From an uncultured Acidobacteriota bacterium (GTDB taxonomy: Bacteria > Acidobacteriota > UBA6911): 64,000 bases of DNA. The notes beneath the pieces are model-generated. The model was not told the origin of the DNA. It did no database searches and worked only from the letters and a program-made list of their open reading frames with translations. The stretch is from assembly GCA_963809485.1 (NCBI GenBank), contig CAWEJX010000017.1, positions 106,395 to 170,394 of the forward strand, in the 5' to 3' direction. Positions 1 to 64,000 of this stretch are shown piece by piece (within the stretch, counting starts at the first letter, position 1; every line of letters begins with the position of its first letter). The position numbers were made by a program, and so were the translations under genes.

Positions 1-383
1 TGTACTACTGGTACCTTACCGAGCTTTTGGGATTCGTGCTGCTGCCCTGCATTCTGTTCGTCGCGGGCATGAAGCGGAAAAGCCCGATATTGGTCCGCAC
101 CGCAGCTGTCATGACGTTGATCGGAATCATTCTGAACCGGCTCAATATCTCCGTGATCGCCTTCAAGTGGTATGCCCCGGTCCGATACTACCCCACATGG
201 ATGGAAGTGGAGATCACACTGGCCATTATTTTCAGCGAAATTTGGGTATTCCGATGGTTTATAGACAGGATGCCCGTGCTGAATGATCCGCCAGTCTGGG
301 CTTTGGAGCAGGATGCCCTGGCGCAAGGAACGCAATACGCCAGGGTCATTAAGGAGAACATTCCATGGAAACCCGATACATAG
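1..383 (+). CDS. NrfD/HybB/HmcC-family quinone-interacting membrane subunit, C-terminal part (5' end outside window)
   Basis: Frame is open from the window edge (YYWYLTELLGFVLLP...). Hydrophobic helices and the NRLNISVIAF...YYPTWMEV...RMPVL C-terminal signature of NrfD/HybB proteins. Confidence 0.75.
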   Translation, partial: YYWYLTELLGFVLLPCILFVAGMKRKSPILVRTAAVMTLIGIILNRLNISVIAFKWYAPVRYYPTWMEVEITLAIIFSEIWVFRWFIDRMPVLNDPPVWALEQDALAQGTQYARVIKENIPWKPDT

Positions 384-1060
384 AAATTTTCGCTACCAAG
401 GGAGCGGAATACATTTTCGTCATCGGCTTTCTGCTGCTGCTGATTTTCTTTTGGAGGTTTCTGAACGCACCCGGCAAGCCGCGAAATGCGGGGACGGAAC
501 CAGCCGGGGCCTCCTTCCTGCCGAACCCGCAGTTTCGCATTGCCGAGGGATATTTTTACCACCAGGGTCACAGCTGGGCGGTCCCGGAAAGGCAGGATGT
601 GGCCAGGGTGGGCATCGACGATTTCGCCCAGCAATTGCTCGGCGAGCCCGCAAAAGTCGACCTGCCGCAGATCGGCAGCCGTATTGAACAGGGAGAAAAG
701 GCGTGGAAACTGTGGATTGACTCAAAATCCGTCGACATCCTCTCCCCTGTCGAAGGTGAGGTGGTTGCCGTCAATACTGAGGCCATCCAAACTCCCGCCC
801 TCCTCAACCGGGATCCTTATGGGAGCGGATGGCTCGTGAAAGTTAAAATTCCGAACATAAATAAAAACCTCAGGAATCTTATGTCCGGGGATCTGGCCAT
901 GGTCTGGATGAAGGAAACCGCCGATGCACTGGAGCACAGGATCCAGGGATCCATCGGGAAACCCTTTAAGGCGGCAAGTGCTCCCTTCGACGGGATTGCG
1001 AGGAATTTCTTTCCGGACAACTGGGATAAATTCGCGGCAAAATTTCTTTCCGGAAATTGA
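365..1060 (+). CDS. Membrane-anchored glycine cleavage H-protein-like (GcvH-like) protein
   Basis: N-terminal TM helix after IFATKGAEY, then GcvH-fold motifs GHSW, RVGIDDFAQ, SPVEGEVVAVN, NRDPYGSGW. Overlaps the NrfD-like stop. Confidence 0.8.
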   Translation: METRYIEIFATKGAEYIFVIGFLLLLIFFWRFLNAPGKPRNAGTEPAGASFLPNPQFRIAEGYFYHQGHSWAVPERQDVARVGIDDFAQQLLGEPAKVDLPQIGSRIEQGEKAWKLWIDSKSVDILSPVEGEVVAVNTEAIQTPALLNRDPYGSGWLVKVKIPNINKNLRNLMSGDLAMVWMKETADALEHRIQGSIGKPFKAASAPFDGIARNFFPDNWDKFAAKFLSGN

Positions 1061-1368
1061 GTCCCGGGTCGAAGACTTCCGCTGCAGGCAAGAAAGCCTG
1101 AAAGGCCATTAAAGGCTGCAGGCATTCCAGCGCGGCAAACAACCTCCGGCCAAGATTTGACTCTTGTCCACGCGTGACACCCAGGTCGTGTCCCAACCTG
1201 TAATCTTCGTTTCCGTTTACGTTCCGCTCCAACGGGCATCCAGCGCGGAAGCCGCAGCCGGCAGGCTGCCTGAACTTCGACTCAGCCGGAAACCAATCCG
1301 GCATGCCTTCAGTGTCAAGTGCGTCCCGCAGCCAGGGCAAAGATGGAGACCTGCGGATGTGCCTGAAT

Positions 1369-2046
1369 TTACGGCGAGGGACTGCCGGAGACAGGCTGGT
1401 GGCAGCCGGTACAAATCGCCGCAGCATATTTGGCATGGTTTGCGGGGAATGGCTTCAGCTTCCCGATACCATGGCATTGAGTGCAGTCCTTGTACATGCT
1501 TCCTTCCGTTGTGTGAGGGATCCGTGCAGGTTTTGGAACGGCAGCCTTTTTGGCCTTTGCCGAGACTGCGGATTTCGGCTTTGGGCCGACCTGATGGCAT
1601 GCCAGGCAATTCGCTATGGTAAAGCCGGCGTGACTCGCCGGGAACGCCTTTGATTTTCCTGTACCATGGCACTGCAGGCAATCCTTGAAGCCGTCTTCAC
1701 CAACGGCATGCGGGATCCGTGCCGGCTTGCCATCCATTGATCCGGATACAGCCGAACCTTTGATTTCCGGCGCCGCACCGATTCTGTGGCAGCCCGAACA
1801 GCCTTTTGACGCAAAGCCGGCGTGGCTCTGCGGGAATGGCTTCATTTTCCCCAAACCATGGCATCGCGTACAATATTGATAATAAGCCTCCTTTTCGACC
1901 GGATGCGGAACGGGCCGCGGCCCGTCAGGCTTCGCCGGACCGCTCACAACAGCTGGCGATGATGCGGAAACAGCCGGCGCTTCGGCGCCGGCAGCCGGAA
2001 GGAATCCGGCAAACCCAAGCGTAATAACCGCAATGATCTGCAACAT
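1369..2046 (-). CDS. Exported hexaheme cytochrome c built from three tandem diheme repeats
   Basis: Signal-peptide-like N-terminus. Six CxxCH motifs (CTRCH, CSGCH, CLQCH, CLACH, CTQCH, CTGCH) in three repeats of P.(I/V)PH..CxxCHGxGKxKxFPxxHA..CxxCH. Confidence 0.85.
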   Translation of the reverse strand: MLQIIAVITLGFAGFLPAAGAEAPAVSASSPAVVSGPAKPDGPRPVPHPVEKEAYYQYCTRCHGLGKMKPFPQSHAGFASKGCSGCHRIGAAPEIKGSAVSGSMDGKPARIPHAVGEDGFKDCLQCHGTGKSKAFPASHAGFTIANCLACHQVGPKPKSAVSAKAKKAAVPKPARIPHTTEGSMYKDCTQCHGIGKLKPFPANHAKYAAAICTGCHQPVSGSPSP

Positions 2047-2124
2047 AAAGTATGTTCTTTAATGTAAAGGTACGCGTTAATAGAAAGATTCACGATAGAG
2101 GCGGAACAACCCCGGAATCGGGCG

Positions 2125-3216
2125 TCAAGTGCTTTGGGGCGGCTTCTGCCAGCTCAGGAGCTGCTCCATGTTGGAGGGCTCTTTGTATCGCTTGATGTGG
2201 TCTTTCAGCGCCGGCCCGAGGATTTCTATCTTGCTCATGTCGGCCTGTCCCATTCCCGCCTGGGCGCAGTAGGTCATGTAACCGATTTTGCCAATCCCGA
2301 TTCCCATCAGCTCTGCGCTTACCGTATCGGCGGCGAGCCAGTCGGTGCCGACGACACAAACGCGGTGGTCGATGGGCGTGCCGGTGATGGGCCCGTCGCC
2401 TTCCATGCCCTCAAAACCATCGATCACCGCCAGGTGCGGGTGCAGGCGGGGCGCCAGGGCCGCGAGATTGTAGTTGATGCCTCGCGGGCCGCCGCCGTGG
2501 ATGATGGGCTTGTCGGATCGGCCCACGACGTTGGGCACCGGGCTCGGATCCTTAATGGCTGCGCCGACGACGACATTCTTGAGCGAGAATGTGGCCACCA
2601 CCATCCCGTGGGTTTTAATCTTTGCTGCGGAGATAATGTAGCTGTCCGGGTCCACCATCATCTTTGACACACGGCAGGGACGCGGACGCATGTCGGACTG
2701 ATCGATGCAGTAAACCGTTTCATATCCCGTTTTGTCCAGCTCAACCAGTCTTACGCCGTACTTTTCGACGAACCTGTTGTAGCCGTAGTTGGCGAAACCC
2801 TCGAGCGTCGAGCCGCCGCCCGGCGATTCGGCAATCACCACGTTGGTTTTGCGAATGGATTTGAGAAACTCGAGGATCCCTTCGAGCTGATCGGCGTGGG
2901 TAGCGCACAGGGGCTTGTCAATGTTGACGTTGTTGACTTTTAGGACGACGAGTTTATTGCCGATGGCCTGCGCGATCTCTTTTTCAAAAGGGCGCAGAGC
3001 ACGGAAGGTATTGTCGGCGCGGCTGTCGCCGGTGGTCAGCGCCACGCGTGCAGGCGGGACTTCCGGAATAACGGGGGCAGGGGACTTAAAGGGATCGACC
3101 TTTCCCTGCAGGGCACTTGCGTCAACAGCGAGGCGCAGTCCGCCCGCAAGCCCCAAACCGCCAAGCAGTGAGTTCTTGAGAAACCGACGACGGGAACCGG
3201 TATCAAAGGATGACAT
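2125..3216 (-). CDS. Tat-exported DUF362-domain Fe-S protein
   Basis: SRRRFLK Tat motif. DUF362 motifs: VLKVN, AKIKTH..VATFSLKNVVVG, DGFEGMEGDGP, D.LAAD. Confidence 0.8.
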   Translation of the reverse strand: MSSFDTGSRRRFLKNSLLGGLGLAGGLRLAVDASALQGKVDPFKSPAPVIPEVPPARVALTTGDSRADNTFRALRPFEKEIAQAIGNKLVVLKVNNVNIDKPLCATHADQLEGILEFLKSIRKTNVVIAESPGGGSTLEGFANYGYNRFVEKYGVRLVELDKTGYETVYCIDQSDMRPRPCRVSKMMVDPDSYIISAAKIKTHGMVVATFSLKNVVVGAAIKDPSPVPNVVGRSDKPIIHGGGPRGINYNLAALAPRLHPHLAVIDGFEGMEGDGPITGTPIDHRVCVVGTDWLAADTVSAELMGIGIGKIGYMTYCAQAGMGQADMSKIEILGPALKDHIKRYKEPSNMEQLLSWQKPPQST

Positions 3217-3422
3217 ATTCTACCCTCTACATATCAGACTGGTGGCTGCATCAGTCCTATTTGACTTCGCATAATATCATAAGTCCCATTTATGAGAACA
3301 CAGGTTCAAAAGTTTCAAGTGCGTCCCGAATTCAGGGCAGAGCCGTAGGCTCGATTGTGAACCGCCCAAAACGTTGGAATGAGCGGTACCAGATTTAGCC
3401 GCTGATATACGCGCACTTTCCC

Positions 3423-4025
3423 CTACTGCCCGGCGTTCGCCGGTTCCGAAGTAATCCTGCAGGGTTTGCCAAGGCGGATCACGTTTGTATCCCAGACGCA
3501 TCCGCTGGCGCAATGCCAGCCGTAGTACCAGATGTAGCTCAAACTCCTCGAAGGGGAGTAAGGAACGATAATGATGCCGCTGTGTTTTTCGGCAACCTCC
3601 TCCCACATGATGTACTGGGAGAACTGCCTCTGGATATCGCCGATAAGATCATGCCCAAGCTTGCTTGTGAACGCATCAAGATCTTCGGTGCTTTGCAGGA
3701 ACTGGATTCTGCCCGTAAGATTGCGTCCGTACTTGCGGGTAAATGCGTCGATATCCCGCGCTCTTCGCAGAAACAATATCCGCGATGAATCGAGGATGGT
3801 CACCGTATGCCGGTAGCGCAAGGTTTCGATGCGGAACTGGTCCGCCTCGCACCATCGTCTCCACTCCTCGTTTACATCGAACCAGATGCCGTTGGGCTTC
3901 GGATGTCCGCTCTGCAGGTAGTTCCTCTTACGCAGCCTTACCGGTTCTTCTGCCCAATGATAATACTTCACGCCGTCCATTATCGCCGAAGGTTCGCAGC
4001 CTTTCTGCTTTTGCCTGGATGCCAT
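3423..4025 (-). CDS. Hypothetical Trp-rich protein (KPNGIW...W..WC...WYYGWHCASGCVW family)
   Basis: Strong RBS (AAGGAGAG) before the ATG at 4025; 200-aa ORF with conserved-looking aromatic motifs. Confidence 0.6.
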   Translation of the reverse strand: MASRQKQKGCEPSAIMDGVKYYHWAEEPVRLRKRNYLQSGHPKPNGIWFDVNEEWRRWCEADQFRIETLRYRHTVTILDSSRILFLRRARDIDAFTRKYGRNLTGRIQFLQSTEDLDAFTSKLGHDLIGDIQRQFSQYIMWEEVAEKHSGIIIVPYSPSRSLSYIWYYGWHCASGCVWDTNVIRLGKPCRITSEPANAGQ

Positions 4026-4322
4026 ATCTCTCCTTGGTTGCCTGCCCCATGCCGCAGGCCCATTTTACATCTGAACCGGATCTACGGACACGCTCAAGCC
4101 GTCGCGGACAAGGTTCGGCATATGGCGGATGTCAAACGCGGCAAGCCCCCCAAAGCATTCTGGATTCAATGACTCTGTGGCCAGTCCCGTAATTCCGGGC
4201 CCGAAAGACCCAAAGGTGGCCGGAACTGCGTATTTTGCTGTATGGGATTTTGGGTATTTCTACGCATTGAAGGCCATGATCTGCAGCCTTATATTTCGAC
4301 ATGTGCGCTTAGGAGGCTATCT

Positions 4323-4715
4323 ATGAAGACAAACATTGCAATAGCGATCAGTCTCGCAATATTGCTGATCGCAGGTTTCGTTATGGCACAAACCCACACG
4401 GTCCGTGCACAGATTCCCTTCGAATTCGCGGCCGCAGGGAAAGTCTTTCCGGCGGGAGAATATGTATTTAATTACGACCCTGGAAAGCTATTCGTTTCTG
4501 TCCAAGGAACGGAAAAGGGATCCGCGGCCTTGGTGCCGATTGTCACCATGCTTGCCGGGGCGATGCACACCACTCCGAAGGATGCACATGTCGTTTTCGA
4601 TAAGATCGGGAACAATCGCTATCTCTCCGAACTATGGAGTTCGGGAATGGACGGCTTCGACCTGCTCACCACAACAGAGAAACACGAGCACGAAATTGTG
4701 AATGCTCCTCGCTAA
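4323..4715 (+). CDS. Exported hypothetical protein (IPFEFxAxGKxFPAGEY family, common in Acidobacteria)
   Basis: AGGAGG RBS, ATG at 4323, signal peptide MKTNIAIAISLAILLIAGFVMA. Confidence 0.7.
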   Translation: MKTNIAIAISLAILLIAGFVMAQTHTVRAQIPFEFAAAGKVFPAGEYVFNYDPGKLFVSVQGTEKGSAALVPIVTMLAGAMHTTPKDAHVVFDKIGNNRYLSELWSSGMDGFDLLTTTEKHEHEIVNAPR

Positions 4716-5326
4716 CAACCTCTATGGATAAACCGGTAACCGGGACAACCCGACGGAGCCCCGGCGGGGCTGCTAACTGGATCTCCCCCGGCCGCAAAGA
4801 GAGGACCGGGGGATGGGCTGGGCGGTTTCCCTTCCGGCGATGCTTTTACCGTCATTGTCACCGGTTAATCCAACAATTACCGGTGCATGGGCGTTATGAT
4901 GCCCGATCAGTCAGTCCGGATCGATCGACAAGTGGCGATAAAATGGTCTGCTGCGTCAGCCGGCAGTGGGTCGGTGGAACACTGCTAGCTTCTCTCTTTT
5001 ATTGAATGCTTCTGCCATTCCTGCTATCGGGCCGATTTCCTGATTTGAGCCGCAAATGTTCAAATCGCACAAAATAGGCAGAGTGGCCAGTCAAAGAATG
5101 ATGCTGTTGAAACCTCAAGTGTTCGTTTTCGGATACCTACTGAAAACGGGCTATATAAACTGGGAGACGCCCTCGCTAACCCCGGTGGAGACTGCCTGCC
5201 CGACCGTCCTAGGGCCGGACCTGAAATAAGCTCAGTCTCTTGCTTCCAGGGTAAACAATATCCCCCATGCCCCCCAAAGAGAGGCACCCGAGTCGATCCT
5301 AAGCTCTCCTGCCCGAGACCTCTTAC

Positions 5327-5881
5327 CTACTTTATCTTCTGCCCTGCCAGGATCAGCTGTGCATGATAGATTTTTGTCTGCACATCCTTCGCTGTTGCAA
5401 CCGCTTTGGGAAGATCCTCCTGAATCACCAGATCGCCAATCGCCGTCTTGCCCTCCTCGATCTCGGACGCAATCGCCTTCACCCTGCTCCGCTGACTGGA
5501 AGACAGCTTGTTCTTTGAAAGATCGATCTTCACCTGATCGAAGTTTTTGCTGATCATGAGTTGCATGGCATCAAGCTCGCGCGTTAAAGCGTCCTGCTTG
5601 GATCGGGCGATATCCGCAGCCTTGCCGAAATAGATTTTGGCGCTCGTGTAAAGTACTTTGGCCGTAGACGTCTGGCCTTCCTTTTCGGCAGTCTGAGCGT
5701 GGTCCCAGGCTTTCCGAGCCTGCTCAAAGTCCACCTGCGCGTATCTGTCGGCATGGAGCAATCGGGCTTGATCCATAGCCGTCCGGGCTTCCTTCATTTC
5801 GATGGCCGCACTTCCGCCACACCCGTAAAGGGCCAGCATTAATACCAAGAGACTGAAGCTGTTATGAATCCGGACTCTCAT
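5327..5881 (-). CDS. Helical lipoprotein, DUF4398-like
   Basis: Lipobox-like LYGC, followed by Ala/Glu-rich helices (EARTAMDQAR...ADRYA). Confidence 0.6.
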   Translation of the reverse strand: MRVRIHNSFSLLVLMLALYGCGGSAAIEMKEARTAMDQARLLHADRYAQVDFEQARKAWDHAQTAEKEGQTSTAKVLYTSAKIYFGKAADIARSKQDALTRELDAMQLMISKNFDQVKIDLSKNKLSSSQRSRVKAIASEIEEGKTAIGDLVIQEDLPKAVATAKDVQTKIYHAQLILAGQKIK

Positions 5882-6028
5882 TATCGATCTCCCATTGGGT
5901 TTTGGCGCCGAGGGCAGCGATCCTGGTTTGTTTATGGATCAATTTGCAGATCAGATCGCAAAGGTGAATCTCACGGGAAAAGTGGAAGGTTTTTGAGATT
6001 GGCGATGGCAATAATCTATTGATTCCAG

Positions 6029-6104
<76 letters not shown>

Positions 6105-6246
6105 ATTCCAGTCTGCTCAGTTTGCAAAAACAAAGCGCCTAGCTTTATACCATCGACCGGCCAAAAAATCCACCCCAGATATCGATTTGCGGTGCAAAAA
6201 CCGTTTTGAGGTTTTGGGCAATTCAGAACGATAAACGTACACTATC

Positions 6247-6306
6247 TCACGCGGAGACGCGGGGCATAATACTCCGGATCTCCGCGCTCCCCGCGTCTCC
6301 GCGTGA
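6247..6306. repeat. REP-like perfect 18-bp inverted repeat
   Basis: TCACGCGGAGACGCGGGG ... CCCCGCGTCTCCGCGTGA, just downstream of the DUF72 gene. Confidence 0.8.
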
Positions 6307-6349
6307 TCCAAATTTGCGCTGCGACTGTGCCACGCGGGGCAACTCGTTG

Positions 6350-7267
6350 TTATTTCCCGAAGCGCTCCGGATAGGCCTCGGCCAGAAGAGGCGGGACCGC
6401 CGGCGGCGCAGCATCCAGTTCCTCCATAATCTCCATCGCGTTGACCAGCGCCTGCCCCCGGAAGTGGTTATTCGTGACCGCGTAGGTTTCCTCGGTGCTT
6501 TGCTGCAGCTTGCGTATCTGACTCGATAAATATCGTATTTCGTCCTTCGAATACAGGTAGTCGTAGCGCGCGTCCCGTCCGGCATCTTCCTTGAACCAGT
6601 TTGCGTAGTTGCGCCCGTGCATCCGGAAATACCCCAGTTTCGCCGTGGCATACGCCGCGGGTCTGATCGAGTTGCCGATCAAGGGCTGGTCCACGTTGCA
6701 GAAGGCCACGCCGCGCTCGCGCAAAAAATCGTAAAAAGGATCCCGGTCCCAGCTGCCGTGCCGGACTTCCAGCGCCAGCGGGAAATCGCGCAAATGGCGA
6801 AACAACCGGTCGAGGTAATCCTGATTCTCCGGTGTGCAGCGAAATCGCCAGGGAAACTGAATGAGAACAGCCCCAAGGACCCCGGCTTCCGCAAGCGGCG
6901 CTATCGAGCCGCGGACCTCACCGCAGTCGGCGGCCAAAGCCGTCTCCTCCGCTGCGGTGCGTTCATGCGAAAGCCGCTGCCAGGCTTTCGCCGTGAATTT
7001 GAACCGTGGATTGTTGCGGACCCGGCGGGCCCACGAGGAGGTGTCCCTGGGACGCGGGGGCGCATAAAAGGAACTGTTGATCTCTATCGTGTCGCAATAA
7101 TCCGCCAGAAACGCCAGAGCATCCGAAGATCCGCCGGCGGGATAAACGATACCCTCCCAGTCTTTGTAATTCCACCCTGCTGGTCCGACACGAAGGCTGG
7201 AATTACGGCCGGGGAGCTGGAATAGAGAGCCTTGTGTTGCCATAGAAACCTCAAACGGCACTTCCAC
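6350..7267 (-). CDS. DUF72 domain-containing protein
   Basis: GPAGWNYKDWEG, TIEINSSFY, KFTAK, LIQFP, EVRHGSW, YFRMHGRN, RYDYLYS, NNH..G.A..NA motifs. True start may be the ATG of MATQG. Confidence 0.9.
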   Translation of the reverse strand: MEVPFEVSMATQGSLFQLPGRNSSLRVGPAGWNYKDWEGIVYPAGGSSDALAFLADYCDTIEINSSFYAPPRPRDTSSWARRVRNNPRFKFTAKAWQRLSHERTAAEETALAADCGEVRGSIAPLAEAGVLGAVLIQFPWRFRCTPENQDYLDRLFRHLRDFPLALEVRHGSWDRDPFYDFLRERGVAFCNVDQPLIGNSIRPAAYATAKLGYFRMHGRNYANWFKEDAGRDARYDYLYSKDEIRYLSSQIRKLQQSTEETYAVTNNHFRGQALVNAMEIMEELDAAPPAVPPLLAEAYPERFGK

Positions 7268-7290
7268 CGCCTGCCATGTTCGGTCCCCAT

Positions 7291-8076
7291 TCAGACCAGC
7301 ACGACCCCTATCGGCGCACCACTTTTAAGGCCAAGGACCGATGCGGCGGACCCGTTTTTCATTGCAATCTCCAGATACCCGGTCGAGCCGGGAACGATAA
7401 ATACCTCCTCGGGAGCGCCCTCAGCATAGGTGGCCCGGAAACTAATTATTTCCCGCTTGCCTGCCAGGATCCTGGATGTGCGCGGCACCTCTGCCGGCAC
7501 AAGGTTGGTTATCAGGTTTCCGAACTGATCGACGGCGAGGATCGTGCCCTGGATCAATGCCTCCTTGACTCTTTTGGGGGCCGGTATGTACAGCCGCTCC
7601 GGTTCCGGCACCCTCGGCCCGATCTGATGCAGCGGGATATCCCGGCTGATCCAGGCAGCAATGGGAGCAAAAATGTCGCGCCCATGGAAAGTGGAGGAAA
7701 CCGGCTTGCGGAAGTAATGGTCCGACGTGATTTCGTAGGCGGAATAATCCGGTTCGGCCTTATACACGAAAGACAAAATGCCGTTGTCCGGCGCTACAAA
7801 GAAATGCCCGCCGGCCGAAACCGCCAGCGCCTTGCGCGCGGTTCCCACTTCGGGGTCCACCACGGCAAGATGAATCGAGCCCGCCGGGTAGCATGAATAC
7901 GCCTGCCCCAGGGTGAAAGCGCCGGTGAATAAATCCAGTGGCGGAACAAGATGGCTTATGTCCACCAGGGTTACGTCAGGATTCACGCTCAGAATCACTC
8001 CCTTCATGGCCGCAACGAAGTGATCGCGCAATCCAAAATCCGTCAGCAAGGTGATGATGCGCCGCGAATCCCCCAT
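7291..8076 (-). CDS. SAM hydroxide adenosyltransferase / chlorinase-fluorinase family (DUF62)
   Basis: ITLLTDFG, VVDPEVGT, APDNG, STFHGRDIFAP, D.FGNLITN, GYLEIA motifs. Confidence 0.92.
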   Translation of the reverse strand: MGDSRRIITLLTDFGLRDHFVAAMKGVILSVNPDVTLVDISHLVPPLDLFTGAFTLGQAYSCYPAGSIHLAVVDPEVGTARKALAVSAGGHFFVAPDNGILSFVYKAEPDYSAYEITSDHYFRKPVSSTFHGRDIFAPIAAWISRDIPLHQIGPRVPEPERLYIPAPKRVKEALIQGTILAVDQFGNLITNLVPAEVPRTSRILAGKREIISFRATYAEGAPEEVFIVPGSTGYLEIAMKNGSAASVLGLKSGAPIGVVLV

Positions 8077-8183
8077 GTCATTCCTCCGTCTGAAAAAACT
8101 CACCGATGCACTTCCCGGGAAGACCGGGCGGCTCCGGGGAGCCGTCCACAAAGATCCCCGATAATATGCTATTCTAGGGCATC

Positions 8184-9338
8184 ATGAAGCAAAGAATCTA
8201 TCTTGATAACAGCGCAACAACCCGCGTAGACGAGCGGGTTGTTGAAGCCATGCTGCCCTGTTTCCGCGAAAATTTCGGCAATGCCAGCTCGGTTCATTTG
8301 TTTGGCCAGGAAGCCCGCGCAATCGTCGAAGCTGCCAGGCGGTCCGTTGCCGGCTTGCTGGGTGCGGACACACGGGAAATCGTGTTCACTTCCGGCGGCA
8401 CCGAATCCGACAATTCCGCCCTCTGGGGGATTTTCCGCAGCGGCTACCGCCCCGGCAAACACATCATCACTACCAGAATCGAGCACCCGGCAATACTGGA
8501 AACCTGCAAGGCGCTGGAAAGCGCCGGAGCTGAAATCACCTACTTGCCCGTCGGCAGTTCGGGAAAAGTGGATCCCGAAGCGGTGGAAGCCGCGGTCCGC
8601 GGAAATACCATCCTCATATCCGTGATGCACGCAAACAACGAGACCGGAGTGATCCAGCCTGTCACCGAAATAAGTTCCATCGCCAAACGGCACGGGATTT
8701 TATTCCATACTGATGCAGTGCAATCGGTCGGCAAAATTCCCGTGGACGTCCAGGATCTGGGTGTGGACCTGCTTTCCATTTCAGGCCACAAACTCCATGG
8801 CCCGAAGGGCATTGGAGCCCTGTACGTCCGAAAGGGAACCAGAATGGCCCCGTTCATGACCGGAGGTTCGCAGGAGCGGAAACGCCGGGCGGGCACGGAG
8901 AACGTCCCGGCCATCGCAGGGCTCGGAGCGGCGGCTCTTTTGGCCGGAGAACGGCTGCCGGAAATGAGCACTCGCGTAGCGGAACTGCGGGACCGGCTCC
9001 AGGATCAGGCAATGGCCCGCATTGCCGGCACACGCATTAACGGCCAGGCGTTCCGGCTGCCCAACGTCGCCAATCTCTCTTTTGAAAACCTCGAGGGAGA
9101 GGCGGCAGTCATCGCCCTCGATCTTGAAGGGATCGCGGTTTCGACAGGGTCCGCCTGCTCATCCGGGGCTCTGGAACCCTCGCACGTACTGGTCGCCATG
9201 GGACTCCGGCCGGAAGTTGTTCAGAGCTCCCTGCGGTTCAGCCTATGCTGTTACACCACGCAGGAAGAAATCGACCGCACCGTTCAGACGCTGGAAGCCG
9301 TCATCCAAAGGCTGCGCAAGCTTTCACGGCGCGGGTGA
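8184..9338 (+). CDS. iscS: Cysteine desulfurase (IscS/NifS family)
   Basis: YLDNSATT, FTSGGTES, EHPA, HTDAVQ, SGHK PLP-lysine motif, STGSACSSG catalytic Cys. Confidence 0.92.
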   Translation: MKQRIYLDNSATTRVDERVVEAMLPCFRENFGNASSVHLFGQEARAIVEAARRSVAGLLGADTREIVFTSGGTESDNSALWGIFRSGYRPGKHIITTRIEHPAILETCKALESAGAEITYLPVGSSGKVDPEAVEAAVRGNTILISVMHANNETGVIQPVTEISSIAKRHGILFHTDAVQSVGKIPVDVQDLGVDLLSISGHKLHGPKGIGALYVRKGTRMAPFMTGGSQERKRRAGTENVPAIAGLGAAALLAGERLPEMSTRVAELRDRLQDQAMARIAGTRINGQAFRLPNVANLSFENLEGEAAVIALDLEGIAVSTGSACSSGALEPSHVLVAMGLRPEVVQSSLRFSLCCYTTQEEIDRTVQTLEAVIQRLRKLSRRG

Positions 9339-9404
9339 AAGCCGAAACCCAATGTCCGCATTTCCGGCAGGCGCGGCCTCCTGGCCGCCTGCGAGATCTT
9401 TATG

Positions 9405-9625
9405 AAACTGGTAGCCCCCCAGCTCTGCCTGGAGACTCACAGAGTTTGACAGTTCCAGTTTTATTTAACGCCGACATACACGGACAAAACGCTGACGATC
9501 GCCGATTAATAAGGCAGCGGTCGGTGTGCAAGAGCCAATGTCAGCGGTTAGAGTCAGTGTAGTTCATCCAAGCGCTTTGAGCGGTATACAACCAAATCTC
9601 CGCCTCTGATGGAAGTAGTTGGCTT
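9405..9625 (+). mobile_element. Non-autonomous IS200/IS605-like element (PATE-like), degenerate copy A, opposite orientation to copies B-D
   Basis: AAACTGGTAGCCCCCCAGCTCTGCCTGGAGACTCACAGAGTTTGACAGTTCC matches the reverse complement of the end of the 52260-52645 copy. The other end carries CGCTTTGAGCGG. Confidence 0.65.
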
Positions 9626-9728
9626 CATCGCCGGGCGGCCGGAAGGCGCTCCTAATGAAAATCCGCCGCAATACGGGACATACGCAACAAAACGCTCGCA
9701 ATATCCGCAAGAAAAGTCTACCCTGTGA

Positions 9729-10931
9729 ATGCCTATGGATGGTTCGCCAGCAAAAGAAATCACTATCGGTTCCGCTATACCCTACACCCTGATATCCACT
9801 GCCGAGCGCTTCGAGGGCATGCTGAAAAACCTGATCCAGGCGCGCCGCCTGGCTATCGACATGGAAGCCGACAGCCTGTACCACTATTTTGAAAAAGTCT
9901 GCCTCATCCAGATATCTACCGACCGCGACACCTACATACTCGATCCGCTGGCCGTTGAATCGGTGGCGAAGCTTGCCCCGCTGATGTCCGATCCTGCCGT
10001 GGAGAAGGTTTTTCATGCGGCAAGCTATGACGTTTACTGCCTTCGCCGCGACTATGGTTTTGCGTTCGCCAATATATTCGACACCCACGTCGCGGCCCAA
10101 TTGCTGGGCCATGAGTTTCTGGGACTGGGAGTCTTGATGGAAGCGTTCCTCGGTATCCATCATTCGAAAAGGCGGCAGAGGGATGACTGGTCGCGGCGGC
10201 CGCTGGCGGCCGAACAGCTGGAATATGCGGCCATGGATACCCACTACCTGCTTCGATTGAGGGATGTGCTGGAACAGGAGCTGCAGCAGAAGGGGCGGAT
10301 CAGCTGGGCGCGCGAGGAATTCGAAACCGAGGCGGCGGTGGAAAAAGTCGAAAAGGAATTCGACACGGAAGGCTTCCGCCGCATCAAGGGCTGCCGCGAA
10401 CTGCCGCTTCAGGATCAGGCGGTGCTGAGGGCCCTCTATCTTTTCCGGGACAAGGTGGCCCGGACGCTGGATGTGCCGCCCTTCAAGGTGCTGAACAACT
10501 CCGTTCTCCTCGACCTGGTGCATAAGCCTCCGCAGTCGCCGCGCGACATGTTTAACAGGCACGGAATATCCAACCGGGTTGCCCGGAAATACGCCGGTGA
10601 AATACTGCAGACCATATCGGAAGCCCGTCGGCGAGGCCCGTCCTTTCTGGAAACGCCCGCCCACAATAACGGCAAGGCCCCAAGCCGCGCGGCCAAACGC
10701 CGCCTGGAAGCCTTAAAAGTTTGGCGCAAGGCGAGAGCCCAACAGCTGGAATTGCATGTGGGAGTTGTTTTCCCGGCGAATCTGCTGGAAAATCTGGCCG
10801 TCAATCCTCCCGGCAGCCTGGAGGAACTGTCGACCCTGCCCGGAATGCGCCGCTGGCGTATTCGGGAATTTGGGGAAGATGTGCTTCAGCTCCTTCATAC
10901 GCAAGGCTCCCTTGTCGATCCGCCTGTATGA
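9729..10931 (+). CDS. rnd: Ribonuclease D (DEDDy exonuclease plus HRDC domains)
   Basis: AIDMEADS, CLIQIST, KVFHAA, FDT, DWSRRPL, YAAMD motifs; two HRDC-like domains. Confidence 0.9.
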   Translation: MPMDGSPAKEITIGSAIPYTLISTAERFEGMLKNLIQARRLAIDMEADSLYHYFEKVCLIQISTDRDTYILDPLAVESVAKLAPLMSDPAVEKVFHAASYDVYCLRRDYGFAFANIFDTHVAAQLLGHEFLGLGVLMEAFLGIHHSKRRQRDDWSRRPLAAEQLEYAAMDTHYLLRLRDVLEQELQQKGRISWAREEFETEAAVEKVEKEFDTEGFRRIKGCRELPLQDQAVLRALYLFRDKVARTLDVPPFKVLNNSVLLDLVHKPPQSPRDMFNRHGISNRVARKYAGEILQTISEARRRGPSFLETPAHNNGKAPSRAAKRRLEALKVWRKARAQQLELHVGVVFPANLLENLAVNPPGSLEELSTLPGMRRWRIREFGEDVLQLLHTQGSLVDPPV

Positions 10932-11091
10932 ACGGCTGAAGCGCGATACTTTTGAGGATCCCGATCCCGGGCTTTAGCGTCTGTTCCCTGCCCCGAGTTT
11001 GGGTTCTGAAGGTTGACCGGATCGAATTCGGTAGGGTGAACGGTCGCCTCATTCACCCGTGCTTCTCCGTGTCGAAAGCTGATGCCGAACC

Positions 11092-12105
11092 GTGAAAAAC
11101 TTTCGCCTTAAAACAAGCTGGCTCTACCACCCTGTCACGATCTTCCTCCTCATCCAGATCCTCTGGATCCTGCTGATGGTTGTCTGGATACGGTGGTACC
11201 TCGAAAAACATTCCCAGTTGCGCGAAATGGCGCAGAGGCTGAGGACCCAGGTTGAAGTCGAGGGATTCGGCTGGATGCCGCTTTTTGAAGGGGGCCTGCT
11301 CCTCACCCTGATACTGGCCGGCGTTACCGTGATTTTCATCTACTGGATCAAACAGCACCGCTTGAACAAGATGCAGCGCAATTTCGTCTCCAATGTCACC
11401 CACGAGCTCAAATCCCCCGTCGCTTCAATTCAGCTGGCATTGGAAACCATGGCCCTGCGGGACCTATCGGAAGAGAAAAAGCGCGAATACATTTCCATGA
11501 TGCTCGACGACACCGAGCGTCTGTCGATGCTGATCGACCGGATCCTTGGCGCCGCGAGGATTGAAAGGAAGCAAAGTCGCTACCGGCTGGAGAGCGTCAG
11601 CATGCGCCATTTCCTCGAGGACTTCATTGCCGAAGACCGCCATCTCTACGAAAAGGACCGCCATCTCATCGTGCTCGAAAAGGGCAAGGATGCCCGCGTT
11701 GCCATCGATCGACCCGCAATGCGCGTGGTGCTGGCAAACCTCCTCGAGAACGCGGCCCGGTATTCGCCGCCAGGCTCAAAAATCCGCCTGAAGCTGCACA
11801 GGGATTTGCGCAGCTGCCGCCTGGACGTCATCGACAGCGGGACCGGGATTACGGGCAAAGACCTTAAAAACATCTTCAAAATGTTCTGGAGAGGATCCGA
11901 AGGCTCGGCGGCGCGCGTCCCAGGCACCGGTCTGGGTCTTTATATTGTGCGGAACATCGTGAAGGATCACCACGGAAAGGTCTGGGCTTCAAGCCAGGGA
12001 ATGGGCCGCGGAACCACCTTCAGCGTGCGCCTGCCCCGCTCCCGCAAGTATTGGAGCCTTGCCAGGCGCAGAAACCTGAATCCCCAGGCTGAGAGCAGGG
12101 CCTGA
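11092..12105 (+). CDS. Sensor histidine kinase (2 TM, HisKA, HATPase)
   Basis: VTHELKSP H-box, NLLENAARYS N-box, DSGTGI, GTGLGL. Confidence 0.93.
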   Translation: MKNFRLKTSWLYHPVTIFLLIQILWILLMVVWIRWYLEKHSQLREMAQRLRTQVEVEGFGWMPLFEGGLLLTLILAGVTVIFIYWIKQHRLNKMQRNFVSNVTHELKSPVASIQLALETMALRDLSEEKKREYISMMLDDTERLSMLIDRILGAARIERKQSRYRLESVSMRHFLEDFIAEDRHLYEKDRHLIVLEKGKDARVAIDRPAMRVVLANLLENAARYSPPGSKIRLKLHRDLRSCRLDVIDSGTGITGKDLKNIFKMFWRGSEGSAARVPGTGLGLYIVRNIVKDHHGKVWASSQGMGRGTTFSVRLPRSRKYWSLARRRNLNPQAESRA

Positions 12106-12119
12106 AAGACTGGAATCCG

Positions 12120-12821
12120 ATGAGTGCACCCAAGCGCAGGATACTCCTTGTTGAAGACGAGCTGAACATCGCGCGGCCGGTCCAGTTCAACCTTGAGCAG
12201 GAAGGGTACGAGGTCCGGTCTACCCCCAGCGGCAAAGAGGCGCTGGCGCTGCAGGCACGCGAGCCTTTCGACCTGATCATCCTGGATCTTATGCTGGAGG
12301 AGGTGGACGGATTCGAAGTGGCGCGCCAGGTTCGCCAGCGCGACAAGAAGCTGCCGATTCTCATGCTCACAGCCAGATCCGCGGTGCAGGACCGCATCCA
12401 CGGACTTGAACTGGGCGCGGATGATTACATCGTCAAGCCCTTTCATTTGCGCGAGCTGCTGCTGAGAGTCGAGCGGATGATGCAGCGCTCCTCCTGGTAC
12501 GCTCCCGGACCGTACCTCTCAAGAAAAGTAACCGTCGCCAGCTACGTCGTCGATTTCGACAAGCTCAGCTGCGAAGGGCCTGGCGGCAAGCTGCAGCTTA
12601 CGGCCCTGGAGGCGGACCTGCTCGAAACTCTGACATCGCAGCCCAACCGCGTTTTCTCGCGGGGCGAGCTCCTGGAAAAAGTATGGGGATATCACTCAGA
12701 GGTTGAAACCCGTACCGTGGATAACTTCATCGTACGCCTGAGAAAGTATTTTGAGACGGAACCGGATCGGCCTCGCCACTTCGTCAGCCTCAGGGGAAAA
12801 GGCTACATGTACGTGCCTTGA
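12120..12821 (+). CDS. OmpR/PhoB-family response regulator
   Basis: LLVEDE, ILDLML, MLTAR, GADDYIVKPF; winged helix with RTVDNFIVRLRK and RGKGY. Confidence 0.95.
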   Translation: MSAPKRRILLVEDELNIARPVQFNLEQEGYEVRSTPSGKEALALQAREPFDLIILDLMLEEVDGFEVARQVRQRDKKLPILMLTARSAVQDRIHGLELGADDYIVKPFHLRELLLRVERMMQRSSWYAPGPYLSRKVTVASYVVDFDKLSCEGPGGKLQLTALEADLLETLTSQPNRVFSRGELLEKVWGYHSEVETRTVDNFIVRLRKYFETEPDRPRHFVSLRGKGYMYVP

Positions 12822-12879
12822 GGATTCGTTATTCGGAATTGCGGGTTATGGGTTTTGAATCTCGAATTTCGAATCCCAT

Positions 12880-13080
12880 GTCAGGCACCTCCGGCAAAGC
12901 CGGAGGCTTGAAAGATTGGAACCGCTCAAAGCGGTTGGAGGAGTTACGCCGGTCTTGAACGCTGACTTACGCCGACCCTCGCCGAACAAATCGGCGTCTT
13001 TCAGCGCTTTTATCAGCGTTTCAAAATACGGAGCTGCCAAACTCTTTGAGTCCACCGGCAGAGCCGGGGGTTTACCAATG
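12880..13080 (-). mobile_element. Non-autonomous IS200/IS605-like element, copy B
   Basis: Terminal hairpins CCTCCGGC-AAA-GCCGGAGG and AACCGC-TCAAA-GCGGTT. The other end is GAGTCCACCGGCAGAGCCGGGGGTTTACC. No transposase ORF. Confidence 0.75.
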
Positions 13081-13083
13081 TAA

Positions 13084-14004
13084 TTACGGCTGAGCCGCTT
13101 TGGGCGCGTAGTAGCCTTTTCTCGCGCGAATCCGCACGCCGTTCCCTTTGCATCGAACAGAGATCGCGCGAAATTTGCCGTCCTTGTTTTTGTTGGTCGA
13201 ACTGTAGGCCAGGCTGTATTGCCCCAGGAGTTCCTCCCCGATGGAGCGGAAAGCAGCCTGTATCTCCTCAAGGCGGGCCCGCGGCGAGAAAAAGGCTCCC
13301 CCTGTTTCCTCGGCGAATTTCTTGAGCACGCCAAAATTGCTGCCGTATTCGTCACTGCGGACCCCGATCCCGTAAATGAGCACATCGCTTCGCTGGGCGG
13401 CCTCGATGGCCGCCTCTTTGCGCAGTTTGCTGGAAGTGTCCTCGCCGTCGCTGATCACAACCATAACCTTCCGCCCCGCTTCGTGGCGCAGCTTCTCTTC
13501 GGCGGCGAGAAAAACTGCGTCATACAGTGAGGTGCTGTTCCCGGCCTTGAGGCCGTTCAGAGCGTTGATGAGATCATCCTGACTTTGTGTAAAGTCCTGA
13601 ACCAGGTTTACCTCTGAGTCAAACTGGATGATCAGAGCCAGGTCTTTGTTGGGCCGAAGCACTTCCCTGAAAAACTCCGCAGCCGTGGTTTTTTCATAGT
13701 CCAGCTTGTTTCTCACGCTGCCGCTGGTATCGATGAGCAAAGCGATCGTGAGGGGCACCTGACTGCCCTTGCCCAATTCGCTGAAATACTCGATGGTCTG
13801 GGGCTGCCCGTTTTCAGTTATCTGGAAATCATTCGCCTTTAGGCCTCGAACCGGCCTTCCGCCCCGGTCCACGGCTGTGAAAATAACGTCCACCAGCGCA
13901 ACTTCGGCCCGGATGATCGTCTGCGAATCCTGTCCGGAGACTTCGGCGGCCAGAAAGCCGGGAATCATCAAAACCATAATTATTGAACCTAGCAGAAGCT
14001 TCAT
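13084..14004 (-). CDS. VWFA-related acidobacterial domain protein, exported
   Basis: Signal peptide from MKLLLG (ATG 14004), DTSGS MIDAS motif, TSLYDA, ISDGED, GGxFF, C-terminal RKGYYAP. The 5' extension in the ORF track overlaps the upstream gene and is spurious. Confidence 0.9.
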   Translation of the reverse strand: MKLLLGSIIMVLMIPGFLAAEVSGQDSQTIIRAEVALVDVIFTAVDRGGRPVRGLKANDFQITENGQPQTIEYFSELGKGSQVPLTIALLIDTSGSVRNKLDYEKTTAAEFFREVLRPNKDLALIIQFDSEVNLVQDFTQSQDDLINALNGLKAGNSTSLYDAVFLAAEEKLRHEAGRKVMVVISDGEDTSSKLRKEAAIEAAQRSDVLIYGIGVRSDEYGSNFGVLKKFAEETGGAFFSPRARLEEIQAAFRSIGEELLGQYSLAYSSTNKNKDGKFRAISVRCKGNGVRIRARKGYYAPKAAQP

Positions 14005-14098
14005 AGTTTTGATCGAGGCCGCGTCGCCATGCCGGCTGATTCGCCGGTCCCAGGGGTGCGTCCGTGATCCTTTCCACCAATAGGGATGCAGATTTCGG

Positions 14099-14809
14099 CT
14101 ATGAGTTTTCCCGGGAGAACAAAATGCGGGAGCAGCTGTCGCAGAATTGTATGTTTTCCGTGCGGAGCAGATCGGCATACATCTGCGGCCGTATGCGGAC
14201 ATGGCAAGCGCTGCAAAGCTCGTCTTTAGCCTCAGCCAGAGCAATCCCTTTCCGCACCTCCGCGATCCGCCGATAGCGGGAGAGCAGCTCCGCCTCGATG
14301 CGGGACTCCATCCCGGCCCTTTCCTCTTCCAGCTTCGCGAGTTCCAGTTCCAGCACCGGGGCGGATTCGTTCGTTTGCCGGATAGCTTCCTGGAGTTCAG
14401 CGGTTCTCCTCGAAACTTCCTTCTCGGAAGTCTTGAGATCATTATCCATGCCCTCTGCCTCTTCCATGACTTCCAGTATCTTGTCCTCTTCGCCCCGGAT
14501 GTGCTCCTCGGCCGTCTGGATTTCATGGAGCATGGCGGTATATTCCTTGTTGGTCTTGACCGACATGAGCTGGTCCTTGAGCCGTGAAAGCTTGGATCTG
14601 AGCATATCAACATCACCCTCGAGGGTTCGCCTGCGGTTGGAGAGCTCCTTCGTGCGCACGACGCGCGCCTGGTGCTCGGTCTGAACCTGTTGAAGCTCGT
14701 TGTTCAGGCTTTGGACATGAGTTGGAATACTGGAGATCTGTTTATGCAGACTGGCGATCTTAAGCTCGATGTCTTGAAGGGCTATCAGGTTCCGAAGCTC
14801 GGGATTCAC
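14099..14809 (-). CDS. Coiled-coil protein with C4 zinc ribbon (DUF164/CT398/HP0958 family)
   Basis: LIALQDIE start, long coiled coil, KTNKEY, CSACH...CDSCSRIL. Confidence 0.9.
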   Translation of the reverse strand: MNPELRNLIALQDIELKIASLHKQISSIPTHVQSLNNELQQVQTEHQARVVRTKELSNRRRTLEGDVDMLRSKLSRLKDQLMSVKTNKEYTAMLHEIQTAEEHIRGEEDKILEVMEEAEGMDNDLKTSEKEVSRRTAELQEAIRQTNESAPVLELELAKLEEERAGMESRIEAELLSRYRRIAEVRKGIALAEAKDELCSACHVRIRPQMYADLLRTENIQFCDSCSRILFSRENS

Positions 14810-15005
14810 CTGGTTGCCCCCTCCAAGTTTGAATGACCGGAGGAGGACACCGCCCGCAGCTGAAGCGGGCTATCGTACCTGCAATCTCGGCATGGGTTGC
14901 GCTGTGCTACCATATTATCCGTCTACAAACGGCTTAATATATACTTTGGAAACCGGATCTGTCAATGTCGCCCTTAAATCGGATTCACCGGAGAACCCTT
15001 CAAAT

Positions 15006-15488
15006 ATGAGAGCCGTCGTTCAGAGAGTCAGCCGTGCAGAGGTTGTAGTAGGGAATGAGTCCGTGGCCCGCATAGGGGAAGGACTTCTGGCGCTGGTAGC
15101 CATCTCGCGCCGGGACAGCGAGAGAGACCTGAACTGGATGGCCAGGAAGATAATCGAATTGCGGATCTTCGACGACAGCCACGGTAAGCTGAATCTGAGC
15201 CTAAAGGATATCGGCGGCCAGCTGCTCCTGGTATCGCAGTTCACTCTTTATGGAGACTGCCAGAAGGGCCGCCGTCCTTCCTACATAGAAGCCGCCGCTC
15301 CCGCGCAAGCCGAGGCTCTTTACCGCGATTTTGTTGAAATCGTCCGCGGGCAGATCCCCGGAGTTCAGACGGGGCAATTTCAGGCCTCGATGGAAGTCTC
15401 CCTGACGAATTCGGGCCCCGTCACCCTGATTCTCGACAGCCCAAAGTGGGACAGTCACCAGTGTCCCCATCAGGATGGCCGTGGATGA
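15006..15488 (+). CDS. dtd: D-aminoacyl-tRNA deacylase
   Basis: MRAVVQRVS, LRIF, SQFTL, GRRPS, N.GPVT. Confidence 0.95.
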   Translation: MRAVVQRVSRAEVVVGNESVARIGEGLLALVAISRRDSERDLNWMARKIIELRIFDDSHGKLNLSLKDIGGQLLLVSQFTLYGDCQKGRRPSYIEAAAPAQAEALYRDFVEIVRGQIPGVQTGQFQASMEVSLTNSGPVTLILDSPKWDSHQCPHQDGRG

Positions 15489-15537
15489 GCGTCACTACTT
15501 TCCCTGCGCAAGTGGGACACTTGTGACTGTCCCACTT
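15444..15537. repeat. REP-like palindromic doublet (GGGACAGTCAC family), copy 1
   Basis: AAGTGGGACAGTCACCAGTGTCCC ... GGGACACTTGTGACTGTCCCACTT, 23/24 inverted match. Confidence 0.75.
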
Positions 15538-15574
15538 GATTATGGGGGAGCTGCTTCCGTAAGATTGCTATGGT

Positions 15575-16165
15575 ATGAATTCGAACAAATTTCGCGTGAA
15601 CCTGCTCTTTGCCCTTGTGGTTGCAGCGCTTGGATTGACCGCCGTCACTTTCCTTCTCAGGAATCGGGATCAGACGCCGATTCGTCCGCCCGCGGCTGAG
15701 GGTGCGTCCGGCAGTTCGTTGCCCGAAAACCATCCCCCGCTCGACTCCGCAAAAAATCTTGCGGCGCTCGAGCAGCTGAGCGCAAAGGATCCTGCAAACG
15801 CCGATTACGTGACACAGATTGCGAATATATATTATGACCTCGGCCAGTACGAAAAGGCCGCCGACGCCTATCAGAGGAGCCTGAAGGTCCGCCCCGGGGA
15901 CGCGAGCGCGGAAACCGACCTTGCTTCCTGCTTCCATTACCTGGGTCAGCACGACAAAGCCCTGGAAACGCTGAACAATGTTCTGACATACAGTCCGAAC
16001 TTCGCCCAAGCCCTTTTCAATAAAGGGATTGTTTTGATAAGCGGCAAGAAGGATATCCGCGGCGGGATTGCGGTTTGGGAAGAGTTGCTTCGACTGGATC
16101 CCGATTTTTCACGGAAAGCGGATCTGGAACAAAGGATCAACAGACTGAAGGCGTCCGCCAAATAG
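15575..16165 (+). CDS. TPR protein with N-terminal membrane anchor
   Basis: TM helix, LPENHPP, then TPR consensus repeats. Confidence 0.85.
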   Translation: MNSNKFRVNLLFALVVAALGLTAVTFLLRNRDQTPIRPPAAEGASGSSLPENHPPLDSAKNLAALEQLSAKDPANADYVTQIANIYYDLGQYEKAADAYQRSLKVRPGDASAETDLASCFHYLGQHDKALETLNNVLTYSPNFAQALFNKGIVLISGKKDIRGGIAVWEELLRLDPDFSRKADLEQRINRLKASAK

Positions 16166-16186
16166 GCGTCCGACTATCGCAAAACT

Positions 16187-16477
16187 ATGCTCTCAATACT
16201 GCTTAGAATATTGTCGCTGGCGTTCGTTATCTGGCTCCTGAGACGCTTTCTGGCCGCCATACTGGGCAAAACGGGTTCCGGCAAGCCCGCGAGCAATTTC
16301 CCAAAATCAGCGCAAAAAATGGTCAAAGACCCTGTCTGCGGAATGTATATGGATTCGCGGCTGGCTGTCCGGCTTGAGGAGGGCAAGGAGGTTGTCTATT
16401 TCTGTTCCGAGGGCTGCAGGAATAAGTACCTCAAAAAGCCGCCCGCTGACGTGGCCGGGCCGGCCGCAGCAGGCTAG
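16187..16477 (+). CDS. YHS/TRASH-domain protein
   Basis: KDPVCGM...YFCSEGC. Confidence 0.85.
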   Translation: MLSILLRILSLAFVIWLLRRFLAAILGKTGSGKPASNFPKSAQKMVKDPVCGMYMDSRLAVRLEEGKEVVYFCSEGCRNKYLKKPPADVAGPAAAG

Positions 16478-16592
16478 GAGTCTTTTGATTAGAAAGTTTA
16501 CACGATAAAATCGTGCGCACCTGAGCTATTTCGCTTTAAAAAGAATGTTTTGAGATCGTATAATGCCTCGTTTGAACTAATGATCAACCCGA

Positions 16593-17363
16593 TTGAGGTC
16601 CAGCGACGTGGCCGACGCGAACAAGCCCCTCCCAAAAAAGTCCAAACACTTCTCCGATGACATGATCCACAATTGCCTTGCGACCATGGAATCGGGCGAC
16701 ATCGAAGATCTGTTTGAAATCATCCCGCGGATCGGCGTTCTGCGCGATCCGAGTTTCAGCCAGCCGCTTTTGTCTCTTCTGGAGCATCGCGATATCAGGC
16801 GGCGGGAATTTGCCGCTTACGCCATGGGCGCCATAGGAAGCAGAAAATTCGTCGGGCCCCTCAAGAAAGCATTCCTGGAGACGCGGAAGCTTAAAGGATT
16901 TGGCGCCCAGGATCTGCAGATCGCCATCATCGAGGCTATCGGGGTCATTGGCGATGATGCGGCCGTGGAATTCTTCCTTCCGGTCCTGAAAACCTGCTGT
17001 GCCACGATGGCTTCCCGCGAACAAAAAGGCACGGGAAAAAATGCGGAAAGAATGTGCAAATGGATCATCGAATCCCTGGGTGCAATCGCCCAGCAGGGCG
17101 GGCCGCGATCCCTGGATGCTTTGCTTGAGCTCACATCCCACCCGAACCCGGAGATTCAGGCTCAGGCGCTTTCGGAAATTTCCGTGGCATTCTGGCACAG
17201 GCCGAACGAAGTGGACGACTCCACGCTGCAGAGAATTTACGAGCTTACCACTCACCGGGAAGCAGCGGTCGCGGATTCAGCGCTGGCCGCCCTGCAAAAC
17301 CTTGCGGACGTCGGCTGCGCCAAAGCGGAAGCTATGTTCGCCACCTCTGAAGAAGAGGATTAA
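16593..17363 (+). CDS. HEAT-repeat protein
   Basis: RREFAAYAMGAIG, AIIEAIGVIG, ESLGAI repeats. Start uncertain. Confidence 0.75.
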   Translation: MRSSDVADANKPLPKKSKHFSDDMIHNCLATMESGDIEDLFEIIPRIGVLRDPSFSQPLLSLLEHRDIRRREFAAYAMGAIGSRKFVGPLKKAFLETRKLKGFGAQDLQIAIIEAIGVIGDDAAVEFFLPVLKTCCATMASREQKGTGKNAERMCKWIIESLGAIAQQGGPRSLDALLELTSHPNPEIQAQALSEISVAFWHRPNEVDDSTLQRIYELTTHREAAVADSALAALQNLADVGCAKAEAMFATSEEED

Positions 17364-17600
17364 GCCCCGGTCCCAGCCTGGTTCCCTGGCGTATATTTCC
17401 TTATTTCTCGCCGAATTCCGTATTCGCTTATCGGACGGCTCTGGAGAGCCCGTCCGCACTGGGCTTAGGACAGATATAGGGATTGTCTTTCGTGGCTTTC
17501 GTGTGTTTTGTATCGGGAGTTTTCAGGCCAAAACAGAGGGAGGCTCAAACGTTGGTAAGGGGGACGGCTGATTGCGGCCGTCCCCCGGAAAGCACGGGCA

Positions 17601-18617
17601 CTACTTTTTAACTGACACCTCGAGGGCTTTGATAATTTCCTTTGCCACTTCAATCTGATCCGGCTTTTGCCCGATCTGTAAGTACTTCTGCAGGGCTTTG
17701 ATTGCATCCGGCATGGTTTCTGTTTTGCCCGACAGGCACATCCCGAGCTGGTAGTAGGCTTCGGCGAAATTGGGATCCGCGGCGATGGCCTGCTTGAAGG
17801 ATTCTGCGGCTTCCACTGTTTTGCCGTTGTTCACGAGCGTGGCGCCGATATTGTAAAAGCTCTGCGCGGACGCACCAGGATTCAAGCTCGCCGCTTTTTT
17901 GAATGCCGCCTGCGATTCTTCATTTTTCCCCATTTTGCTCAGTATGACTCCCAGGTTTGTTTGCAGAGCTGCGTCATTCGGACTTATGGCAACGGCTTTC
18001 TGGTAGAGCGCCAGAGCCTCTTCGTTTTTATCCATTTTTGAATAGCTATCCGCCATGTTGCCAAGGATGTTGGGCTGTTCGGGATCCCTCTCGAGAGCCT
18101 TCTTGTATTCCTCAACCGCCTCGGCATGCTTCCCTTCCTGAGCCAGCTTAAGGCCGGAGTCGAAAAAAGCCTGGACCTCCGCCGAGGTCTCCTTCCTCTT
18201 TTCAGCCTTCTCCATTTCCTTCTTGAGCTGCTCGATTTCCTGGTCCGACAGCTCGAAGGGAAGCTTTGCATCCGCACCTGGAGTCAACTTCAGATCGATC
18301 ACGCTTTCAGCCGAAATGTTGGGACGCACCGATGGAACATAGCTTGGCATAAAGCCCTGCGCGCGAACAACAACCCGGTATTCCCCGGCCGGAAGCCCCA
18401 TATAAATATATGTGCCCTTCTTGTCGGTTTTAGTGTTGAACTGGCGGGTTTTCGAGTCGGTCGCCTGAATCGAAACCTGGGCCCCGACTACGGGCTCACC
18501 TTTTTCGTCCGTCACCTTGCCTTTGATAAGCCGGTTCTGTGCCATGGCCGGCAAAGCCAGCGCGAAGACGACCAAACAAACTGCAAAAAAACCCACCTTC
18601 CGCGAAGAGATATGCAT
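17601..18617 (-). CDS. Exported protein with carboxypeptidase regulatory-like domain plus TPR repeats
   Basis: Signal peptide, GKVTDEKGEPVVGA..TDKKG.Y...GLPAGEY, then TPRs. Confidence 0.88.
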   Translation of the reverse strand: MHISSRKVGFFAVCLVVFALALPAMAQNRLIKGKVTDEKGEPVVGAQVSIQATDSKTRQFNTKTDKKGTYIYMGLPAGEYRVVVRAQGFMPSYVPSVRPNISAESVIDLKLTPGADAKLPFELSDQEIEQLKKEMEKAEKRKETSAEVQAFFDSGLKLAQEGKHAEAVEEYKKALERDPEQPNILGNMADSYSKMDKNEEALALYQKAVAISPNDAALQTNLGVILSKMGKNEESQAAFKKAASLNPGASAQSFYNIGATLVNNGKTVEAAESFKQAIAADPNFAEAYYQLGMCLSGKTETMPDAIKALQKYLQIGQKPDQIEVAKEIIKALEVSVKK

Positions 18618-18822
18618 GGGACCTCCTTACAATTCCCCTATGTAAATTGCACCTCTAATAGAAAACACCCTATTCTAGGAGGCATTAAACCTCATGTCAA
18701 CAAACCTGGGATGTTTTTCCCGGGATTCCTGCACAAGGTTGACCTCCCCGCGGCTCCGGGCCGCCTTCGAGATTTGAAGTCCAACGCTTCAAGCTCTCGT
18801 CCAACTCCCATGAGATAGATTC

Positions 18823-20769
18823 CTAATTTTGCAGGAAGTTGCAAATTTTAATGGAATCATGCGTGAGAGGCGCCGGAGGCAGGCTTTGGAGAAACACCCT
18901 CCCGTAGCTCTTGGTCAATATCCGCTTGTCCAGCAAGGCCAGGATTCCCCGGTCCGTTTTGCTGCGTATAAGCCGGCCCAATCCCTGTTTCAGCAAAATG
19001 GTGGCGGTAGGGATCTGATAGTCATAAAAAGCGTTTCCGCCGGATTCGTTGATCTGCGCAATGCGGGCAGCCACGACGGGATCGCTGGGCACCGAGAAGG
19101 GGAGTTTATCCACGACCACGCAACTCAGCTGTTCCCCCTGGACGTCGACGCCCTGCCAGAAGCTGCTCGTGGCAAACAAAACCGCATGAGGGGTGCTCCT
19201 GAAGGATTCCAACAAGGCGGACTTGCTCTTTTCGCCCTGGATCATCACCGGGAAGGGCAGACGGCTTTTCAGCACCTGGTGGACCTGCTCCATCTGGCTG
19301 TAGCTGGTGAATAGAACAAAGGCGCGTCCACGGCTGGCATCCAGGATCATCTCGAGTTCCTGGCAGGCGCGCTTCACCCAGCCTTCTTCGCGCGGTTCGG
19401 GAATATTCCGGGGGACGTAGAAAACAGCCTGGCGGGCAAAATCAAAATGGGACGGGACAATGAGTTCGCCGGCGTCATCAAGGCCGAGGCGGGCCTTAAC
19501 GAAAGAAAAATTGCCTCCCGTCGAGAGGGTAGCGGATGTCAGGATCGCGGATTCGACGCATGAGAAAAGCCGGTCTTTAAGAAGCGCGGATATATTGATG
19601 GGCGAGGCCCAGAGAAAGATGCCCCTCCCACGTATCTCGCACCAGTACACGTGTTCCCTGGAGTCGGCCTCCAGTATTGCCGCCAGGTCGCCCTGCAATT
19701 CCATGCTTCTGCGTATCAGGGCTTCAATGCCGTCGCTCTGAACCGGGATATTGGCCAGCGAGCTCTTAACCACATCCAGCTGAACGCGCAGCGCCCGGTA
19801 ATCGTCACTGATAATATCGGTGCCGGAAGGTCCGCGGCGTGTGCCGCTTCCCGGGCCAAGCGGCTGAAGCGCGTACCGCCCTTCCCTGCTTTGGAACTGC
19901 GCAAAGAACTCCCTGGAGCGCTCCGCCAGCTTTTCGATCTGACCGGATAAAAACGCAGAGGAGGAGCCTGTTTCCGCAAGCACCCGGTCTATGTCGCGCA
20001 CGAGTTCCTCGATTCGATAGTTGCTGACCATCACGCCAAAGTACTGTGTGGCAACATCCTCGATCTCATGCGCCTCATCAAAAACCAGGACCGAGTAATC
20101 CGGCAGAACCGATCCGAAATCCCCCTGACGCAAAGCCAGGTCGGCAAAGAACAAATGGTGATTCACGATAACGATATCCGACTCCAGCGCTTTCTGGCGG
20201 ACCCTCGTGATGAAACATGCTTCAAAATTACGGCATTTCTGACCTGCGCACGTTTCGCGGCGGGCGTCCAGATGATGCCAGAGGAGCATGTCCTCGGGAA
20301 GCTCGGATAATTCCGCCCGATCGCCCGTGTCGGTCCTTTGCGCCCATTTTTTGATCACCTTTATGTATTTCGGGTCGTGCGGGGAAAACAAATAAGCCTC
20401 GCCGTCGATTTCCTCGAGCCGGTTCCAGCAGAGATAATTGCTCCGGCCTTTCATGTAGCAGATCGAGAGCTTGCGTCCCAGGGCTTTTTCAAGGAACGGG
20501 ATGTCCTTGTAAAACAGCTGTTCCTGAAGGTTTTTTGTAGCCGTGGAAATGACGACCCGCTTGTCGGAAAAAATGGCCGGAATCAGATAGGCCAGGGTTT
20601 TGCCGGTGCCGGTTCCCGCCTCGACACAGAGGTGGTGATTCTGCTCAATGGCATCTGCGACCCCTTGCGCCATTTGTATCTGCCCTGGACGGTATTCATA
20701 GAAGGGATGATTTGCGGCAATGGCGCCGTTGGTCCCCAGTATCCGCTCCAGTTCATCGCATGAAATCAT
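18823..20769 (-). CDS. DinG/YoaA-family Fe-S DNA helicase
   Basis: Q-motif RPGQ, EAGTGTGKT, KGRSNYLC, DEAH, TSATL, FWQGVD, DKLPF, QGLGRLIR. Confidence 0.93.
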   Translation of the reverse strand: MISCDELERILGTNGAIAANHPFYEYRPGQIQMAQGVADAIEQNHHLCVEAGTGTGKTLAYLIPAIFSDKRVVISTATKNLQEQLFYKDIPFLEKALGRKLSICYMKGRSNYLCWNRLEEIDGEAYLFSPHDPKYIKVIKKWAQRTDTGDRAELSELPEDMLLWHHLDARRETCAGQKCRNFEACFITRVRQKALESDIVIVNHHLFFADLALRQGDFGSVLPDYSVLVFDEAHEIEDVATQYFGVMVSNYRIEELVRDIDRVLAETGSSSAFLSGQIEKLAERSREFFAQFQSREGRYALQPLGPGSGTRRGPSGTDIISDDYRALRVQLDVVKSSLANIPVQSDGIEALIRRSMELQGDLAAILEADSREHVYWCEIRGRGIFLWASPINISALLKDRLFSCVESAILTSATLSTGGNFSFVKARLGLDDAGELIVPSHFDFARQAVFYVPRNIPEPREEGWVKRACQELEMILDASRGRAFVLFTSYSQMEQVHQVLKSRLPFPVMIQGEKSKSALLESFRSTPHAVLFATSSFWQGVDVQGEQLSCVVVDKLPFSVPSDPVVAARIAQINESGGNAFYDYQIPTATILLKQGLGRLIRSKTDRGILALLDKRILTKSYGRVFLQSLPPAPLTHDSIKICNFLQN

Positions 20770-20885
20770 GTTCCGGTGAATCTCCCGGTTTAGAGTTTAG
20801 CGCATTGATGCCCTGAACACGAAAAATTCGTGGAATTCTTGTCTTTTTCAGAGTTTAGGTGCTGTATCCTTCATCCGGAGGGGCT

Positions 20886-21458
20886 ATGGATCTCAACAAT
20901 CCCGAAACAACCGTTCTCCGCCACGAGGAGATTTATCGCGGGAAAATCGTTGCGCTTCATGTGGATACTATTCAGCAGGCTTCGGGAAGGACTACCATCC
21001 GGGAGGTTGTCAAACACCCTGGGGGAGTTACGGCGGTTCCGGTGCTCGACGATGGCCGCATTCTCCTGATCCGTCAGTTTCGCTATCCGATCGGGAAATT
21101 CATACTTGAGCTTCCTGCAGGCAAACTGGACAGCGGCCAGCCGCCTCTGGAAACCATGGCGCGCGAGCTCGAGGAGGAAATCGGCCATCAGGCCGGCAGT
21201 TTGACGTATCTATGCTCTTTCTATACTACTCCCGGCATCAGCGACGAACTGATCCATTTTTTTGTTGCGCGCAAACTCACACCCTGTCCCCAACGCCTGG
21301 AGGAAGGCGAACACATTACGGTTGAGGCCTATTCTCCGGAGGAATGCCTAGAAAAGATGAGGACGGGAGAAATCCGCGACGGCAAAACCATCCTGGGCAT
21401 CCTCTGGTATCAGAATCACTCCCTGCTTGAACCCGGTTCTCCATCCGGTCCGAAGTAA
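20886..21458 (+). CDS. NUDIX hydrolase (ADP-ribose pyrophosphatase-like)
   Basis: REVVKHPG, QFRYP, ELPAG, RELEEEIG, TPG..DE, DGKT. Confidence 0.9.
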   Translation: MDLNNPETTVLRHEEIYRGKIVALHVDTIQQASGRTTIREVVKHPGGVTAVPVLDDGRILLIRQFRYPIGKFILELPAGKLDSGQPPLETMARELEEEIGHQAGSLTYLCSFYTTPGISDELIHFFVARKLTPCPQRLEEGEHITVEAYSPEECLEKMRTGEIRDGKTILGILWYQNHSLLEPGSPSGPK

Positions 21459-21508
21459 GTATCCTCGGGCAGAGCCGGCTTTCTTGTTGTTAGCCCCTCA
21501 AAGGGGCT
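21455..21508 (-). mobile_element. Isolated end of the IS200/IS605-like element (copy E)
   Basis: GTAAGTATCCTCGGGCAGAGCCGG...AGCCCC-TCAAA-GGGGCT has the same loop as AACCGC-TCAAA-GCGGTT, with compensatory stem changes. Confidence 0.5.
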
Positions 21509-21883
21509 CGATCCCAGCCGATGAAAGATAATTGAAGCTTCATGCGCCATGGATATCTTTGAGGCTTTTTGAACCGCAGAATGTCGAATAATAAATTTCG
21601 AATCTCGAAGTGCTTCTGCGGTTCGACATTCAAAATTCGATATTCATTATTTCTTTGGCTGCTGTCAGAACACCGGTCAAAAGGCCTGCTCCAGTATTTG
21701 TCAAACCGATACTGCCTCACCGGCAGATCCGGTGGATCTCCTATTGGACCAATAACTCTGAGCGGCAAACCGGGGAAGATTCTTGCCCCTGGCTCCCGGC
21801 TTCTGGCGTCTATCCCGCAGTTTTCCCCGAGTAGCATGCCTCTATATGCTGCAGCCCTCTATAAATTGTGCTAATATAGGAAT

Positions 21884-22300
21884 ATGAGCAAAATAGCTGT
21901 TGGTTCGGATGTAGAGGCATATTGTACAAAATGCAAGCTTGTCCTGGCGCACACGGTCATGGCGATGGACGGCGCAAAACCGCGCCGCGTCCGCTGCAAT
22001 ACCTGCAACGGCGAGCACAACTATCGCCCCGCCAAGCCTGTGTCAAAAGCTGCGCCCAAAAAAGGCGAAAAGAAGGCGAAAACCACCACCAAAAAGACCC
22101 GGCAAACCTGGGAAGAGGTGATGCAGGAAGCATCGGCTAAACCTCACAAGAAATACTCCATGTCGGGGAGTTTTGGGGAGGGCGACTGGATTGAACACGC
22201 AACGTTTGGATTGGGCTGCGTCCAGTCTTTCATAGCTCCCAACAAAATCACCGTCCGTTTTGCGGATGCCACCCGGATGCTTGTCTGCAACCGAGCTTAG
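21884..22300 (+). CDS. Hypothetical Zn-finger protein (CTKC...CNTC, H..FG.G.V C-terminal domain)
   Basis: Two CxxC motifs, basic linker; adjacent to the RluA-family gene. Confidence 0.75.
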   Translation: MSKIAVGSDVEAYCTKCKLVLAHTVMAMDGAKPRRVRCNTCNGEHNYRPAKPVSKAAPKKGEKKAKTTTKKTRQTWEEVMQEASAKPHKKYSMSGSFGEGDWIEHATFGLGCVQSFIAPNKITVRFADATRMLVCNRA

Positions 22301-23179
22301 GTGAAAAGCACAGCCTCCGTTTCGGGTTCCCTTCTGAATACGCTCGAGCTCCTAGTGCCGGGAGCTTCCAGGCGAACATTGCGTCAAATGCTGGACCAGG
22401 GCCGGATCCTTTTGAACGGCAGCGTGTGCAAACTCGCCTCTCAACCTGTCAAACCGGGCGACCGGATTGAAATAGGGCCCCGGAGCACGCCGACGGAACT
22501 CCCCGGCGGGCTGGAAATACTTTTCGAAGACCAGGATATCCTCATAGTCCAGAAGCCGTCGGGCCTGCTCACGGTCGCCACCATCGATGAGCGGGAGCGG
22601 ACGGCCTACGCGTACCTGCGCCGGTACCTGAAGGAACGCAATCCAAGACAGAAGCTGTTTATCGTTCACAGGCTGGACAAGTTCGCGAGCGGGATTCTGG
22701 TTTTTGCCAAATCCGAAAAAGTGAAATTAAGGCTTCAGGGAGTATTCAGCCGGCATGAAATCCAGCGGAAGTACTGGGCGATAGTGGAAGGGAGAGTGGA
22801 AAAAGACCGCGGGACGATTCGAAGCCGGGTGGCGGAGGACAATACACTCCGCATGCACTCTACCGATGACCCGGAACGCGGAAAGCCTGCAGTGACCCAT
22901 TTCCGCGTTTTGCGCCGTTTACCGAAAATCACCGCGCTTGAGGTGACGCTCGAGACGGGCCGCAAAAATCAGATTCGGGTTCATTTATCCGAGATGGGGC
23001 ATCCGATCGCCGGCGACCGGGCCTACGGCAGCACGCAGGATCCGCTAGGAAGGCTCGGATTGCACGCTTTTCTGCTCGGATTCAAGCATCCGACACGGGG
23101 CGTACCTGTCGAATTCCGGACCGATCCCCCACCCGAATTCGTCCGCTACCTGCCGAACGTTGAACGCTTGAACGTTTGA
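22301..23179 (+). CDS. RluA-family pseudouridine synthase with S4-like N-terminus
   Basis: KPSGLL, HRLD catalytic motif, TGRKNQIRVH, PIAGD..YG, LHA. Confidence 0.93.
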   Translation: MKSTASVSGSLLNTLELLVPGASRRTLRQMLDQGRILLNGSVCKLASQPVKPGDRIEIGPRSTPTELPGGLEILFEDQDILIVQKPSGLLTVATIDERERTAYAYLRRYLKERNPRQKLFIVHRLDKFASGILVFAKSEKVKLRLQGVFSRHEIQRKYWAIVEGRVEKDRGTIRSRVAEDNTLRMHSTDDPERGKPAVTHFRVLRRLPKITALEVTLETGRKNQIRVHLSEMGHPIAGDRAYGSTQDPLGRLGLHAFLLGFKHPTRGVPVEFRTDPPPEFVRYLPNVERLNV

Positions 23180-23200
23180 ACGTTCGAACGTTCGAACGTT
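23155..23200. repeat. Short tandem GAACGTT(N) array, about 6 copies
   Basis: GAACGTT GAACGCTT GAACGTTT GAACGTTC GAACGTTC GAACGTT, at the junction of convergent genes. Confidence 0.8.
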
Positions 23201-23251
23201 TATCGTTGCAGTTCGTGCAGCCAATTATTGTTTGCTGCATGCGACTCGTCT

Positions 23252-23881
23252 TCAGAGCAGTCTGTCCAGGTCCGTGATGCGGGCTATATGGTGGTGCGCC
23301 CCGTCTATTCGCACGCCCTCGCGAACGAGCACCGTGGTCATGCCGAGTTTCATGGCCGGGATGATATTGGCCATCATGTCCTCTATAAGCAGGCACTCTT
23401 CCGGCCGGGCCGAGACAAAATCCAGCGCCGTGAGATAAGCCCGTCGGTCGGGCTTGTTGATGAAATCCAGCATGTGTATATCGATGATGGATTCGAAGTG
23501 CCGGAGGATGCCCAGCCGCGAAAGGACGCGCCGGGCGTGTTTGGCGTCGGCATTCGTGAAGACTATCTTTCTTATGGCAAGCCGGCCCAGCATTTGGTCC
23601 AGCGCCGGATCGAAATGAAGGTAGGCTTCCAGCGGTATATCGTGAACGAAGTCAAGGAATTCATCCGGATCCACGGTATAGTGGCGGCGAAGGGCATTCA
23701 GCGTGGTTCCGAAGGCCCTGAGCAGTTCATCTCGCGATTTGCTAACCTCGTTCTTCGCTATCCCCAAACGCTTCACCATAAACAGGTTGATGCGGTTCCC
23801 GATTTCCTTCATTAAACCACTGGACGCCGGGTAGAGGGTATTGTCGAGATCAAAGAATGCGCAGCGAAGGTTTTCTATCAA
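23252..23881 (-). CDS. Pyrimidine 5'-nucleotidase (HAD, SDT1-like)
   Basis: [19 protein letters not shown]...HA, KP, IED...N. Probable TTG start at 23881 overlapping the ttcA end. Confidence 0.9.
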
Positions 23882-24623
23882 GCGGTACCTCTGTTTGTGT
23901 GGGCCTGTGCAGTTTATCCAGCGCCGACTGGATGGAGTGGCGCACATTCGGGATTTCCTTCTGCAGTTCATCCAGCAGGCGGCGCATGCGCTGGCGCTGG
24001 AGATTCTGTTGCCGTCCGCAGAGATTGCCCGGGACTATCGGGTAGTTCTGAAATCCCGCAAAAGCCCGGATGTCGGATTCCCAGCAGTAAGCGAGCGGGC
24101 GGATTACGGTATTGCGGCCGTCGTTGCTGTGAAGGAGCGGAGGCATGCTCCGGGGAGAGCCTTCATAGAACAGGTTGAGCAAAAAAGTTTGCAGGATGTC
24201 GTCCGCATGGTGGCCCAAAGCGATTTTGCTGCACCCTTCTTCAACGGCGGCCTTATAGAGAATGCCCCGGCGCAGACGGGAGCAAAGGGAGCAGGCGGTC
24301 TCTCCTTCGGAAAGGATTCGTTGGACAGTCGGGTAAACATCCTTCCGAATCATCCGGTAAGGCAGGTTTTGGGAAGCCAGGTATTGCTCGAGAGTTTGCG
24401 CGGAGAACCCGGGCTGTTTCTGGTCGAGACCGACTGCAAGCAGCTCGAAACGGACCGGGGCGCGCTTTTGGAGATCCTGAAGCAGGGAGAGAAGGGTGAA
24501 ACTATCCTTCCCGCCGCTCATGCAGACCATGATGCGGTCTCCCTCGACAATCATTTTGAAATCCGCGATGGCCTGGCCGACGCCCCGCAGGAGCTTTCTT
24601 TTCAACAACAGATCTTCTTTCAT
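23850..24623 (-). CDS. ttcA: tRNA 2-thiocytidine(32) synthetase
   Basis: SGGKDS PP-loop, [32 protein letters not shown]. Confidence 0.9.
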
Positions 24624-24714
24624 TACATGCTTCCCTGCCTGCCCGGGGAGAAATTGTATCACACCGCCCCTTCGTCCATCGTCAACCGCAAATTGGCAAT
24701 GATATACTTCAGCC

Positions 24715-25458
24715 ATGGATCCTGTTCGAGTTCATTTCCTGGGCACGGGCGACGCTTTTTCCGCGGGGGGGCGGAGCCAGGCGGCTTATCTGATCCAGTG
24801 CGCGCAGGGTTCCCTGCTGCTCGACTGCGGCGCATCGGTCCTGGCTTCGCTCAAGCGGCATGATCTGGCTTCCGGATCCATCGATTCAATTCTGCTGAGC
24901 CACTTCCACGGCGATCACATTGCGGGGCTGCCCTTTCTCTTCCTGGAATACATTTACGTGGAACCGCGCCGCAGGCCGCTGAAGATCGTCGGCCCGGAGG
25001 GAGTCGAGAACAGGGTCATGCAGGTTTTCCGGGCTATGTACGCCGATTCGGCCGAAGAACCGCTGCCCTACCCCGTCGATTTCCGGGAGATCGTACCCCG
25101 GAAAGAGCTATCCATCGACGGGATGCGGATCCGGGCATTCCAGGCGCCCCACGATGAACCTCCGCTCTCGCTGGGATTTGAAATCACGGCCGACGGCAGG
25201 AAGATCGTGTACTCCGGGGACACCGGGTGGAGTGAGGATCTCGTTGTGCATGCGCGCAATGCGGATTTATTCCTATGCGAGTGCAGCTTTTTCGAGACGC
25301 GCATGGACACGCACCTGGATTATCCGCGGATTGCGGAAAATCTAAAGCGCTTCGGCGCGAAGAGGATTGTATTGACGCATCTCGGCCGGGAGGTTCTGCG
25401 GCGCCGGGACGAAATAGAGCTGGAGATGGCCCACGACGGGCTGGTTGTTACACTATAG
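24715..25458 (+). CDS. MBL-fold metallo-hydrolase (RNase Z-like)
   Basis: LGTGDAF, LLDCG, SHFHGDH, SGDT, LTH. Confidence 0.88.
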
Positions 25459-25751
25459 GGTTTTTGAGATCTGCGACACGCACAGAACGCGGCGCAGGCA
25501 TGGATTCCCAACCAATTGCTTCCGGGAACGCCGCCGATTCGGAGAAACACTCAACGCTTTGCGGCGTTATGCTCATACATTGATCGAGAGCATCTACCAG
25601 CAGAGCAAGTGGTATCAGGAAGCTTCCAGGATGGGCGCAACACCCTTGGGACGCAATCGCGAAGCCTCGGGCCGCGCTTTTTGCGGCCCGCGATGGGAAA
25701 AGATGCAATGTAACCATCTACGCTCAAGATACTGCCCTGATGGCGGCCCCA

Positions 25752-26183
25752 TTACTGGGATTGCTCTTTGTAGATCCACGCCCCAAGCAACGTAGCCACG
25801 ATATACATGACCAGGGTTGTAAGGGCATCAGACACAAGCGCGTTGGCTGGAAACAATCCATAGCAAGCCGATATGGCGGCATAGGACAATGCCTGCAGAA
25901 CCCAAACAGCCAATGCCGCTATCAGAGCCGTTTTGGCTCCTGCACCATATCGGGGTCGAATGGCAGAATACAGCCAAACGGCCACAATGCCTGAAACGAG
26001 ATTAAAAACAATCCAGAAAGTCTGGAATCCGATCGTTTGTTGAACCGGGTGACCTAAGGCTTCCAGTGCAGGATCCCAAAGCTTCCTCAGATAAATCGCC
26101 AAGGCGGCATACGAGAGAATATTGAGCACGATCCCCGCCACCAAACCACCAAGAAACACACGGGACCAGTTTGTTTTTCCCAT
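25752..26183 (-). CDS. Hypothetical 4-TM membrane protein
   Basis: NWSRVFLGGLVAG...LYSAIRPRYGAG...GAWIYKE. Confidence 0.75.
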   Translation of the reverse strand: MGKTNWSRVFLGGLVAGIVLNILSYAALAIYLRKLWDPALEALGHPVQQTIGFQTFWIVFNLVSGIVAVWLYSAIRPRYGAGAKTALIAALAVWVLQALSYAAISACYGLFPANALVSDALTTLVMYIVATLLGAWIYKEQSQ

Positions 26184-26479
26184 GGCTGCCCTCTCGCGCC
26201 TTCATTGGCGCGGTTAGTTGTCAGTCGTGTCTTTGCCGACCATGGTAGGACGTTTGTTCGGGGGATTCAAGCATCGGGAACCATTTGCGGCGCGCTGCTC
26301 TCCACGCTCCTCGTCGCTGCATACCCCACTTCCGCAGTTTGTTTGCCGGCAGAGTTTTGTTGACTCTGGCTGTGGAAGGGTATAGGAATATTGCTACACG
26401 CACAATCCAAAGAACAAGTTGGAGCTCCATACGTTTACTGATGTCTCCACAACAACTGGCACACAGTTCGGAGGAAACC

Positions 26480-27148
26480 ATGAAACTGCAAAAGCTCGGA
26501 GGATATGCCTCAATCGTTTTGGTACTTGTGGGGATGGCTAGCATTGCCATGCTCGCCATCGCGTTCCGTGGATTCACGGGATCCGGTGATTCGCTGGACC
26601 CGGCCAAGATGAAGGCTGCCTATGAAGCCTCCCCTATCGCTTTTCACTCATATTACGTTTTGGGAATTTTGGGCGGCATCCTTGTGCTCATCATCGCCTT
26701 GGCTATTCAGGAGCGGATGCAAGCCAAAGCGTCTAACCTCATGCGATTCGCCGTAATTGCTGCGTCGGCTTGCTCGGCTTTATCGCTCACAACGATGATA
26801 AGCGGATTTCTCCGCTACAAACTGCTTGCGGAAACGGGAGATTTATCGGCTTACAGATCAGCCCTTGTTCTGTTTACGTGCATCGGCGCCGCGGCTGACA
26901 ACGCGTGGGGCTGGGCGCTTTTGTTGATCGGCCTGGCTGGGCTCAGCACACTTGTATTGCCTCGTGTCCTCAGCTGGCTCATCCTTGTATATGGCATCGT
27001 GACGATCATCGGATTTGCCATGCCAACCATCCCCGGTGCTGCCGGAATGGTCATCGATGTCATTTTTATTTTACTCGAAATAGTCAGCATGATATGGCTT
27101 GGAGTGGTGCTGATACGGAAACCTGAGTCAATCGCCGCACAATTGTAG
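26480..27148 (+). CDS. Multi-pass membrane protein (DUF4386-like)
   Basis: GGAGG RBS, ATG 26480, about 6 hydrophobic segments. Confidence 0.65.
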   Translation: MKLQKLGGYASIVLVLVGMASIAMLAIAFRGFTGSGDSLDPAKMKAAYEASPIAFHSYYVLGILGGILVLIIALAIQERMQAKASNLMRFAVIAASACSALSLTTMISGFLRYKLLAETGDLSAYRSALVLFTCIGAAADNAWGWALLLIGLAGLSTLVLPRVLSWLILVYGIVTIIGFAMPTIPGAAGMVIDVIFILLEIVSMIWLGVVLIRKPESIAAQL

Positions 27149-27169
27149 ATTGCAGCAAGAAGCGAATAG

Positions 27170-27202
27170 AAAAAAATGGCCGCTCTTCGGAGCGGCCTTT
27201 TC
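27170..27202. terminator. Bidirectional intrinsic terminator
   Basis: A7-T-GGCCGCTC-TTCG-GAGCGGCC-TTTT. Confidence 0.85.
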
Positions 27203-27578
27203 ATGCCCGCAATGCTTTACAGCGCCTGCGTGGCGTTTTCTCCTTTTATCCATGCCTCTCTGATATGGCCGATCCTGCATGAGCACCTCTCCCTGACGCA
27301 TTCTCCACGCCTTCGCCGTACCGCAGGGGCCATGATCTGATGCATTTATTATAGCGTGATCGCTGCGTCGTACCGCTTCCGTTGTTTTGGCATTTGTCTC
27401 TACCCATATTCGGCAGCGATTTTACACCTTAATCACCTGTCCAGTTTTTGGGGAGCACTATAGTTTTGACGGGCCACCATCGATTAAAAGGCCGTTTTCT
27501 ACTTGAGTTTTATCCTTTGGGGGCGGAAACTTTGAGGCGCGGAGCAGTATATTTTTCTATCAGAAAAGGAGACACTCA

Positions 27579-28241
27579 ATGCGCTGGACGGCAATGGTTA
27601 TAACGACAATCGCTTTGTTGTTTTTTGCAGTTGCGCCTGGATCCGCCGCCGATCCGCAGGGCGCTCAACCCAATCAGGAGAAGCTTATGAATCCTGCTCA
27701 ATTGAACGAAACGGCGCCGGACAAATTCCAGGCCAAATTCGACACCTCCAAGGGCGAGTTCATCATCGAGGTCACGCGCGAATGGGCGCCGGCCGGGGCC
27801 GACCGGTTCTATAACCTGGTGAAAAACGGTTACTTCGATAATTGCCGGTTCTTCCGGGTGGTAAAAAATTTCATGGTGCAGTTCGGGATCAACGGGGATC
27901 CCAAGCTCAACACGGTCTGGCGCTCCGCGCGTATCACTGACGATAAAGGCAAAAAGTCCAATTACCGGGGATATGTCACCTTTGCCCACGCCGGCGCCAA
28001 TACGCGCACCACTCAGATATTCATCAATTACGCCGATAATCAGTTTCTCGATAATCAGGGCTTCCCGCCCTTCGGCAAGGTCTCCAAGGGCATGAATGTC
28101 GTCGATTCCATCACGGCCGAATACGGCGAAAAACCGGACCAGGGCCGGATTCAGACGGAAGGCAATGCCTACCTGGAACAGACATTCCCGAAGCTCGACT
28201 ACGTGAAGTCCGCAACTATCCTTCCAGACGCGGCAAAATAG
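27579..28241 (+). CDS. Exported cyclophilin-type peptidyl-prolyl cis-trans isomerase
   Basis: Signal peptide; FFRVVKNFMVQFG, RTTQIFIN, FLD, PFGKV..GM.VVD. Confidence 0.93.
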   Translation: MRWTAMVITTIALLFFAVAPGSAADPQGAQPNQEKLMNPAQLNETAPDKFQAKFDTSKGEFIIEVTREWAPAGADRFYNLVKNGYFDNCRFFRVVKNFMVQFGINGDPKLNTVWRSARITDDKGKKSNYRGYVTFAHAGANTRTTQIFINYADNQFLDNQGFPPFGKVSKGMNVVDSITAEYGEKPDQGRIQTEGNAYLEQTFPKLDYVKSATILPDAAK

Positions 28242-28463
28242 GCATCCAAACCGGATCCATGCGCACGATGCTGCGTAGCCGGAATACCGGCAACACAGCA
28301 TCGTGCCACCGCGCGGCTCTCAAAATGTATTTGCCTCTGAAGAGCAGTCCCATTGATTTACCCGTCTGTCCGGAAGTCAGACTGCTCTATTATTGATATT
28401 GAAGTCAGCCCGATGCAAAGCTACCGTCGAAAATTGTTCTTTGAGCAATGATCGATTAATGGT

Positions 28464-29704
28464 ATGAATACGAGGCAGTTAATCCATAATTCTCCAGCCG
28501 CGCGCTCCAGCCTGCTGCTGAACAGGGATTATGCATTGGCGCTGCTGTCCTATTTCTTTGCCTTCTTCAGCATCGCGGTATTCTACCTTTTTCCCCTGTA
28601 TCTCGATCGCTTCCACCCGTCCAAAGCCCGCGTCGGCCTGATCATGGGCATCCACAGCGTCGCCGCCATTATGGTCCGTCCCCTTTTCGGCCGTTTCCTG
28701 GACCGGCGGGGCGGCAGGAAAGTGGCCGTTCTAGGTCTCCTCCTGATGATTATTACAATGCCCGGGTTTCACCTGGTCCAGAGCGCAGGCGTCCTGGCTG
28801 CCGTGCTTCGCGCGCTGAACGGCATCGGCTGGGGAATCGCGACCACGGCGATATGGGCGCTCTGCTCGGACCTTGCGCCCCCCGAGCGTATGGCCCACTC
28901 CCTTGGAATCATAGGCGTCGCGGGAATTGTTTCAGGCGCCATTGGCCCGACAGCCGCGGAAGAGGTCTTCCGCCGCTTTAACTTCGGAGCGGTCATGGAC
29001 CTGGGTTCGGTTATGGCGGCCGCTGCTCTGCTATGCGTGGTTGCGATAAAAAAAATACCCGTCCGAGCGAATCCGGAGCAAGATCCGAATCCGGCGCGGA
29101 TTTTATGAAGCATTCGATCGCCGTTCTGCTGGTGATCGCATCCATGCCGGTCATTCACGGCGCGGTCCGGGGCACAGTCCTCAACTTCATCGCGCTCTTT
29201 GGAACCAGCGTGGGCTTCAGTCGCGTGAGCCCCTTCTTTATGGCATTCTCAGCCGCAGCCATACTGACCAGGCTGGGAATAGGCGACCTTTCGGACAGGT
29301 ATGGCCGCAAAAGTGTCATCTTCCCTTCCGGAGTGCTTATCTGCCTCAACCTATTCTGGATTGCCGGAATCCGCTCTTACCCGCCGTTCGTGATCAGCGG
29401 CTTTGTGGCCGGCTTCGGACAGGGACTGCTGTTTCCTGCGCTTAGTGCTTATCTGATCGACTTTCTGGGGCGAAGCAACAAAGGCCTGGCGCTCGGCCTT
29501 TACATGTCTCTTTTTGATGTCGGCATGGGATTGGGGTCCCCGCTTTTCGGATGGGTGTCGGACCTAACCGGGTATCGCTGGATGTACGCCCTGGCGAGTT
29601 GCCTTCTGCTGGCTTCAACTATAGTATTCACCCTCAAAGCTCCCCGATTGGCCGAATCGGTCCCCGCCAACGCCAGTAATCCCCGCAGCATCATGCCTGA
29701 ATAG
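28464..29704 (+). CDS. MFS transporter, split by an apparent frameshift near 29100
   Basis: The N-half (GRFLDRRGGR motif A) and C-half (GDLSDRYGRK) lie in different frames that overlap at GGATTTTATG. Confidence 0.85.
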
Positions 29705-29786
29705 TCGGCGTTTGTCAGCGTTACGGGATCCTGTAACGGTCAAACTCTGCGAACCATCCAACAGAGCCCGGGGATCATCGATTTAT

Positions 29787-30455
29787 TCAGACCCGATGCT
29801 CCTTGCGCACCACTTTGCGCGCTCCGGAATACCAGGCCGTACTCCAATCCTTGGGTGGGATGATATCTTCGAGACGGTCAAGCTGGCCGATATTCTTCAG
29901 CCTGATATAAATGAGCTGCCAGGCGCATGGCCGTTCGGGATCCACTTCACACTGGCTCTCCAGCGAACCGCCGCAGGGCCCGTTCAGCAGTCGCTTGGCG
30001 CAGCGCGTCACCGGGCAAATCCCGCCGAATTGCGCCAGCATGCATTCACCGCAACCCAGGCACTTCTCCGTCCAGACCGCCTGCTCTTCCAGCACCCCCA
30101 GGAATTGAGTATTGAGGCCGGCATAAACCGGCTTATTCGGAAACCTCTCGGCAATCGCCTGCACTCCCGCACCACAGCCAAAAGAGACAATCGCTTCAAC
30201 CCCGGACGCCGGTTCCGCCAGATCCTTGAGAAATTCATTGTCGCACTGGCGCTCTATGGTGACCTGGGTGATTTCGAGCGTGTTACGTTCCAGCTTGCGA
30301 GCCATGCGAATGGCGTAAGAGGCAATGCCGACTTCCCGTTCGCCGCCCGCAAGGCAGACCGTCACACAGGTCCCGCAGCCTGCAAACAGGACTTTTTTAT
30401 GTCCGGATATAAGGTTCTTTACTTCGGTAATCGACTTGGGTGAAGCGACAATCAT
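29787..30455 (-). CDS. metV: MetV (MTHFR-associated Zn/Fe-S subunit)
   Basis: GCGTCVTVC, RQC, GCGAG, CLGCGEC, CPVTRCAK.LLNGPCGG, CEV, CAW. ATGA overlap with the upstream mvhD. Confidence 0.9.
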   Translation of the reverse strand: MIVASPKSITEVKNLISGHKKVLFAGCGTCVTVCLAGGEREVGIASYAIRMARKLERNTLEITQVTIERQCDNEFLKDLAEPASGVEAIVSFGCGAGVQAIAERFPNKPVYAGLNTQFLGVLEEQAVWTEKCLGCGECMLAQFGGICPVTRCAKRLLNGPCGGSLESQCEVDPERPCAWQLIYIRLKNIGQLDRLEDIIPPKDWSTAWYSGARKVVRKEHRV

Positions 30456-30952
30456 ACCTTCCCTGCACTTTCCGTCTGTTCCAGCGCCCGGATGGGGCTG
30501 GGACCCAGAGCCTTAACGGTTTCCACTATTCCCCTCACATGCTGCACAAATGCCGGCGCCATGGCGTCGGAGAGATTCACCATCTGAAGCCGGCTGCCCC
30601 CAATGCCGATCTCATCAAGAATGGACCGGATCCGGTCGATACGCTTGCGGGCCCGAAGATTTCCTTCCACATAATGGCAGCCTCCCTCCAGGCACCCGAC
30701 CACGAGTACTCCGTCCACACCCTTTTCAAATGCATCCAGGATATGCTCCATCTCGAGTTTCCCCGTGCATGGCGTGTGGATGATACGGACTCCGGCAGGA
30801 TATTGCATGCGCCGGGATCCCGCCAGATCCGCCGCAGCGAAGGCACAATAATTGCAGCAGAATGCGATGATTCGCGGAGCGCCGCAACGCCAGGCAGACG
30901 GGGCTGCCCGATCCTGCATTTTCGCCGACTGTCCAGTGTTCGCTGCAATCAT
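30452..30952 (-). CDS. mvhD: MvhD/FlpD [2Fe-2S] protein
   Basis: FCCNYCAFAAADLAG, PCTGK, GVDGV, GC..GGCHY..GN, GPSP. Confidence 0.9.
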   Translation of the reverse strand: MIAANTGQSAKMQDRAAPSAWRCGAPRIIAFCCNYCAFAAADLAGSRRMQYPAGVRIIHTPCTGKLEMEHILDAFEKGVDGVLVVGCLEGGCHYVEGNLRARKRIDRIRSILDEIGIGGSRLQMVNLSDAMAPAFVQHVRGIVETVKALGPSPIRALEQTESAGKV

Positions 30953-30954
30953 GC

Positions 30955-33900
30955 CTACCCTCCGCCAACCAGCATTTCTTCAAGCATCGCGATCATAGCG
31001 CCGGCCTCCTGGTGCCTCAGGGTAATGGATTTGGCCGGACAGGAAGCGGCGCAACTCCCGCATCCCATGCACTTGCCGCCCTGAATCTCCGATTTCCCAA
31101 GCCTGTTTATCATTGGAGCGCCGTAAGGGCACACCTTTAGGCAGGTGGTGCAGGCGACGCATTGAGCCGGATTCACAAAGGCGACCTGGCCGGCAATTTC
31201 GAGCTGAGCTTTTGAAAGAATCCTGGCCGCGCGTCCTGCGGCTGCCAGAGCCTGCGCGATTGTCTCATCGATGAACTGCGGCGAGTGAGCCATGCCGCAC
31301 AGGAATTCCCCCTCGTTGACAAGATCGACGGGGCGAAGCCTGGAATGAGCTTCCATGAAAAAGCCGTCAGCCGTTAACCCGCTGCGCAGCAGGCCCGCAA
31401 TCGCCGCGTTATCCAAAGCCGGAGAGATTCCGGTCGAAAGCAAAAGGAGGTCAGGATGAAAAACCTCGTCATCGAGGCCGTCGGCGTCCCGGACACTCAC
31501 GACAAGACGGCCGTCCTCTTCCTCTATCTTCGGATCCTTGCCGTCCATGGAACGAACGAAGCGAATTCCCTCTTCCAGCGCCTGCCGGAAATACGCTTCG
31601 CGGAATCCCTGGGTGCGCATATCCCGGCCGAGGATATGGATCCTGGCTTGCGGCAAACGGCGCCTGATTGCGAGGGCATTCTTAATCGCTTCCGCGCAAC
31701 AGACACGGCTGCAATACGGATTTTCTTCATTACGGCTTTCCACGCACTGGATCATGACGACCGTCGGATCCGGTTTGCCGATCAGCTCAGCAGGCAGGTT
31801 TCCCTCCGCCAGAGAGGCCTCAAACTCGGTCTGCGTGCGCACACGGGGGTTTCGGCCGTTCAAATATCGCTGGGTGGGTCGTTCCATCGCCCCGGTCGCA
31901 ACCAGGACCGCTCCGTGGCTCACGGGCTGCTCCCGGCCGGCCATATTCAGAACGCTTTTGAAATTTCCCACCTGCCCCGAGATTCCGGTCAGAGTCGTGT
32001 TCAGATAAACAGTGATCTCCGGATGGGATAGGACTTTTGATATCAGCCGATGCAGGTGCCCCTGGACGTCATCGCCTTCCAGCGTAGAGCACCTGTTGCG
32101 CAATTGCCCGCCCAGAGCCGCCGTTTTTTCCGCCAGGTGTACTTTATATCCCTGACCGGCAATGTTCAGCGCAGCGGTCATTCCCGCAAGGCCTCCTCCC
32201 AGAATCAGTGCCGAGGCGGTTACGGGGATTTCGCCATTTCTCAGCGCCTTCAAATGCCTCGCCCGAGCGACAGCCATCGACACCAGATCCACCGCTTTGG
32301 CGGTCGCCGCGGCGGGGTCGTCCTGGTGGACCCAGGAGCATTGGTCGCGGATGTTCGTCATGGCAAGGAGATAGGGATTGAGGCCGTTTTCAAGCAGCGT
32401 TTCCTGGAAGAGGATCTCATGCGTGCGCGACCAGCACGAAGCCACAACCAGGCGGTTCAGCCCGTGTTGTTTGATCACTTCCCTTATGTGCCGCTGACTG
32501 TCGTCCGAGCATGCATAGAGGCCGGCCTCGGCGTGCTTCACACCCGGCAGGGCAGCGGCCCTGGCCGCCACGCGATCCACATCGACAATGGAATCGATGT
32601 TGTGCCCGCAGCGGCAGACGAAAACGCCTATGCGGGGCGGCTCGTCCGTGACATCCCGCTCCCAGGGATACTCATGGCGCCGAGTCATGGTTCCGCGGAC
32701 GGTTGTGAGCAGGTCCATGGCGCAAGCGGCCGCCGCAGACGCCTGGGTCACGGATCCGGAAATTTCCTTGGGTTCCTGAAACGCGCCGGCCGTGTAAACT
32801 CCGGGTTGATTGGTTGTGACCGGCGACAGCCTCTCCGTCCGTGCAAAGCCGGACTCGTTGAGATCGATCCCCAGCCGGCGAGCCATTTCTTTCACTTTGG
32901 CCGGGACCTGCAGCCCTGAGCTGAGCACTACCAGATCGAATTCCTGCCGTTGCTCGGCGCCATCCGGGTCCTGGAAAACGACCTGCAGACCTTTGCCGTC
33001 GGGCGATTCCTCAACCCGGGAAGGGACGGCATGGATATAGCGAATGCCGCACTCGACGCGAGCCCGGTGGAGATAGCTGTCGAACTCTTTGCCGGAGACC
33101 CGCGTGTCCATGCAAAAGATCGCCGCCTCTATCCCCTGGTTTTGCTCCAGTGCGCCCATGGCTTCTTTGGATGCGCTCATGCAGCAGATCGATGAACAAT
33201 AGGATTTGCCGCGCCTCGGATTCCGGCTTCCTACGCACTGTATGAAGGCGATGGATTTCACCACTCTGCCGTCCGACGGACGTTTGATTTGCCCGCCGGT
33301 CGGCCCGCCGGCCGAAAGCAGGCGCTCGAACTGCAGATTGGTCACCACGTCCGGATAGCGGCCGTGACCGAACTCCGCCCAGAGAGAGGCCGGAAACTCC
33401 TCGATGCCCGGAGCGGCGATAATGCTGCCGACCTCGATGTCGATTTCCGTCTGCTGTTGATCGTGGCACACCGCTTGGGCTGAGCATGCCTGGACGCACT
33501 GCATGCATTCGCTGCAGCGGGCGCACGAAAGGCACCGTTTGGCTTCAGAGACTGCTTCGTCCGGGCTGTACCCCAGGTTGATTTCATCCCAATCCTCCAG
33601 CCTGGCGTCCGCACTTCGTTGCGGCATCCTGACGCGCTCTCTCCTGGGACCATCGGGTCCGGGATCGGGGACAGGCTTTGCCTTGGGAGCATTCACCGCG
33701 GCAGCTGAGCTCTGAAGTTTCAAAGTGCGGGGGACATGAGCAGTCTTTAGAATATACGATTCGATCGATGCGGCGGCTTTGTGGCCTTGAGCAATCGCTT
33801 CCGCAACAGACGCGGAACCCAGCACAACGCCGCCTCCGGCAAAAATGCCTTCGATGTTTGTGGCAAGAGTGTCCTCATCCGCGCGGATTCGCCCCCCGGG

Positions 33901-35464
33901 ACGCAGTTCAAATCCGAACCGGGCGGCATCGACTCCCAGGCCCGCGGCCACAATCACCGTATCCGCAGGTAGAGAAGTGATTTTGGCATCATCGAATATG
34001 GGGTCGAAGCGCCTGTACTCCTTGTCGAAAACGCTGGTGCAGGCACGAAAAATCACGCCCGTAACCTTGCCTTCGGAGTGCTCGAACCTGGTAGGGCCAA
34101 GGCCGTTATGGAAGACTACGCCTTCATCCAGAGCATCGGATACTTCCCGGGAATGGGCCTGCATTTCGGCGCGGCTTTCGAGACAGGCCAGGTGCACCGA
34201 GCGGACGCCGGGTAGCCGAAGGGCGCAACGCGCCGCGTCGATCGCCATCTCCGAACTGCCGATCACCAGCACCCGGGCGCCAAGGACCGGCTTTTTCCCG
34301 TCGTTGACATCGCTAAGGAAGCTCAGTCCTTCCCGGACCCCCAAAGCATCCTCTCCCGGAACGCCGAGCTTCCGGTTCAACCAGGCTCCGGTGGCAACAA
34401 ACACAGCATCGAATGCTTCAGCCGCACCGGATTCATGCCCCGATTGCAGTTCGGGTTTAAGCAGATCCTTCGGCCTGGCGATATGGGTACCGGCGCGGAC
34501 TTCCACTCCCAAATCGAGTATTTGTTTGATTTCGAAATCCAGAACAGGCCTGGGCAGCCTGTAGGCCGGGATGCCGTAACGGAGCATCCCGCCGAGCTGC
34601 AGTCTGAGCATCGAATAAAGTCACTCCGAAGCCTTTCATGGCAAGATCGGCGGCGGCCGTCAGGCCGGCCGCGCCGCTCCCCATCACGGCAATCCGGGCG
34701 TGATGCCGGAGAGGCGGTGCCGTCCATGCAGCATAATCCGCAGGATTCGAATAAACATGGTCGGCGACAAACCTTTCGAGATCACGGATCGAAAGAGCCT
34801 CGTCGATTCCATTCCGGTTGCACCCATCCTGACAGGGATGCGGACACAGCCGTCCGCACACAGCCGGAAGGGGGCAGCGCTGGCGAATAAGCTCATAGGA
34901 ATCCCCGAACCGGCCCGCAGCAGCGAGAGCCAGGGCGCCCGGGACATTCACGCCCGCAGGGCAGGAACTCCTGCAGGGCGCAGGCAGGGCGGACTTCGTT
35001 ATACTGAAGGCACTGGGGATAGACTGCGGGTAAGGACGGCAAACCGCCTTGCGCGTGCTCAGTCCGCAATCATGTTCATTGGGAAGATGGACCGGGCAGA
35101 CCTTCTCGCAGTCGCCGCAGGCGTCGCATTTCTTAATATCGATATAGCGCGGATTCTGACGGATCTTGACCCGGAAATTTCCAGGCCCGCCGGAGACGCT
35201 TTGTACGTCGCCAAGCGTGATGATTTCGATGTTTTTATTCCGGGCGCATTCCACCAGCTTGGGGGAAAGAATGCACATGGCGCAATCGCCGGCCGGGAAA
35301 ATCCTGTCAAGCTGGGCCATTTTCCCGCCGATGGCAGGGGAGGAATCCAGCAGATAGACTTTGAAACCTCCGTCCGCCAGGTCCAGCGATGCCTGAATGC
35401 CGCTGATTCCCGCACCGCAAACCAGCACCGCTCCGGTTTTTTCAATTTCCTGATTCCATGCCAT
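30955..35464 (-). CDS. hdrA: HdrA/HdrL-like large flavo-Fe-S protein, split by an apparent frameshift near 34610
   Basis: N-part GAGISGIQASLDLA, AQLDRIFP..DCAMCILSPKL, ferredoxin, GltD-like CxxxCP/CGRLC. C-part GGMLRYGIP, FIQCVGSR, YCSSICC, GVFVCRCG, NIRDQCSWVH, C-terminal 2x[4Fe-4S]. Confidence 0.85.
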
Positions 35465-35513
35465 GAAGCCGCCTGATGATTCAAAATAAGAAATTGCTTA
35501 TAACGCGCACCGG

Positions 35514-38117
35514 TCAGTTCCTGGATCCGGCCAGCACCGAAAGCTTGACCGCGCCGACCTTGCGGTAGACTTCGTGCGGAGCCCGAACCTGTCCATCCAC
35601 CATCAATAAATCTTCCAGCCGGATGCCGAAAAGGCGTTCGTTTTCCACCAGGTAAGGACGGATCAGCTGCCAATCCTTGTCGGAAAGCCCGGAAAGGACG
35701 CCGCCGTTCAGCTGTCGTTCGACCACCTGTTGATGAGGATCGCGGATGTAGATGGCTCCGCCGCTGGCAAGAGAAAATAGATTGCTGCCCGGATAGGGCA
35801 CCGCGAGAGGAATGACCCTGCCGTTTCTGTCGAACCCGATGCCGTTTAGGATGATGAATCCGCCGCCGTTCAGAGGATCTCCGGCCATGAAGGATTCCGC
35901 CAGAAAATCCAGACAGGTGCCGTTAATGACAACCCGCGGGCGGCCGACGGCATTGATCAACGGACGGCCCGCCGCGTTGCCGAGGACAAAAACGTCGCCG
36001 CCCTTGGCGCCGTACATGAACGTCTGGCCGACATCGCCATACACGACCAGCTTGCCGCTGCGGGCGATCTGGGCGACCTGGTCCTGCGCGTTGCCATGGA
36101 TGTGGATATGCAAGCCGTCCATGCCGCTTGCCGCATAATCGCCAACAGAGCCATAAAGGTCGATGCGCACGCCGTTTGTGTCCGGGCCCAGGCCTGCGCC
36201 GTGAAAGCGCTGCCCGCGCAGGCGGTAAACAACAAAGCGTGTCCAGCCCGCCTGGTAGGCAGTGCGAAGCAGAACGGCATCGCAATTGTCTCCCTCGGGG
36301 GGGAAATCCTCCGCATCAATGATCAGAAGCTCTTCGCCTGCACGAGGCGACGACAGTTGGTTCCGGGTACCCCAGTTCACACGGCGCCAGAAGCGGCTGG
36401 CCGGTTCGCCGAACAGCGGCGCCCGGTCCAGAAGATCTTCGATCCTGTCATCGACAACGCGTATCACCGTCGCCCGGCGCTTGTCGCCGGTGTCGAAATG
36501 CCGGTCGCGAAGCATCGTCAGCAACTCAAGGGCGGTAGCGCGGGATTGGGCATTGTCGGCGCCCTCGACCACCAGGCGGCAGAACTGCTCGAGGTCGCCG
36601 GCGGACCAGGAAGGCAGGCTGAGCGCAAAGCGGAAAAGGTTCTCCCTATCCCCTTTCTGCAGCCATTGGTTCACCAGCTCTCTCAATGCATCCGGCGCTT
36701 TGCCCGGATGGGCGGCCGGTGTCATGTCACACCGGATCGTTCCTGCATCCAGGATGACAGGGCGGCCGAACTTGTCGGCGCAGGAAAGCTTCTTGCGGCC
36801 ATTTTGTTCTGTATCCACGGAAAAGATGAAGGCGCCGCCATCCGTGCTCGATCCTCCGCGGGCATTCCAGTATTTATCTGCGATGGGGCAGAAGCGCGGG
36901 TCTTCACGGGCCAGGCTTCGCAGCGTGGCGTCGATGGCCTGTTTTTCGGAACAGATTAAACCGATCTGCACGTCCCCGCTTTCGGAAAGCGCAAATACCT
37001 GGGGACGGAGCATGGCCGTATCTGTGATGCCCATCAATTGAACTCTCTTCAGATCCGGCTGGCTGCGGGCGATGATGAAAAACCAGGGCCCGTCCGGAGA
37101 TGCGTGCATATGAGTCGCCTGGATTTGCCGGTAGACCGACTGCTTCTCCGGCGGCAACTGGTCGAAGTCCAGTTCGGTCGTCGGAGCCAGCGCTTCGATG
37201 ATGTACTCCAGGGGATACTTGTAGACCCTGTCCCACAGGTCGAACAGCTGAACCGATACTTCGGTATCGGTGAGGAACTGCTGGCGGATGTTGCGCTGGC
37301 GCAGATATTCGCAAACCGAATGATAATTGGCGAAATCGCCATTGTGCACCAGGGCTTCGTTCAATCCCGCGAAAGGGTGCGCACCGCCCGGATGCCATAC
37401 GCGTCCCTTGGTGGGATAGCGCTGATGAGCAATCCAGGCATGGGCTTTGAAATCCTGAAGCTGGTAATACTCGACGTTTTGTTCGGCATAGCCGACCATT
37501 TTGTAAATCAACAAATCCCTGCCGTGAGAAAGCACAAAAGCCCGCTTTTCCCCCAGGGACGCATAATACCGGTCATTCAGCCGGTAGGAATTCCGCCAGA
37601 CAAACTCGTCCTCCAGGTCCCGGGGCGATAAGAGTTCGAGGCCCGTCTCGGCGGCAAAGGCATTCAATACACCGGGCTTGACTCGGACGACATAGCGGTG
37701 GACGTCCGGCGGGCGGACTTCCAGTCCTGGGATATCCCGATAATCGTCAATGTGGCTTTGCCTCTTGGATAGGGCCACCTCGAAGTGAGGGAGGACAAAC
37801 TCGCGTTCGAGTTCCGCGTGGCATTCAGGGTCCAGCAGAGCGATCTGAAGCAGGTAGTGATGATCCAGCACGTCGCGGGAGACGCCCATCTGCTCGGGGG
37901 TCAGGCCGACAGCGGCAATGCCGCCGCCCTTGCCATTGCCGCGGTTCTGCATTTGGATCGACGGTTCATAAATGAACCGTCCTGCCAGCGGCACGGTGCA
38001 GGCGAATCCCGTTACGCCGCAGCCTCCTTCTTCGGCAGTATCGGCGGAAAATGCAGATTCCTTGCCGGAGTATATCTGCGACCGGGTTGCCAGCAATTGT
38101 TCGATAATATCTTTCAC
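35514..38117 (-). CDS. Glutamate synthase-like subunit: class II glutamine amidotransferase fused to a GXGXG domain (GltB domains 1+3)
   Basis: EGGCGV Ntn Cys after a ~32-aa propeptide; RGNGKGGG, HQRYPT, HPF, HNG, TDTEV; C-terminal GQRF.G.G, GDY..SG, GDVGQTFMYGAKGG, AESFMAG, SGGAIY. Confidence 0.85.
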   Translation of the reverse strand: MKDIIEQLLATRSQIYSGKESAFSADTAEEGGCGVTGFACTVPLAGRFIYEPSIQMQNRGNGKGGGIAAVGLTPEQMGVSRDVLDHHYLLQIALLDPECHAELEREFVLPHFEVALSKRQSHIDDYRDIPGLEVRPPDVHRYVVRVKPGVLNAFAAETGLELLSPRDLEDEFVWRNSYRLNDRYYASLGEKRAFVLSHGRDLLIYKMVGYAEQNVEYYQLQDFKAHAWIAHQRYPTKGRVWHPGGAHPFAGLNEALVHNGDFANYHSVCEYLRQRNIRQQFLTDTEVSVQLFDLWDRVYKYPLEYIIEALAPTTELDFDQLPPEKQSVYRQIQATHMHASPDGPWFFIIARSQPDLKRVQLMGITDTAMLRPQVFALSESGDVQIGLICSEKQAIDATLRSLAREDPRFCPIADKYWNARGGSSTDGGAFIFSVDTEQNGRKKLSCADKFGRPVILDAGTIRCDMTPAAHPGKAPDALRELVNQWLQKGDRENLFRFALSLPSWSAGDLEQFCRLVVEGADNAQSRATALELLTMLRDRHFDTGDKRRATVIRVVDDRIEDLLDRAPLFGEPASRFWRRVNWGTRNQLSSPRAGEELLIIDAEDFPPEGDNCDAVLLRTAYQAGWTRFVVYRLRGQRFHGAGLGPDTNGVRIDLYGSVGDYAASGMDGLHIHIHGNAQDQVAQIARSGKLVVYGDVGQTFMYGAKGGDVFVLGNAAGRPLINAVGRPRVVINGTCLDFLAESFMAGDPLNGGGFIILNGIGFDRNGRVIPLAVPYPGSNLFSLASGGAIYIRDPHQQVVERQLNGGVLSGLSDKDWQLIRPYLVENERLFGIRLEDLLMVDGQVRAPHEVYRKVGAVKLSVLAGSRN

Positions 38118-38123
38118 TCGTAT

Positions 38124-39740
38124 TTATCCTTCTTTGGCTTCCGGCCCGTCCTCGAGGTAGCAGAGTACATCGCTGCGGCCGCGAAGACTGCGAATCGACG
38201 GCATGCCCAGTTTCCTCAAAACAGCAACCATTTGCTCATGCCAGGCATTCTGGAGGTTGATAAGTCTCTGCGCGGCCCACTCCGGGCTCATCAATGTCAC
38301 AAGTTCGGGATCCGTGGAGGCAATTCCGCGCGGGCAACCCCGGCCGCTTTCACAGGAGGCGCATCGCACACAGCCCAGTGCCACCATTTCAGCCGTGCCT
38401 ATGACCACGCCGTCCGCCCCCAGGGCGATGGCTTTGAGCGCGTCATAGGCTGTCCGGATGCCGCCGGATGCAATCAGCGTAATCTTCTCCCGGATGCCTT
38501 CGGCGGAGAGGAATTTGTGCACTTTGGGAATGGCATATTCGATCGGCATCGCGATATTTTTTTTGGCGATGTCGGGCGCCGCGCCCGTGCCGCCGTAGCT
38601 TCCATCCAGGTGAATAATGTGCGCCCCCGCGTAATAGCTGCCCACGGCCACCATATCCACATCCACAGGAGTGGAAACCTTGACGCTTACGAGGCATCGG
38701 GGATTGACTTCTTTGATCCAGTCGAGATGCTTTTTGTGGTCCTCCACGCTGTAAACGCTGTGGAAGGGGAAGGGGCTGAAAAGCGCATTTCCGGGGACCG
38801 CGCCCCGCATGCGGGCGACAGCAGGGGTGTTCTTGTCGCCCAGCAGATGACCTCCGAGGCCGGGTTTGGCGCCCTGCGCATATTTGAACTCCACGATTCT
38901 CACGCGCTGGATGGTATCCTCGCGCACGCCGAAAAGGCCTGTGGCGACCTGCGTGATCACGTGGTTGTCATAGGGCTTGAGACGGTCCGGATACCCTCCC
39001 TCGCCCGTGCAGGTAAAGCTGTTCCAGGCAGCGGCAGCGCGAGCTTTGGCCAGAATAGTATGGATGCTCACGGACCCGAAACTCATCCCTCCGCCGTATA
39101 CCGGGATGTCGATATGTACCTGCGGCCGACCATCCTCCCGACGGTTCAGATCGAGGCCGGTGTCTATCTCAACAGAAGCCGCCTCCTTCAAGCCCTTTCT
39201 TCTTTCCGCAGTTTCGGAAACGACCGGACCGCCGAATCCCGCGATCTCAAATTTAAAGCGGAGCCTGTCAAAGCCGCCCCCTGATTCGCCGCAGCGATAT
39301 TTCAGGTGAGGCAGCGGGGTATGGCCGGTTTCTGCCTCATACCATGTCGATAAAATCAGGTCGCTCGGCCATCGGTAATCGCCGAGACAACGGGTATTGG
39401 GATTGAGCCCGAGGGTCAGGGCTTTTTGCGGGCACCGGGCGACGCAATAATTTTCCGTTTCCGCACACGCCGGACCGATGCACCGATTGTCCCTGGGGCG
39501 CAGCATGAGAGCATATCCTTCCGGCTTTGTGTGCACACCATACCGGCAGACCTCGGCGCACAGGCCGCAGTCAATGCAATCGGCCGAACGGCTTATTTTG
39601 TATTTGCCCAAAGGATTGCGATAACGGTCGGGCGCCGGACATATTTCGCGCCGGACCGTCTCCTGGGACCAATCCTCGGAGCCATCGGTCTCCTGCCGGA
39701 TTTCGTCCTGAATGTTGAGATCGGCGATTGTTGTCTTCAT
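38124..39740 (-). CDS. Glutamate synthase FMN-binding subunit (GltB domain 2/GlxD-like) with N-terminal ferredoxin; catalytic motifs intact
   Basis: CIDCGLCAEVC; GGMSFGS, TGEGG, QVATGLFGV, K.AQGAKPGLGGHL, DG..GGTGAAP, ASGGIR, CVRCASC....CPRGIAS. Confidence 0.88.
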   Translation of the reverse strand: MKTTIADLNIQDEIRQETDGSEDWSQETVRREICPAPDRYRNPLGKYKISRSADCIDCGLCAEVCRYGVHTKPEGYALMLRPRDNRCIGPACAETENYCVARCPQKALTLGLNPNTRCLGDYRWPSDLILSTWYEAETGHTPLPHLKYRCGESGGGFDRLRFKFEIAGFGGPVVSETAERRKGLKEAASVEIDTGLDLNRREDGRPQVHIDIPVYGGGMSFGSVSIHTILAKARAAAAWNSFTCTGEGGYPDRLKPYDNHVITQVATGLFGVREDTIQRVRIVEFKYAQGAKPGLGGHLLGDKNTPAVARMRGAVPGNALFSPFPFHSVYSVEDHKKHLDWIKEVNPRCLVSVKVSTPVDVDMVAVGSYYAGAHIIHLDGSYGGTGAAPDIAKKNIAMPIEYAIPKVHKFLSAEGIREKITLIASGGIRTAYDALKAIALGADGVVIGTAEMVALGCVRCASCESGRGCPRGIASTDPELVTLMSPEWAAQRLINLQNAWHEQMVAVLRKLGMPSIRSLRGRSDVLCYLEDGPEAKEG

Positions 39741-39883
39741 GCAAGGACCTTGGTCGTATCAGAAAAAAGCCGGTCTGAAATATCCGAAGTGCCCGCCGGC
39801 GGTTCCGGGCAAGACGTAGCGGCAAAAACGGCTCCCTCAAAACATGCTGTGTTTCCCATGGTCGTTCCCGACGGACTATTCAT
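39737..39883 (-). CDS. Putative 48-aa small protein between the two FMN subunits
   Basis: ATG 1 nt after the upstream stop; its TGA overlaps the next ATG (ATGA). MNSPSGTTMGNTACFEGAVFAATSCPEPPAG... Confidence 0.4.
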   Translation of the reverse strand: MNSPSGTTMGNTACFEGAVFAATSCPEPPAGTSDISDRLFSDTTKVLA

Positions 39884-39884
39884 G

Positions 39885-41321
39885 TCACTGCTCCATGGCC
39901 ACGCGGGCCAAATCCCCGAAAGCTTCTTTCTCCATGTCTTCCCGGAAAATGGCGCGTCCCACTTCGCCGCGCAGGCGCCGGACTTCACGGATGCCCATGG
40001 CGCCCAGCACCTCAATCAGCTGGCTGTTCCAGGCGCCCATAAGGTTGCTCATGCGCCGGGCTGCATATTCGACATCACAGGAAGCGCTTTGCACCGGGCA
40101 GAGGCCGTGCATCCGGGTTTCAGGAGGCGTCTCTTCCGTGCTCATGCCATGGGTGTCGCGGCAGACACGGCAGCCGAGGGCGACCAGCAGAGCCGTATCC
40201 ACAGCCACAAGGTCGGCGCCGCAGATGATGGCTTTGGCCATATGCTCGGCCAGATCGATTCCTCCGGAAACGATCAATGTAATTTCGTCGCGGATTCCCG
40301 CATCTACCAGGCGGCCGTGAATCTCGCGCATGGCATCTTTGATATGCCGGCCATTGACCGATTGCTCACACCCGTGCCGGCTCGCGCAGAGATGAAAAAC
40401 CTTGAATCCCTGTTGTGACAATTCGAGGATGCGGCCGGCGGTTGAGGACCGAAGCACCGTGCGGACCGAAAGAATGGCTTCCGGCGCCCCGGGCCGAATC
40501 AGGTCTGCCATTTTCGGCAAATCCGGGCAGTCCTGCAGTTGGACCATTTTGCCGATCCGGCCGCAAAGCGCCGGCAAACTCCACAGGTTGTTTTGGTCAA
40601 AAATGGGCACTACCGCCGGCATCAGATCCGGCGGCAGGCTGACGGCTTCCTGGGCGAGCACTGTCGCTACGGTGCCCAAATTTGCCGCTGCCCGCGACCG
40701 GGCATGCGCCAGCGTGACCGGGGGCACGGGCCAGGCGGGGATATCCAGAATGGCCGGGAGCGGAAGCTCGATCAGGCGCGCCGGCTGCGTGAGCATCCTG
40801 CCTTCCGGAGTGAAACTCAGACGCATTGGCTTGGATCCGACATCCACCGAGGTTGAGATGTATTCGCGCCCATGGATGCCGTCGCGTGTGGGGCGCACGA
40901 TTTCGGACATATCCGTCCATATGGAATCGAAACCGGGTCCATGGAACCTGCCCCGGTACCCTGCGCCCGAAACCGGTATCTTGCCGGACTCTGCCTGATC
41001 CCAGGTGCTGAGGATCATTTCCGGCCTGTAGTAATCGTCGCCCAATTCCAGGAATTCGGGATTGAGAGAAAGGTTCAGCAGCCCCTTGGTACAGCTTTGA
41101 ACGCAGGAAAGACAGGCTTTGCATTCATACAAGGGCTGCAAAACCGCAAACGGGTCGCGGTTGTGGGCGGATTCATGCCCGTAAACGTCGTAACAGCAGC
41201 GGGGCTTGACGCAATTGGTGCAGTGCGAGCAATCCTCACGCCAGTCTACGCTGCCGAATTTGCCAATCCTGTGGAAACGTCCCGGTGTCAAAACCGTGTG
41301 TATGTGATAGCGATCAGGCAC
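39885..41321 (-). CDS. Second, degenerate glutamate synthase FMN-domain paralog with N-terminal ferredoxin
   Basis: CSHCTNC...CKACLSCVQSC, GFDSIW, IVSGGI, AKAIICGAD, ALGCRVC, GEVGR. Lacks MSFGS, TGEGG and QGAKPG. Confidence 0.8.
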   Translation of the reverse strand: MPDRYHIHTVLTPGRFHRIGKFGSVDWREDCSHCTNCVKPRCCYDVYGHESAHNRDPFAVLQPLYECKACLSCVQSCTKGLLNLSLNPEFLELGDDYYRPEMILSTWDQAESGKIPVSGAGYRGRFHGPGFDSIWTDMSEIVRPTRDGIHGREYISTSVDVGSKPMRLSFTPEGRMLTQPARLIELPLPAILDIPAWPVPPVTLAHARSRAAANLGTVATVLAQEAVSLPPDLMPAVVPIFDQNNLWSLPALCGRIGKMVQLQDCPDLPKMADLIRPGAPEAILSVRTVLRSSTAGRILELSQQGFKVFHLCASRHGCEQSVNGRHIKDAMREIHGRLVDAGIRDEITLIVSGGIDLAEHMAKAIICGADLVAVDTALLVALGCRVCRDTHGMSTEETPPETRMHGLCPVQSASCDVEYAARRMSNLMGAWNSQLIEVLGAMGIREVRRLRGEVGRAIFREDMEKEAFGDLARVAMEQ

Positions 41322-41372
41322 CTCGATCTCCTCTTTGGGGCGGCCGCCCGCCCCCAGCTGCGGTTCAGAATT

Positions 41373-42281
41373 TCAATCCCGTAAGCCCGCCTGCTCGATG
41401 ACAGCGCCAGCCAAATGCTCACAACCGTTACTGAGAACGTGAATGCCACGGATGCCGGGCATACCTTTAAGCCTTGCCGCGATTTCGGCGGCCACGGTCA
41501 CCCCTTCCTTTTCTGGGTCTGCAGCTTTTTGGATTCGCTCGACAACCTCGTCTCCAATAGGCCCATAGGTCCGGCGCTTCTGAAGCACCTTTGCCTTCTC
41601 CGGGCTGGTAAGAGGCAATACGCTCGCAATAATGGCCGTACGCTTGTCAAAACCCGCAGACCTCACCACGTCCATCCATTGAGTGAATGCCTCAAAATCG
41701 AAGACCGCCTGGGTCAGCAGAAAATCCGCTCCCACTGAAATTTTTTTGGTCAGGCGCAGCACGTTCAGTTCCATCGGCCTCAAATAGGGATGGGCGATTG
41801 CTCCTATTTGAAGGTCCAGGCCGGGTTCAGACGGGTTCCGATAGTATCCCGCCTCCTGGAGTGCCATTCTTTTCAGCGCCTTCGTGAACTGGATCGAGTC
41901 AAAATCGTTGGCAGCGGCGGCTTGAGGGCAAATGCCGAGAGACTGATGATTCCCGCTCATGCAGAGGATGCCGGATATGCCCAGGGCCGACGCGCCCATT
42001 GCGTCGCTCAATAGGGCAATACGGTTGCGGTCGCGGGTAGCCATCGACAGGATGACACCGGAATGGCCTGCCCTGCCCAGCGCGACGGCAGCAGAAAAAG
42101 CCGAGCCGCGAATCCCATCGGGGTTATCCGCAACCACGACCGCATCCAGATTGCGCGGCAACGAATCTGAAATGCCTTGGACCGCATCGGCATCGGCGCC
42201 CGCTGGGGGCAGGTATCCCGCGGTCACAAGAAAACGCGTGGAGGAAAGAGCCTGGGAAAATCCATTACAATTGCCGGTCAT
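41373..42281 (-). CDS. metF: MetF-like flavoprotein (methylenetetrahydrofolate reductase paralog)
   Basis: PP, DNP, RDRNRIAL, KKISVGADFLLTQ.VFD, GIH motifs. Canonical E(x)xPP and GD appear as VTAGYLPP and SGNH. Confidence 0.8.
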   Translation of the reverse strand: MTGNCNGFSQALSSTRFLVTAGYLPPAGADADAVQGISDSLPRNLDAVVVADNPDGIRGSAFSAAVALGRAGHSGVILSMATRDRNRIALLSDAMGASALGISGILCMSGNHQSLGICPQAAAANDFDSIQFTKALKRMALQEAGYYRNPSEPGLDLQIGAIAHPYLRPMELNVLRLTKKISVGADFLLTQAVFDFEAFTQWMDVVRSAGFDKRTAIIASVLPLTSPEKAKVLQKRRTYGPIGDEVVERIQKAADPEKEGVTVAAEIAARLKGMPGIRGIHVLSNGCEHLAGAVIEQAGLRD

Positions 42282-42284
42282 CGG

Positions 42285-42839
42285 TTAACTCGCACCTTTC
42301 CCGGGAGAGCTTCCGGCCGGATTTTCAGAGGGCGACAACCGCAGCGGGCTCGAGCGGCTGCAATGAAACGTCTTCATGACCTGGTCGCGGATTTCGGTCA
42401 GTTGGGCATCCAATCTTTCCGCCGATGATTCGGCCGAATCGGCTTTCGCATCGCCGGCCGGAAAGGCTACGGTTGCCCCGGCGCGGCCCGGAAGATGAAA
42501 AAGCATCAGACGTTCAGCCCCAAGACCGATCTCCATGAGGATCGACCGGATAAAATCGACGCGGCGGTCGCAGCGTTTGCTGCCCTCGAGAAATGTGCAA
42601 TGCTCTTCCCGGCAGCCGACAACAGACACAATGCTAGTGCCGGATTCAAAGGCCTTCAGAACATGCTCGGGCTGCAACCGCCCGGAGCATGGAACAAGTA
42701 TCTGCTGAACCTCGACGGGCCAATGGAAATCCAGGGCCGCGGACCGGGTCGCAATACCCGAGGCCGGTTGCCGGCCTGGCTGTGCGCAGTTAGCGCACAG
42801 AAACAGTGTAATTTCAGGAGAGTTCGGGGAATGTTCCAC
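42285..42839 (-). CDS. Divergent MvhD/FlpD-like [2Fe-2S] protein
   Basis: LCANC, VPCSGR, LKAFESG, GC...C...EGS, EIGLGAERL. Confidence 0.8.
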   Translation of the reverse strand: MEHSPNSPEITLFLCANCAQPGRQPASGIATRSAALDFHWPVEVQQILVPCSGRLQPEHVLKAFESGTSIVSVVGCREEHCTFLEGSKRCDRRVDFIRSILMEIGLGAERLMLFHLPGRAGATVAFPAGDAKADSAESSAERLDAQLTEIRDQVMKTFHCSRSSPLRLSPSENPAGSSPGKGAS

Positions 42840-43026
42840 CAGTCCTCCTTGCTTTCTTGCTCAAAAAGCCGGGATCGGGGTTGCCGCCAGACTCATCGCG
42901 GGCAGCCCGATGATCCTTGAAATCTTCGCACCGGATAATCCTCAACTGGGCGCTTCGCCTCAAAGTGCACGTTGAATCGTGCATGCAGGTTTCACACAGG
43001 CCATGATATTTTGTCGTTTCGGCCAT
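42814..43026 (-). CDS. Small Cys-rich protein (GLCETC...C...C), first gene of the operon
   Basis: GAAAGGA RBS, ATG 43026, four Cys in CxxC-x5-C-x12-C. Confidence 0.6.
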   Translation of the reverse strand: MAETTKYHGLCETCMHDSTCTLRRSAQLRIIRCEDFKDHRAARDESGGNPDPGFLSKKARRTGGTFPELS

Positions 43027-43054
43027 AAAGAATCCTTTCGGAAGCGATAACTCT

Positions 43055-43070
43055 AGCAAGCGCCATGCCA
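43055..43070 (-). promoter_or_regulatory. sigma54 (-24/-12) promoter
   Basis: Minus strand TGGCATGGCGCTTGCT = GG-N10-GC, about 30 nt upstream of the operon's first ATG and directly downstream of a sigma54 activator gene. Confidence 0.85.
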
Positions 43071-43172
43071 ATTCAGGCATTCTATTGGCAATTATTTTCT
43101 CCAATATTTAAGCAAATTTATAATTATTATGAAATTAAATACCATTTTAAACTAAACCTGGCAAACTATTTC

Positions 43173-43210
43173 TGGTATTAATTATTTACCATGGAACGCT
43201 ATTTATACCA
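43173..43210. promoter_or_regulatory. Candidate upstream activator sites: tandem TGGWA-N9-TACCA palindromes
   Basis: TGGTA-ttaattatt-TACCA (43173-43191) and TGGAA-cgctattta-TACCA (43192-43210), 100-140 nt upstream of the -24 box across an AT-rich spacer. Confidence 0.55.
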
Positions 43211-43339
43211 GTCGGGATTAAAAGGCGTTTTGGGGAGATTCATTATAAAAGTAGGAACTTCGGCGTGGGTCAGCGCTTATGTCCGCGTTCGTCCGCGTTA
43301 AGAACTGAATGGATTTGCCTGAACCTGCTCGGGACAGTA

Positions 43340-45148
43340 TCAGGATAGCCCATATTTATCGAGTTTTTTACGCAGGGTAACGCGGCTTATGGAAAGCATT
43401 CTGGCCAGTTCGCGCTGACTGAATCGACCAGAATCAAGAAAGTGACGCAGGAGTGTTTCCTCCACAGTGTCCAGGAGCAAATCCCGCAGGCCAGAAGGAT
43501 TCCTTGAGGAAGCCAGAACGCGCAGAACAGCTTTGCGGAGGTCGGCCTGAGCATCGGTTTCCTGCATGGGGCTTGGATCCGCACCGGGATTCAAACGGCT
43601 GTCCAAAATCTCGTCGGGAAGCAGTTCGAGTGAGACGGTATTGTCCGGGCTCATGACCACGGCCCGCTCGATGCAGTTTTCCAGCTCGCGCACATTTCCG
43701 GGCCAGGAATAGGCCACCAGGGTGTCCAGCACATCCCGGGGGACGATCGTGACTTTGCGGTTCGCTTCGCGGTTGTATTTTTCCAGGAAATGGTCCACGA
43801 GGAGGGGAATATCCTCGCGCCGGTCTCTGAGGGGCGGCAGATGTATGGGGATGACGTTCAGCCTGTAGAGAAGGTCCTGGCGGAAACGGCCGGCGCGTAT
43901 TTCCGATCGCAGGTCCCGGCCGGTCGCAGCCACGATGCGGACGTCGACTGTCACCGTACGGCTTGATCCCACCGGCTCGAATTGTTTTTCCTGGAGCACG
44001 CGCAGAAGCTTGACCTGAAGGCGCGGGCTCATTTCACTGACTTCATCCAGGAAAAGCGTGCCCCCGTCGGCCGCCCGGAATCTTCCTTCGTAATCCCGTA
44101 CGGCTCCCGTAAATGCGCCTCTGACGTGGCCGAACAGTTCGGTTTCGAGCAAGGTTTCGGGGAGCGCCCCGCAATTCACTTTGACCAGCGGGCCGCCGGA
44201 GCGATCGCTGTTGTAATGGACAACATTTGCGATCAGCTCTTTTCCCGTGCCGGTTTCGCCCGTAATCAGCACGGATGAACGCGATTGGGCCGCGGTGGCG
44301 GCCAAACCCAACAGCCGCCGGATAGCGGCGCTGCCGCCGACGATGCTGTCGACCCTGTAGCTGCGCCTTAATTCCTCGCCGCGGCGCGTCAGGCGGTCGA
44401 CACCCCGGGCGCTGCCGGTATCCCCATCCTGCGCCGCCGATCCCTCGTCCAGGTCCAGGGGTTGCGCGACGCCGATGGCGGCGTTCCGGCCCGCGGATTT
44501 GTGCACCGTCAATGATCGTTGGCCGTTGGACAGAGAGACTTCCATTACGACCTGCGTTATGTGTCTCACTTTCGCCAGGAAAGCTTCGCTGTGAGCATCT
44601 GTCTCCACAAGCCAGTATGCCAGGGTCGAAAGATCGTACAGACGCGGGCAGAGGTGTCCAAAAAGCCTCACGACCCTGTTTTCATCGCCCCAGAGGTCCA
44701 GCATTCCGGTGAGCGAATCAAAGACGTAGTTGGCCGACTGGCCCCCGCGCGTGCCGACCTCGACAATGGCTTTTTCCAAACGGGATGGATCCGAGGGGTC
44801 GGCGATGTGAACGGGAGCATGCACACTATTGCGGGCGGGATCATCGAAAAATTTCAGAAAGACCTCATCGGAATTCCCTTTCCCCGATGAGAAACAGTCG
44901 ATCAAAAAAAAGCGTCCCGGGGTCATGAGTCCGGCATACTTCGCCGCGATCGTTTGGGGGGATCGATTGAAGCTGACGTATACAACCGGGATTTCGTCGT
45001 GTTCGCAGGCAAGTACAAAGCTGGAGATAAAATGGTCGCCGGCCACTCCCGAGTCGATTTCCCAGACAAGGTTATCACCGGCCATCACTCCGCCGATGGC
45101 CCGGTCCACTTCGGTAATGCCCGTGGTAGGCCCGTACTTGAATGCCAT
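43340..45148 (-). CDS. sigma54-dependent activator with N-terminal KaiC/RAD55-like domain
   Basis: TTGITEVDRAIGG..GDNLVW, VFDSLT (RecA/KaiC-like). GETGTGKE, GAFTGA, FLDEV, PGNVRELEN, C-terminal Fis-type HTH. Confidence 0.9.
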   Translation of the reverse strand: MAFKYGPTTGITEVDRAIGGVMAGDNLVWEIDSGVAGDHFISSFVLACEHDEIPVVYVSFNRSPQTIAAKYAGLMTPGRFFLIDCFSSGKGNSDEVFLKFFDDPARNSVHAPVHIADPSDPSRLEKAIVEVGTRGGQSANYVFDSLTGMLDLWGDENRVVRLFGHLCPRLYDLSTLAYWLVETDAHSEAFLAKVRHITQVVMEVSLSNGQRSLTVHKSAGRNAAIGVAQPLDLDEGSAAQDGDTGSARGVDRLTRRGEELRRSYRVDSIVGGSAAIRRLLGLAATAAQSRSSVLITGETGTGKELIANVVHYNSDRSGGPLVKVNCGALPETLLETELFGHVRGAFTGAVRDYEGRFRAADGGTLFLDEVSEMSPRLQVKLLRVLQEKQFEPVGSSRTVTVDVRIVAATGRDLRSEIRAGRFRQDLLYRLNVIPIHLPPLRDRREDIPLLVDHFLEKYNREANRKVTIVPRDVLDTLVAYSWPGNVRELENCIERAVVMSPDNTVSLELLPDEILDSRLNPGADPSPMQETDAQADLRKAVLRVLASSRNPSGLRDLLLDTVEETLLRHFLDSGRFSQRELARMLSISRVTLRKKLDKYGLS

Positions 45149-45215
45149 GATTTCATGTTAAGGCGGGGTTCCGTCTCCGTCAAGGATAAGAGGTCCGGTG
45201 GCCATCCGGAGGCTC

Positions 45216-46445
45216 TCAGGGACTGGATTCCATTTCTTTGAGGCGCGCGCGCACCGCGTCCGCATCATCGGCCTCGGGAGCGAACTTGAGGTAATTCCTC
45301 ATTTCCGTCATGGCGCCCGCCCTGTCATTCTTCCGGACAAGAATGCTTGCCATTAAGAGGTGGACCCTGGGAACGCGGTGCTCCGGGTCTATCAATCCGG
45401 CACGCCATGCGCGCTGTTCGGCAAGATCCATGTTGTTCAGATTGTAATTGGCGATTGCGTTCACGAGATAAGCTTCGGGAAACGACACAGAGTCCAGCAT
45501 CAGCGCTTGATCGGAAACGTCCGCCGCTTCCTGCCACTTTTTCTCAATCCCGGCGACCTGGGCAAGCCAGACATAGGGTTTTACGTATAATTTGTCGATG
45601 GCGATCGCCTGGCTGTAGGCGCTTCGGGCATCTTCCAGGCGGTTTTGCTGTTGATGCAAAAGACCGAGTAGGAACCACGCTTCCACATAGGAGGGATATA
45701 TTCCGATTGCCTCTAGCAGCAGTTTTTGCGCTTCATCATACTTTTCCTTCCGGAGAGCGTTCTTTGCCCGCTCGAAAGGCTTTCTGGCTTCCTTTGGCGC
45801 GAGCAGACTTGTAGCGCTGACCAGGCTTCCCCGAACCCGGCCGATTGGATAAAGCACAATGACGCCGACATCGTGCTGCCCTATCCCCTGCACATTGTCC
45901 AACCGCACAACGTTGGATTGATAGCCTGCAAGTTTAGCGCGCAACTCGCAACCCCTCAATCCTGAGAACACGGGTGCAGCCTCATAGCCAGACGCCGGTT
46001 TGAAATCCGATGACCCGCCGGCGGACCAATCCGTATCGATTCCCTGACTGGCGTCCGCTATATAGGTTCTTTCCTTCTCCGGACCGCCGACCTGAAACCC
46101 AAAGTGGCCGGATACGCCCACATTGCCTTCCAATCTGGTTCTGCCTTCACATTCGCGCTCAATGGCTGCCTCGGAAGGCACAGGCAATCCATCATCCATT
46201 ACAACTTTACCGATAATAAAAATGGCAGGCTGATCGGTCTGCGGAGTTTTTTTAAACTCAGGAGAAGGGAAGGTTGGCTGCGTGGATGGAGTAGTAGAAG
46301 GCGTGCTGGGTGTGTTTTTGCCGGCGCTGCCGGTATTGCTGCCGCTGCCCGACCCCTGCCCGCCCTGCTGCGCCGGCGACAGCTGGATGCTTATCGCCAG
46401 AATCAAGACCAATACCGATATTCGTAATGCACTTGGGGCTTTCAT
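45216..46445 (-). CDS. Exported TPR protein (acidobacterial type)
   Basis: Signal peptide, Gly/Pro/Thr linker, GCELRA.LAG, SATSL.APK.A, TPRs. Confidence 0.8.
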   Translation of the reverse strand: MKAPSALRISVLVLILAISIQLSPAQQGGQGSGSGSNTGSAGKNTPSTPSTTPSTQPTFPSPEFKKTPQTDQPAIFIIGKVVMDDGLPVPSEAAIERECEGRTRLEGNVGVSGHFGFQVGGPEKERTYIADASQGIDTDWSAGGSSDFKPASGYEAAPVFSGLRGCELRAKLAGYQSNVVRLDNVQGIGQHDVGVIVLYPIGRVRGSLVSATSLLAPKEARKPFERAKNALRKEKYDEAQKLLLEAIGIYPSYVEAWFLLGLLHQQQNRLEDARSAYSQAIAIDKLYVKPYVWLAQVAGIEKKWQEAADVSDQALMLDSVSFPEAYLVNAIANYNLNNMDLAEQRAWRAGLIDPEHRVPRVHLLMASILVRKNDRAGAMTEMRNYLKFAPEADDADAVRARLKEMESSP

Positions 46446-46638
46446 GGCAGAGTCCTCATATTTAAAGAACAGGACAACAGGGAGGAACGGGACAACAACC
46501 TACGAGCCCAACTAATGCAGCAGATCCATTGAATACACTATACTCCCAAAACTCCTGAAATGCATGACCCATATGAAGAGGTTCCGGCAGGGGAATGCCG
46601 GAACCCGAAGATTCCTATACGCCCGGAGGGAAGAAAGG

Positions 46639-47920
46639 CTAACGGGTGATGCGTATCAGCCAGTAATTCTTGCGGCCTCGACGCAGCACCAGAAACTGGC
46701 CATCAATAACATCAGCCGGCTTTATTTTGAACGCGGACTCAGCGACGCGGCGATTATTCAGATAAATTCCACCTGCCTCAACCGCGCGGCGAGCTTCGCC
46801 CTTGGATGGCACAATCCCGCATTCCGTCAGGAGATCGGGAAGGGCCAATCCCTCCCCCTGAAGGCGATCCATGGGATATTTCGCCCGAAGGAACATCGGC
46901 AAAGAGGTCCGCCACTTCAGCCGCCGAAAGGCCAGTGACCTCGCCTCCGAACAGGACCTGGGAAGCCTGTTCCGCGCTACGGAGCGCCGTTTCATCATGG
47001 ACCGTCCGCGTCATCTCGCACGCAAGACGGCGCTGGGCTTCGCGCTGTTCCGGCTTCTGTGCCACGGCAGCCTCGAGTTCCTGCACCTCATCCGCCCCGA
47101 GCCAGGTGAAGAACTTCAAATAGCTGACCACATCCCGGTCGTCGGTGTTTAGCCAGAACTGATAGAAGCGGTACGGCGAGGTGCGCTCAGGAGAAAGCCA
47201 AACGGCGCCTGATTCCGTCTTGCCGAACTTGGTGCCATCCGCTTTGGTGATCAGAGGATATACCAGGGCGCCCGCAGGCTTGCCCCTCATGCGGCGGATC
47301 AACTCCACGCCTGCCGTGATGTTGCCCCACTGGTCGCTCCCGCCGGCCTGCAGGGTGCAGTTATAGTGATCGAACAAATGCAGAAAGTCGTACGACTGAA
47401 GCAGCATGTAGCTGAACTCGGTAAAGGAAATCCCGTCCTCACGGTCGAGGCGCAGCTTGACGGAGTCCTTGCTGATCATGTAATTCACGGTGAAATGCTT
47501 GCCGATATCGCGCAGAAAATCTACCAGGTTGAGCGACAGGAGCCAATCGGCATTATTCACCAGGATCGCCGGATTCTTTTGACTCTCAAAATCGAGAAAA
47601 TGGGCGAGCTGCTGTTTGATGGCCTCGATATTGGCCTCGATTGTCTCGCGTGACAAAAGCTGGCGTTCGGATGCCCTGCCGCTGGGATCGCCGATCATGC
47701 TTGTCCCCCCTCCGGCAACGGGGATGGGCGTATGTCCGTAGCGCTGTAAGCGGGCGAGAGTTATCAGCGGGACCATATGTCCCACATGCAGGCTGTCGGC
47801 CGTCGCGTCAAAGCCGGTGTATACCGTCACCTGGCCGCCGGCAAGCATCTCCGGCACGCTTTCCGTAGAGTCATATACCAGTCCCCGCCACTTGAGTTCA
47901 TCAAATGCGCTCGGCGCCAT
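46639..47920 (-). CDS. tyrS: Tyrosine--tRNA ligase, apparent frameshift near 46870
   Basis: [13 protein letters not shown] (HIGH), [13 protein letters not shown] (KMSKS). The S4 domain (SKGEARR...LRRGRKNY) is in a shifted frame. Confidence 0.95.
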
Positions 47921-48061
47921 AAACTTTCCCTCCAATAGAAAAATGGCGGCAGGCGCGCATTTTCCCCATTTGCGAAATGAGTGCCTGTCGCCATTTTCCC
48001 TGTTAGTATAGCATCAGTCAGTCGTCTTCCGGCTGGCCTAATAAGAAAGGGGAAAATCACA

Positions 48062-48943
48062 ATGGTGCGCTTAGCCCTGACCATCCTTATACTCGCTGTC
48101 ACTTCGCCGTCATTGCTGCGGGCGCAGCAGAATTCGCCGCAAATCACCACCGTGCCCGTAGCCGGACCGATATTCATGCTTCAGGGCGGCGGCGGCAATA
48201 TCGGCGTGATCACCGATGCCGCAGGACTCTTCATCATCGACAGCATGGATGAACGATCCGCCGATCAGATACGCGCGGCGCTCAAGGCTCTGCCCGGCGG
48301 CCAGAGGACCCGAATTCTGATCGACACGCACTGGCACAGTGACCACACGGATGGCAACAAGGTTTTTGGGCCCGAGGCCGTCATCATCTCACAACAGAAT
48401 GTCCGATCGCTCCTGGCCAAATCTCAAAATATGGGGGGACAGCAGACCAAGCCTTTGCCTCCCGGCACTCTCCCCATCGTAACGTTTTCGGACAAGCTGA
48501 TGCTCTATGCGGGAGATGAGACGGTGCGGCTGGTCCATTACGCAAATGCGCATACGGACGGAGACACGGTGGTCTTCATGGACCGGTCCAAAGTAGTCCA
48601 CATGGGGGACATGTTTTTTAACGGTTTGTTCCCGTATCTGGATGTGGCCAATGGCGGCGATATCGATAACTGGGTCCGGCAGCTGGACGCCATACTTTCG
48701 GAACTGCCCGAGGGCGTGAAAATCATTCCCGGGCATGGCCCCGTGGCCGGCATATCCGATCTCAAAGCATTCCGGCAGATGCTCTACGATTCAGCGGAAA
48801 CGGTTCGGAAACAGATGAAGGAAGGGAAAATTCTGGAGCAGATCAAAGCCGCCGGCCTGCCCGAGCGTTTCGCTCCATGGACTGGAGGGTTCCTAACAAC
48901 GCCGCAGTGGCTGGAACTCGTTTACCGCAGTCTTGAAAAATAA
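48062..48943 (+). CDS. Exported MBL-fold metallo-hydrolase (cyclase-like)
   Basis: Signal peptide, GGNIG, THWHSDHT.GN, AHTDGD, HMGD, IPGHG. Confidence 0.88.
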   Translation: MVRLALTILILAVTSPSLLRAQQNSPQITTVPVAGPIFMLQGGGGNIGVITDAAGLFIIDSMDERSADQIRAALKALPGGQRTRILIDTHWHSDHTDGNKVFGPEAVIISQQNVRSLLAKSQNMGGQQTKPLPPGTLPIVTFSDKLMLYAGDETVRLVHYANAHTDGDTVVFMDRSKVVHMGDMFFNGLFPYLDVANGGDIDNWVRQLDAILSELPEGVKIIPGHGPVAGISDLKAFRQMLYDSAETVRKQMKEGKILEQIKAAGLPERFAPWTGGFLTTPQWLELVYRSLEK

Positions 48944-49036
48944 GGGGCACAGTCACGAATGTCCCCGATACGCTCGCCTTTTTCCTGCGTCTGAATTGGG
49001 GATCTGAATTGGGGACACTCGGGACTGTCCCCCCTT
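48942..49036. repeat. REP-like palindromic doublet (GGGACAGTCAC family), copy 2
   Basis: AAGGGGCACAGTCACGAATGTCCCC ... GGGGACACTCGGGACTGTCCCCCCTT, between convergent genes. Confidence 0.7.
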
Positions 49037-49809
49037 TACCCAAACATGCTGCTGGCTGCAGCGCCGATCACTGCAATAACGGCGTAAACGCCAGCAATCC
49101 AGATAGCGGCGGTCGACGTCTTCAATTTTCGGGAAACGGCCGAATAGCCGATCGCCAGCAGCGCGATGATCCATATGGCGAATATGTCCACATACCCGGC
49201 CAGTCGCATTAAAAATTTCGGCAAGGCATCCTCGCCCAAAATGCCGGCAAACACCGCTCCGAGGTTCGAGGCAACCAGGGAGTTTATGTTTGAAATGTCC
49301 ACCCCCCCGGAACCTTTAAGAGAAAGAATGAGCACAATCAGCGCATATTGGATAATCGAGACCGCAATCATGGCGTAGATCGTGACTGCAAAGACGGATT
49401 TGAACCTGTTTTCAGCCCCAATGAGGCTGCTGATCAGTTTGAACCCCGCCGCGACTAAAAGCGTCACGGCAAGGCTCCCAAAGGCGGCGAAGACGACCAT
49501 CTGTGTGCTCGCAAACTTCGATACCAGGGCTAATTGCTGTTCCATTTGTTCCTGAGTCATTCTGCCCGCGGCAACTGCCTCTTCCATACGTCCCGCCATC
49601 ATGGATTCCACATCCAGGTTTCTCGACAAATAAATGCCGGCCAGGGCACCGATGACAATCATTGCAATGATCGGTACAAGCACCTTCGGCGAAAGGCCGA
49701 TTTCCCGGAAGGTTTCCCGCGGGGAGAAATAGACTCCCGCGAGCCTGCTGAAAAAATTTTTCGATTCAGGCAATTCCGTTCCCGGCGCAGATTCACTCCT
49801 GGATTCCAT
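49036..49809 (-). CDS. Yip1-family membrane protein
   Basis: RLAGVYFSPRETF, five TM segments, DIF.IW. Confidence 0.8.
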   Translation of the reverse strand: MESRSESAPGTELPESKNFFSRLAGVYFSPRETFREIGLSPKVLVPIIAMIVIGALAGIYLSRNLDVESMMAGRMEEAVAAGRMTQEQMEQQLALVSKFASTQMVVFAAFGSLAVTLLVAAGFKLISSLIGAENRFKSVFAVTIYAMIAVSIIQYALIVLILSLKGSGGVDISNINSLVASNLGAVFAGILGEDALPKFLMRLAGYVDIFAIWIIALLAIGYSAVSRKLKTSTAAIWIAGVYAVIAVIGAAASSMFG

Positions 49810-50221
49810 CGTCGCAGCTCCCTTCTTCAGGTCTATGGACATGAATTTCAAAGAAAACGGTCTCAGTATACAGGATAGCCGACACTGTGATCCCCTGATT
49901 TGTTGGAATTCTAAGGACCAGAGACTTGGTAAGAAGTCAACAATTTACGGCAGAGCCGCCGAAGCAGGTAAGCGATATGAAATCCGGTCTAACGGAAATT
50001 CCGATTCATTTTGCTGCTTGATTTTGAGGGTTTGCTGTATCATGCCTGAAGCAGTATCCGGAAGTTGGAGCTATTTTGCATACGTGTTTATAGAAATGAT
50101 TCTTATTGCACAGGTACACCACGGCCCCACGGTGAGTCCGCAGCCATCCGACGATACATCTGTGGAGCGGCCGCCGGACGGCATTGCTACCCGTCAGGCC
50201 GACAATTAAGGAGGGCGCATC

Positions 50222-50944
50222 ATGGCTGATGAAGTCACCCAGAACGGTGAAGGAACCGGATTGGATCGCAGGAGCTTTCTGAAGAGCGCGGGCGTCGTTG
50301 TCGCCGGCGGCACGCTGGGAGCCGGCCTCTTGCCTGCTCCGCAGGCAGCGGCAGCCGAAGCCGCACCCACAACGCTGACGAATTTCCGATGCCCGATCGA
50401 CGGTAAGGATTTCAATACCTTCGCCGCCCTGCAAAAGCACTTTGGCGAGGCGCATCCCGGCGCCGTCATCCCGGTGACCACCAGGCTCAAGGTCAACGGA
50501 AAAGATTACGAAGTCCTGATCGAGCCGCACTGGACTCTGCAGCGCACGCTCCAGTTCAGGCTGGGTTTGACCGGCGCCAAGCAGATGTGCGACCGCGGCG
50601 TGTGCGGCTCCTGCACCGTCATCATCGACGGCAGGGCCGTTTTGTCCTGCACCACGCTCGCCGTCGAGTGCGAAGGCAAATCGATCGAGACAGTGGAGGG
50701 CATCGCCGCCAATCCCAAGTGGAAGCCGCTCATTCAGTCTTACTGCAAGTGGGATGCCATGCAATGCGGCTATTGCACGCCGGGATTCGTGGTTTCCGCC
50801 AAAGCCCTTCTGGACAAAAACCCCAATCCGAGCGAGAACGACTGCAAGCAGGCGCTCGCCGGCAATATCTGCTGTTGCGGAACCTACCCGAGGCATCCTA
50901 CTGCGATCATGGAAGCGGCGCAGGTGATGAAGGGAGGGGCATAG
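50222..50944 (+). CDS. Tat-exported 2x[2Fe-2S] subunit of the xanthine/aldehyde oxidoreductase family (PaoA/CoxS-like) with a Zn-finger-like insert
   Basis: DRRSFLK Tat motif; CDRGVCGSC...C and QCGYCTPG...GNICCCG. Confidence 0.9.
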   Translation: MADEVTQNGEGTGLDRRSFLKSAGVVVAGGTLGAGLLPAPQAAAAEAAPTTLTNFRCPIDGKDFNTFAALQKHFGEAHPGAVIPVTTRLKVNGKDYEVLIEPHWTLQRTLQFRLGLTGAKQMCDRGVCGSCTVIIDGRAVLSCTTLAVECEGKSIETVEGIAANPKWKPLIQSYCKWDAMQCGYCTPGFVVSAKALLDKNPNPSENDCKQALAGNICCCGTYPRHPTAIMEAAQVMKGGA

Positions 50945-50990
50945 CATTGCCGATCTCCAAAGGGCAAACGGGAAAAGAAGAAATTGACGG

Positions 50991-51150
50991 ATTTCCAGTT
51001 CAGAGTTTCCAGTTCCCGGTTGGATGTTTTAACTGGAAACTGGGAACTCATAAAGCGCTGGGCAAGGCATAAATAACGTTTCCGGTTTCCGGTTTCCCGT
51101 TTGGGATTTAAGGTTTTCAACGGGAAACGGGAAACGCTGAACGGGAAACG
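50991..51150. repeat. Heptamer-built intergenic hairpins (TTCCAGT/ACTGGAA and TTTCCGG/CGGGAAA)
   Basis: Direct 7-mer repeats followed by their reverse complements. Confidence 0.75.
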
Positions 51151-51165
51151 CCAAGGAGAGATGAG

Positions 51166-52116
51166 ATGAAAGCATTCAACCATACGAACGCAAAGACCCT
51201 GGCGGAAGCCAGAACCGCCCTCGCCGGCGGCAAAGCCAACCTGATTGCCGGCGGCACTGATCTGATCGGTACGCTCAAGGACAACATCCTTCCCGCCTAC
51301 CCCGCCACCCTGGTCAACATCAAGACCATCGTCCCTGGGCTCGACTACATCAAGGAGGAGGCGGGCATGCTCAAGGTCGGCGCCACCACGCGCCTGGCCG
51401 ACATCGCCTCCAGTCCCGTCGTCAATCAAAAGTACACAGCCCTCGCCCAGGCAGCTTCAAGGGTGGGCACTCCGCATGTCCGGGACATGGCCACCATCGG
51501 CGGCAACATCGCCCAATTGCACCGCTGCTGGTATTTCCGCAAGCCGGAGAACCGGTTCAACTGCATCCGCAAGGGCGGGACCACCTGCTTTGCCATGACG
51601 GGCGACAACCGATACCACTCGATCTTCGGCAACGTCAACCGCTGCATCGCCGTCCATCCCAGCGACGTGGCCCCCGCGCTCATCGCTCTGGACGCGAAAG
51701 TGGTCACCAACAAGCGCACGATCGATGCGGAGAATTTCTTTGACGTCAAGTTCCCGGGCAACACGGTCCTGGCCGTCGATGAGATCGTCACCGAGATCCG
51801 CGTCCCGGCTCCCCCGGCCGGAGCGAAGAGCGCCTTTATCAAGTTCGCCATCCGCAAGTCGATCGATTTCCCGATCGTCAACTGCGCCGTGAGGGTGGGC
51901 GGCGCGACGCCGCGCATCTGCCTCAACGCGGTCGCGCCCAAGCCCTACCGCGCGCTCAAGGCGGAGGCGGCCATCGCGGGTAAGCCCATCAATGATGCGA
52001 ATGCGGAGGCGGCGGGAGCGGCGGCCGTGGAAGACGCCAAACCGCTTCAGGCGACCAAGTACAAAGTCCAGCTGGCCAAAGTCATGGTCAAACGGGCCCT
52101 TCTGGCAACCGTCTGA
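51166..52116 (+). CDS. FAD-binding subunit (PaoB/CoxM-like) with a [4Fe-4S]-type Cys insert
   Basis: AGGTDL, ATIGGN, RCWYFR..C.RKGG..C....C, HPSD.APAL. Confidence 0.9.
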   Translation: MKAFNHTNAKTLAEARTALAGGKANLIAGGTDLIGTLKDNILPAYPATLVNIKTIVPGLDYIKEEAGMLKVGATTRLADIASSPVVNQKYTALAQAASRVGTPHVRDMATIGGNIAQLHRCWYFRKPENRFNCIRKGGTTCFAMTGDNRYHSIFGNVNRCIAVHPSDVAPALIALDAKVVTNKRTIDAENFFDVKFPGNTVLAVDEIVTEIRVPAPPAGAKSAFIKFAIRKSIDFPIVNCAVRVGGATPRICLNAVAPKPYRALKAEAAIAGKPINDANAEAAGAAAVEDAKPLQATKYKVQLAKVMVKRALLATV

Positions 52117-52259
52117 TCTGAGATTCCTGATTCGAGATTCGAGGTTGGCATCATTCAATCTCGAATCTCGAATCGTATTCTGTCGAGCCAATCTGCAAAA
52201 AACTGCTACTCTGCCGAACAGCCGCGAAGCACATGGAAGTCCGCAACCCCCAACAAAGA

Positions 52260-52645
52260 GTCAGGTACCTCCGGCAAAGCCGGAGGCTTGAAAGATTTGA
52301 ACCGCTCAAAGCGGTTGGAGGAGTTACGCCGGTCTTGAACGCTGACTTACGCGGGCAAAAGCCGATGAGGCGCTTCCGATCCCCGCAGGGGCCAGCGCTC
52401 CGCGCTGGTCAGTTTTCTGCGGCGGCACTGTGGCAAGCGCCGTGCGGCAAGGAGATGAAGGGTATGAGAAACCGGGCGTTTGCCACAGTGCCGCCGCAGA
52501 AAACTCCATCGGAAGCGCCTCATCGGCTTTTGCTCGCCGACCCTCGCCGAACAAATCGGCGTGTGTCAGCGCTTTTATCAGCGTTTCAAAATACGGAGCT
52601 GTCAAACCTTGTGAGTCTCCCAAAGAAGCGGGGGATTGCCAGTTT
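52260..52645 (-). mobile_element. Non-autonomous IS200/IS605-like element, copy C, with a nested long inverted-repeat insert
   Basis: Same ends as copies B and D; contains 26-bp and 31-bp nested inverted repeats. Confidence 0.75.
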
Positions 52646-52647
52646 AT

Positions 52648-53259
52648 TTAGCCAGGAATAGCCGCACCTGAGGCTTCATAAGTGGGTGTGAACATGATAT
52701 GCCCAAACATGATCGGCCGATCTACCCTTTTGAAATTTAGCGGGCAGTGAAAAACATTCTTCGGCACGAACACCCATGTGGTGGTGGTGATTAAGTGTTT
52801 TTCTCCCTCCTCGCCCATCACCAGTTCGACTTCAGCCCCGAAATCCTTGAAATTCATAGGATTGCCCCCGATGAAGTACAGAATTTCGGCGCAATTATGC
52901 CGGTGTCCATTGGGTATCATGACCATGGGTTTATAAATCGGGCGCAGGACTTGGGTAATCGGCTCATCCCAGTCCTTTACGGCGACTTCCTGCCCGATCC
53001 CTATGTATACCGGAGCATTGGGGTCCGGATTGCCCTTGCCTGGCAGTCCCCAGGGCTCTCTCAAGAAATATTTCCCGTACTTCGTGTCAGTCATTTCCAT
53101 CTCCTCCCGGTATTTTCCGTCAAAAGTATCGGTCGCCGCATTCGGCAATGGCGGAACGGCTCCGGCCATCCAGTTCAGGATTGAACTCGCAGCTGCAACA
53201 GCTGCGCCCCCCGTCGCTACTGCCTTCACAAAACTTCGCCTTGTCGAATTACACTTCAT
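52648..53259 (-). CDS. Hypothetical cupin-like protein with a possible Tat signal
   Basis: STRRSFVKAV..AAVAAA; HRH..AEILYFIG...HCP metal-binding-like pattern. Alternative internal start at MEMTD with its own RBS. Confidence 0.65.
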   Translation of the reverse strand: MKCNSTRRSFVKAVATGGAAVAAASSILNWMAGAVPPLPNAATDTFDGKYREEMEMTDTKYGKYFLREPWGLPGKGNPDPNAPVYIGIGQEVAVKDWDEPITQVLRPIYKPMVMIPNGHRHNCAEILYFIGGNPMNFKDFGAEVELVMGEEGEKHLITTTTWVFVPKNVFHCPLNFKRVDRPIMFGHIMFTPTYEASGAAIPG

Positions 53260-53489
53260 CTCTGCGGCTCCTGTCTGCTGCGGCCCTGGACGTTTTGGCA
53301 ATTATATCCAAACCAGGCTCGATTCATTGAGTACTAAAAATTCCTGGCAATACGTATTAAGCATGCGCCGCTGGAGAAGATATCCCTGCGAACCAACCTC
53401 GTTCTGGACGAAAAGCTTGTGGAATAAAATATCCTGCTGGAGAGCCGTCCTCATTAAAAAAAATGGCCGAAAGCTGACGTCCTGCGTGG

Positions 53490-55988
53490 CTATTTCCTTT
53501 TTATAGAAACAAAATCCAGCGCAGCCGTTTCCTCCCCGTCAGGTATCCCTTCAATGTGGATCCGGTCGCCCGGGCGGAGCTCAAGTCCCCTAATTCTCCG
53601 GCGGCTCGAGGAATCCCCGCCCGGCCTAGTTGCAGGCAGGCGGTTAAGCGCCGGCCATTCGTCTACAAGCTGATCCCCCACGAAAACCTGAAACCTGGAT
53701 TCCCCGTTGTTCTGGTCGAAATATTCGACGTCCATGTCATACCAGCCTGCCGCTCGATCGAAACGAAATTCTGCGGCGCATCCTTCCGACACACGGCATT
53801 CAATCCCTTTGCCGCCGGAAGAATTTTCCCAGGGGATGATTTCCATCGGCGCATAGCCGCGCAGCTGCATGGCTTCCGCCTCGATGCGATCCGGGTAAAT
53901 TCCCACCCGGCCGGACGCGTCCGGGATTTGCGACATTTTATGGAACCAGTTGCATATTGCGTCGCGCCAAACACGCGCGTGCCCTGCCTGGAACTCCAGC
54001 CGCGCCAGGATGCTTTCATAAAGCGGCGGATCGATACGGCCTTTTAACGATTCCCACTGAACCACATAGTCCTCCGCCCTTTCGGCGCCGTCATAGTGCG
54101 AGTCGTAGATATGCTGAATCACGGTCTTGCCCGAATGCAGACGGTGCGTGTAGGGCACATGATGGAAAAACAAAACCAGATTATCTGGGGTTGTTTCGAG
54201 CGACTCGTAAATCCTGGCTACGGCAGGGGCATATTGTCCGGTGAAGCCTGTCCCTGTAGCCACGGTGCGGTCCATGCCGATGCCCTTCTCGTCCGCGCGG
54301 TGCCACTGCCCCCAGCCGTTTCGTTCAGAAGCTTCCACCCCCGGCCCGAAATGACTTCCGAGAATGTCGGTTAGAGTCTGCGCGCCGAGAGGCCCCGTGT
54401 AGCTCTCGTAGGTTCGCCATGAGGTGAGCAGGATGGATGCGATCGTCTGCGCGACCGTTGGATCGGCGCCGAAAGTCATACGGATCCATTCATCCGCTAT
54501 CGTTTCGGCGCTCAAATCGGGATTCCATGCCAGGCGGCCGAATCCATAAAGGTTCGCCATGCCCATAGGGTGTCCCAGCCAGTCGGCGTCCGTGCCGACA
54601 TTGACCACTCCCACATAACCGCCCAGGGGTCGATGAAAGCTCTTCCCTGCCAGTATGTCTTTGACGGAAGTGCCGGGACCGTCTGCATGCAAATCAAAAC
54701 CCAGTATCTCTTTCCACGAAGGCATTAAAAAGCAGACGTGCTTCTGCTGGCCGGTATATTCCTGCATTACGGGCAATTCGACAGCGATGTTCGTCTTTCT
54801 TAATCCGCCGAAAATCGGTGAGACAGGCTCGCGCGCCTGAAAGTCTATCGGGCCGTGCTTGGCCTGCACGATGACATTGTCGTCGAATTTGCCGTCCAGC
54901 GGATGAAAGATGTCATAGGCGGCTCTTGCCCGGTCGTTTTTCGGATTGCGCCAATCCAGGTGATGGTCGTACACGAATGCCCGGTAAAAAAGGATGCCGC
55001 CGTGAGGCCTGAGCGCCCGGGCGAGCATGTTGGCTGCGTCCGCAGGCGTGCGTTCATAGGACGAGGGACCGAGCCGTCCCTCGGAATCAGCCTTGACCGT
55101 GAATCCTCCAAAGTCCGGGATATGTCTGTAGATCTCCCCGACCCTGCCCCGCCACCAGGCGGAGACACGGGGATCCGACGGATCGAAAGTATCAAGACCG
55201 CCGGCCTTTTGAGGGCTGCTCAAATCCACCGACACGGCCAGCTGGACGCCCCATGGACGGAAAGCATCCGCGATGCGCGCCAGTTGAGGGAGAAAGCCGT
55301 CCTGAATGACCCGGGGATTGGCATTGACGTTATTGACCGTGCAGCCGTGAATGCCGAGGGAGGCGAGCAGCCGGCCGTACTCGCTGACGCGAGTCAGATC
55401 CGCTCGGACATTATCATTATCGAAAAAGATGGAAGGGCCGCCGTAACCGCGCTCAATTGTGCCGTTCAGATTGTCCCATTGATTCACCCAGCGCACAGGA
55501 GCATAGGGCCGCTCTACTTGATTGATGGCGGAGATATCTTCCTCGCGCGCGATTTTGCCGAGCAGCGCAAAGACGCCATAAAGCACGCCGCGGTCGTTGG
55601 GAGATGCTATGACGAGATGGCGCAATCCGGCGATGCTTGGGGTCGCAAGCCAGAAGCCGTCTTTCGTCATTTCAGGCGGAGCCAGGGACGGCATGGCCGC
55701 CTTGATGGAAGCGACTGTGCCGAGAATGATCGCTCCTTCTTTCGGCACCTCTATTTCCGCCCTCAGCGTCCTGCCCAGCATGCCACGGATGCCGCGGATC
55801 GTCTCATCTCGTGCGCTACGGAGAAGGGCGGAATCGCCCAGAACGACAACGCCCGCGGGCATGGATTCATATCGGGCCCGCGCGGATTCCTTCAGCGGCG
55901 CATAGCGCAGCCAGGCTTCCCGTTCCGTCCCGGCATGCAGACAAACAGCGCAAATTCCCAATACTGCCAACCACAAACATTTTTTCAT
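53490..55988 (-). CDS. aguA: Exported alpha-glucuronidase (GH67) with an extra C-terminal beta-sandwich domain
   Basis: WLRY, WDNL..TIERGYGG, VKADSEG..GP, RAFVY, GPIDFQAREP, QEYTGQ, LFFHHVPY, WRDA. Confidence 0.92.
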   Translation of the reverse strand: MKKCLWLAVLGICAVCLHAGTEREAWLRYAPLKESARARYESMPAGVVVLGDSALLRSARDETIRGIRGMLGRTLRAEIEVPKEGAIILGTVASIKAAMPSLAPPEMTKDGFWLATPSIAGLRHLVIASPNDRGVLYGVFALLGKIAREEDISAINQVERPYAPVRWVNQWDNLNGTIERGYGGPSIFFDNDNVRADLTRVSEYGRLLASLGIHGCTVNNVNANPRVIQDGFLPQLARIADAFRPWGVQLAVSVDLSSPQKAGGLDTFDPSDPRVSAWWRGRVGEIYRHIPDFGGFTVKADSEGRLGPSSYERTPADAANMLARALRPHGGILFYRAFVYDHHLDWRNPKNDRARAAYDIFHPLDGKFDDNVIVQAKHGPIDFQAREPVSPIFGGLRKTNIAVELPVMQEYTGQQKHVCFLMPSWKEILGFDLHADGPGTSVKDILAGKSFHRPLGGYVGVVNVGTDADWLGHPMGMANLYGFGRLAWNPDLSAETIADEWIRMTFGADPTVAQTIASILLTSWRTYESYTGPLGAQTLTDILGSHFGPGVEASERNGWGQWHRADEKGIGMDRTVATGTGFTGQYAPAVARIYESLETTPDNLVLFFHHVPYTHRLHSGKTVIQHIYDSHYDGAERAEDYVVQWESLKGRIDPPLYESILARLEFQAGHARVWRDAICNWFHKMSQIPDASGRVGIYPDRIEAEAMQLRGYAPMEIIPWENSSGGKGIECRVSEGCAAEFRFDRAAGWYDMDVEYFDQNNGESRFQVFVGDQLVDEWPALNRLPATRPGGDSSSRRRIRGLELRPGDRIHIEGIPDGEETAALDFVSIKRK

Positions 55989-56124
55989 GGTGAATCCCGG
56001 CCTTTTGAGTCCTCCGAGTTTATAACACAAAGACTCCAGGACACCATGACTCAGAGCTGTATCCGCTGGTTTTGGATTTTTCGGAGTTCCCGTGGAAGCA
56101 GACGCGTCAGGCCACAGTTTGCGG

Positions 56125-56391
56125 TTAGAAAATGGCCTTCAGGATGAGGGCAACCGGCGCCAGAACAATCGCTGAAACCACCAGGATCGGGATAAGCACT
56201 GCAAGGATCGGAATTCCAACCGCGATCAGCAAAATCAGCAAGGGTATTCCAACGAGAATCCCGATCAGCAGCTTGATCAGACCCAGGCCAAGCTTGAACG
56301 GAAGCATGATCAGGCCCAGCAAAAGCTTCAGCAGAAGCAGGATGACTCCGATAGCCAGAATGGCAGCCAAAATCATTCCCAGCTCGATCAT
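56125..56391 (-). CDS. Small Leu/Ile-rich membrane protein
   Basis: 88-aa highly hydrophobic ORF with an LPFKL motif. Confidence 0.65.
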   Translation of the reverse strand: MIELGMILAAILAIGVILLLLKLLLGLIMLPFKLGLGLIKLLIGILVGIPLLILLIAVGIPILAVLIPILVVSAIVLAPVALILKAIF

Positions 56392-56628
56392 ACGCTTTCT
56401 CCCGGTTTCAAAGATTAATACGAAGAAACACAGGAACAGGTTCAGGGAATGATGCGCAACCGCCAAAGAAACAGAATGGGATCGGTGTTCGTCAGCGTTT
56501 TTTTGTCAGCGTGGGTCGGCGTTTCCAACTCCGGAACTGTCCAACTCCATCTGTCCCCCGACCGAGCCTGGGGTCTACCGATTGAATCAGCCTGTCAAAT
56601 TCGTGCTGATCCGTGGCCTGTTTTTGGG

Positions 56629-58419
56629 TCAGCGCTCATGAACGGAAAGAGCCTTTTTTCGAAGCCGGATGGACTTCGGAGTCACTTCCACCAGTTCATC
56701 CTCGTTGATGAATTCGAGCGCCTGTTCGAGCGAAAGGTCCCGGAATGGCACCAGGCGTATGGCTTCATCAGCCGTCGAGGCGCGCATGTTGGTGAGTTTT
56801 TTCTCCTTGGTAACGTTGACGTCCAGGTCCACGGTGCGCGCGTTTTCCCCAATGATCATTCCTTGGTAGACCTCGGTTCCGGGCTTGACGAAAAGCTCGC
56901 CCCGCTCCTGCAGGTTGTAAAGCGCGTAACTCGTGGCCATTCCGGCCCTGTCGGCAACCAGTGCGCCGGTAAGACGGTTGGCGATTTCGCCGGACCAGGG
57001 TCCCCAGCGAAGGAACATGGAATTGAATAAACCGGTCCCTTTGGTGTCCGTCAAAAATTCAGAGCGAAAGCCTATCAGCCCTCTTGAGGGGACCTCAAAA
57101 TCCATGCGCACACGCCCCGCGCCATGGTCGATCATCTTCATCATTTTCCCCTTGCGGCGGCCCAAGGCTTCGGTGACGACGCCGATAAAATTTGCCGGGC
57201 AATCAATCACGACCTGCTCGATCGGTTCCATAGTGACGCCGTCGACCGCACGGGTGATGACCTCGGGCTTGGAAACCTGCATCTCATATTCCTCGCGGCG
57301 CATCATCTCGATCAGGATCGCAAGCTGGAGCTCTCCCCGTCCCGAGACTTTGAAGCTCTCCATCTCGTCGGTCTCAGAAACCCTGATGGCGACATTGGCA
57401 AGAGCCTCCTTATCCAGACGCGCCCTGAGGTGGCGCGACGTCACATACTTCCCGTCGCGTCCCGACATCGGGGATGTATTGGCGTGAAAGATCATGGAAA
57501 TGGTCGGCTCGTCCACCTGGATCGTCGGCAGCGGGATTGGATCTTCAAAATCGGCAACGGTTTCTCCGATATAGATACCCTCAATGCCGGCAAGCGCGAT
57601 GATTTCCCCTGCCCTGGCTTCCGATACGGGCTGCTGTTTCAGGCCGTCAAATGTGAACAGTTTTGTGATGCGGGTCTTTTCCACGGAACCGTCAAGTTTG
57701 CAGACGGAGACATTGTCTCCTACGGCAACGCTGCCTGAAAAAATCCGCCCGATGGCTATACGGCCGACATAGTCGTTATAATCGAGGGTCGTGACCAGAA
57801 TTTGAAGCTTGTCGGGCAGAATCGACCTCGGGGCGGGGATGGTTTCGAGGATTTGCTCGAAAAGCGGGCGCAGATCTTCGGAATCGTCGTTCAAACTACG
57901 CTTGGCAATGCCCTTTTTGCTGACCGCATAGAGAATCGGGAAATCGATCTGATCTTCCCCTGCGTCCAGATCGATGAAGAGATCATAGATCTCGTTAACG
58001 ACTTCCTGCGGCCTGGCATCCGACCGGTCAATTTTATTGACTATGACAATGGCAGGAAGCTTCTCTTCGAGCGCCTTTCGCAACACGAAGCGGGTCTGCG
58101 GCAGAGGCCCTTCGGAGGCGTCCACCAGCAGCATCACCCCGTCCACCATCTTGAGCACCCGTTCCACCTCTCCGCCGAAATCGGAGTGCCCCGGGGTATC
58201 CACGATGTTGATCTTAACGTCGCGGTAGTGAATCGCCGTGTTTTTGGCCATGATGGTAATGCCCCGCTCCCGCTCGAGATCAAGGCTGTCCATGACCCGT
58301 TCGGTTAAGCGCTCATTGTCGCGAAACGTACCGCTCTGTCGAAGCATGGCATCCACAAGCGTGGTTTTGCCGTGGTCGACGTGGGCAATGATGGCAAGGT
58401 TGCGTATATCTTCTCTCAT
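56629..58419 (-). CDS. typA: Translational GTPase TypA/BipA
   Basis: [46 protein letters not shown]. Confidence 0.97.
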
Positions 58420-58492
58420 GGACGATTCTCCCATTCATCGAGGGAGCAGTAAGGGTACTGTCTGCGAGGGTGGCTGTCAAATCGGCACCCAA

Positions 58493-58715
58493 GTCAGGTA
58501 CCTCCGACAAAGCCGGAGGCAAGATTTGAACCGCTCAAAGCGGTTGGACTAGTTACGTCGGTCTTGAACGCCGACTTACGCGGGCAAAAGCCGATGAGGC
58601 GCTTTTGCTCGCCGAACAAATCGTTTGTCAGCGCTTTTATCAGCGTTTCTCAGCGTTTCAAAATACGGAGCTGTAAAACTCCTTGAGTCCCGGGGCAGAG
58701 CCGGGGGTTTACCAA
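58493..58715 (-). mobile_element. Non-autonomous IS200/IS605-like element, copy D
   Basis: GTCAGGTACCTCCGACAAAGCCGGAGG..AACCGCTCAAAGCGGTT ... GAGTCCCGGGGCAGAGCCGGGGGTTTACC. Confidence 0.75.
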
Positions 58716-59131
58716 GGCAATTAATGCATTTTTGCCTGTTTGTGTCTTCGAGTCCTGGAGGTTTTGGTGTATACTGCAACGCCGCGTTTAGCGGCGAATC
58801 TGCGGGCGAAGTTTAGGTTTACGGATCGCCGGGCTCATTAAGGAAGGGATCGGCGGCAACGGGCGGCCGAAGTGGCGAAGAAGCCCGGCCGGGTAGTTAA
58901 ATAGGTATGGGATAAATAATGATATCGGGTTTGATTTCCAAGTTCCTTTTTCCTGCAATCTATCAGCATTATTAGTTTTATAAGTTTTATAGAGTTAACA
59001 GCCAGTTCTTCATATTCGTCATAAATATGGTATCATTTTAAGGGATTACGGTGCTGCCGGAAGAGGACGTTTTCAGTGTCTCGACCGGTTAAGGGATGGG
59101 CTAATTTGCCCTGCCGGGAAATGGAGTAGCG

Positions 59132-59690
59132 ATGGACCAAAGCGCGCAGGCAATCAAAACGAATCAATCTCTCCTGAATGAAATTTATAAGGTCAGCGGA
59201 GAAAAGATTCAAAACTGTTATCAGTGCCAGAAGTGTTCGGCAGGGTGTCCCGTTAATTTTGCCATGGACATCCTCCCCAACCAGATGTTCCGTCACATTC
59301 AATACAACAACCGGGACAAGGTGCTTTCATCGAAAACCATTTGGCTGTGCGCTTCCTGCCACACCTGCAGCGTCCGGTGCCCCAACAGCATCGACATCGC
59401 CAAAGTTATGGATACCTTGAGAGAGCATATCCGCCCGATCCGGCATGGCTCCAGGAGAAAAGAAGATCTCGCTGTTCCACAAGTTCTTTCTGGGGCTCAC
59501 GAAATACACGGGCCGCACCTGGGAACCCGGCATGGGGATTTACGTCATGCAGACCGGAGGTTTGGGCGGGATGATGGGATGGACGATGAAAATGTTTTTA
59601 AAGGGTAAAATCAGTCTTTTGCCGACATTCAAAGGCGGAAGGCAATTCAGAAAGCTGTTCAGCACTGTGGGAAAAGGAGGCGATCAATGA
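59132..59690 (+). CDS. hdrC: Heterodisulfide reductase subunit C-like, apparent frameshift near 59420
   Basis: CYQCQKCSAGCP and WLCASCHTCSVRCP. The C-terminus (FHKFFL...GR..E) continues in another frame and overlaps the hdrB ATG. Confidence 0.88.
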
Positions 59691-60538
59691 AAGAATTCTC
59701 CTATTTCCCCGGCTGTTCGCTTCACGGCACATCCAGGGAGTTTGACGAGTCCATCCGAGGCGTTCTGGACCTCCTCGATATAAAGATTCACGAACTGGAA
59801 GACTGGACATGCTGCGGCGCCACTTCCGCCCATTCGCTGGACGAAAAACTGGCTACCGAAATGCCTGCCCGGAATCTGGCAATCGCTGAAAAAAGCGACC
59901 GCGAACTGTTGGTGCCCTGCGCAAGCTGTTACAGCCGCTTCAAGACAGCCGAATACGAAGTGAAAGAGCACGGCAAGAAGGTAAGCTTCCCTTATCAGGG
60001 AAAGGTGCCCATCCGGTTCGCCCTGGATTACCTGTGCGACAAGCCGATCCTGGAAGAGCTGAAGAAAAAGATGGTGAAGCCGCTCGCGGGTCTCAAGGCT
60101 GTTTGTTACTACGGATGTCTTCCTGTCCGGCCTCCAAAAATCACCGGGATCAAGGATTATGAAAATCCCATGCACATGGACAAGCTTCTGAAGCAGCTGG
60201 GCATCGAGCCGATTCAATGGTCCTACAAAACCGACTGTTGCGGAGCCAGCCTGATGGTTACGCGCATCGATATTTTCAAACAAATGACCGGCAAGATCCT
60301 TGCAAAAGCGAAAGAAACCGGGGCGGACTGCGTGGTTGTCGGCTGCTCCATGTGCCAGATGAATCTGGACACTCGCCAGGAAGACATCGAGAAGGATCTG
60401 GGAAAGAAATTCGATCTCCCTATTCTCTACTATACCGAACTGATGGGACTGGCCATGGGCCACCGGGAGACCGGCAAATGGTTCAAACGCCATTTCAAGG
60501 ATCCCATCCCGATGTTGAGCGCAAAAGGATTGATGTAA
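59687..60538 (+). CDS. hdrB: Heterodisulfide reductase subunit B-like (two CCG domains)
   Basis: YFPGCS, DWTCCG, PCASC, YYGC, DCCG, CSMCQMNLD. Confidence 0.92.
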   Translation: MKEFSYFPGCSLHGTSREFDESIRGVLDLLDIKIHELEDWTCCGATSAHSLDEKLATEMPARNLAIAEKSDRELLVPCASCYSRFKTAEYEVKEHGKKVSFPYQGKVPIRFALDYLCDKPILEELKKKMVKPLAGLKAVCYYGCLPVRPPKITGIKDYENPMHMDKLLKQLGIEPIQWSYKTDCCGASLMVTRIDIFKQMTGKILAKAKETGADCVVVGCSMCQMNLDTRQEDIEKDLGKKFDLPILYYTELMGLAMGHRETGKWFKRHFKDPIPMLSAKGLM

Positions 60539-60540
60539 TC

Positions 60541-60620
60541 AGAGTTCCGAGTTCCCAGTTTCCAGTTCCCAGTTAAAAGGCAAAGGCAAAACTGGGAACT
60601 GGAAACTGGGAACTCGGAAC
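60541..60620. repeat. Heptamer-built hairpin (AGTTCCC/GGGAACT) between hdrB and hdrA
   Basis: AGTTCCG AGTTCCC AGTTTCC AGTTCCC AGTT ... AACTGGG AACTGGA AACTGGG AACTCGG AAC. Confidence 0.8.
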
Positions 60621-60631
60621 GGAGGGGTAGT

Positions 60632-63600
60632 ATGGCTGATAAGGTTGGGGCCGTAATGGTTATTGGCGGCGGGATTGCAGGGATCCAGTCATCGCTGGAT
60701 TTGGCGGAATCCGGCTATTACGTCTATATGGTGGAGACATCTCCCGCCATCGGCGGAGTGATGGCGCAGCTTGACAAGACCTTCCCTACCAATGATTGCG
60801 CCATGTGCATAGTCTCGCCGAAACTGGTGGAAGCGGGCTGCAATCTGAACATTAACATATTGACGGCCTCTGACGTGGAAAGCGTTTCGGGTGAGCCGGG
60901 GAATTTCACCGTTCGCGTCCGCAAACGCGCCCGTTTTGTGGACCTCCAGAAATGTACGGCTTGCGGCGATTGCGCTACCGTTTGCCCTATCGCGCGCCCC
61001 AATGAATTCAATGCCCTGCTCAACACCCGCAAGGCCATTTATAAAAGATATCCGCAGGCAATACCCAACGCATACGCCATTGAAAAGCGCGGCGAAGCTC
61101 CCTGCCGGAACGCATGCCCCATCGAGCAGCGGGCGATGGGTTATATCGCGCTGATTCGCGAGAAGCGCTTCGCGGATGCCTACCGGACCATTAAGGAAGA
61201 CAATCCCTTCCCCTCTGTTTGCGGCCGTGTCTGCAATCATAAGTGCGAGGAAGCCTGCACCCGCGGCGAAAACGGGCACGAAGCCGTCAACATTATGCAC
61301 CTGAAGCGCTTCGTGACCGATTGGGCATTTGCCCATCCCGAAGAGGTTCAGAAAGCCTATGCGGCAGGCATTCAAAAATCCCCGGACACCACAGGAGTGG
61401 GCAAGAGGGTGGCCATTATCGGCGCCGGGCCGGCGGGCATGACGGCAGCCAACGACCTGATCGCCAAAAACTTCGAAGTAGCCGTTTTTGAAGCCTTGCC
61501 GGTACCCGGCGGGATGATGCGGGTAGGCATTCCGGAGTACCGGATGCCTTACGATCTGGTTCAGAAGGAAATCGATGAAATAACCGCCAGCGGCGTCGAG
61601 CTGAAGCTCAATACCCGGGTGGACGATGCCGTTGGGTTGCTCGGCGAGTATCAGGCAGTCTTTGTGGCAACCGGCGCTCATGTCGGCATCAAAACAGGCA
61701 TCCCCGGAAATGACCTTCCGGATGTCCATGTCGCAACCGACTTCCTGCGGGCCGTGAGTCTCAGGAACGGGGATGTCAGACCGCCCGATGTCAAGGGCAA
61801 GCGCGTCCTGGTTCTGGGCGGAGGCAATGTCGCGGTAGATGCAGCCATGTCCTCGGTCAGGCTGGGAGCAAGCTGGGTGGGAATGACCTGCCTCGAGGGC
61901 GAGGGAAAGATGCTCGCCCATGACTGGGAGGTCCGCGATTGCCGCGAAGAGGGGATCGACGTAATGCCCGGCAGGAACTTCCTGGAAATCACAAACAAGG
62001 ACGGGAAGGTAACCGGGGTTAAAACCGTGAATGTGAATTTCCGCGGTTTCGCCGACGGGAAACTGGACATGGACGTTCTTAAAGGAACCGAGACCGTCAT
62101 TCCCTGCGATCTCGTGATTTACGCCATCAGTCAACGGCCGGACACAGCCCCTTTGAAGGACAAGGTCGAGACGGCGCGGGGCAGGATTGCGGTGGACAAA
62201 AACACGCTCGCGACCAACGTTCCGGGCATTTTTGCCGGCGGCGATGCCGTAACCGGCACAACATGGGTAGTCGAAGCCATCGAGGCGGGACACAGGGCAG
62301 CTGGATCGATCGCGGCGTTTTTAAAGGAAGAAACAACGAAAGCATGGCCTCCGGTAGTGCCGGTTCTTGAGAGATTGCCCGAATCAAAAATTGATCCCGA
62401 ACAGAAGGAACAACTGGTGGAAGTCTCGTCGCAGGCTTCCCGTTTTGAGCCTTCGAAACGTTCGGCTTCGGAGCGCAAGCACGACTTCAACGAAGTTGAA
62501 GCAGCGCTCACCGAAGAGGAAGTGGTCGAAGCAGCCAAACGGTGCCTTGAATGCGGAATCTGCTCGGAATGCAACCAGTGCGTGTATGCGTGCCGCGCAG
62601 GCGCGGTGAATCACGACGACCGCGACGAAGTGGTGGACCTGAAAGTCGGCGCCGTCCTGCTTACCCCGGGCTTCAAGACCGTGGATGGCAACGTCCGGCC
62701 GGAACTGGGCTACGGACAGTACCCCAACGTTGTCACCAGCCTCGAATTCGAGCGAATCCTGAGCGCCAGCGGTCCCTACGGGGGCACCGTCCAGCGCATA
62801 TCCGACGGCAAGCATCCGAAAAAGATCGCCTTCATCCAGTGCGTGGGAAGCCGGGACACCTCCTGCGGCAACGACTACTGCTCTTCCGTCTGCTGCATGT
62901 ACGCCACCAAGGAAGCCGTCATCGCGCGCGAGCACGACAATAGTATCGAGCCCACGATCTTCTACATGGACATCCGGGCTTTCGGCAAAAATTTCGAAAC
63001 CTATTATGAACGGGCCAAATCCGAATCCGGCGTGCGTTATGTGAAGTGCGCCGTTTCGAAGGTTCGCGAAGACTTCAGCACCAAGAACCTGGTGATTACA
63101 TATATCGACGAGGCCGGAAAGATCGTCGAAGAAGAATTCGAAATGGTCGTTCTCTCCGTCGGTCTCGAGCCGGCCAAACAAACGGTTGCGATGGCCAAGC
63201 GGCTCGGCGTCGAAGTGGACAAGTACGGGTTCGCAAAAACGGCAAGCTTTGCGCCGCATACGACTTCGAGGGACGGCGTCTATGTCTGCGGCGTCTACCA
63301 GGGCCCGAAGGATATCCCCGAAACGGTGGCGCAGGCCAGCGGAGCAGCCGCCGATGCCATGGCGCCTCTCGCCATGGCGCGCGGAACGATGACCGTGAAG
63401 AAGGAATACCCGCCCGAAGTTGACGTCAAGGACCAGGAACCCCGCATCGGCGTATTCGTCTGCAACTGCGGCATCAATATCGGCGGCGTCGTCAATGTTC
63501 CGAAGGTTAGAGATTACGCGAGAACGCTCAGGAATGTCGTTCACGTCGAAGACAACCTTTACACTTGTTCCCAGGACACTCAGGCAAAAATGCGCGAGGT

Positions 63601-64000
63601 GATCAAGGAGCATAACCTCAAGGACAGAGTTATCGTGGCCTCCTGCTCCCCCAGGACGCACGAACCGTTGTTCCGGGAGACCGTGCGGCAGGCCGGCCTG
63701 AACAAGTACCTGTTCGAAATGGCGAACATCCGCGATCAGTGCTCGTGGGTTCACATGAAGCAGAAGACGGAAGCAACGGAAAGTGGAACACCTCGTCCGC
63801 ATGGCGGTAGCCAATGCGCGAATGATCCAGCCGCTGGGGGAACACGAGGTGGCTGTCACCCAAAAAGCGATCGTCATCGGGGGCGGCATCGCCGGAATGA
63901 CGTCCGCTTTGAAGATCGCCGACCAGGGGTATGAAGTGTATCTGCTTGAAAAAGAAGACCGGCTCGGCGGCAACCTTTGGAACCTCCACTACACTCTTGA
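60632..64000 (+). CDS. hdrA: HdrA/HdrL-like flavo-Fe-S protein (runs off the window; apparent frameshift near 63780)
   Basis: GGGIAG, QLDKTFPTNDCAMC, GAGPAG, GGGNVAVD, FIQCVGSR, YCSSVCCM, CNCGINI, NIRDQCSWVH. The next GGGIAGM motif lies in a shifted frame. Confidence 0.92.

Follow-up and report, generated by a model that had tools for sequence, protein, structure and literature searches.

In archaeal-type glutamate synthases (GOGATs) the glutaminase, the ferredoxin-fused FMN part and the GXGXG part are separate, and electrons arrive through an exchangeable input module, which is FrhB in FGltS. N-methylglutamate synthase (MgsABC/GlxBCD), a three-part GltB-like enzyme with GATase-like, FMN and GXGXG subunits, is redox-neutral, has no electron chain and occurs in aerobic methylotrophs alongside gmaS and mgd. 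FGltS, the F420-dependent GltS, is mentioned in a passage of PMC9012536. The methylene-THF reductase (MTHFR) of Moorella thermoacetica, MetFV-HdrABC-MvhD (Mock et al. 2014), is described in a section of PMC7325909 as encoded in the order hdrCBA-mvhD-metVF, with an HdrA flavin that is thought to bifurcate. HdrA with a built-in GltD-like domain is already known, as HdrL (PMC2702500) and as type III HdrA from methane-metabolising archaea (PMC12054007); passages of these papers hold the insert to be the entry point of NAD(P)H, as a section of PMC8097209 does for GltD-like modules generally, and associate HdrL with dsr, fdh or mvh genes rather than with parts of a glutamate synthase.

The putatively nitrogen-regulated operon analysed here lies in a 64-kb stretch of DNA from an uncultured soil Acidobacteriota bacterium (the window, 64,000 nucleotides in all). 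An earlier note on this DNA had stated that no described system combines a split glutamate synthase with an Hdr/Met-type module, and in the open-access articles searched we found neither such a system nor a published description of this cluster. The best explanation, to which we assign a probability of about 0.6 from sequence and predicted structure, is that the operon encodes a split GOGAT that takes electrons from NAD(P)H or ferredoxin, may bifurcate and is wired to an Hdr/Met-type chain.

Layout and control of the operon

All operon genes lie on the minus strand, and ORF coordinates in the 64-kb window bear out the order, co-orientation and junctions described earlier: ATGA overlaps at 30452-30455 and 39737-39740, short gaps of 2, 6, 3 and 1 nt, longer ones of 49 and 51 nt, and a 26-nt overlap after the first gene, located between 42814 and 42839. 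The range first given for the operon, 29787-45148, covers it but takes in the activator gene as well; the operon proper is 29787-43070. Profile matches (Pfam; FlpD, MTHFR, Glu_synthase, GATase_6, GXGXG, DUF5981, Sigma54_activat) uphold the domain assignments. The features are:

43340..45148, minus strand: activator, a sigma54 enhancer-binding protein of 602 aa; AAA+ with GAFTGA, C-terminal HTH_8
43056..43070, minus strand: sigma54-type -24/-12 element TGGCATGGCGCTTGC, 30 nt 5' of the first ATG (43026)
42814..43026, minus strand: small 4-Cys ORF, 70 aa, sequence motif CxxC-x5-C-x12-C
42285..42839, minus strand: MvhD', 184 aa, [2Fe-2S]-type MvhD/FlpD electron-transfer protein (FlpD 2.5e-23)
41373..42281, minus strand: MetF', 302 aa, methylene-THF-reductase fold (MTHFR 6e-17, a weak match)
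39885..41321, minus strand: GltBdeg, 478 aa, FMN-subunit paralogue (Glu_synthase 1.2e-13, over the C-terminal third of the family only)
39737..39883, minus strand: '48-aa ORF', most likely a non-coding spacer (found in G006 only)
38124..39740, minus strand: GltB-FMN, 538 aa, synthase subunit (Glu_synthase 3.8e-90, Fer4_9)
35514..38117, minus strand: GATGXG, 867 aa (GATase_6 + GXGXG)
30955..35464, minus strand: HdrL, in two frames here (HdrA, GltD-like insert, HdrA, second HdrA)
30452..30952, minus strand: MvhD, 166 aa, pairs with HdrL (FlpD 5.7e-46; VhuD 5.6e-45)
29787..30455, minus strand: MetV, 222 aa, 13 Cys, iron-sulfur partner of MetF (DUF5981 4.5e-37)

In comparison with the nearest relative, G006, dN/dS was 0.05-0.29 for all 11 pieces; at the level of codon substitutions, every operon gene is shown to be under purifying selection. 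The 48-aa ORF found no support as a gene: G006 alone among eight genus loci has a match (77% identity), 80 further loci gave no meaningful one, the spacer at this position varies from 9 to 328 nt across the genus, and contigs of two DNA metagenome runs carry an indel at 39854, inside the ORF.

Both the sigma54 promoter and the activator gene that had been placed upstream were located. In the window alone the -24/-12 pattern turns up about as often as chance predicts (5 matches, 5.26 expected); the element is kept at the same place in 6/6 loci of the genus, and among 56 loci overall, 6 have a site just 5' of the gene that opens the cluster, where ~0.6 would be expected. The genome contains rpoN. 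The activator matches Sigma54_activat (6.1e-68), AAA_lid_14 (6.2e-29) and HTH_8 (1.4e-06), with no Pfam family matching its N-terminal 268 aa; it adjoins the operon in five of the six genus loci that reach that far, and its dN/dS against G006 is 0.06. The small 4-Cys ORF (dN/dS 0.16) is truncated: elsewhere in the genus the protein has ~110 aa and two Cys4 repeats. It was detected by tblastn in 5/8 genus loci, matches no Pfam family and was not found in the cluster loci examined outside the genus.

Glutamate-synthase subunits and their nitrogen context

The glutamate-synthase parts look catalytically competent, as judged from conserved residues and predicted folds. GATGXG joins an Ntn (class II) glutamine amidotransferase domain to a GXGXG beta-helix; a leader of 32 residues precedes Cys33, the equivalent of Cys1 of PurF and Fd-GltS. 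C33, R233-Y-P-T, H-N259-G260 and D284 align with PurF, and the alignment retains the motifs RYPT, HNG and D(T/S)E. The predicted model (pLDDT 88) superposes from residue 33 to 859 on Fd-GltS 1ofd_A 1-1501 (Z 28.2, rmsd 3.0, 579 residues), so that a single GATGXG model fits the amidotransferase and beta-helix domains of GltS at once. GltB-FMN begins with a 2x[4Fe-4S] ferredoxin domain (Fer4 domains) and aligns to Azospirillum brasilense GltB 857-1176 (2e-50). It retains QGAKPG, GGTGA, the Lys/Arg/Gln of the 2-oxoglutarate site and the cluster cysteines C457, C463 and C469 (1102, 1108 and 1113 of A. brasilense GltB), and has an additional C460 at the cluster site.

GltBdeg has neither the FMN nor the 2-oxoglutarate motifs, yet is strongly conserved, with 12 invariant cysteines (in two ferredoxin-type motifs and at a third site) and an invariant block of 25 residues (W135-T157). 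Its model (mean pLDDT 76.9) best matches the FMN domain of GltS, 7mfm_G 799-1181 (Z 23.2, rmsd 3.1, 305 residues). In other proteins, of ~960-1070 aa, GltBdeg occurs naturally fused to an active FMN subunit; the search returned 645 proteins with E <= 0.001, and query coverage was 84-100% among the 120 matches listed. On the best explanation GltBdeg would be a twin of the synthase that bears clusters but has lost catalysis.

It is very unlikely that the Glt-like proteins form some other amidotransferase or reductive aminase, with another amide donor or 2-oxo acid, such as an enzyme of the MgsABC/GlxBCD type, rather than a GOGAT. The split into GATase-like, FMN and GXGXG parts does resemble MgsABC, GltB-FMN has His in place of the A. 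brasilense Gln in the GGQL motif, and the Glt proteins give generic family matches only, none reaching an NCBIfam equivalog cut-off. Against this, the Ntn domain retains its Gln-binding residues and GltB-FMN its Lys/Arg/Gln at the 2-oxoglutarate site, and in other genomes the cluster sits beside amt, P-II and type I glnA, not methylamine genes. The best 80 loci have as neighbours Amt (9), glnK-type P-II (7), GlnA (8), CarA (6) and PurF (5), and the GlnA neighbour tested scores 503 bits, above the type I GlnA equivalog cut-off of 429. Canonical gltB (1513 aa) and gltD (476 aa) sit on a contig (C6) separate from the split GOGAT operon, which would be a second GOGAT, under sigma54 control, besides GltBD. 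The central domain of canonical GltB was found in 2/10 cluster-bearing Acidobacteriota and in 67/191 without the cluster, a tally that takes in the unpublished genome G034.

Distribution and the electron-transfer chain

Species-representative genomes from many phyla hold relatives of GATGXG, at 587 places in all, and the synteny proposed as a check in the earlier note recurs across them, with HdrCB-HdrL or MvhD-MetV-MetF beside the glt genes. Typing of the best 80 of these 587 gave 32 HdrL-type loci (HdrCB-HdrL), 28 with MvhD-MetV-MetF only (Hdr-less), 5 others and 15 too short to tell. The association of Glt with MetV and MvhD is kept through at least three gene orders. Of the 32 HdrL-type loci, 29 have HdrC and HdrB, which are found in 0/9 loci of the window's genus; this genus alone has lost hdrCB; GATGXG itself was found in 20/24 genomes of this genus, and six of its eight loci of useful length have the same gene order. 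The cluster design is widespread in anaerobes, with electron-transfer proteins otherwise known from methanogens and acetogens, and the operon in the window is a trimmed copy of it.

A split ferredoxin-dependent GOGAT and an HdrL-MvhD-MetV(F) oxidoreductase might also share an operon and its regulation and form no common complex. Three loci of the best 80 (L051, L068 and L099) have GltBdeg-GltB-GATGXG and neither MetFV nor MvhD within 10 kb, the ferredoxin domains of GltB-FMN could take electrons from free ferredoxin, and no Rosetta-stone fusion between the two modules was found. We consider mere co-location improbable nonetheless: the genes are interleaved (MvhD' and MetF' before glt, HdrL-MvhD-MetV after) with overlaps or gaps of 1-6 nt, the association survives rearrangement in many phyla, and MetF', despite having lost its catalytic residues, is still under purifying selection, as would fit a structural part played in a complex.

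HdrL, taken for one ORF in the earlier note, lies in two frames in the window (34457-35464 and 30955-34611), broken by one extra base near 34600-34610. The base is absent from two relatives and, at place 34607, from ~95% identical contigs of two DNA metagenome runs; HdrL of relatives is a single frame of 1499-1507 aa. Were the frameshift real, the Hdr half would be decaying in this strain and the operon would work, if at all, as in G016, a member of the genus that has the glt genes and MetV but neither HdrL nor MvhD. The break is present in the assembly, the shortened HdrL of G017, the loss of hdrCB and the eroded NAD(P)H motif of the genus point the same way, but such decay is unlikely given the metagenomic contigs, dN/dS values of 0.16 and 0.18 on the two sides of the break, and the indel noise elsewhere in the assembly (two copies of one locus at contig ends differ by 19 gaps over 5285 nt, and there are a split MFS gene and a split MetF on contig C21).

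The earlier statement that there is no separate gltD stands for the operon, where none occurs as a gene of its own; profile matches place a GltD-like module inside HdrL, and the genome has the canonical gltD noted above. The NAD(P)H motif of this insert reads GSSEMA where the family has GGG(D/N)VA, and the second glycine of GxGxxA is Ser/Thr in 3/3 HdrLs of the genus versus 0/23 other cluster HdrLs; NAD(P)H therefore may not be the donor in this genus. HdrL is dispensable for the core, because G016 lacks it, G017 has it shortened and 28 loci are without any Hdr.

MvhD' starts at GTG behind AAGGAGGA, has four Cys that are invariant in 20 sequences, and is the MvhD copy of the core cluster, preceding MetF in both cluster types; the other copy comes after HdrL in HdrL-type loci. 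MetV is the best conserved operon protein (dN/dS 0.05), with 84-86% identity in six of the seven other genus species compared and 81.5% in G016. The MetVs of HdrL-type loci form one clade nested within those of Hdr-less loci.

In MetF' (dN/dS 0.16) the catalytic triad, mapped via the family profile onto human MTHFR 6fcx and E. coli MetF, is G-N-Q where the family has E-D-Q. MetF' of this genus is without residues needed for methylene-THF reduction, and therefore probably serves as a scaffold or flavin relay only. The E-D-Q triad is intact in 21/23 Hdr-less loci versus 2/15 Hdr-type loci.

The distribution of the triad bears on whether the complex joins C1 and nitrogen metabolism, with MetF as a working head and methyl-THF oxidation or methylene-THF reduction coupled via MetV/MvhD to GOGAT; methyl-THF would be the GOGAT reductant, or two reductases would share one low-potential input. 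MetF and MetV do belong to the conserved core, in 28 Hdr-less and 32 Hdr-type loci of the best 80. The triad is kept in Hdr-less loci even though the five genomes of that type tested hold 2-8 MTHFR genes each, and cluster MetF would therefore be a dedicated paralogue selected for folate chemistry. The midpoint potential of methylene/methyl-THF is ~-200 mV and that of 2-oxoglutarate + NH4+/glutamate is less negative, so electron flow from methyl-THF to GOGAT would be downhill. Catabolic C1 flux, however, would be expected to far exceed the flux of nitrogen assimilation, and MetF-Glt fusions were not found save one probable read-through (P0391). As a general account the coupling is unlikely, and with Gly/Asn at the Glu/Asp positions of MetF' and the triad in so few Hdr-type loci it therefore cannot hold for this operon. 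A pure GOGAT reading leaves the intact-triad MetF of the Hdr-less form unexplained.

Of the two readings offered earlier, an Hdr-linked GOGAT is the better supported, by synthase residues and folds, recurrence across phyla and amt/P-II/glnA neighbours; HdrA, however, does not simply replace GltD as then proposed, the GltD-like domain being built into HdrL. An amine/C1 pterin enzyme is unlikely for the window on account of the MetF' residues, and judging by the intact triads may apply to the Hdr-less form.

Proposed mechanism and comparison with known systems

We propose one glutamine-dependent GOGAT, with the alpha subunit divided among three proteins: GATGXG would supply glutaminase and beta-helix, GltB-FMN the synthase with ferredoxin-type clusters, and GltBdeg the dead, cluster-bearing twin. 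Electrons would enter through a chain borrowed from an HdrABC-MvhD-MetFV type of complex (HdrL, MvhD, MetV, MetF' and MvhD'), not through a free GltD, and HdrL would contribute two HdrA-type flavin modules and the inserted GltD-like NAD(P)H/FAD module. All proteins may assemble as one complex, in which electrons would pass from NAD(P)H or ferredoxin to the HdrL flavins and clusters, MvhD, MetV/MetF'/MvhD', the GltBdeg clusters and finally the GltB clusters and FMN, where 2-iminoglutarate would be reduced. This strongly exergonic reaction may couple at an HdrA flavin to ferredoxin reduction. The genus has a trimmed derivative, with hdrCB gone, the MetF' triad eroded and the NAD(P)H motif atypical.

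The nearest bacterial counterparts are GltBD and Fd-GltS (A. brasilense 1ea0/2vdc/6s6s; Synechocystis 1ofd/1llw; B. subtilis 7mfm). Shared with them are the Ntn glutaminase with Cys1, the FMN synthase site with its 3-Cys cluster motif and the C-terminal beta-helix, GATGXG covering domains 1 and 4 of GltS and GltB-FMN the A. brasilense segment given above; as in GltBD, the operon includes a GltD-like FAD/[4Fe-4S] module, here embedded in a ~1500-aa HdrA fusion. Unlike in these enzymes, the alpha subunit is three proteins, a dead FMN-type subunit with 12 conserved Cys takes the place of the central domain, ferredoxin domains form part of the FMN subunits, the cluster site has a fourth Cys, and MvhD (in two copies), MetV and MetF' are additional. 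By description, archaeal split GOGAT and FGltS have in common with the operon the divided parts, the ferredoxin-fused FMN subunit and the exchangeable electron input; here, by contrast, glutaminase and GXGXG are fused, the dead FMN twin is obligatory and the input is MvhD/MetV/MetF, with or without Hdr, not FrhB. MgsABC/GlxBCD is set apart by description and by the amt, P-II and type I glnA neighbours of the cluster.

On the electron-transfer side, the Moorella complex, as far as the section cited describes it, uses the same protein families and shares part of the gene order; in the window, however, the glt genes sit between metF' and hdr, MetF' is without the catalytic Glu/Asp, hdrCB is absent from the genus and HdrA is the GltD-bearing HdrL. 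At a distance of 14 kb there is a separate cluster of canonical form, hdrCB-hdrL-...-metV-metF. Although the insert in the window reads GSSEMA and not GxGxxA/G, HdrL resembles, in the parts of PMC2702500 and PMC12054007 that describe them, HdrL of Desulfobacterium autotrophicum and type III HdrA: each is a large HdrA into which a GltD/NAD(P)H module is inserted, and mvhD is the next gene.

Gene order and control of the operon

The overlaps and gaps that an earlier note on this DNA had reported for the gene junctions were exact on a coordinate check, and each of its domain identities is backed by Pfam and NCBIfam.

Features of the operon and its activator gene (MvhD' to MetV identified by Pfam/NCBIfam)
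43340-45148, minus: sigma54 activator gene, 602 aa
43056-43070, minus: putative -24/-12 element TGGCATGGCGCTTGC
43026-42814, minus: small 4-Cys ORF, 70 aa
42839-42285, minus: MvhD', 184 aa
42281-41373, minus: MetF', 302 aa
41321-39885, minus: GltBdeg, degenerate FMN-type subunit, 478 aa
39740-38124, minus: GltB-FMN, intact FMN subunit with ferredoxin domain, 538 aa
38117-35514, minus: GATGXG, glutamine amidotransferase fused to GXGXG beta-helix, 867 aa
35464-30955, minus: HdrL, in two frames
30952-30452, minus: MvhD, 166 aa
30455-29787, minus: MetV, 222 aa

The proposed sigma54 promoter and upstream activator are likewise borne out at the level of sequence: a candidate -24 GG/-12 GC element, an adjacent bEBP gene carrying the GAFTGA motif, and rpoN in the same genome are all present. 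The pattern itself is no rarer in the window than chance (5 matches, 5.26 expected), and the element occupies the same place in 6/6 loci of the window's genus. Sites directly upstream of the cluster were found in 6 of 56 loci (0.6 expected), suggesting that sigma54 control is local to some lineages. Patterns for internal promoters and terminators (6 and 13 matches, with 6.1 and 14.9 expected) were uninformative.

A palindrome, TGGTAT-N26-ATACCA (43172-43211), stands ~100-140 nt ahead of the sigma54 element and could be an activator site, though only the window and its nearest relative, G006, have it. The N-terminal 268 aa of the activator (44345-45148, minus) matched no family in a Pfam search, and no P-loop was visible in their sequence; its language-model features place the region closest to KaiC/RAD55-like ATPase domains of archaea (score 0.83), which we take as a lead only. 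This sensor part is no receiver of the NtrC type. Only partial reads, 90-95% alike to the conserved AAA+ region of the activator gene, came from two runs guessed to be RNA; other organisms are their most likely source.

Other species of the genus have a first ORF of ~110 aa (locus L013:3095-3424, with equivalents in L014, L016, L017 and L018), which matches no Pfam family and has two Cys4 repeats (GLCxxCxHDxxCxLRR...IIQCEEF) and a conserved SESAA end; the small ORF of the window and G006 keeps only the first repeat. The 48-aa ORF previously listed in the gene order has a homologue only in G006 and is probably a non-gene; it sits in a spacer of 9 to 328 nt across the genus, and contigs from two DNA metagenome runs, the same that bear on hdrL below, carry an indel inside it.

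The probable glutamate-synthase core

In the best-supported reading, to which we assign a probability of about 60%, the operon encodes a glutamate synthase (GOGAT) fed by a chain of MvhD', MetF', MetV, MvhD and HdrL. Cys33 of GATGXG would hydrolyse glutamine, and GltB-FMN would receive the ammonia for 2-oxoglutarate at its FMN; that FMN would be reduced via the clusters of GltB-FMN and GltBdeg, which would receive electrons through the chain. We infer a single complex, an order of carriers and bifurcation; a complex prediction for MvhD', MetF' and GltBdeg (score 0.17, mark 0.32) counts neither for nor against.

Residues C33, R233, N259-G260 and D284 of GATGXG align with the catalytic residues of PurF; the motifs RYPT, HNG and D(T/S)E are all present, and C33 is nearly invariant across 62 sequences. 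The C-terminal part matches Pfam GXGXG (1.8e-12). The AlphaFold model (pLDDT 88) superposes on Synechocystis Fd-GltS over 579 residues (Z 28.2, rmsd 3.0), with amidotransferase and beta-helix in one superposition and model residue 33 falling on residue 1 of the GltS chain at the start of the match. Since the match runs from residue 33 over both domains, GATGXG corresponds to alpha-subunit domains 1 and 4 behind a leader of 32 residues, which would be removed. GltB-FMN aligns to residues 857-1176 of A. brasilense GltB (1ea0/2vdc; 2e-50) and keeps QGAKPG, ARxR and GGTGA. Its cluster cysteines C457/C463/C469 correspond to 1102/1108/1113 of A. brasilense, with an additional C460, and one Gln of the A. 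brasilense protein is replaced by His. An amidotransferase other than a GOGAT seems to us highly improbable.

What GltBdeg has in common with GltB-FMN is confined to the ferredoxin domain and the final third of the barrel, and it is without FMN and substrate motifs; its model nevertheless folds like an FMN domain (7mfm_G 799-1181, Z 23.2). Homology to the central domain of GltS was considered and rejected, the model matching the GltS FMN domain (788-1184) instead. GltBdeg keeps 12 Cys unchanged across 45 sequences, together with an invariant block, W135-T157, which is disordered in the model. Natural GltBdeg-GltB fusions of ~1000 aa (645 proteins at E <= 0.001; coverage of GltBdeg 84-100% among the 120 matches listed) argue that the two subunits work together.

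In three giant proteins (P0149, P0178 and P0198; 2526-3152 aa) an FAD-linked oxidase (FAD_binding_4 and FAD-oxidase_C; in one, Fe-S domains as well) is fused with a Glu_synthase FMN domain and a part resembling GATGXG. They show that the core accepts differing electron-input modules, and look like relatives of this core fed by a 2-hydroxyacid oxidase.

Cluster types and the electron-transfer module

A scan of species-representative genomes with a five-sequence alignment as query found relatives of GATGXG in 587 places. At the protein level, 305 clusters at 50% identity match it with E <= 1e-30. It was present in 20 of the 24 genomes sampled from the window's genus and, among the Acidobacteriota sampled, in 10 of 201. 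The genomes with relatives come from Acidobacteriota, Desulfobacterota and Chloroflexota, where synteny had been expected, and also from Planctomycetota, Actinomycetota, Verrucomicrobiota and others; relatives in Desulfobacterales, Desulfomonile, Syntrophorhabdus and Anaeromyxobacter are among the hits.

Cluster types among the best 80 of the 587 loci
Type A (HdrL-type), 32 loci: MvhD'-MetF'-GltBdeg-GltB-GATGXG-HdrC-HdrB-HdrL-MvhD-MetV
Type B (Hdr-less), 28 loci (B1 23, B2 5): MvhD-MetV-MetF with glt genes, without Hdr
Other cluster type, 5 loci
Too short to classify, 15 loci

That the glt and hdr/met genes are merely co-located we hold to be quite unlikely.

No gltD stands alone in the operon, as had been stated; a GltD-like module is, however, inserted in HdrL, and a canonical gltB-gltD pair is also found on contig C6 of the same genome. 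In HdrL, positions 134-301 of HdrA2 are followed by GltD-type models (PRK12771; 4.4e-42 and 3.5e-97) and then by HdrA2 positions 283-562, and a Pfam search of the unbroken G006 protein supports such an insert (Fer4_20 with FAD and NAD(P)H Rossmann folds). In PMC2702500, PMC12054007 and PMC8097209 a GltD-like insert is taken as the entry for NAD(P)H. The NAD(P)H motif reads GGG(D/N)xA in 23 other HdrLs of these clusters, and GSSEMA in the window and GSSDLA and GSTDLA in two other sequences of the genus; with the motif eroded, ferredoxin or another donor is possible.

HdrC and HdrB are encoded between GATGXG and HdrL in 29 of the 32 type A loci and are absent, among type A loci, only from three of the window's genus. 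A search of nine further loci of the genus for HdrB (CCG domains) and HdrC gave no match, and the gap between GATGXG and hdrL in the window is 49 nt. Two species of the genus differ in HdrL itself: in G016 (L019) GATGXG is followed directly by metV, hdrL and mvhD being lost, and in G017 (L018) HdrL is ~370 residues shorter. The copy of the operon in the window is reduced and slightly damaged, and a poorer model than the full forms.

HdrL had been described as one ORF; the assembly breaks it into frames 34457-35464 and 30955-34611, and immediately after FDAQTAA the GltD motif LGGMLRYGIPAYRLP resumes in the +1 frame. Every relative with a full-length gene has a single frame (6 loci; 1505 aa in G006), two relatives are one base shorter than the window at the break, and contigs ~95% identical to the window, from the two DNA metagenome runs, have one base fewer at 34607. 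The dN/dS of hdrL against G006 is 0.16 and 0.18 on either side of the break. One locus, moreover, was assembled twice, as window 58730-64000 and as C3:8-5287 of the same genome, and the copies (98.7% identity) differ by 19 gaps in 5285 nt, so the assembly carries indel noise. Together these results indicate that the break is most likely an assembly error. A decaying Hdr half, with the break a real recent mutation, would be in keeping with the losses in the genus, and is improbable against this evidence. Elsewhere in the window, an MFS transporter gene (28464-29704, plus) appears as two overlapping ORFs of 214 and 223 aa, each matching MFS_1, probably through another one-base assembly indel; a MetF on contig C21 is likewise split.

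MetV (DUF5981 with Fe-S Cys), MvhD and an HdrA-type gene are encoded together in the operon. The columns of the MetF catalytic triad were mapped by family profile to human MTHFR 6fcx (EFFPPR, LRGD, TQLFF); in E. coli MetF we take the triad to be Glu28, Asp120 and Gln183, the Q183 column having been confirmed by counting. E-D-Q is kept in 21/23 type B loci, as opposed to 2/15 type A loci, and MetF' of the window and G006 reads G-N-Q. MetF' is nonetheless under purifying selection (dN/dS 0.16) despite the eroded triad. An enzyme coupled to C1 chemistry is excluded for the window by MetF' and stays a candidate for type B; overall we judge it unlikely. A search for MetF-Glt fusions gave five longer proteins. 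In one alone, P0391, does MetF' run into the beginning of GltBdeg, and since the tail of this protein is scrambled it looks like a read-through artefact.

A more novel reading, though an unlikely one, is an energy-conserving bifurcating GOGAT descended from a methyl-tetrahydrofolate-driven, Hdr-less core. GOGAT would then be the high-potential arm of flavin-based electron bifurcation, the free-energy drop of glutamine-dependent reductive amination lifting the second NAD(P)H electron to ferredoxin at the HdrA-type flavin. The ancestral core would have been driven by methyl-tetrahydrofolate via intact MetF, tying C1 oxidation to nitrogen assimilation, and the erosion of MetF upon gain of Hdr (2/15 versus 21/23) would record a switch of electron donor.

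In a midpoint-rooted MetV tree with long branches, 16/16 type A proteins form one clade (support 96/87) nested among type B, far from the other MetVs of the genome. This indicates that the Hdr-type operon arose once from the Hdr-less one and then spread across phyla. In L086 (Deltaproteobacteria bacterium UBA7527) a complete hdrC-hdrB-hdrL-mvhD-metV-metF cluster stands 2.9 kb past a type B cluster, on the same strand; the idea that an Hdr-less cluster merged with a canonical hdr-metVF cluster, drawn from this locus, was rejected on the MetV tree.

A second hdrC-hdrB-hdrL cluster (59132-64000, plus) lies 14 kb from the operon and continues on contig C3 (L023) with metV and a MetF bearing E-D-Q.

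Genes of the second cluster in the window
59132-59608, plus: hdrC
59687-60538, plus: hdrB, two CCG domains
60632 onward, plus: hdrL2

In the window hdrL2 ends early, at 63934; its counterpart on C3 runs to 1499 aa. HdrL2 and the HdrL of the operon are paralogues (44-50% identity). This cluster is probably the cell's genuine methylene-THF reductase. Counted over C3, C4, C7, C21 and the window, the genome has five MetV paralogues and five or six of MetF, including a 657-aa MetF-MetV fusion on C4, a number unusual for an Acidobacteriota genome.

Significance and comparison with known systems

GOGAT is the chief gate of ammonia into biomass, and to our knowledge the forms described so far all depend on NAD(P)H, on ferredoxin or, as proposed, on F420. 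A form wired to MvhD, MetV and MetF, with HdrABC-type proteins in half of cases, would be present in hundreds of species-level genomes. If so, the costing of nitrogen assimilation in anoxic soils, peat and sediments would change, as would the annotation of genes now labelled generic 'glutamate synthase domain', as these proteins currently are, and the candidate reactions for flavin-based bifurcation would be extended. Setting Hdr-type against Hdr-less clusters offers a way to learn what purpose the MetF subunit serves. New here are the MetF triad contrast, the loss of hdrCB, the erosion of the NAD(P)H motif, the loss or shortening of HdrL in G016 and G017, the single type A MetV clade and the complete paralogous hdrC-hdrB-hdrL cluster.

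A strong Glu_syn_central match is missing in 8/9 cluster-bearing Acidobacteriota outside the genus versus 124/191 cluster-less genomes; this tally, which takes in the unpublished genome G034, does not discriminate, and complementarity with canonical GltB was set aside. We found no description of the cluster in open-access full text; supplementary gene tables may list it. The portions of PMC2702500, PMC9012536, PMC12054007, PMC5736913, PMC6085437, PMC7325909, PMC8097209 and PMC6046458 covered here do not describe it.

N-methylglutamate synthase (MgsABC/GlxBCD) clusters with gmaS and mgd. The recurrent neighbours among the best 80 loci are Amt (9), P-II (7), GlnA (8; the one tested passes the NCBIfam cut-off for type I glutamine synthetase), CarA (6) and PurF (5), and no mgd-like conserved neighbour emerged. 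With the GltS alpha core the operon has in common an Ntn (class II) glutaminase with N-terminal Cys and the Arg/Asn-Gly/Asp set, an FMN synthase domain with the 2-oxoglutarate Lys/Arg/Gln and three [3Fe-4S] Cys, and a C-terminal GXGXG beta-helix predicted to pack on the glutaminase domain. It differs in that GltS alpha is a single ~1500-aa chain with a central domain, and here there are three proteins (867, 538 and 478 aa). Like the MetFV-HdrABC-MvhD methylene-THF reductase it brings together MetV, MvhD and HdrA, but that enzyme has the catalytic Glu/Asp/Gln, where MetF' of the window has G-N-Q, and HdrB and HdrC, neither of which is in the window's operon. The GltD-like module inserted in HdrA is as in HdrL/type III HdrA, whose NAD(P)H motif is GxGxxG/A as against GSSEMA in the window. 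The core of the operon would work as GltBD/Fd-GltS does and its electron module as in HdrABC-MvhD-MetFV, but by definition the operon is a member of neither.
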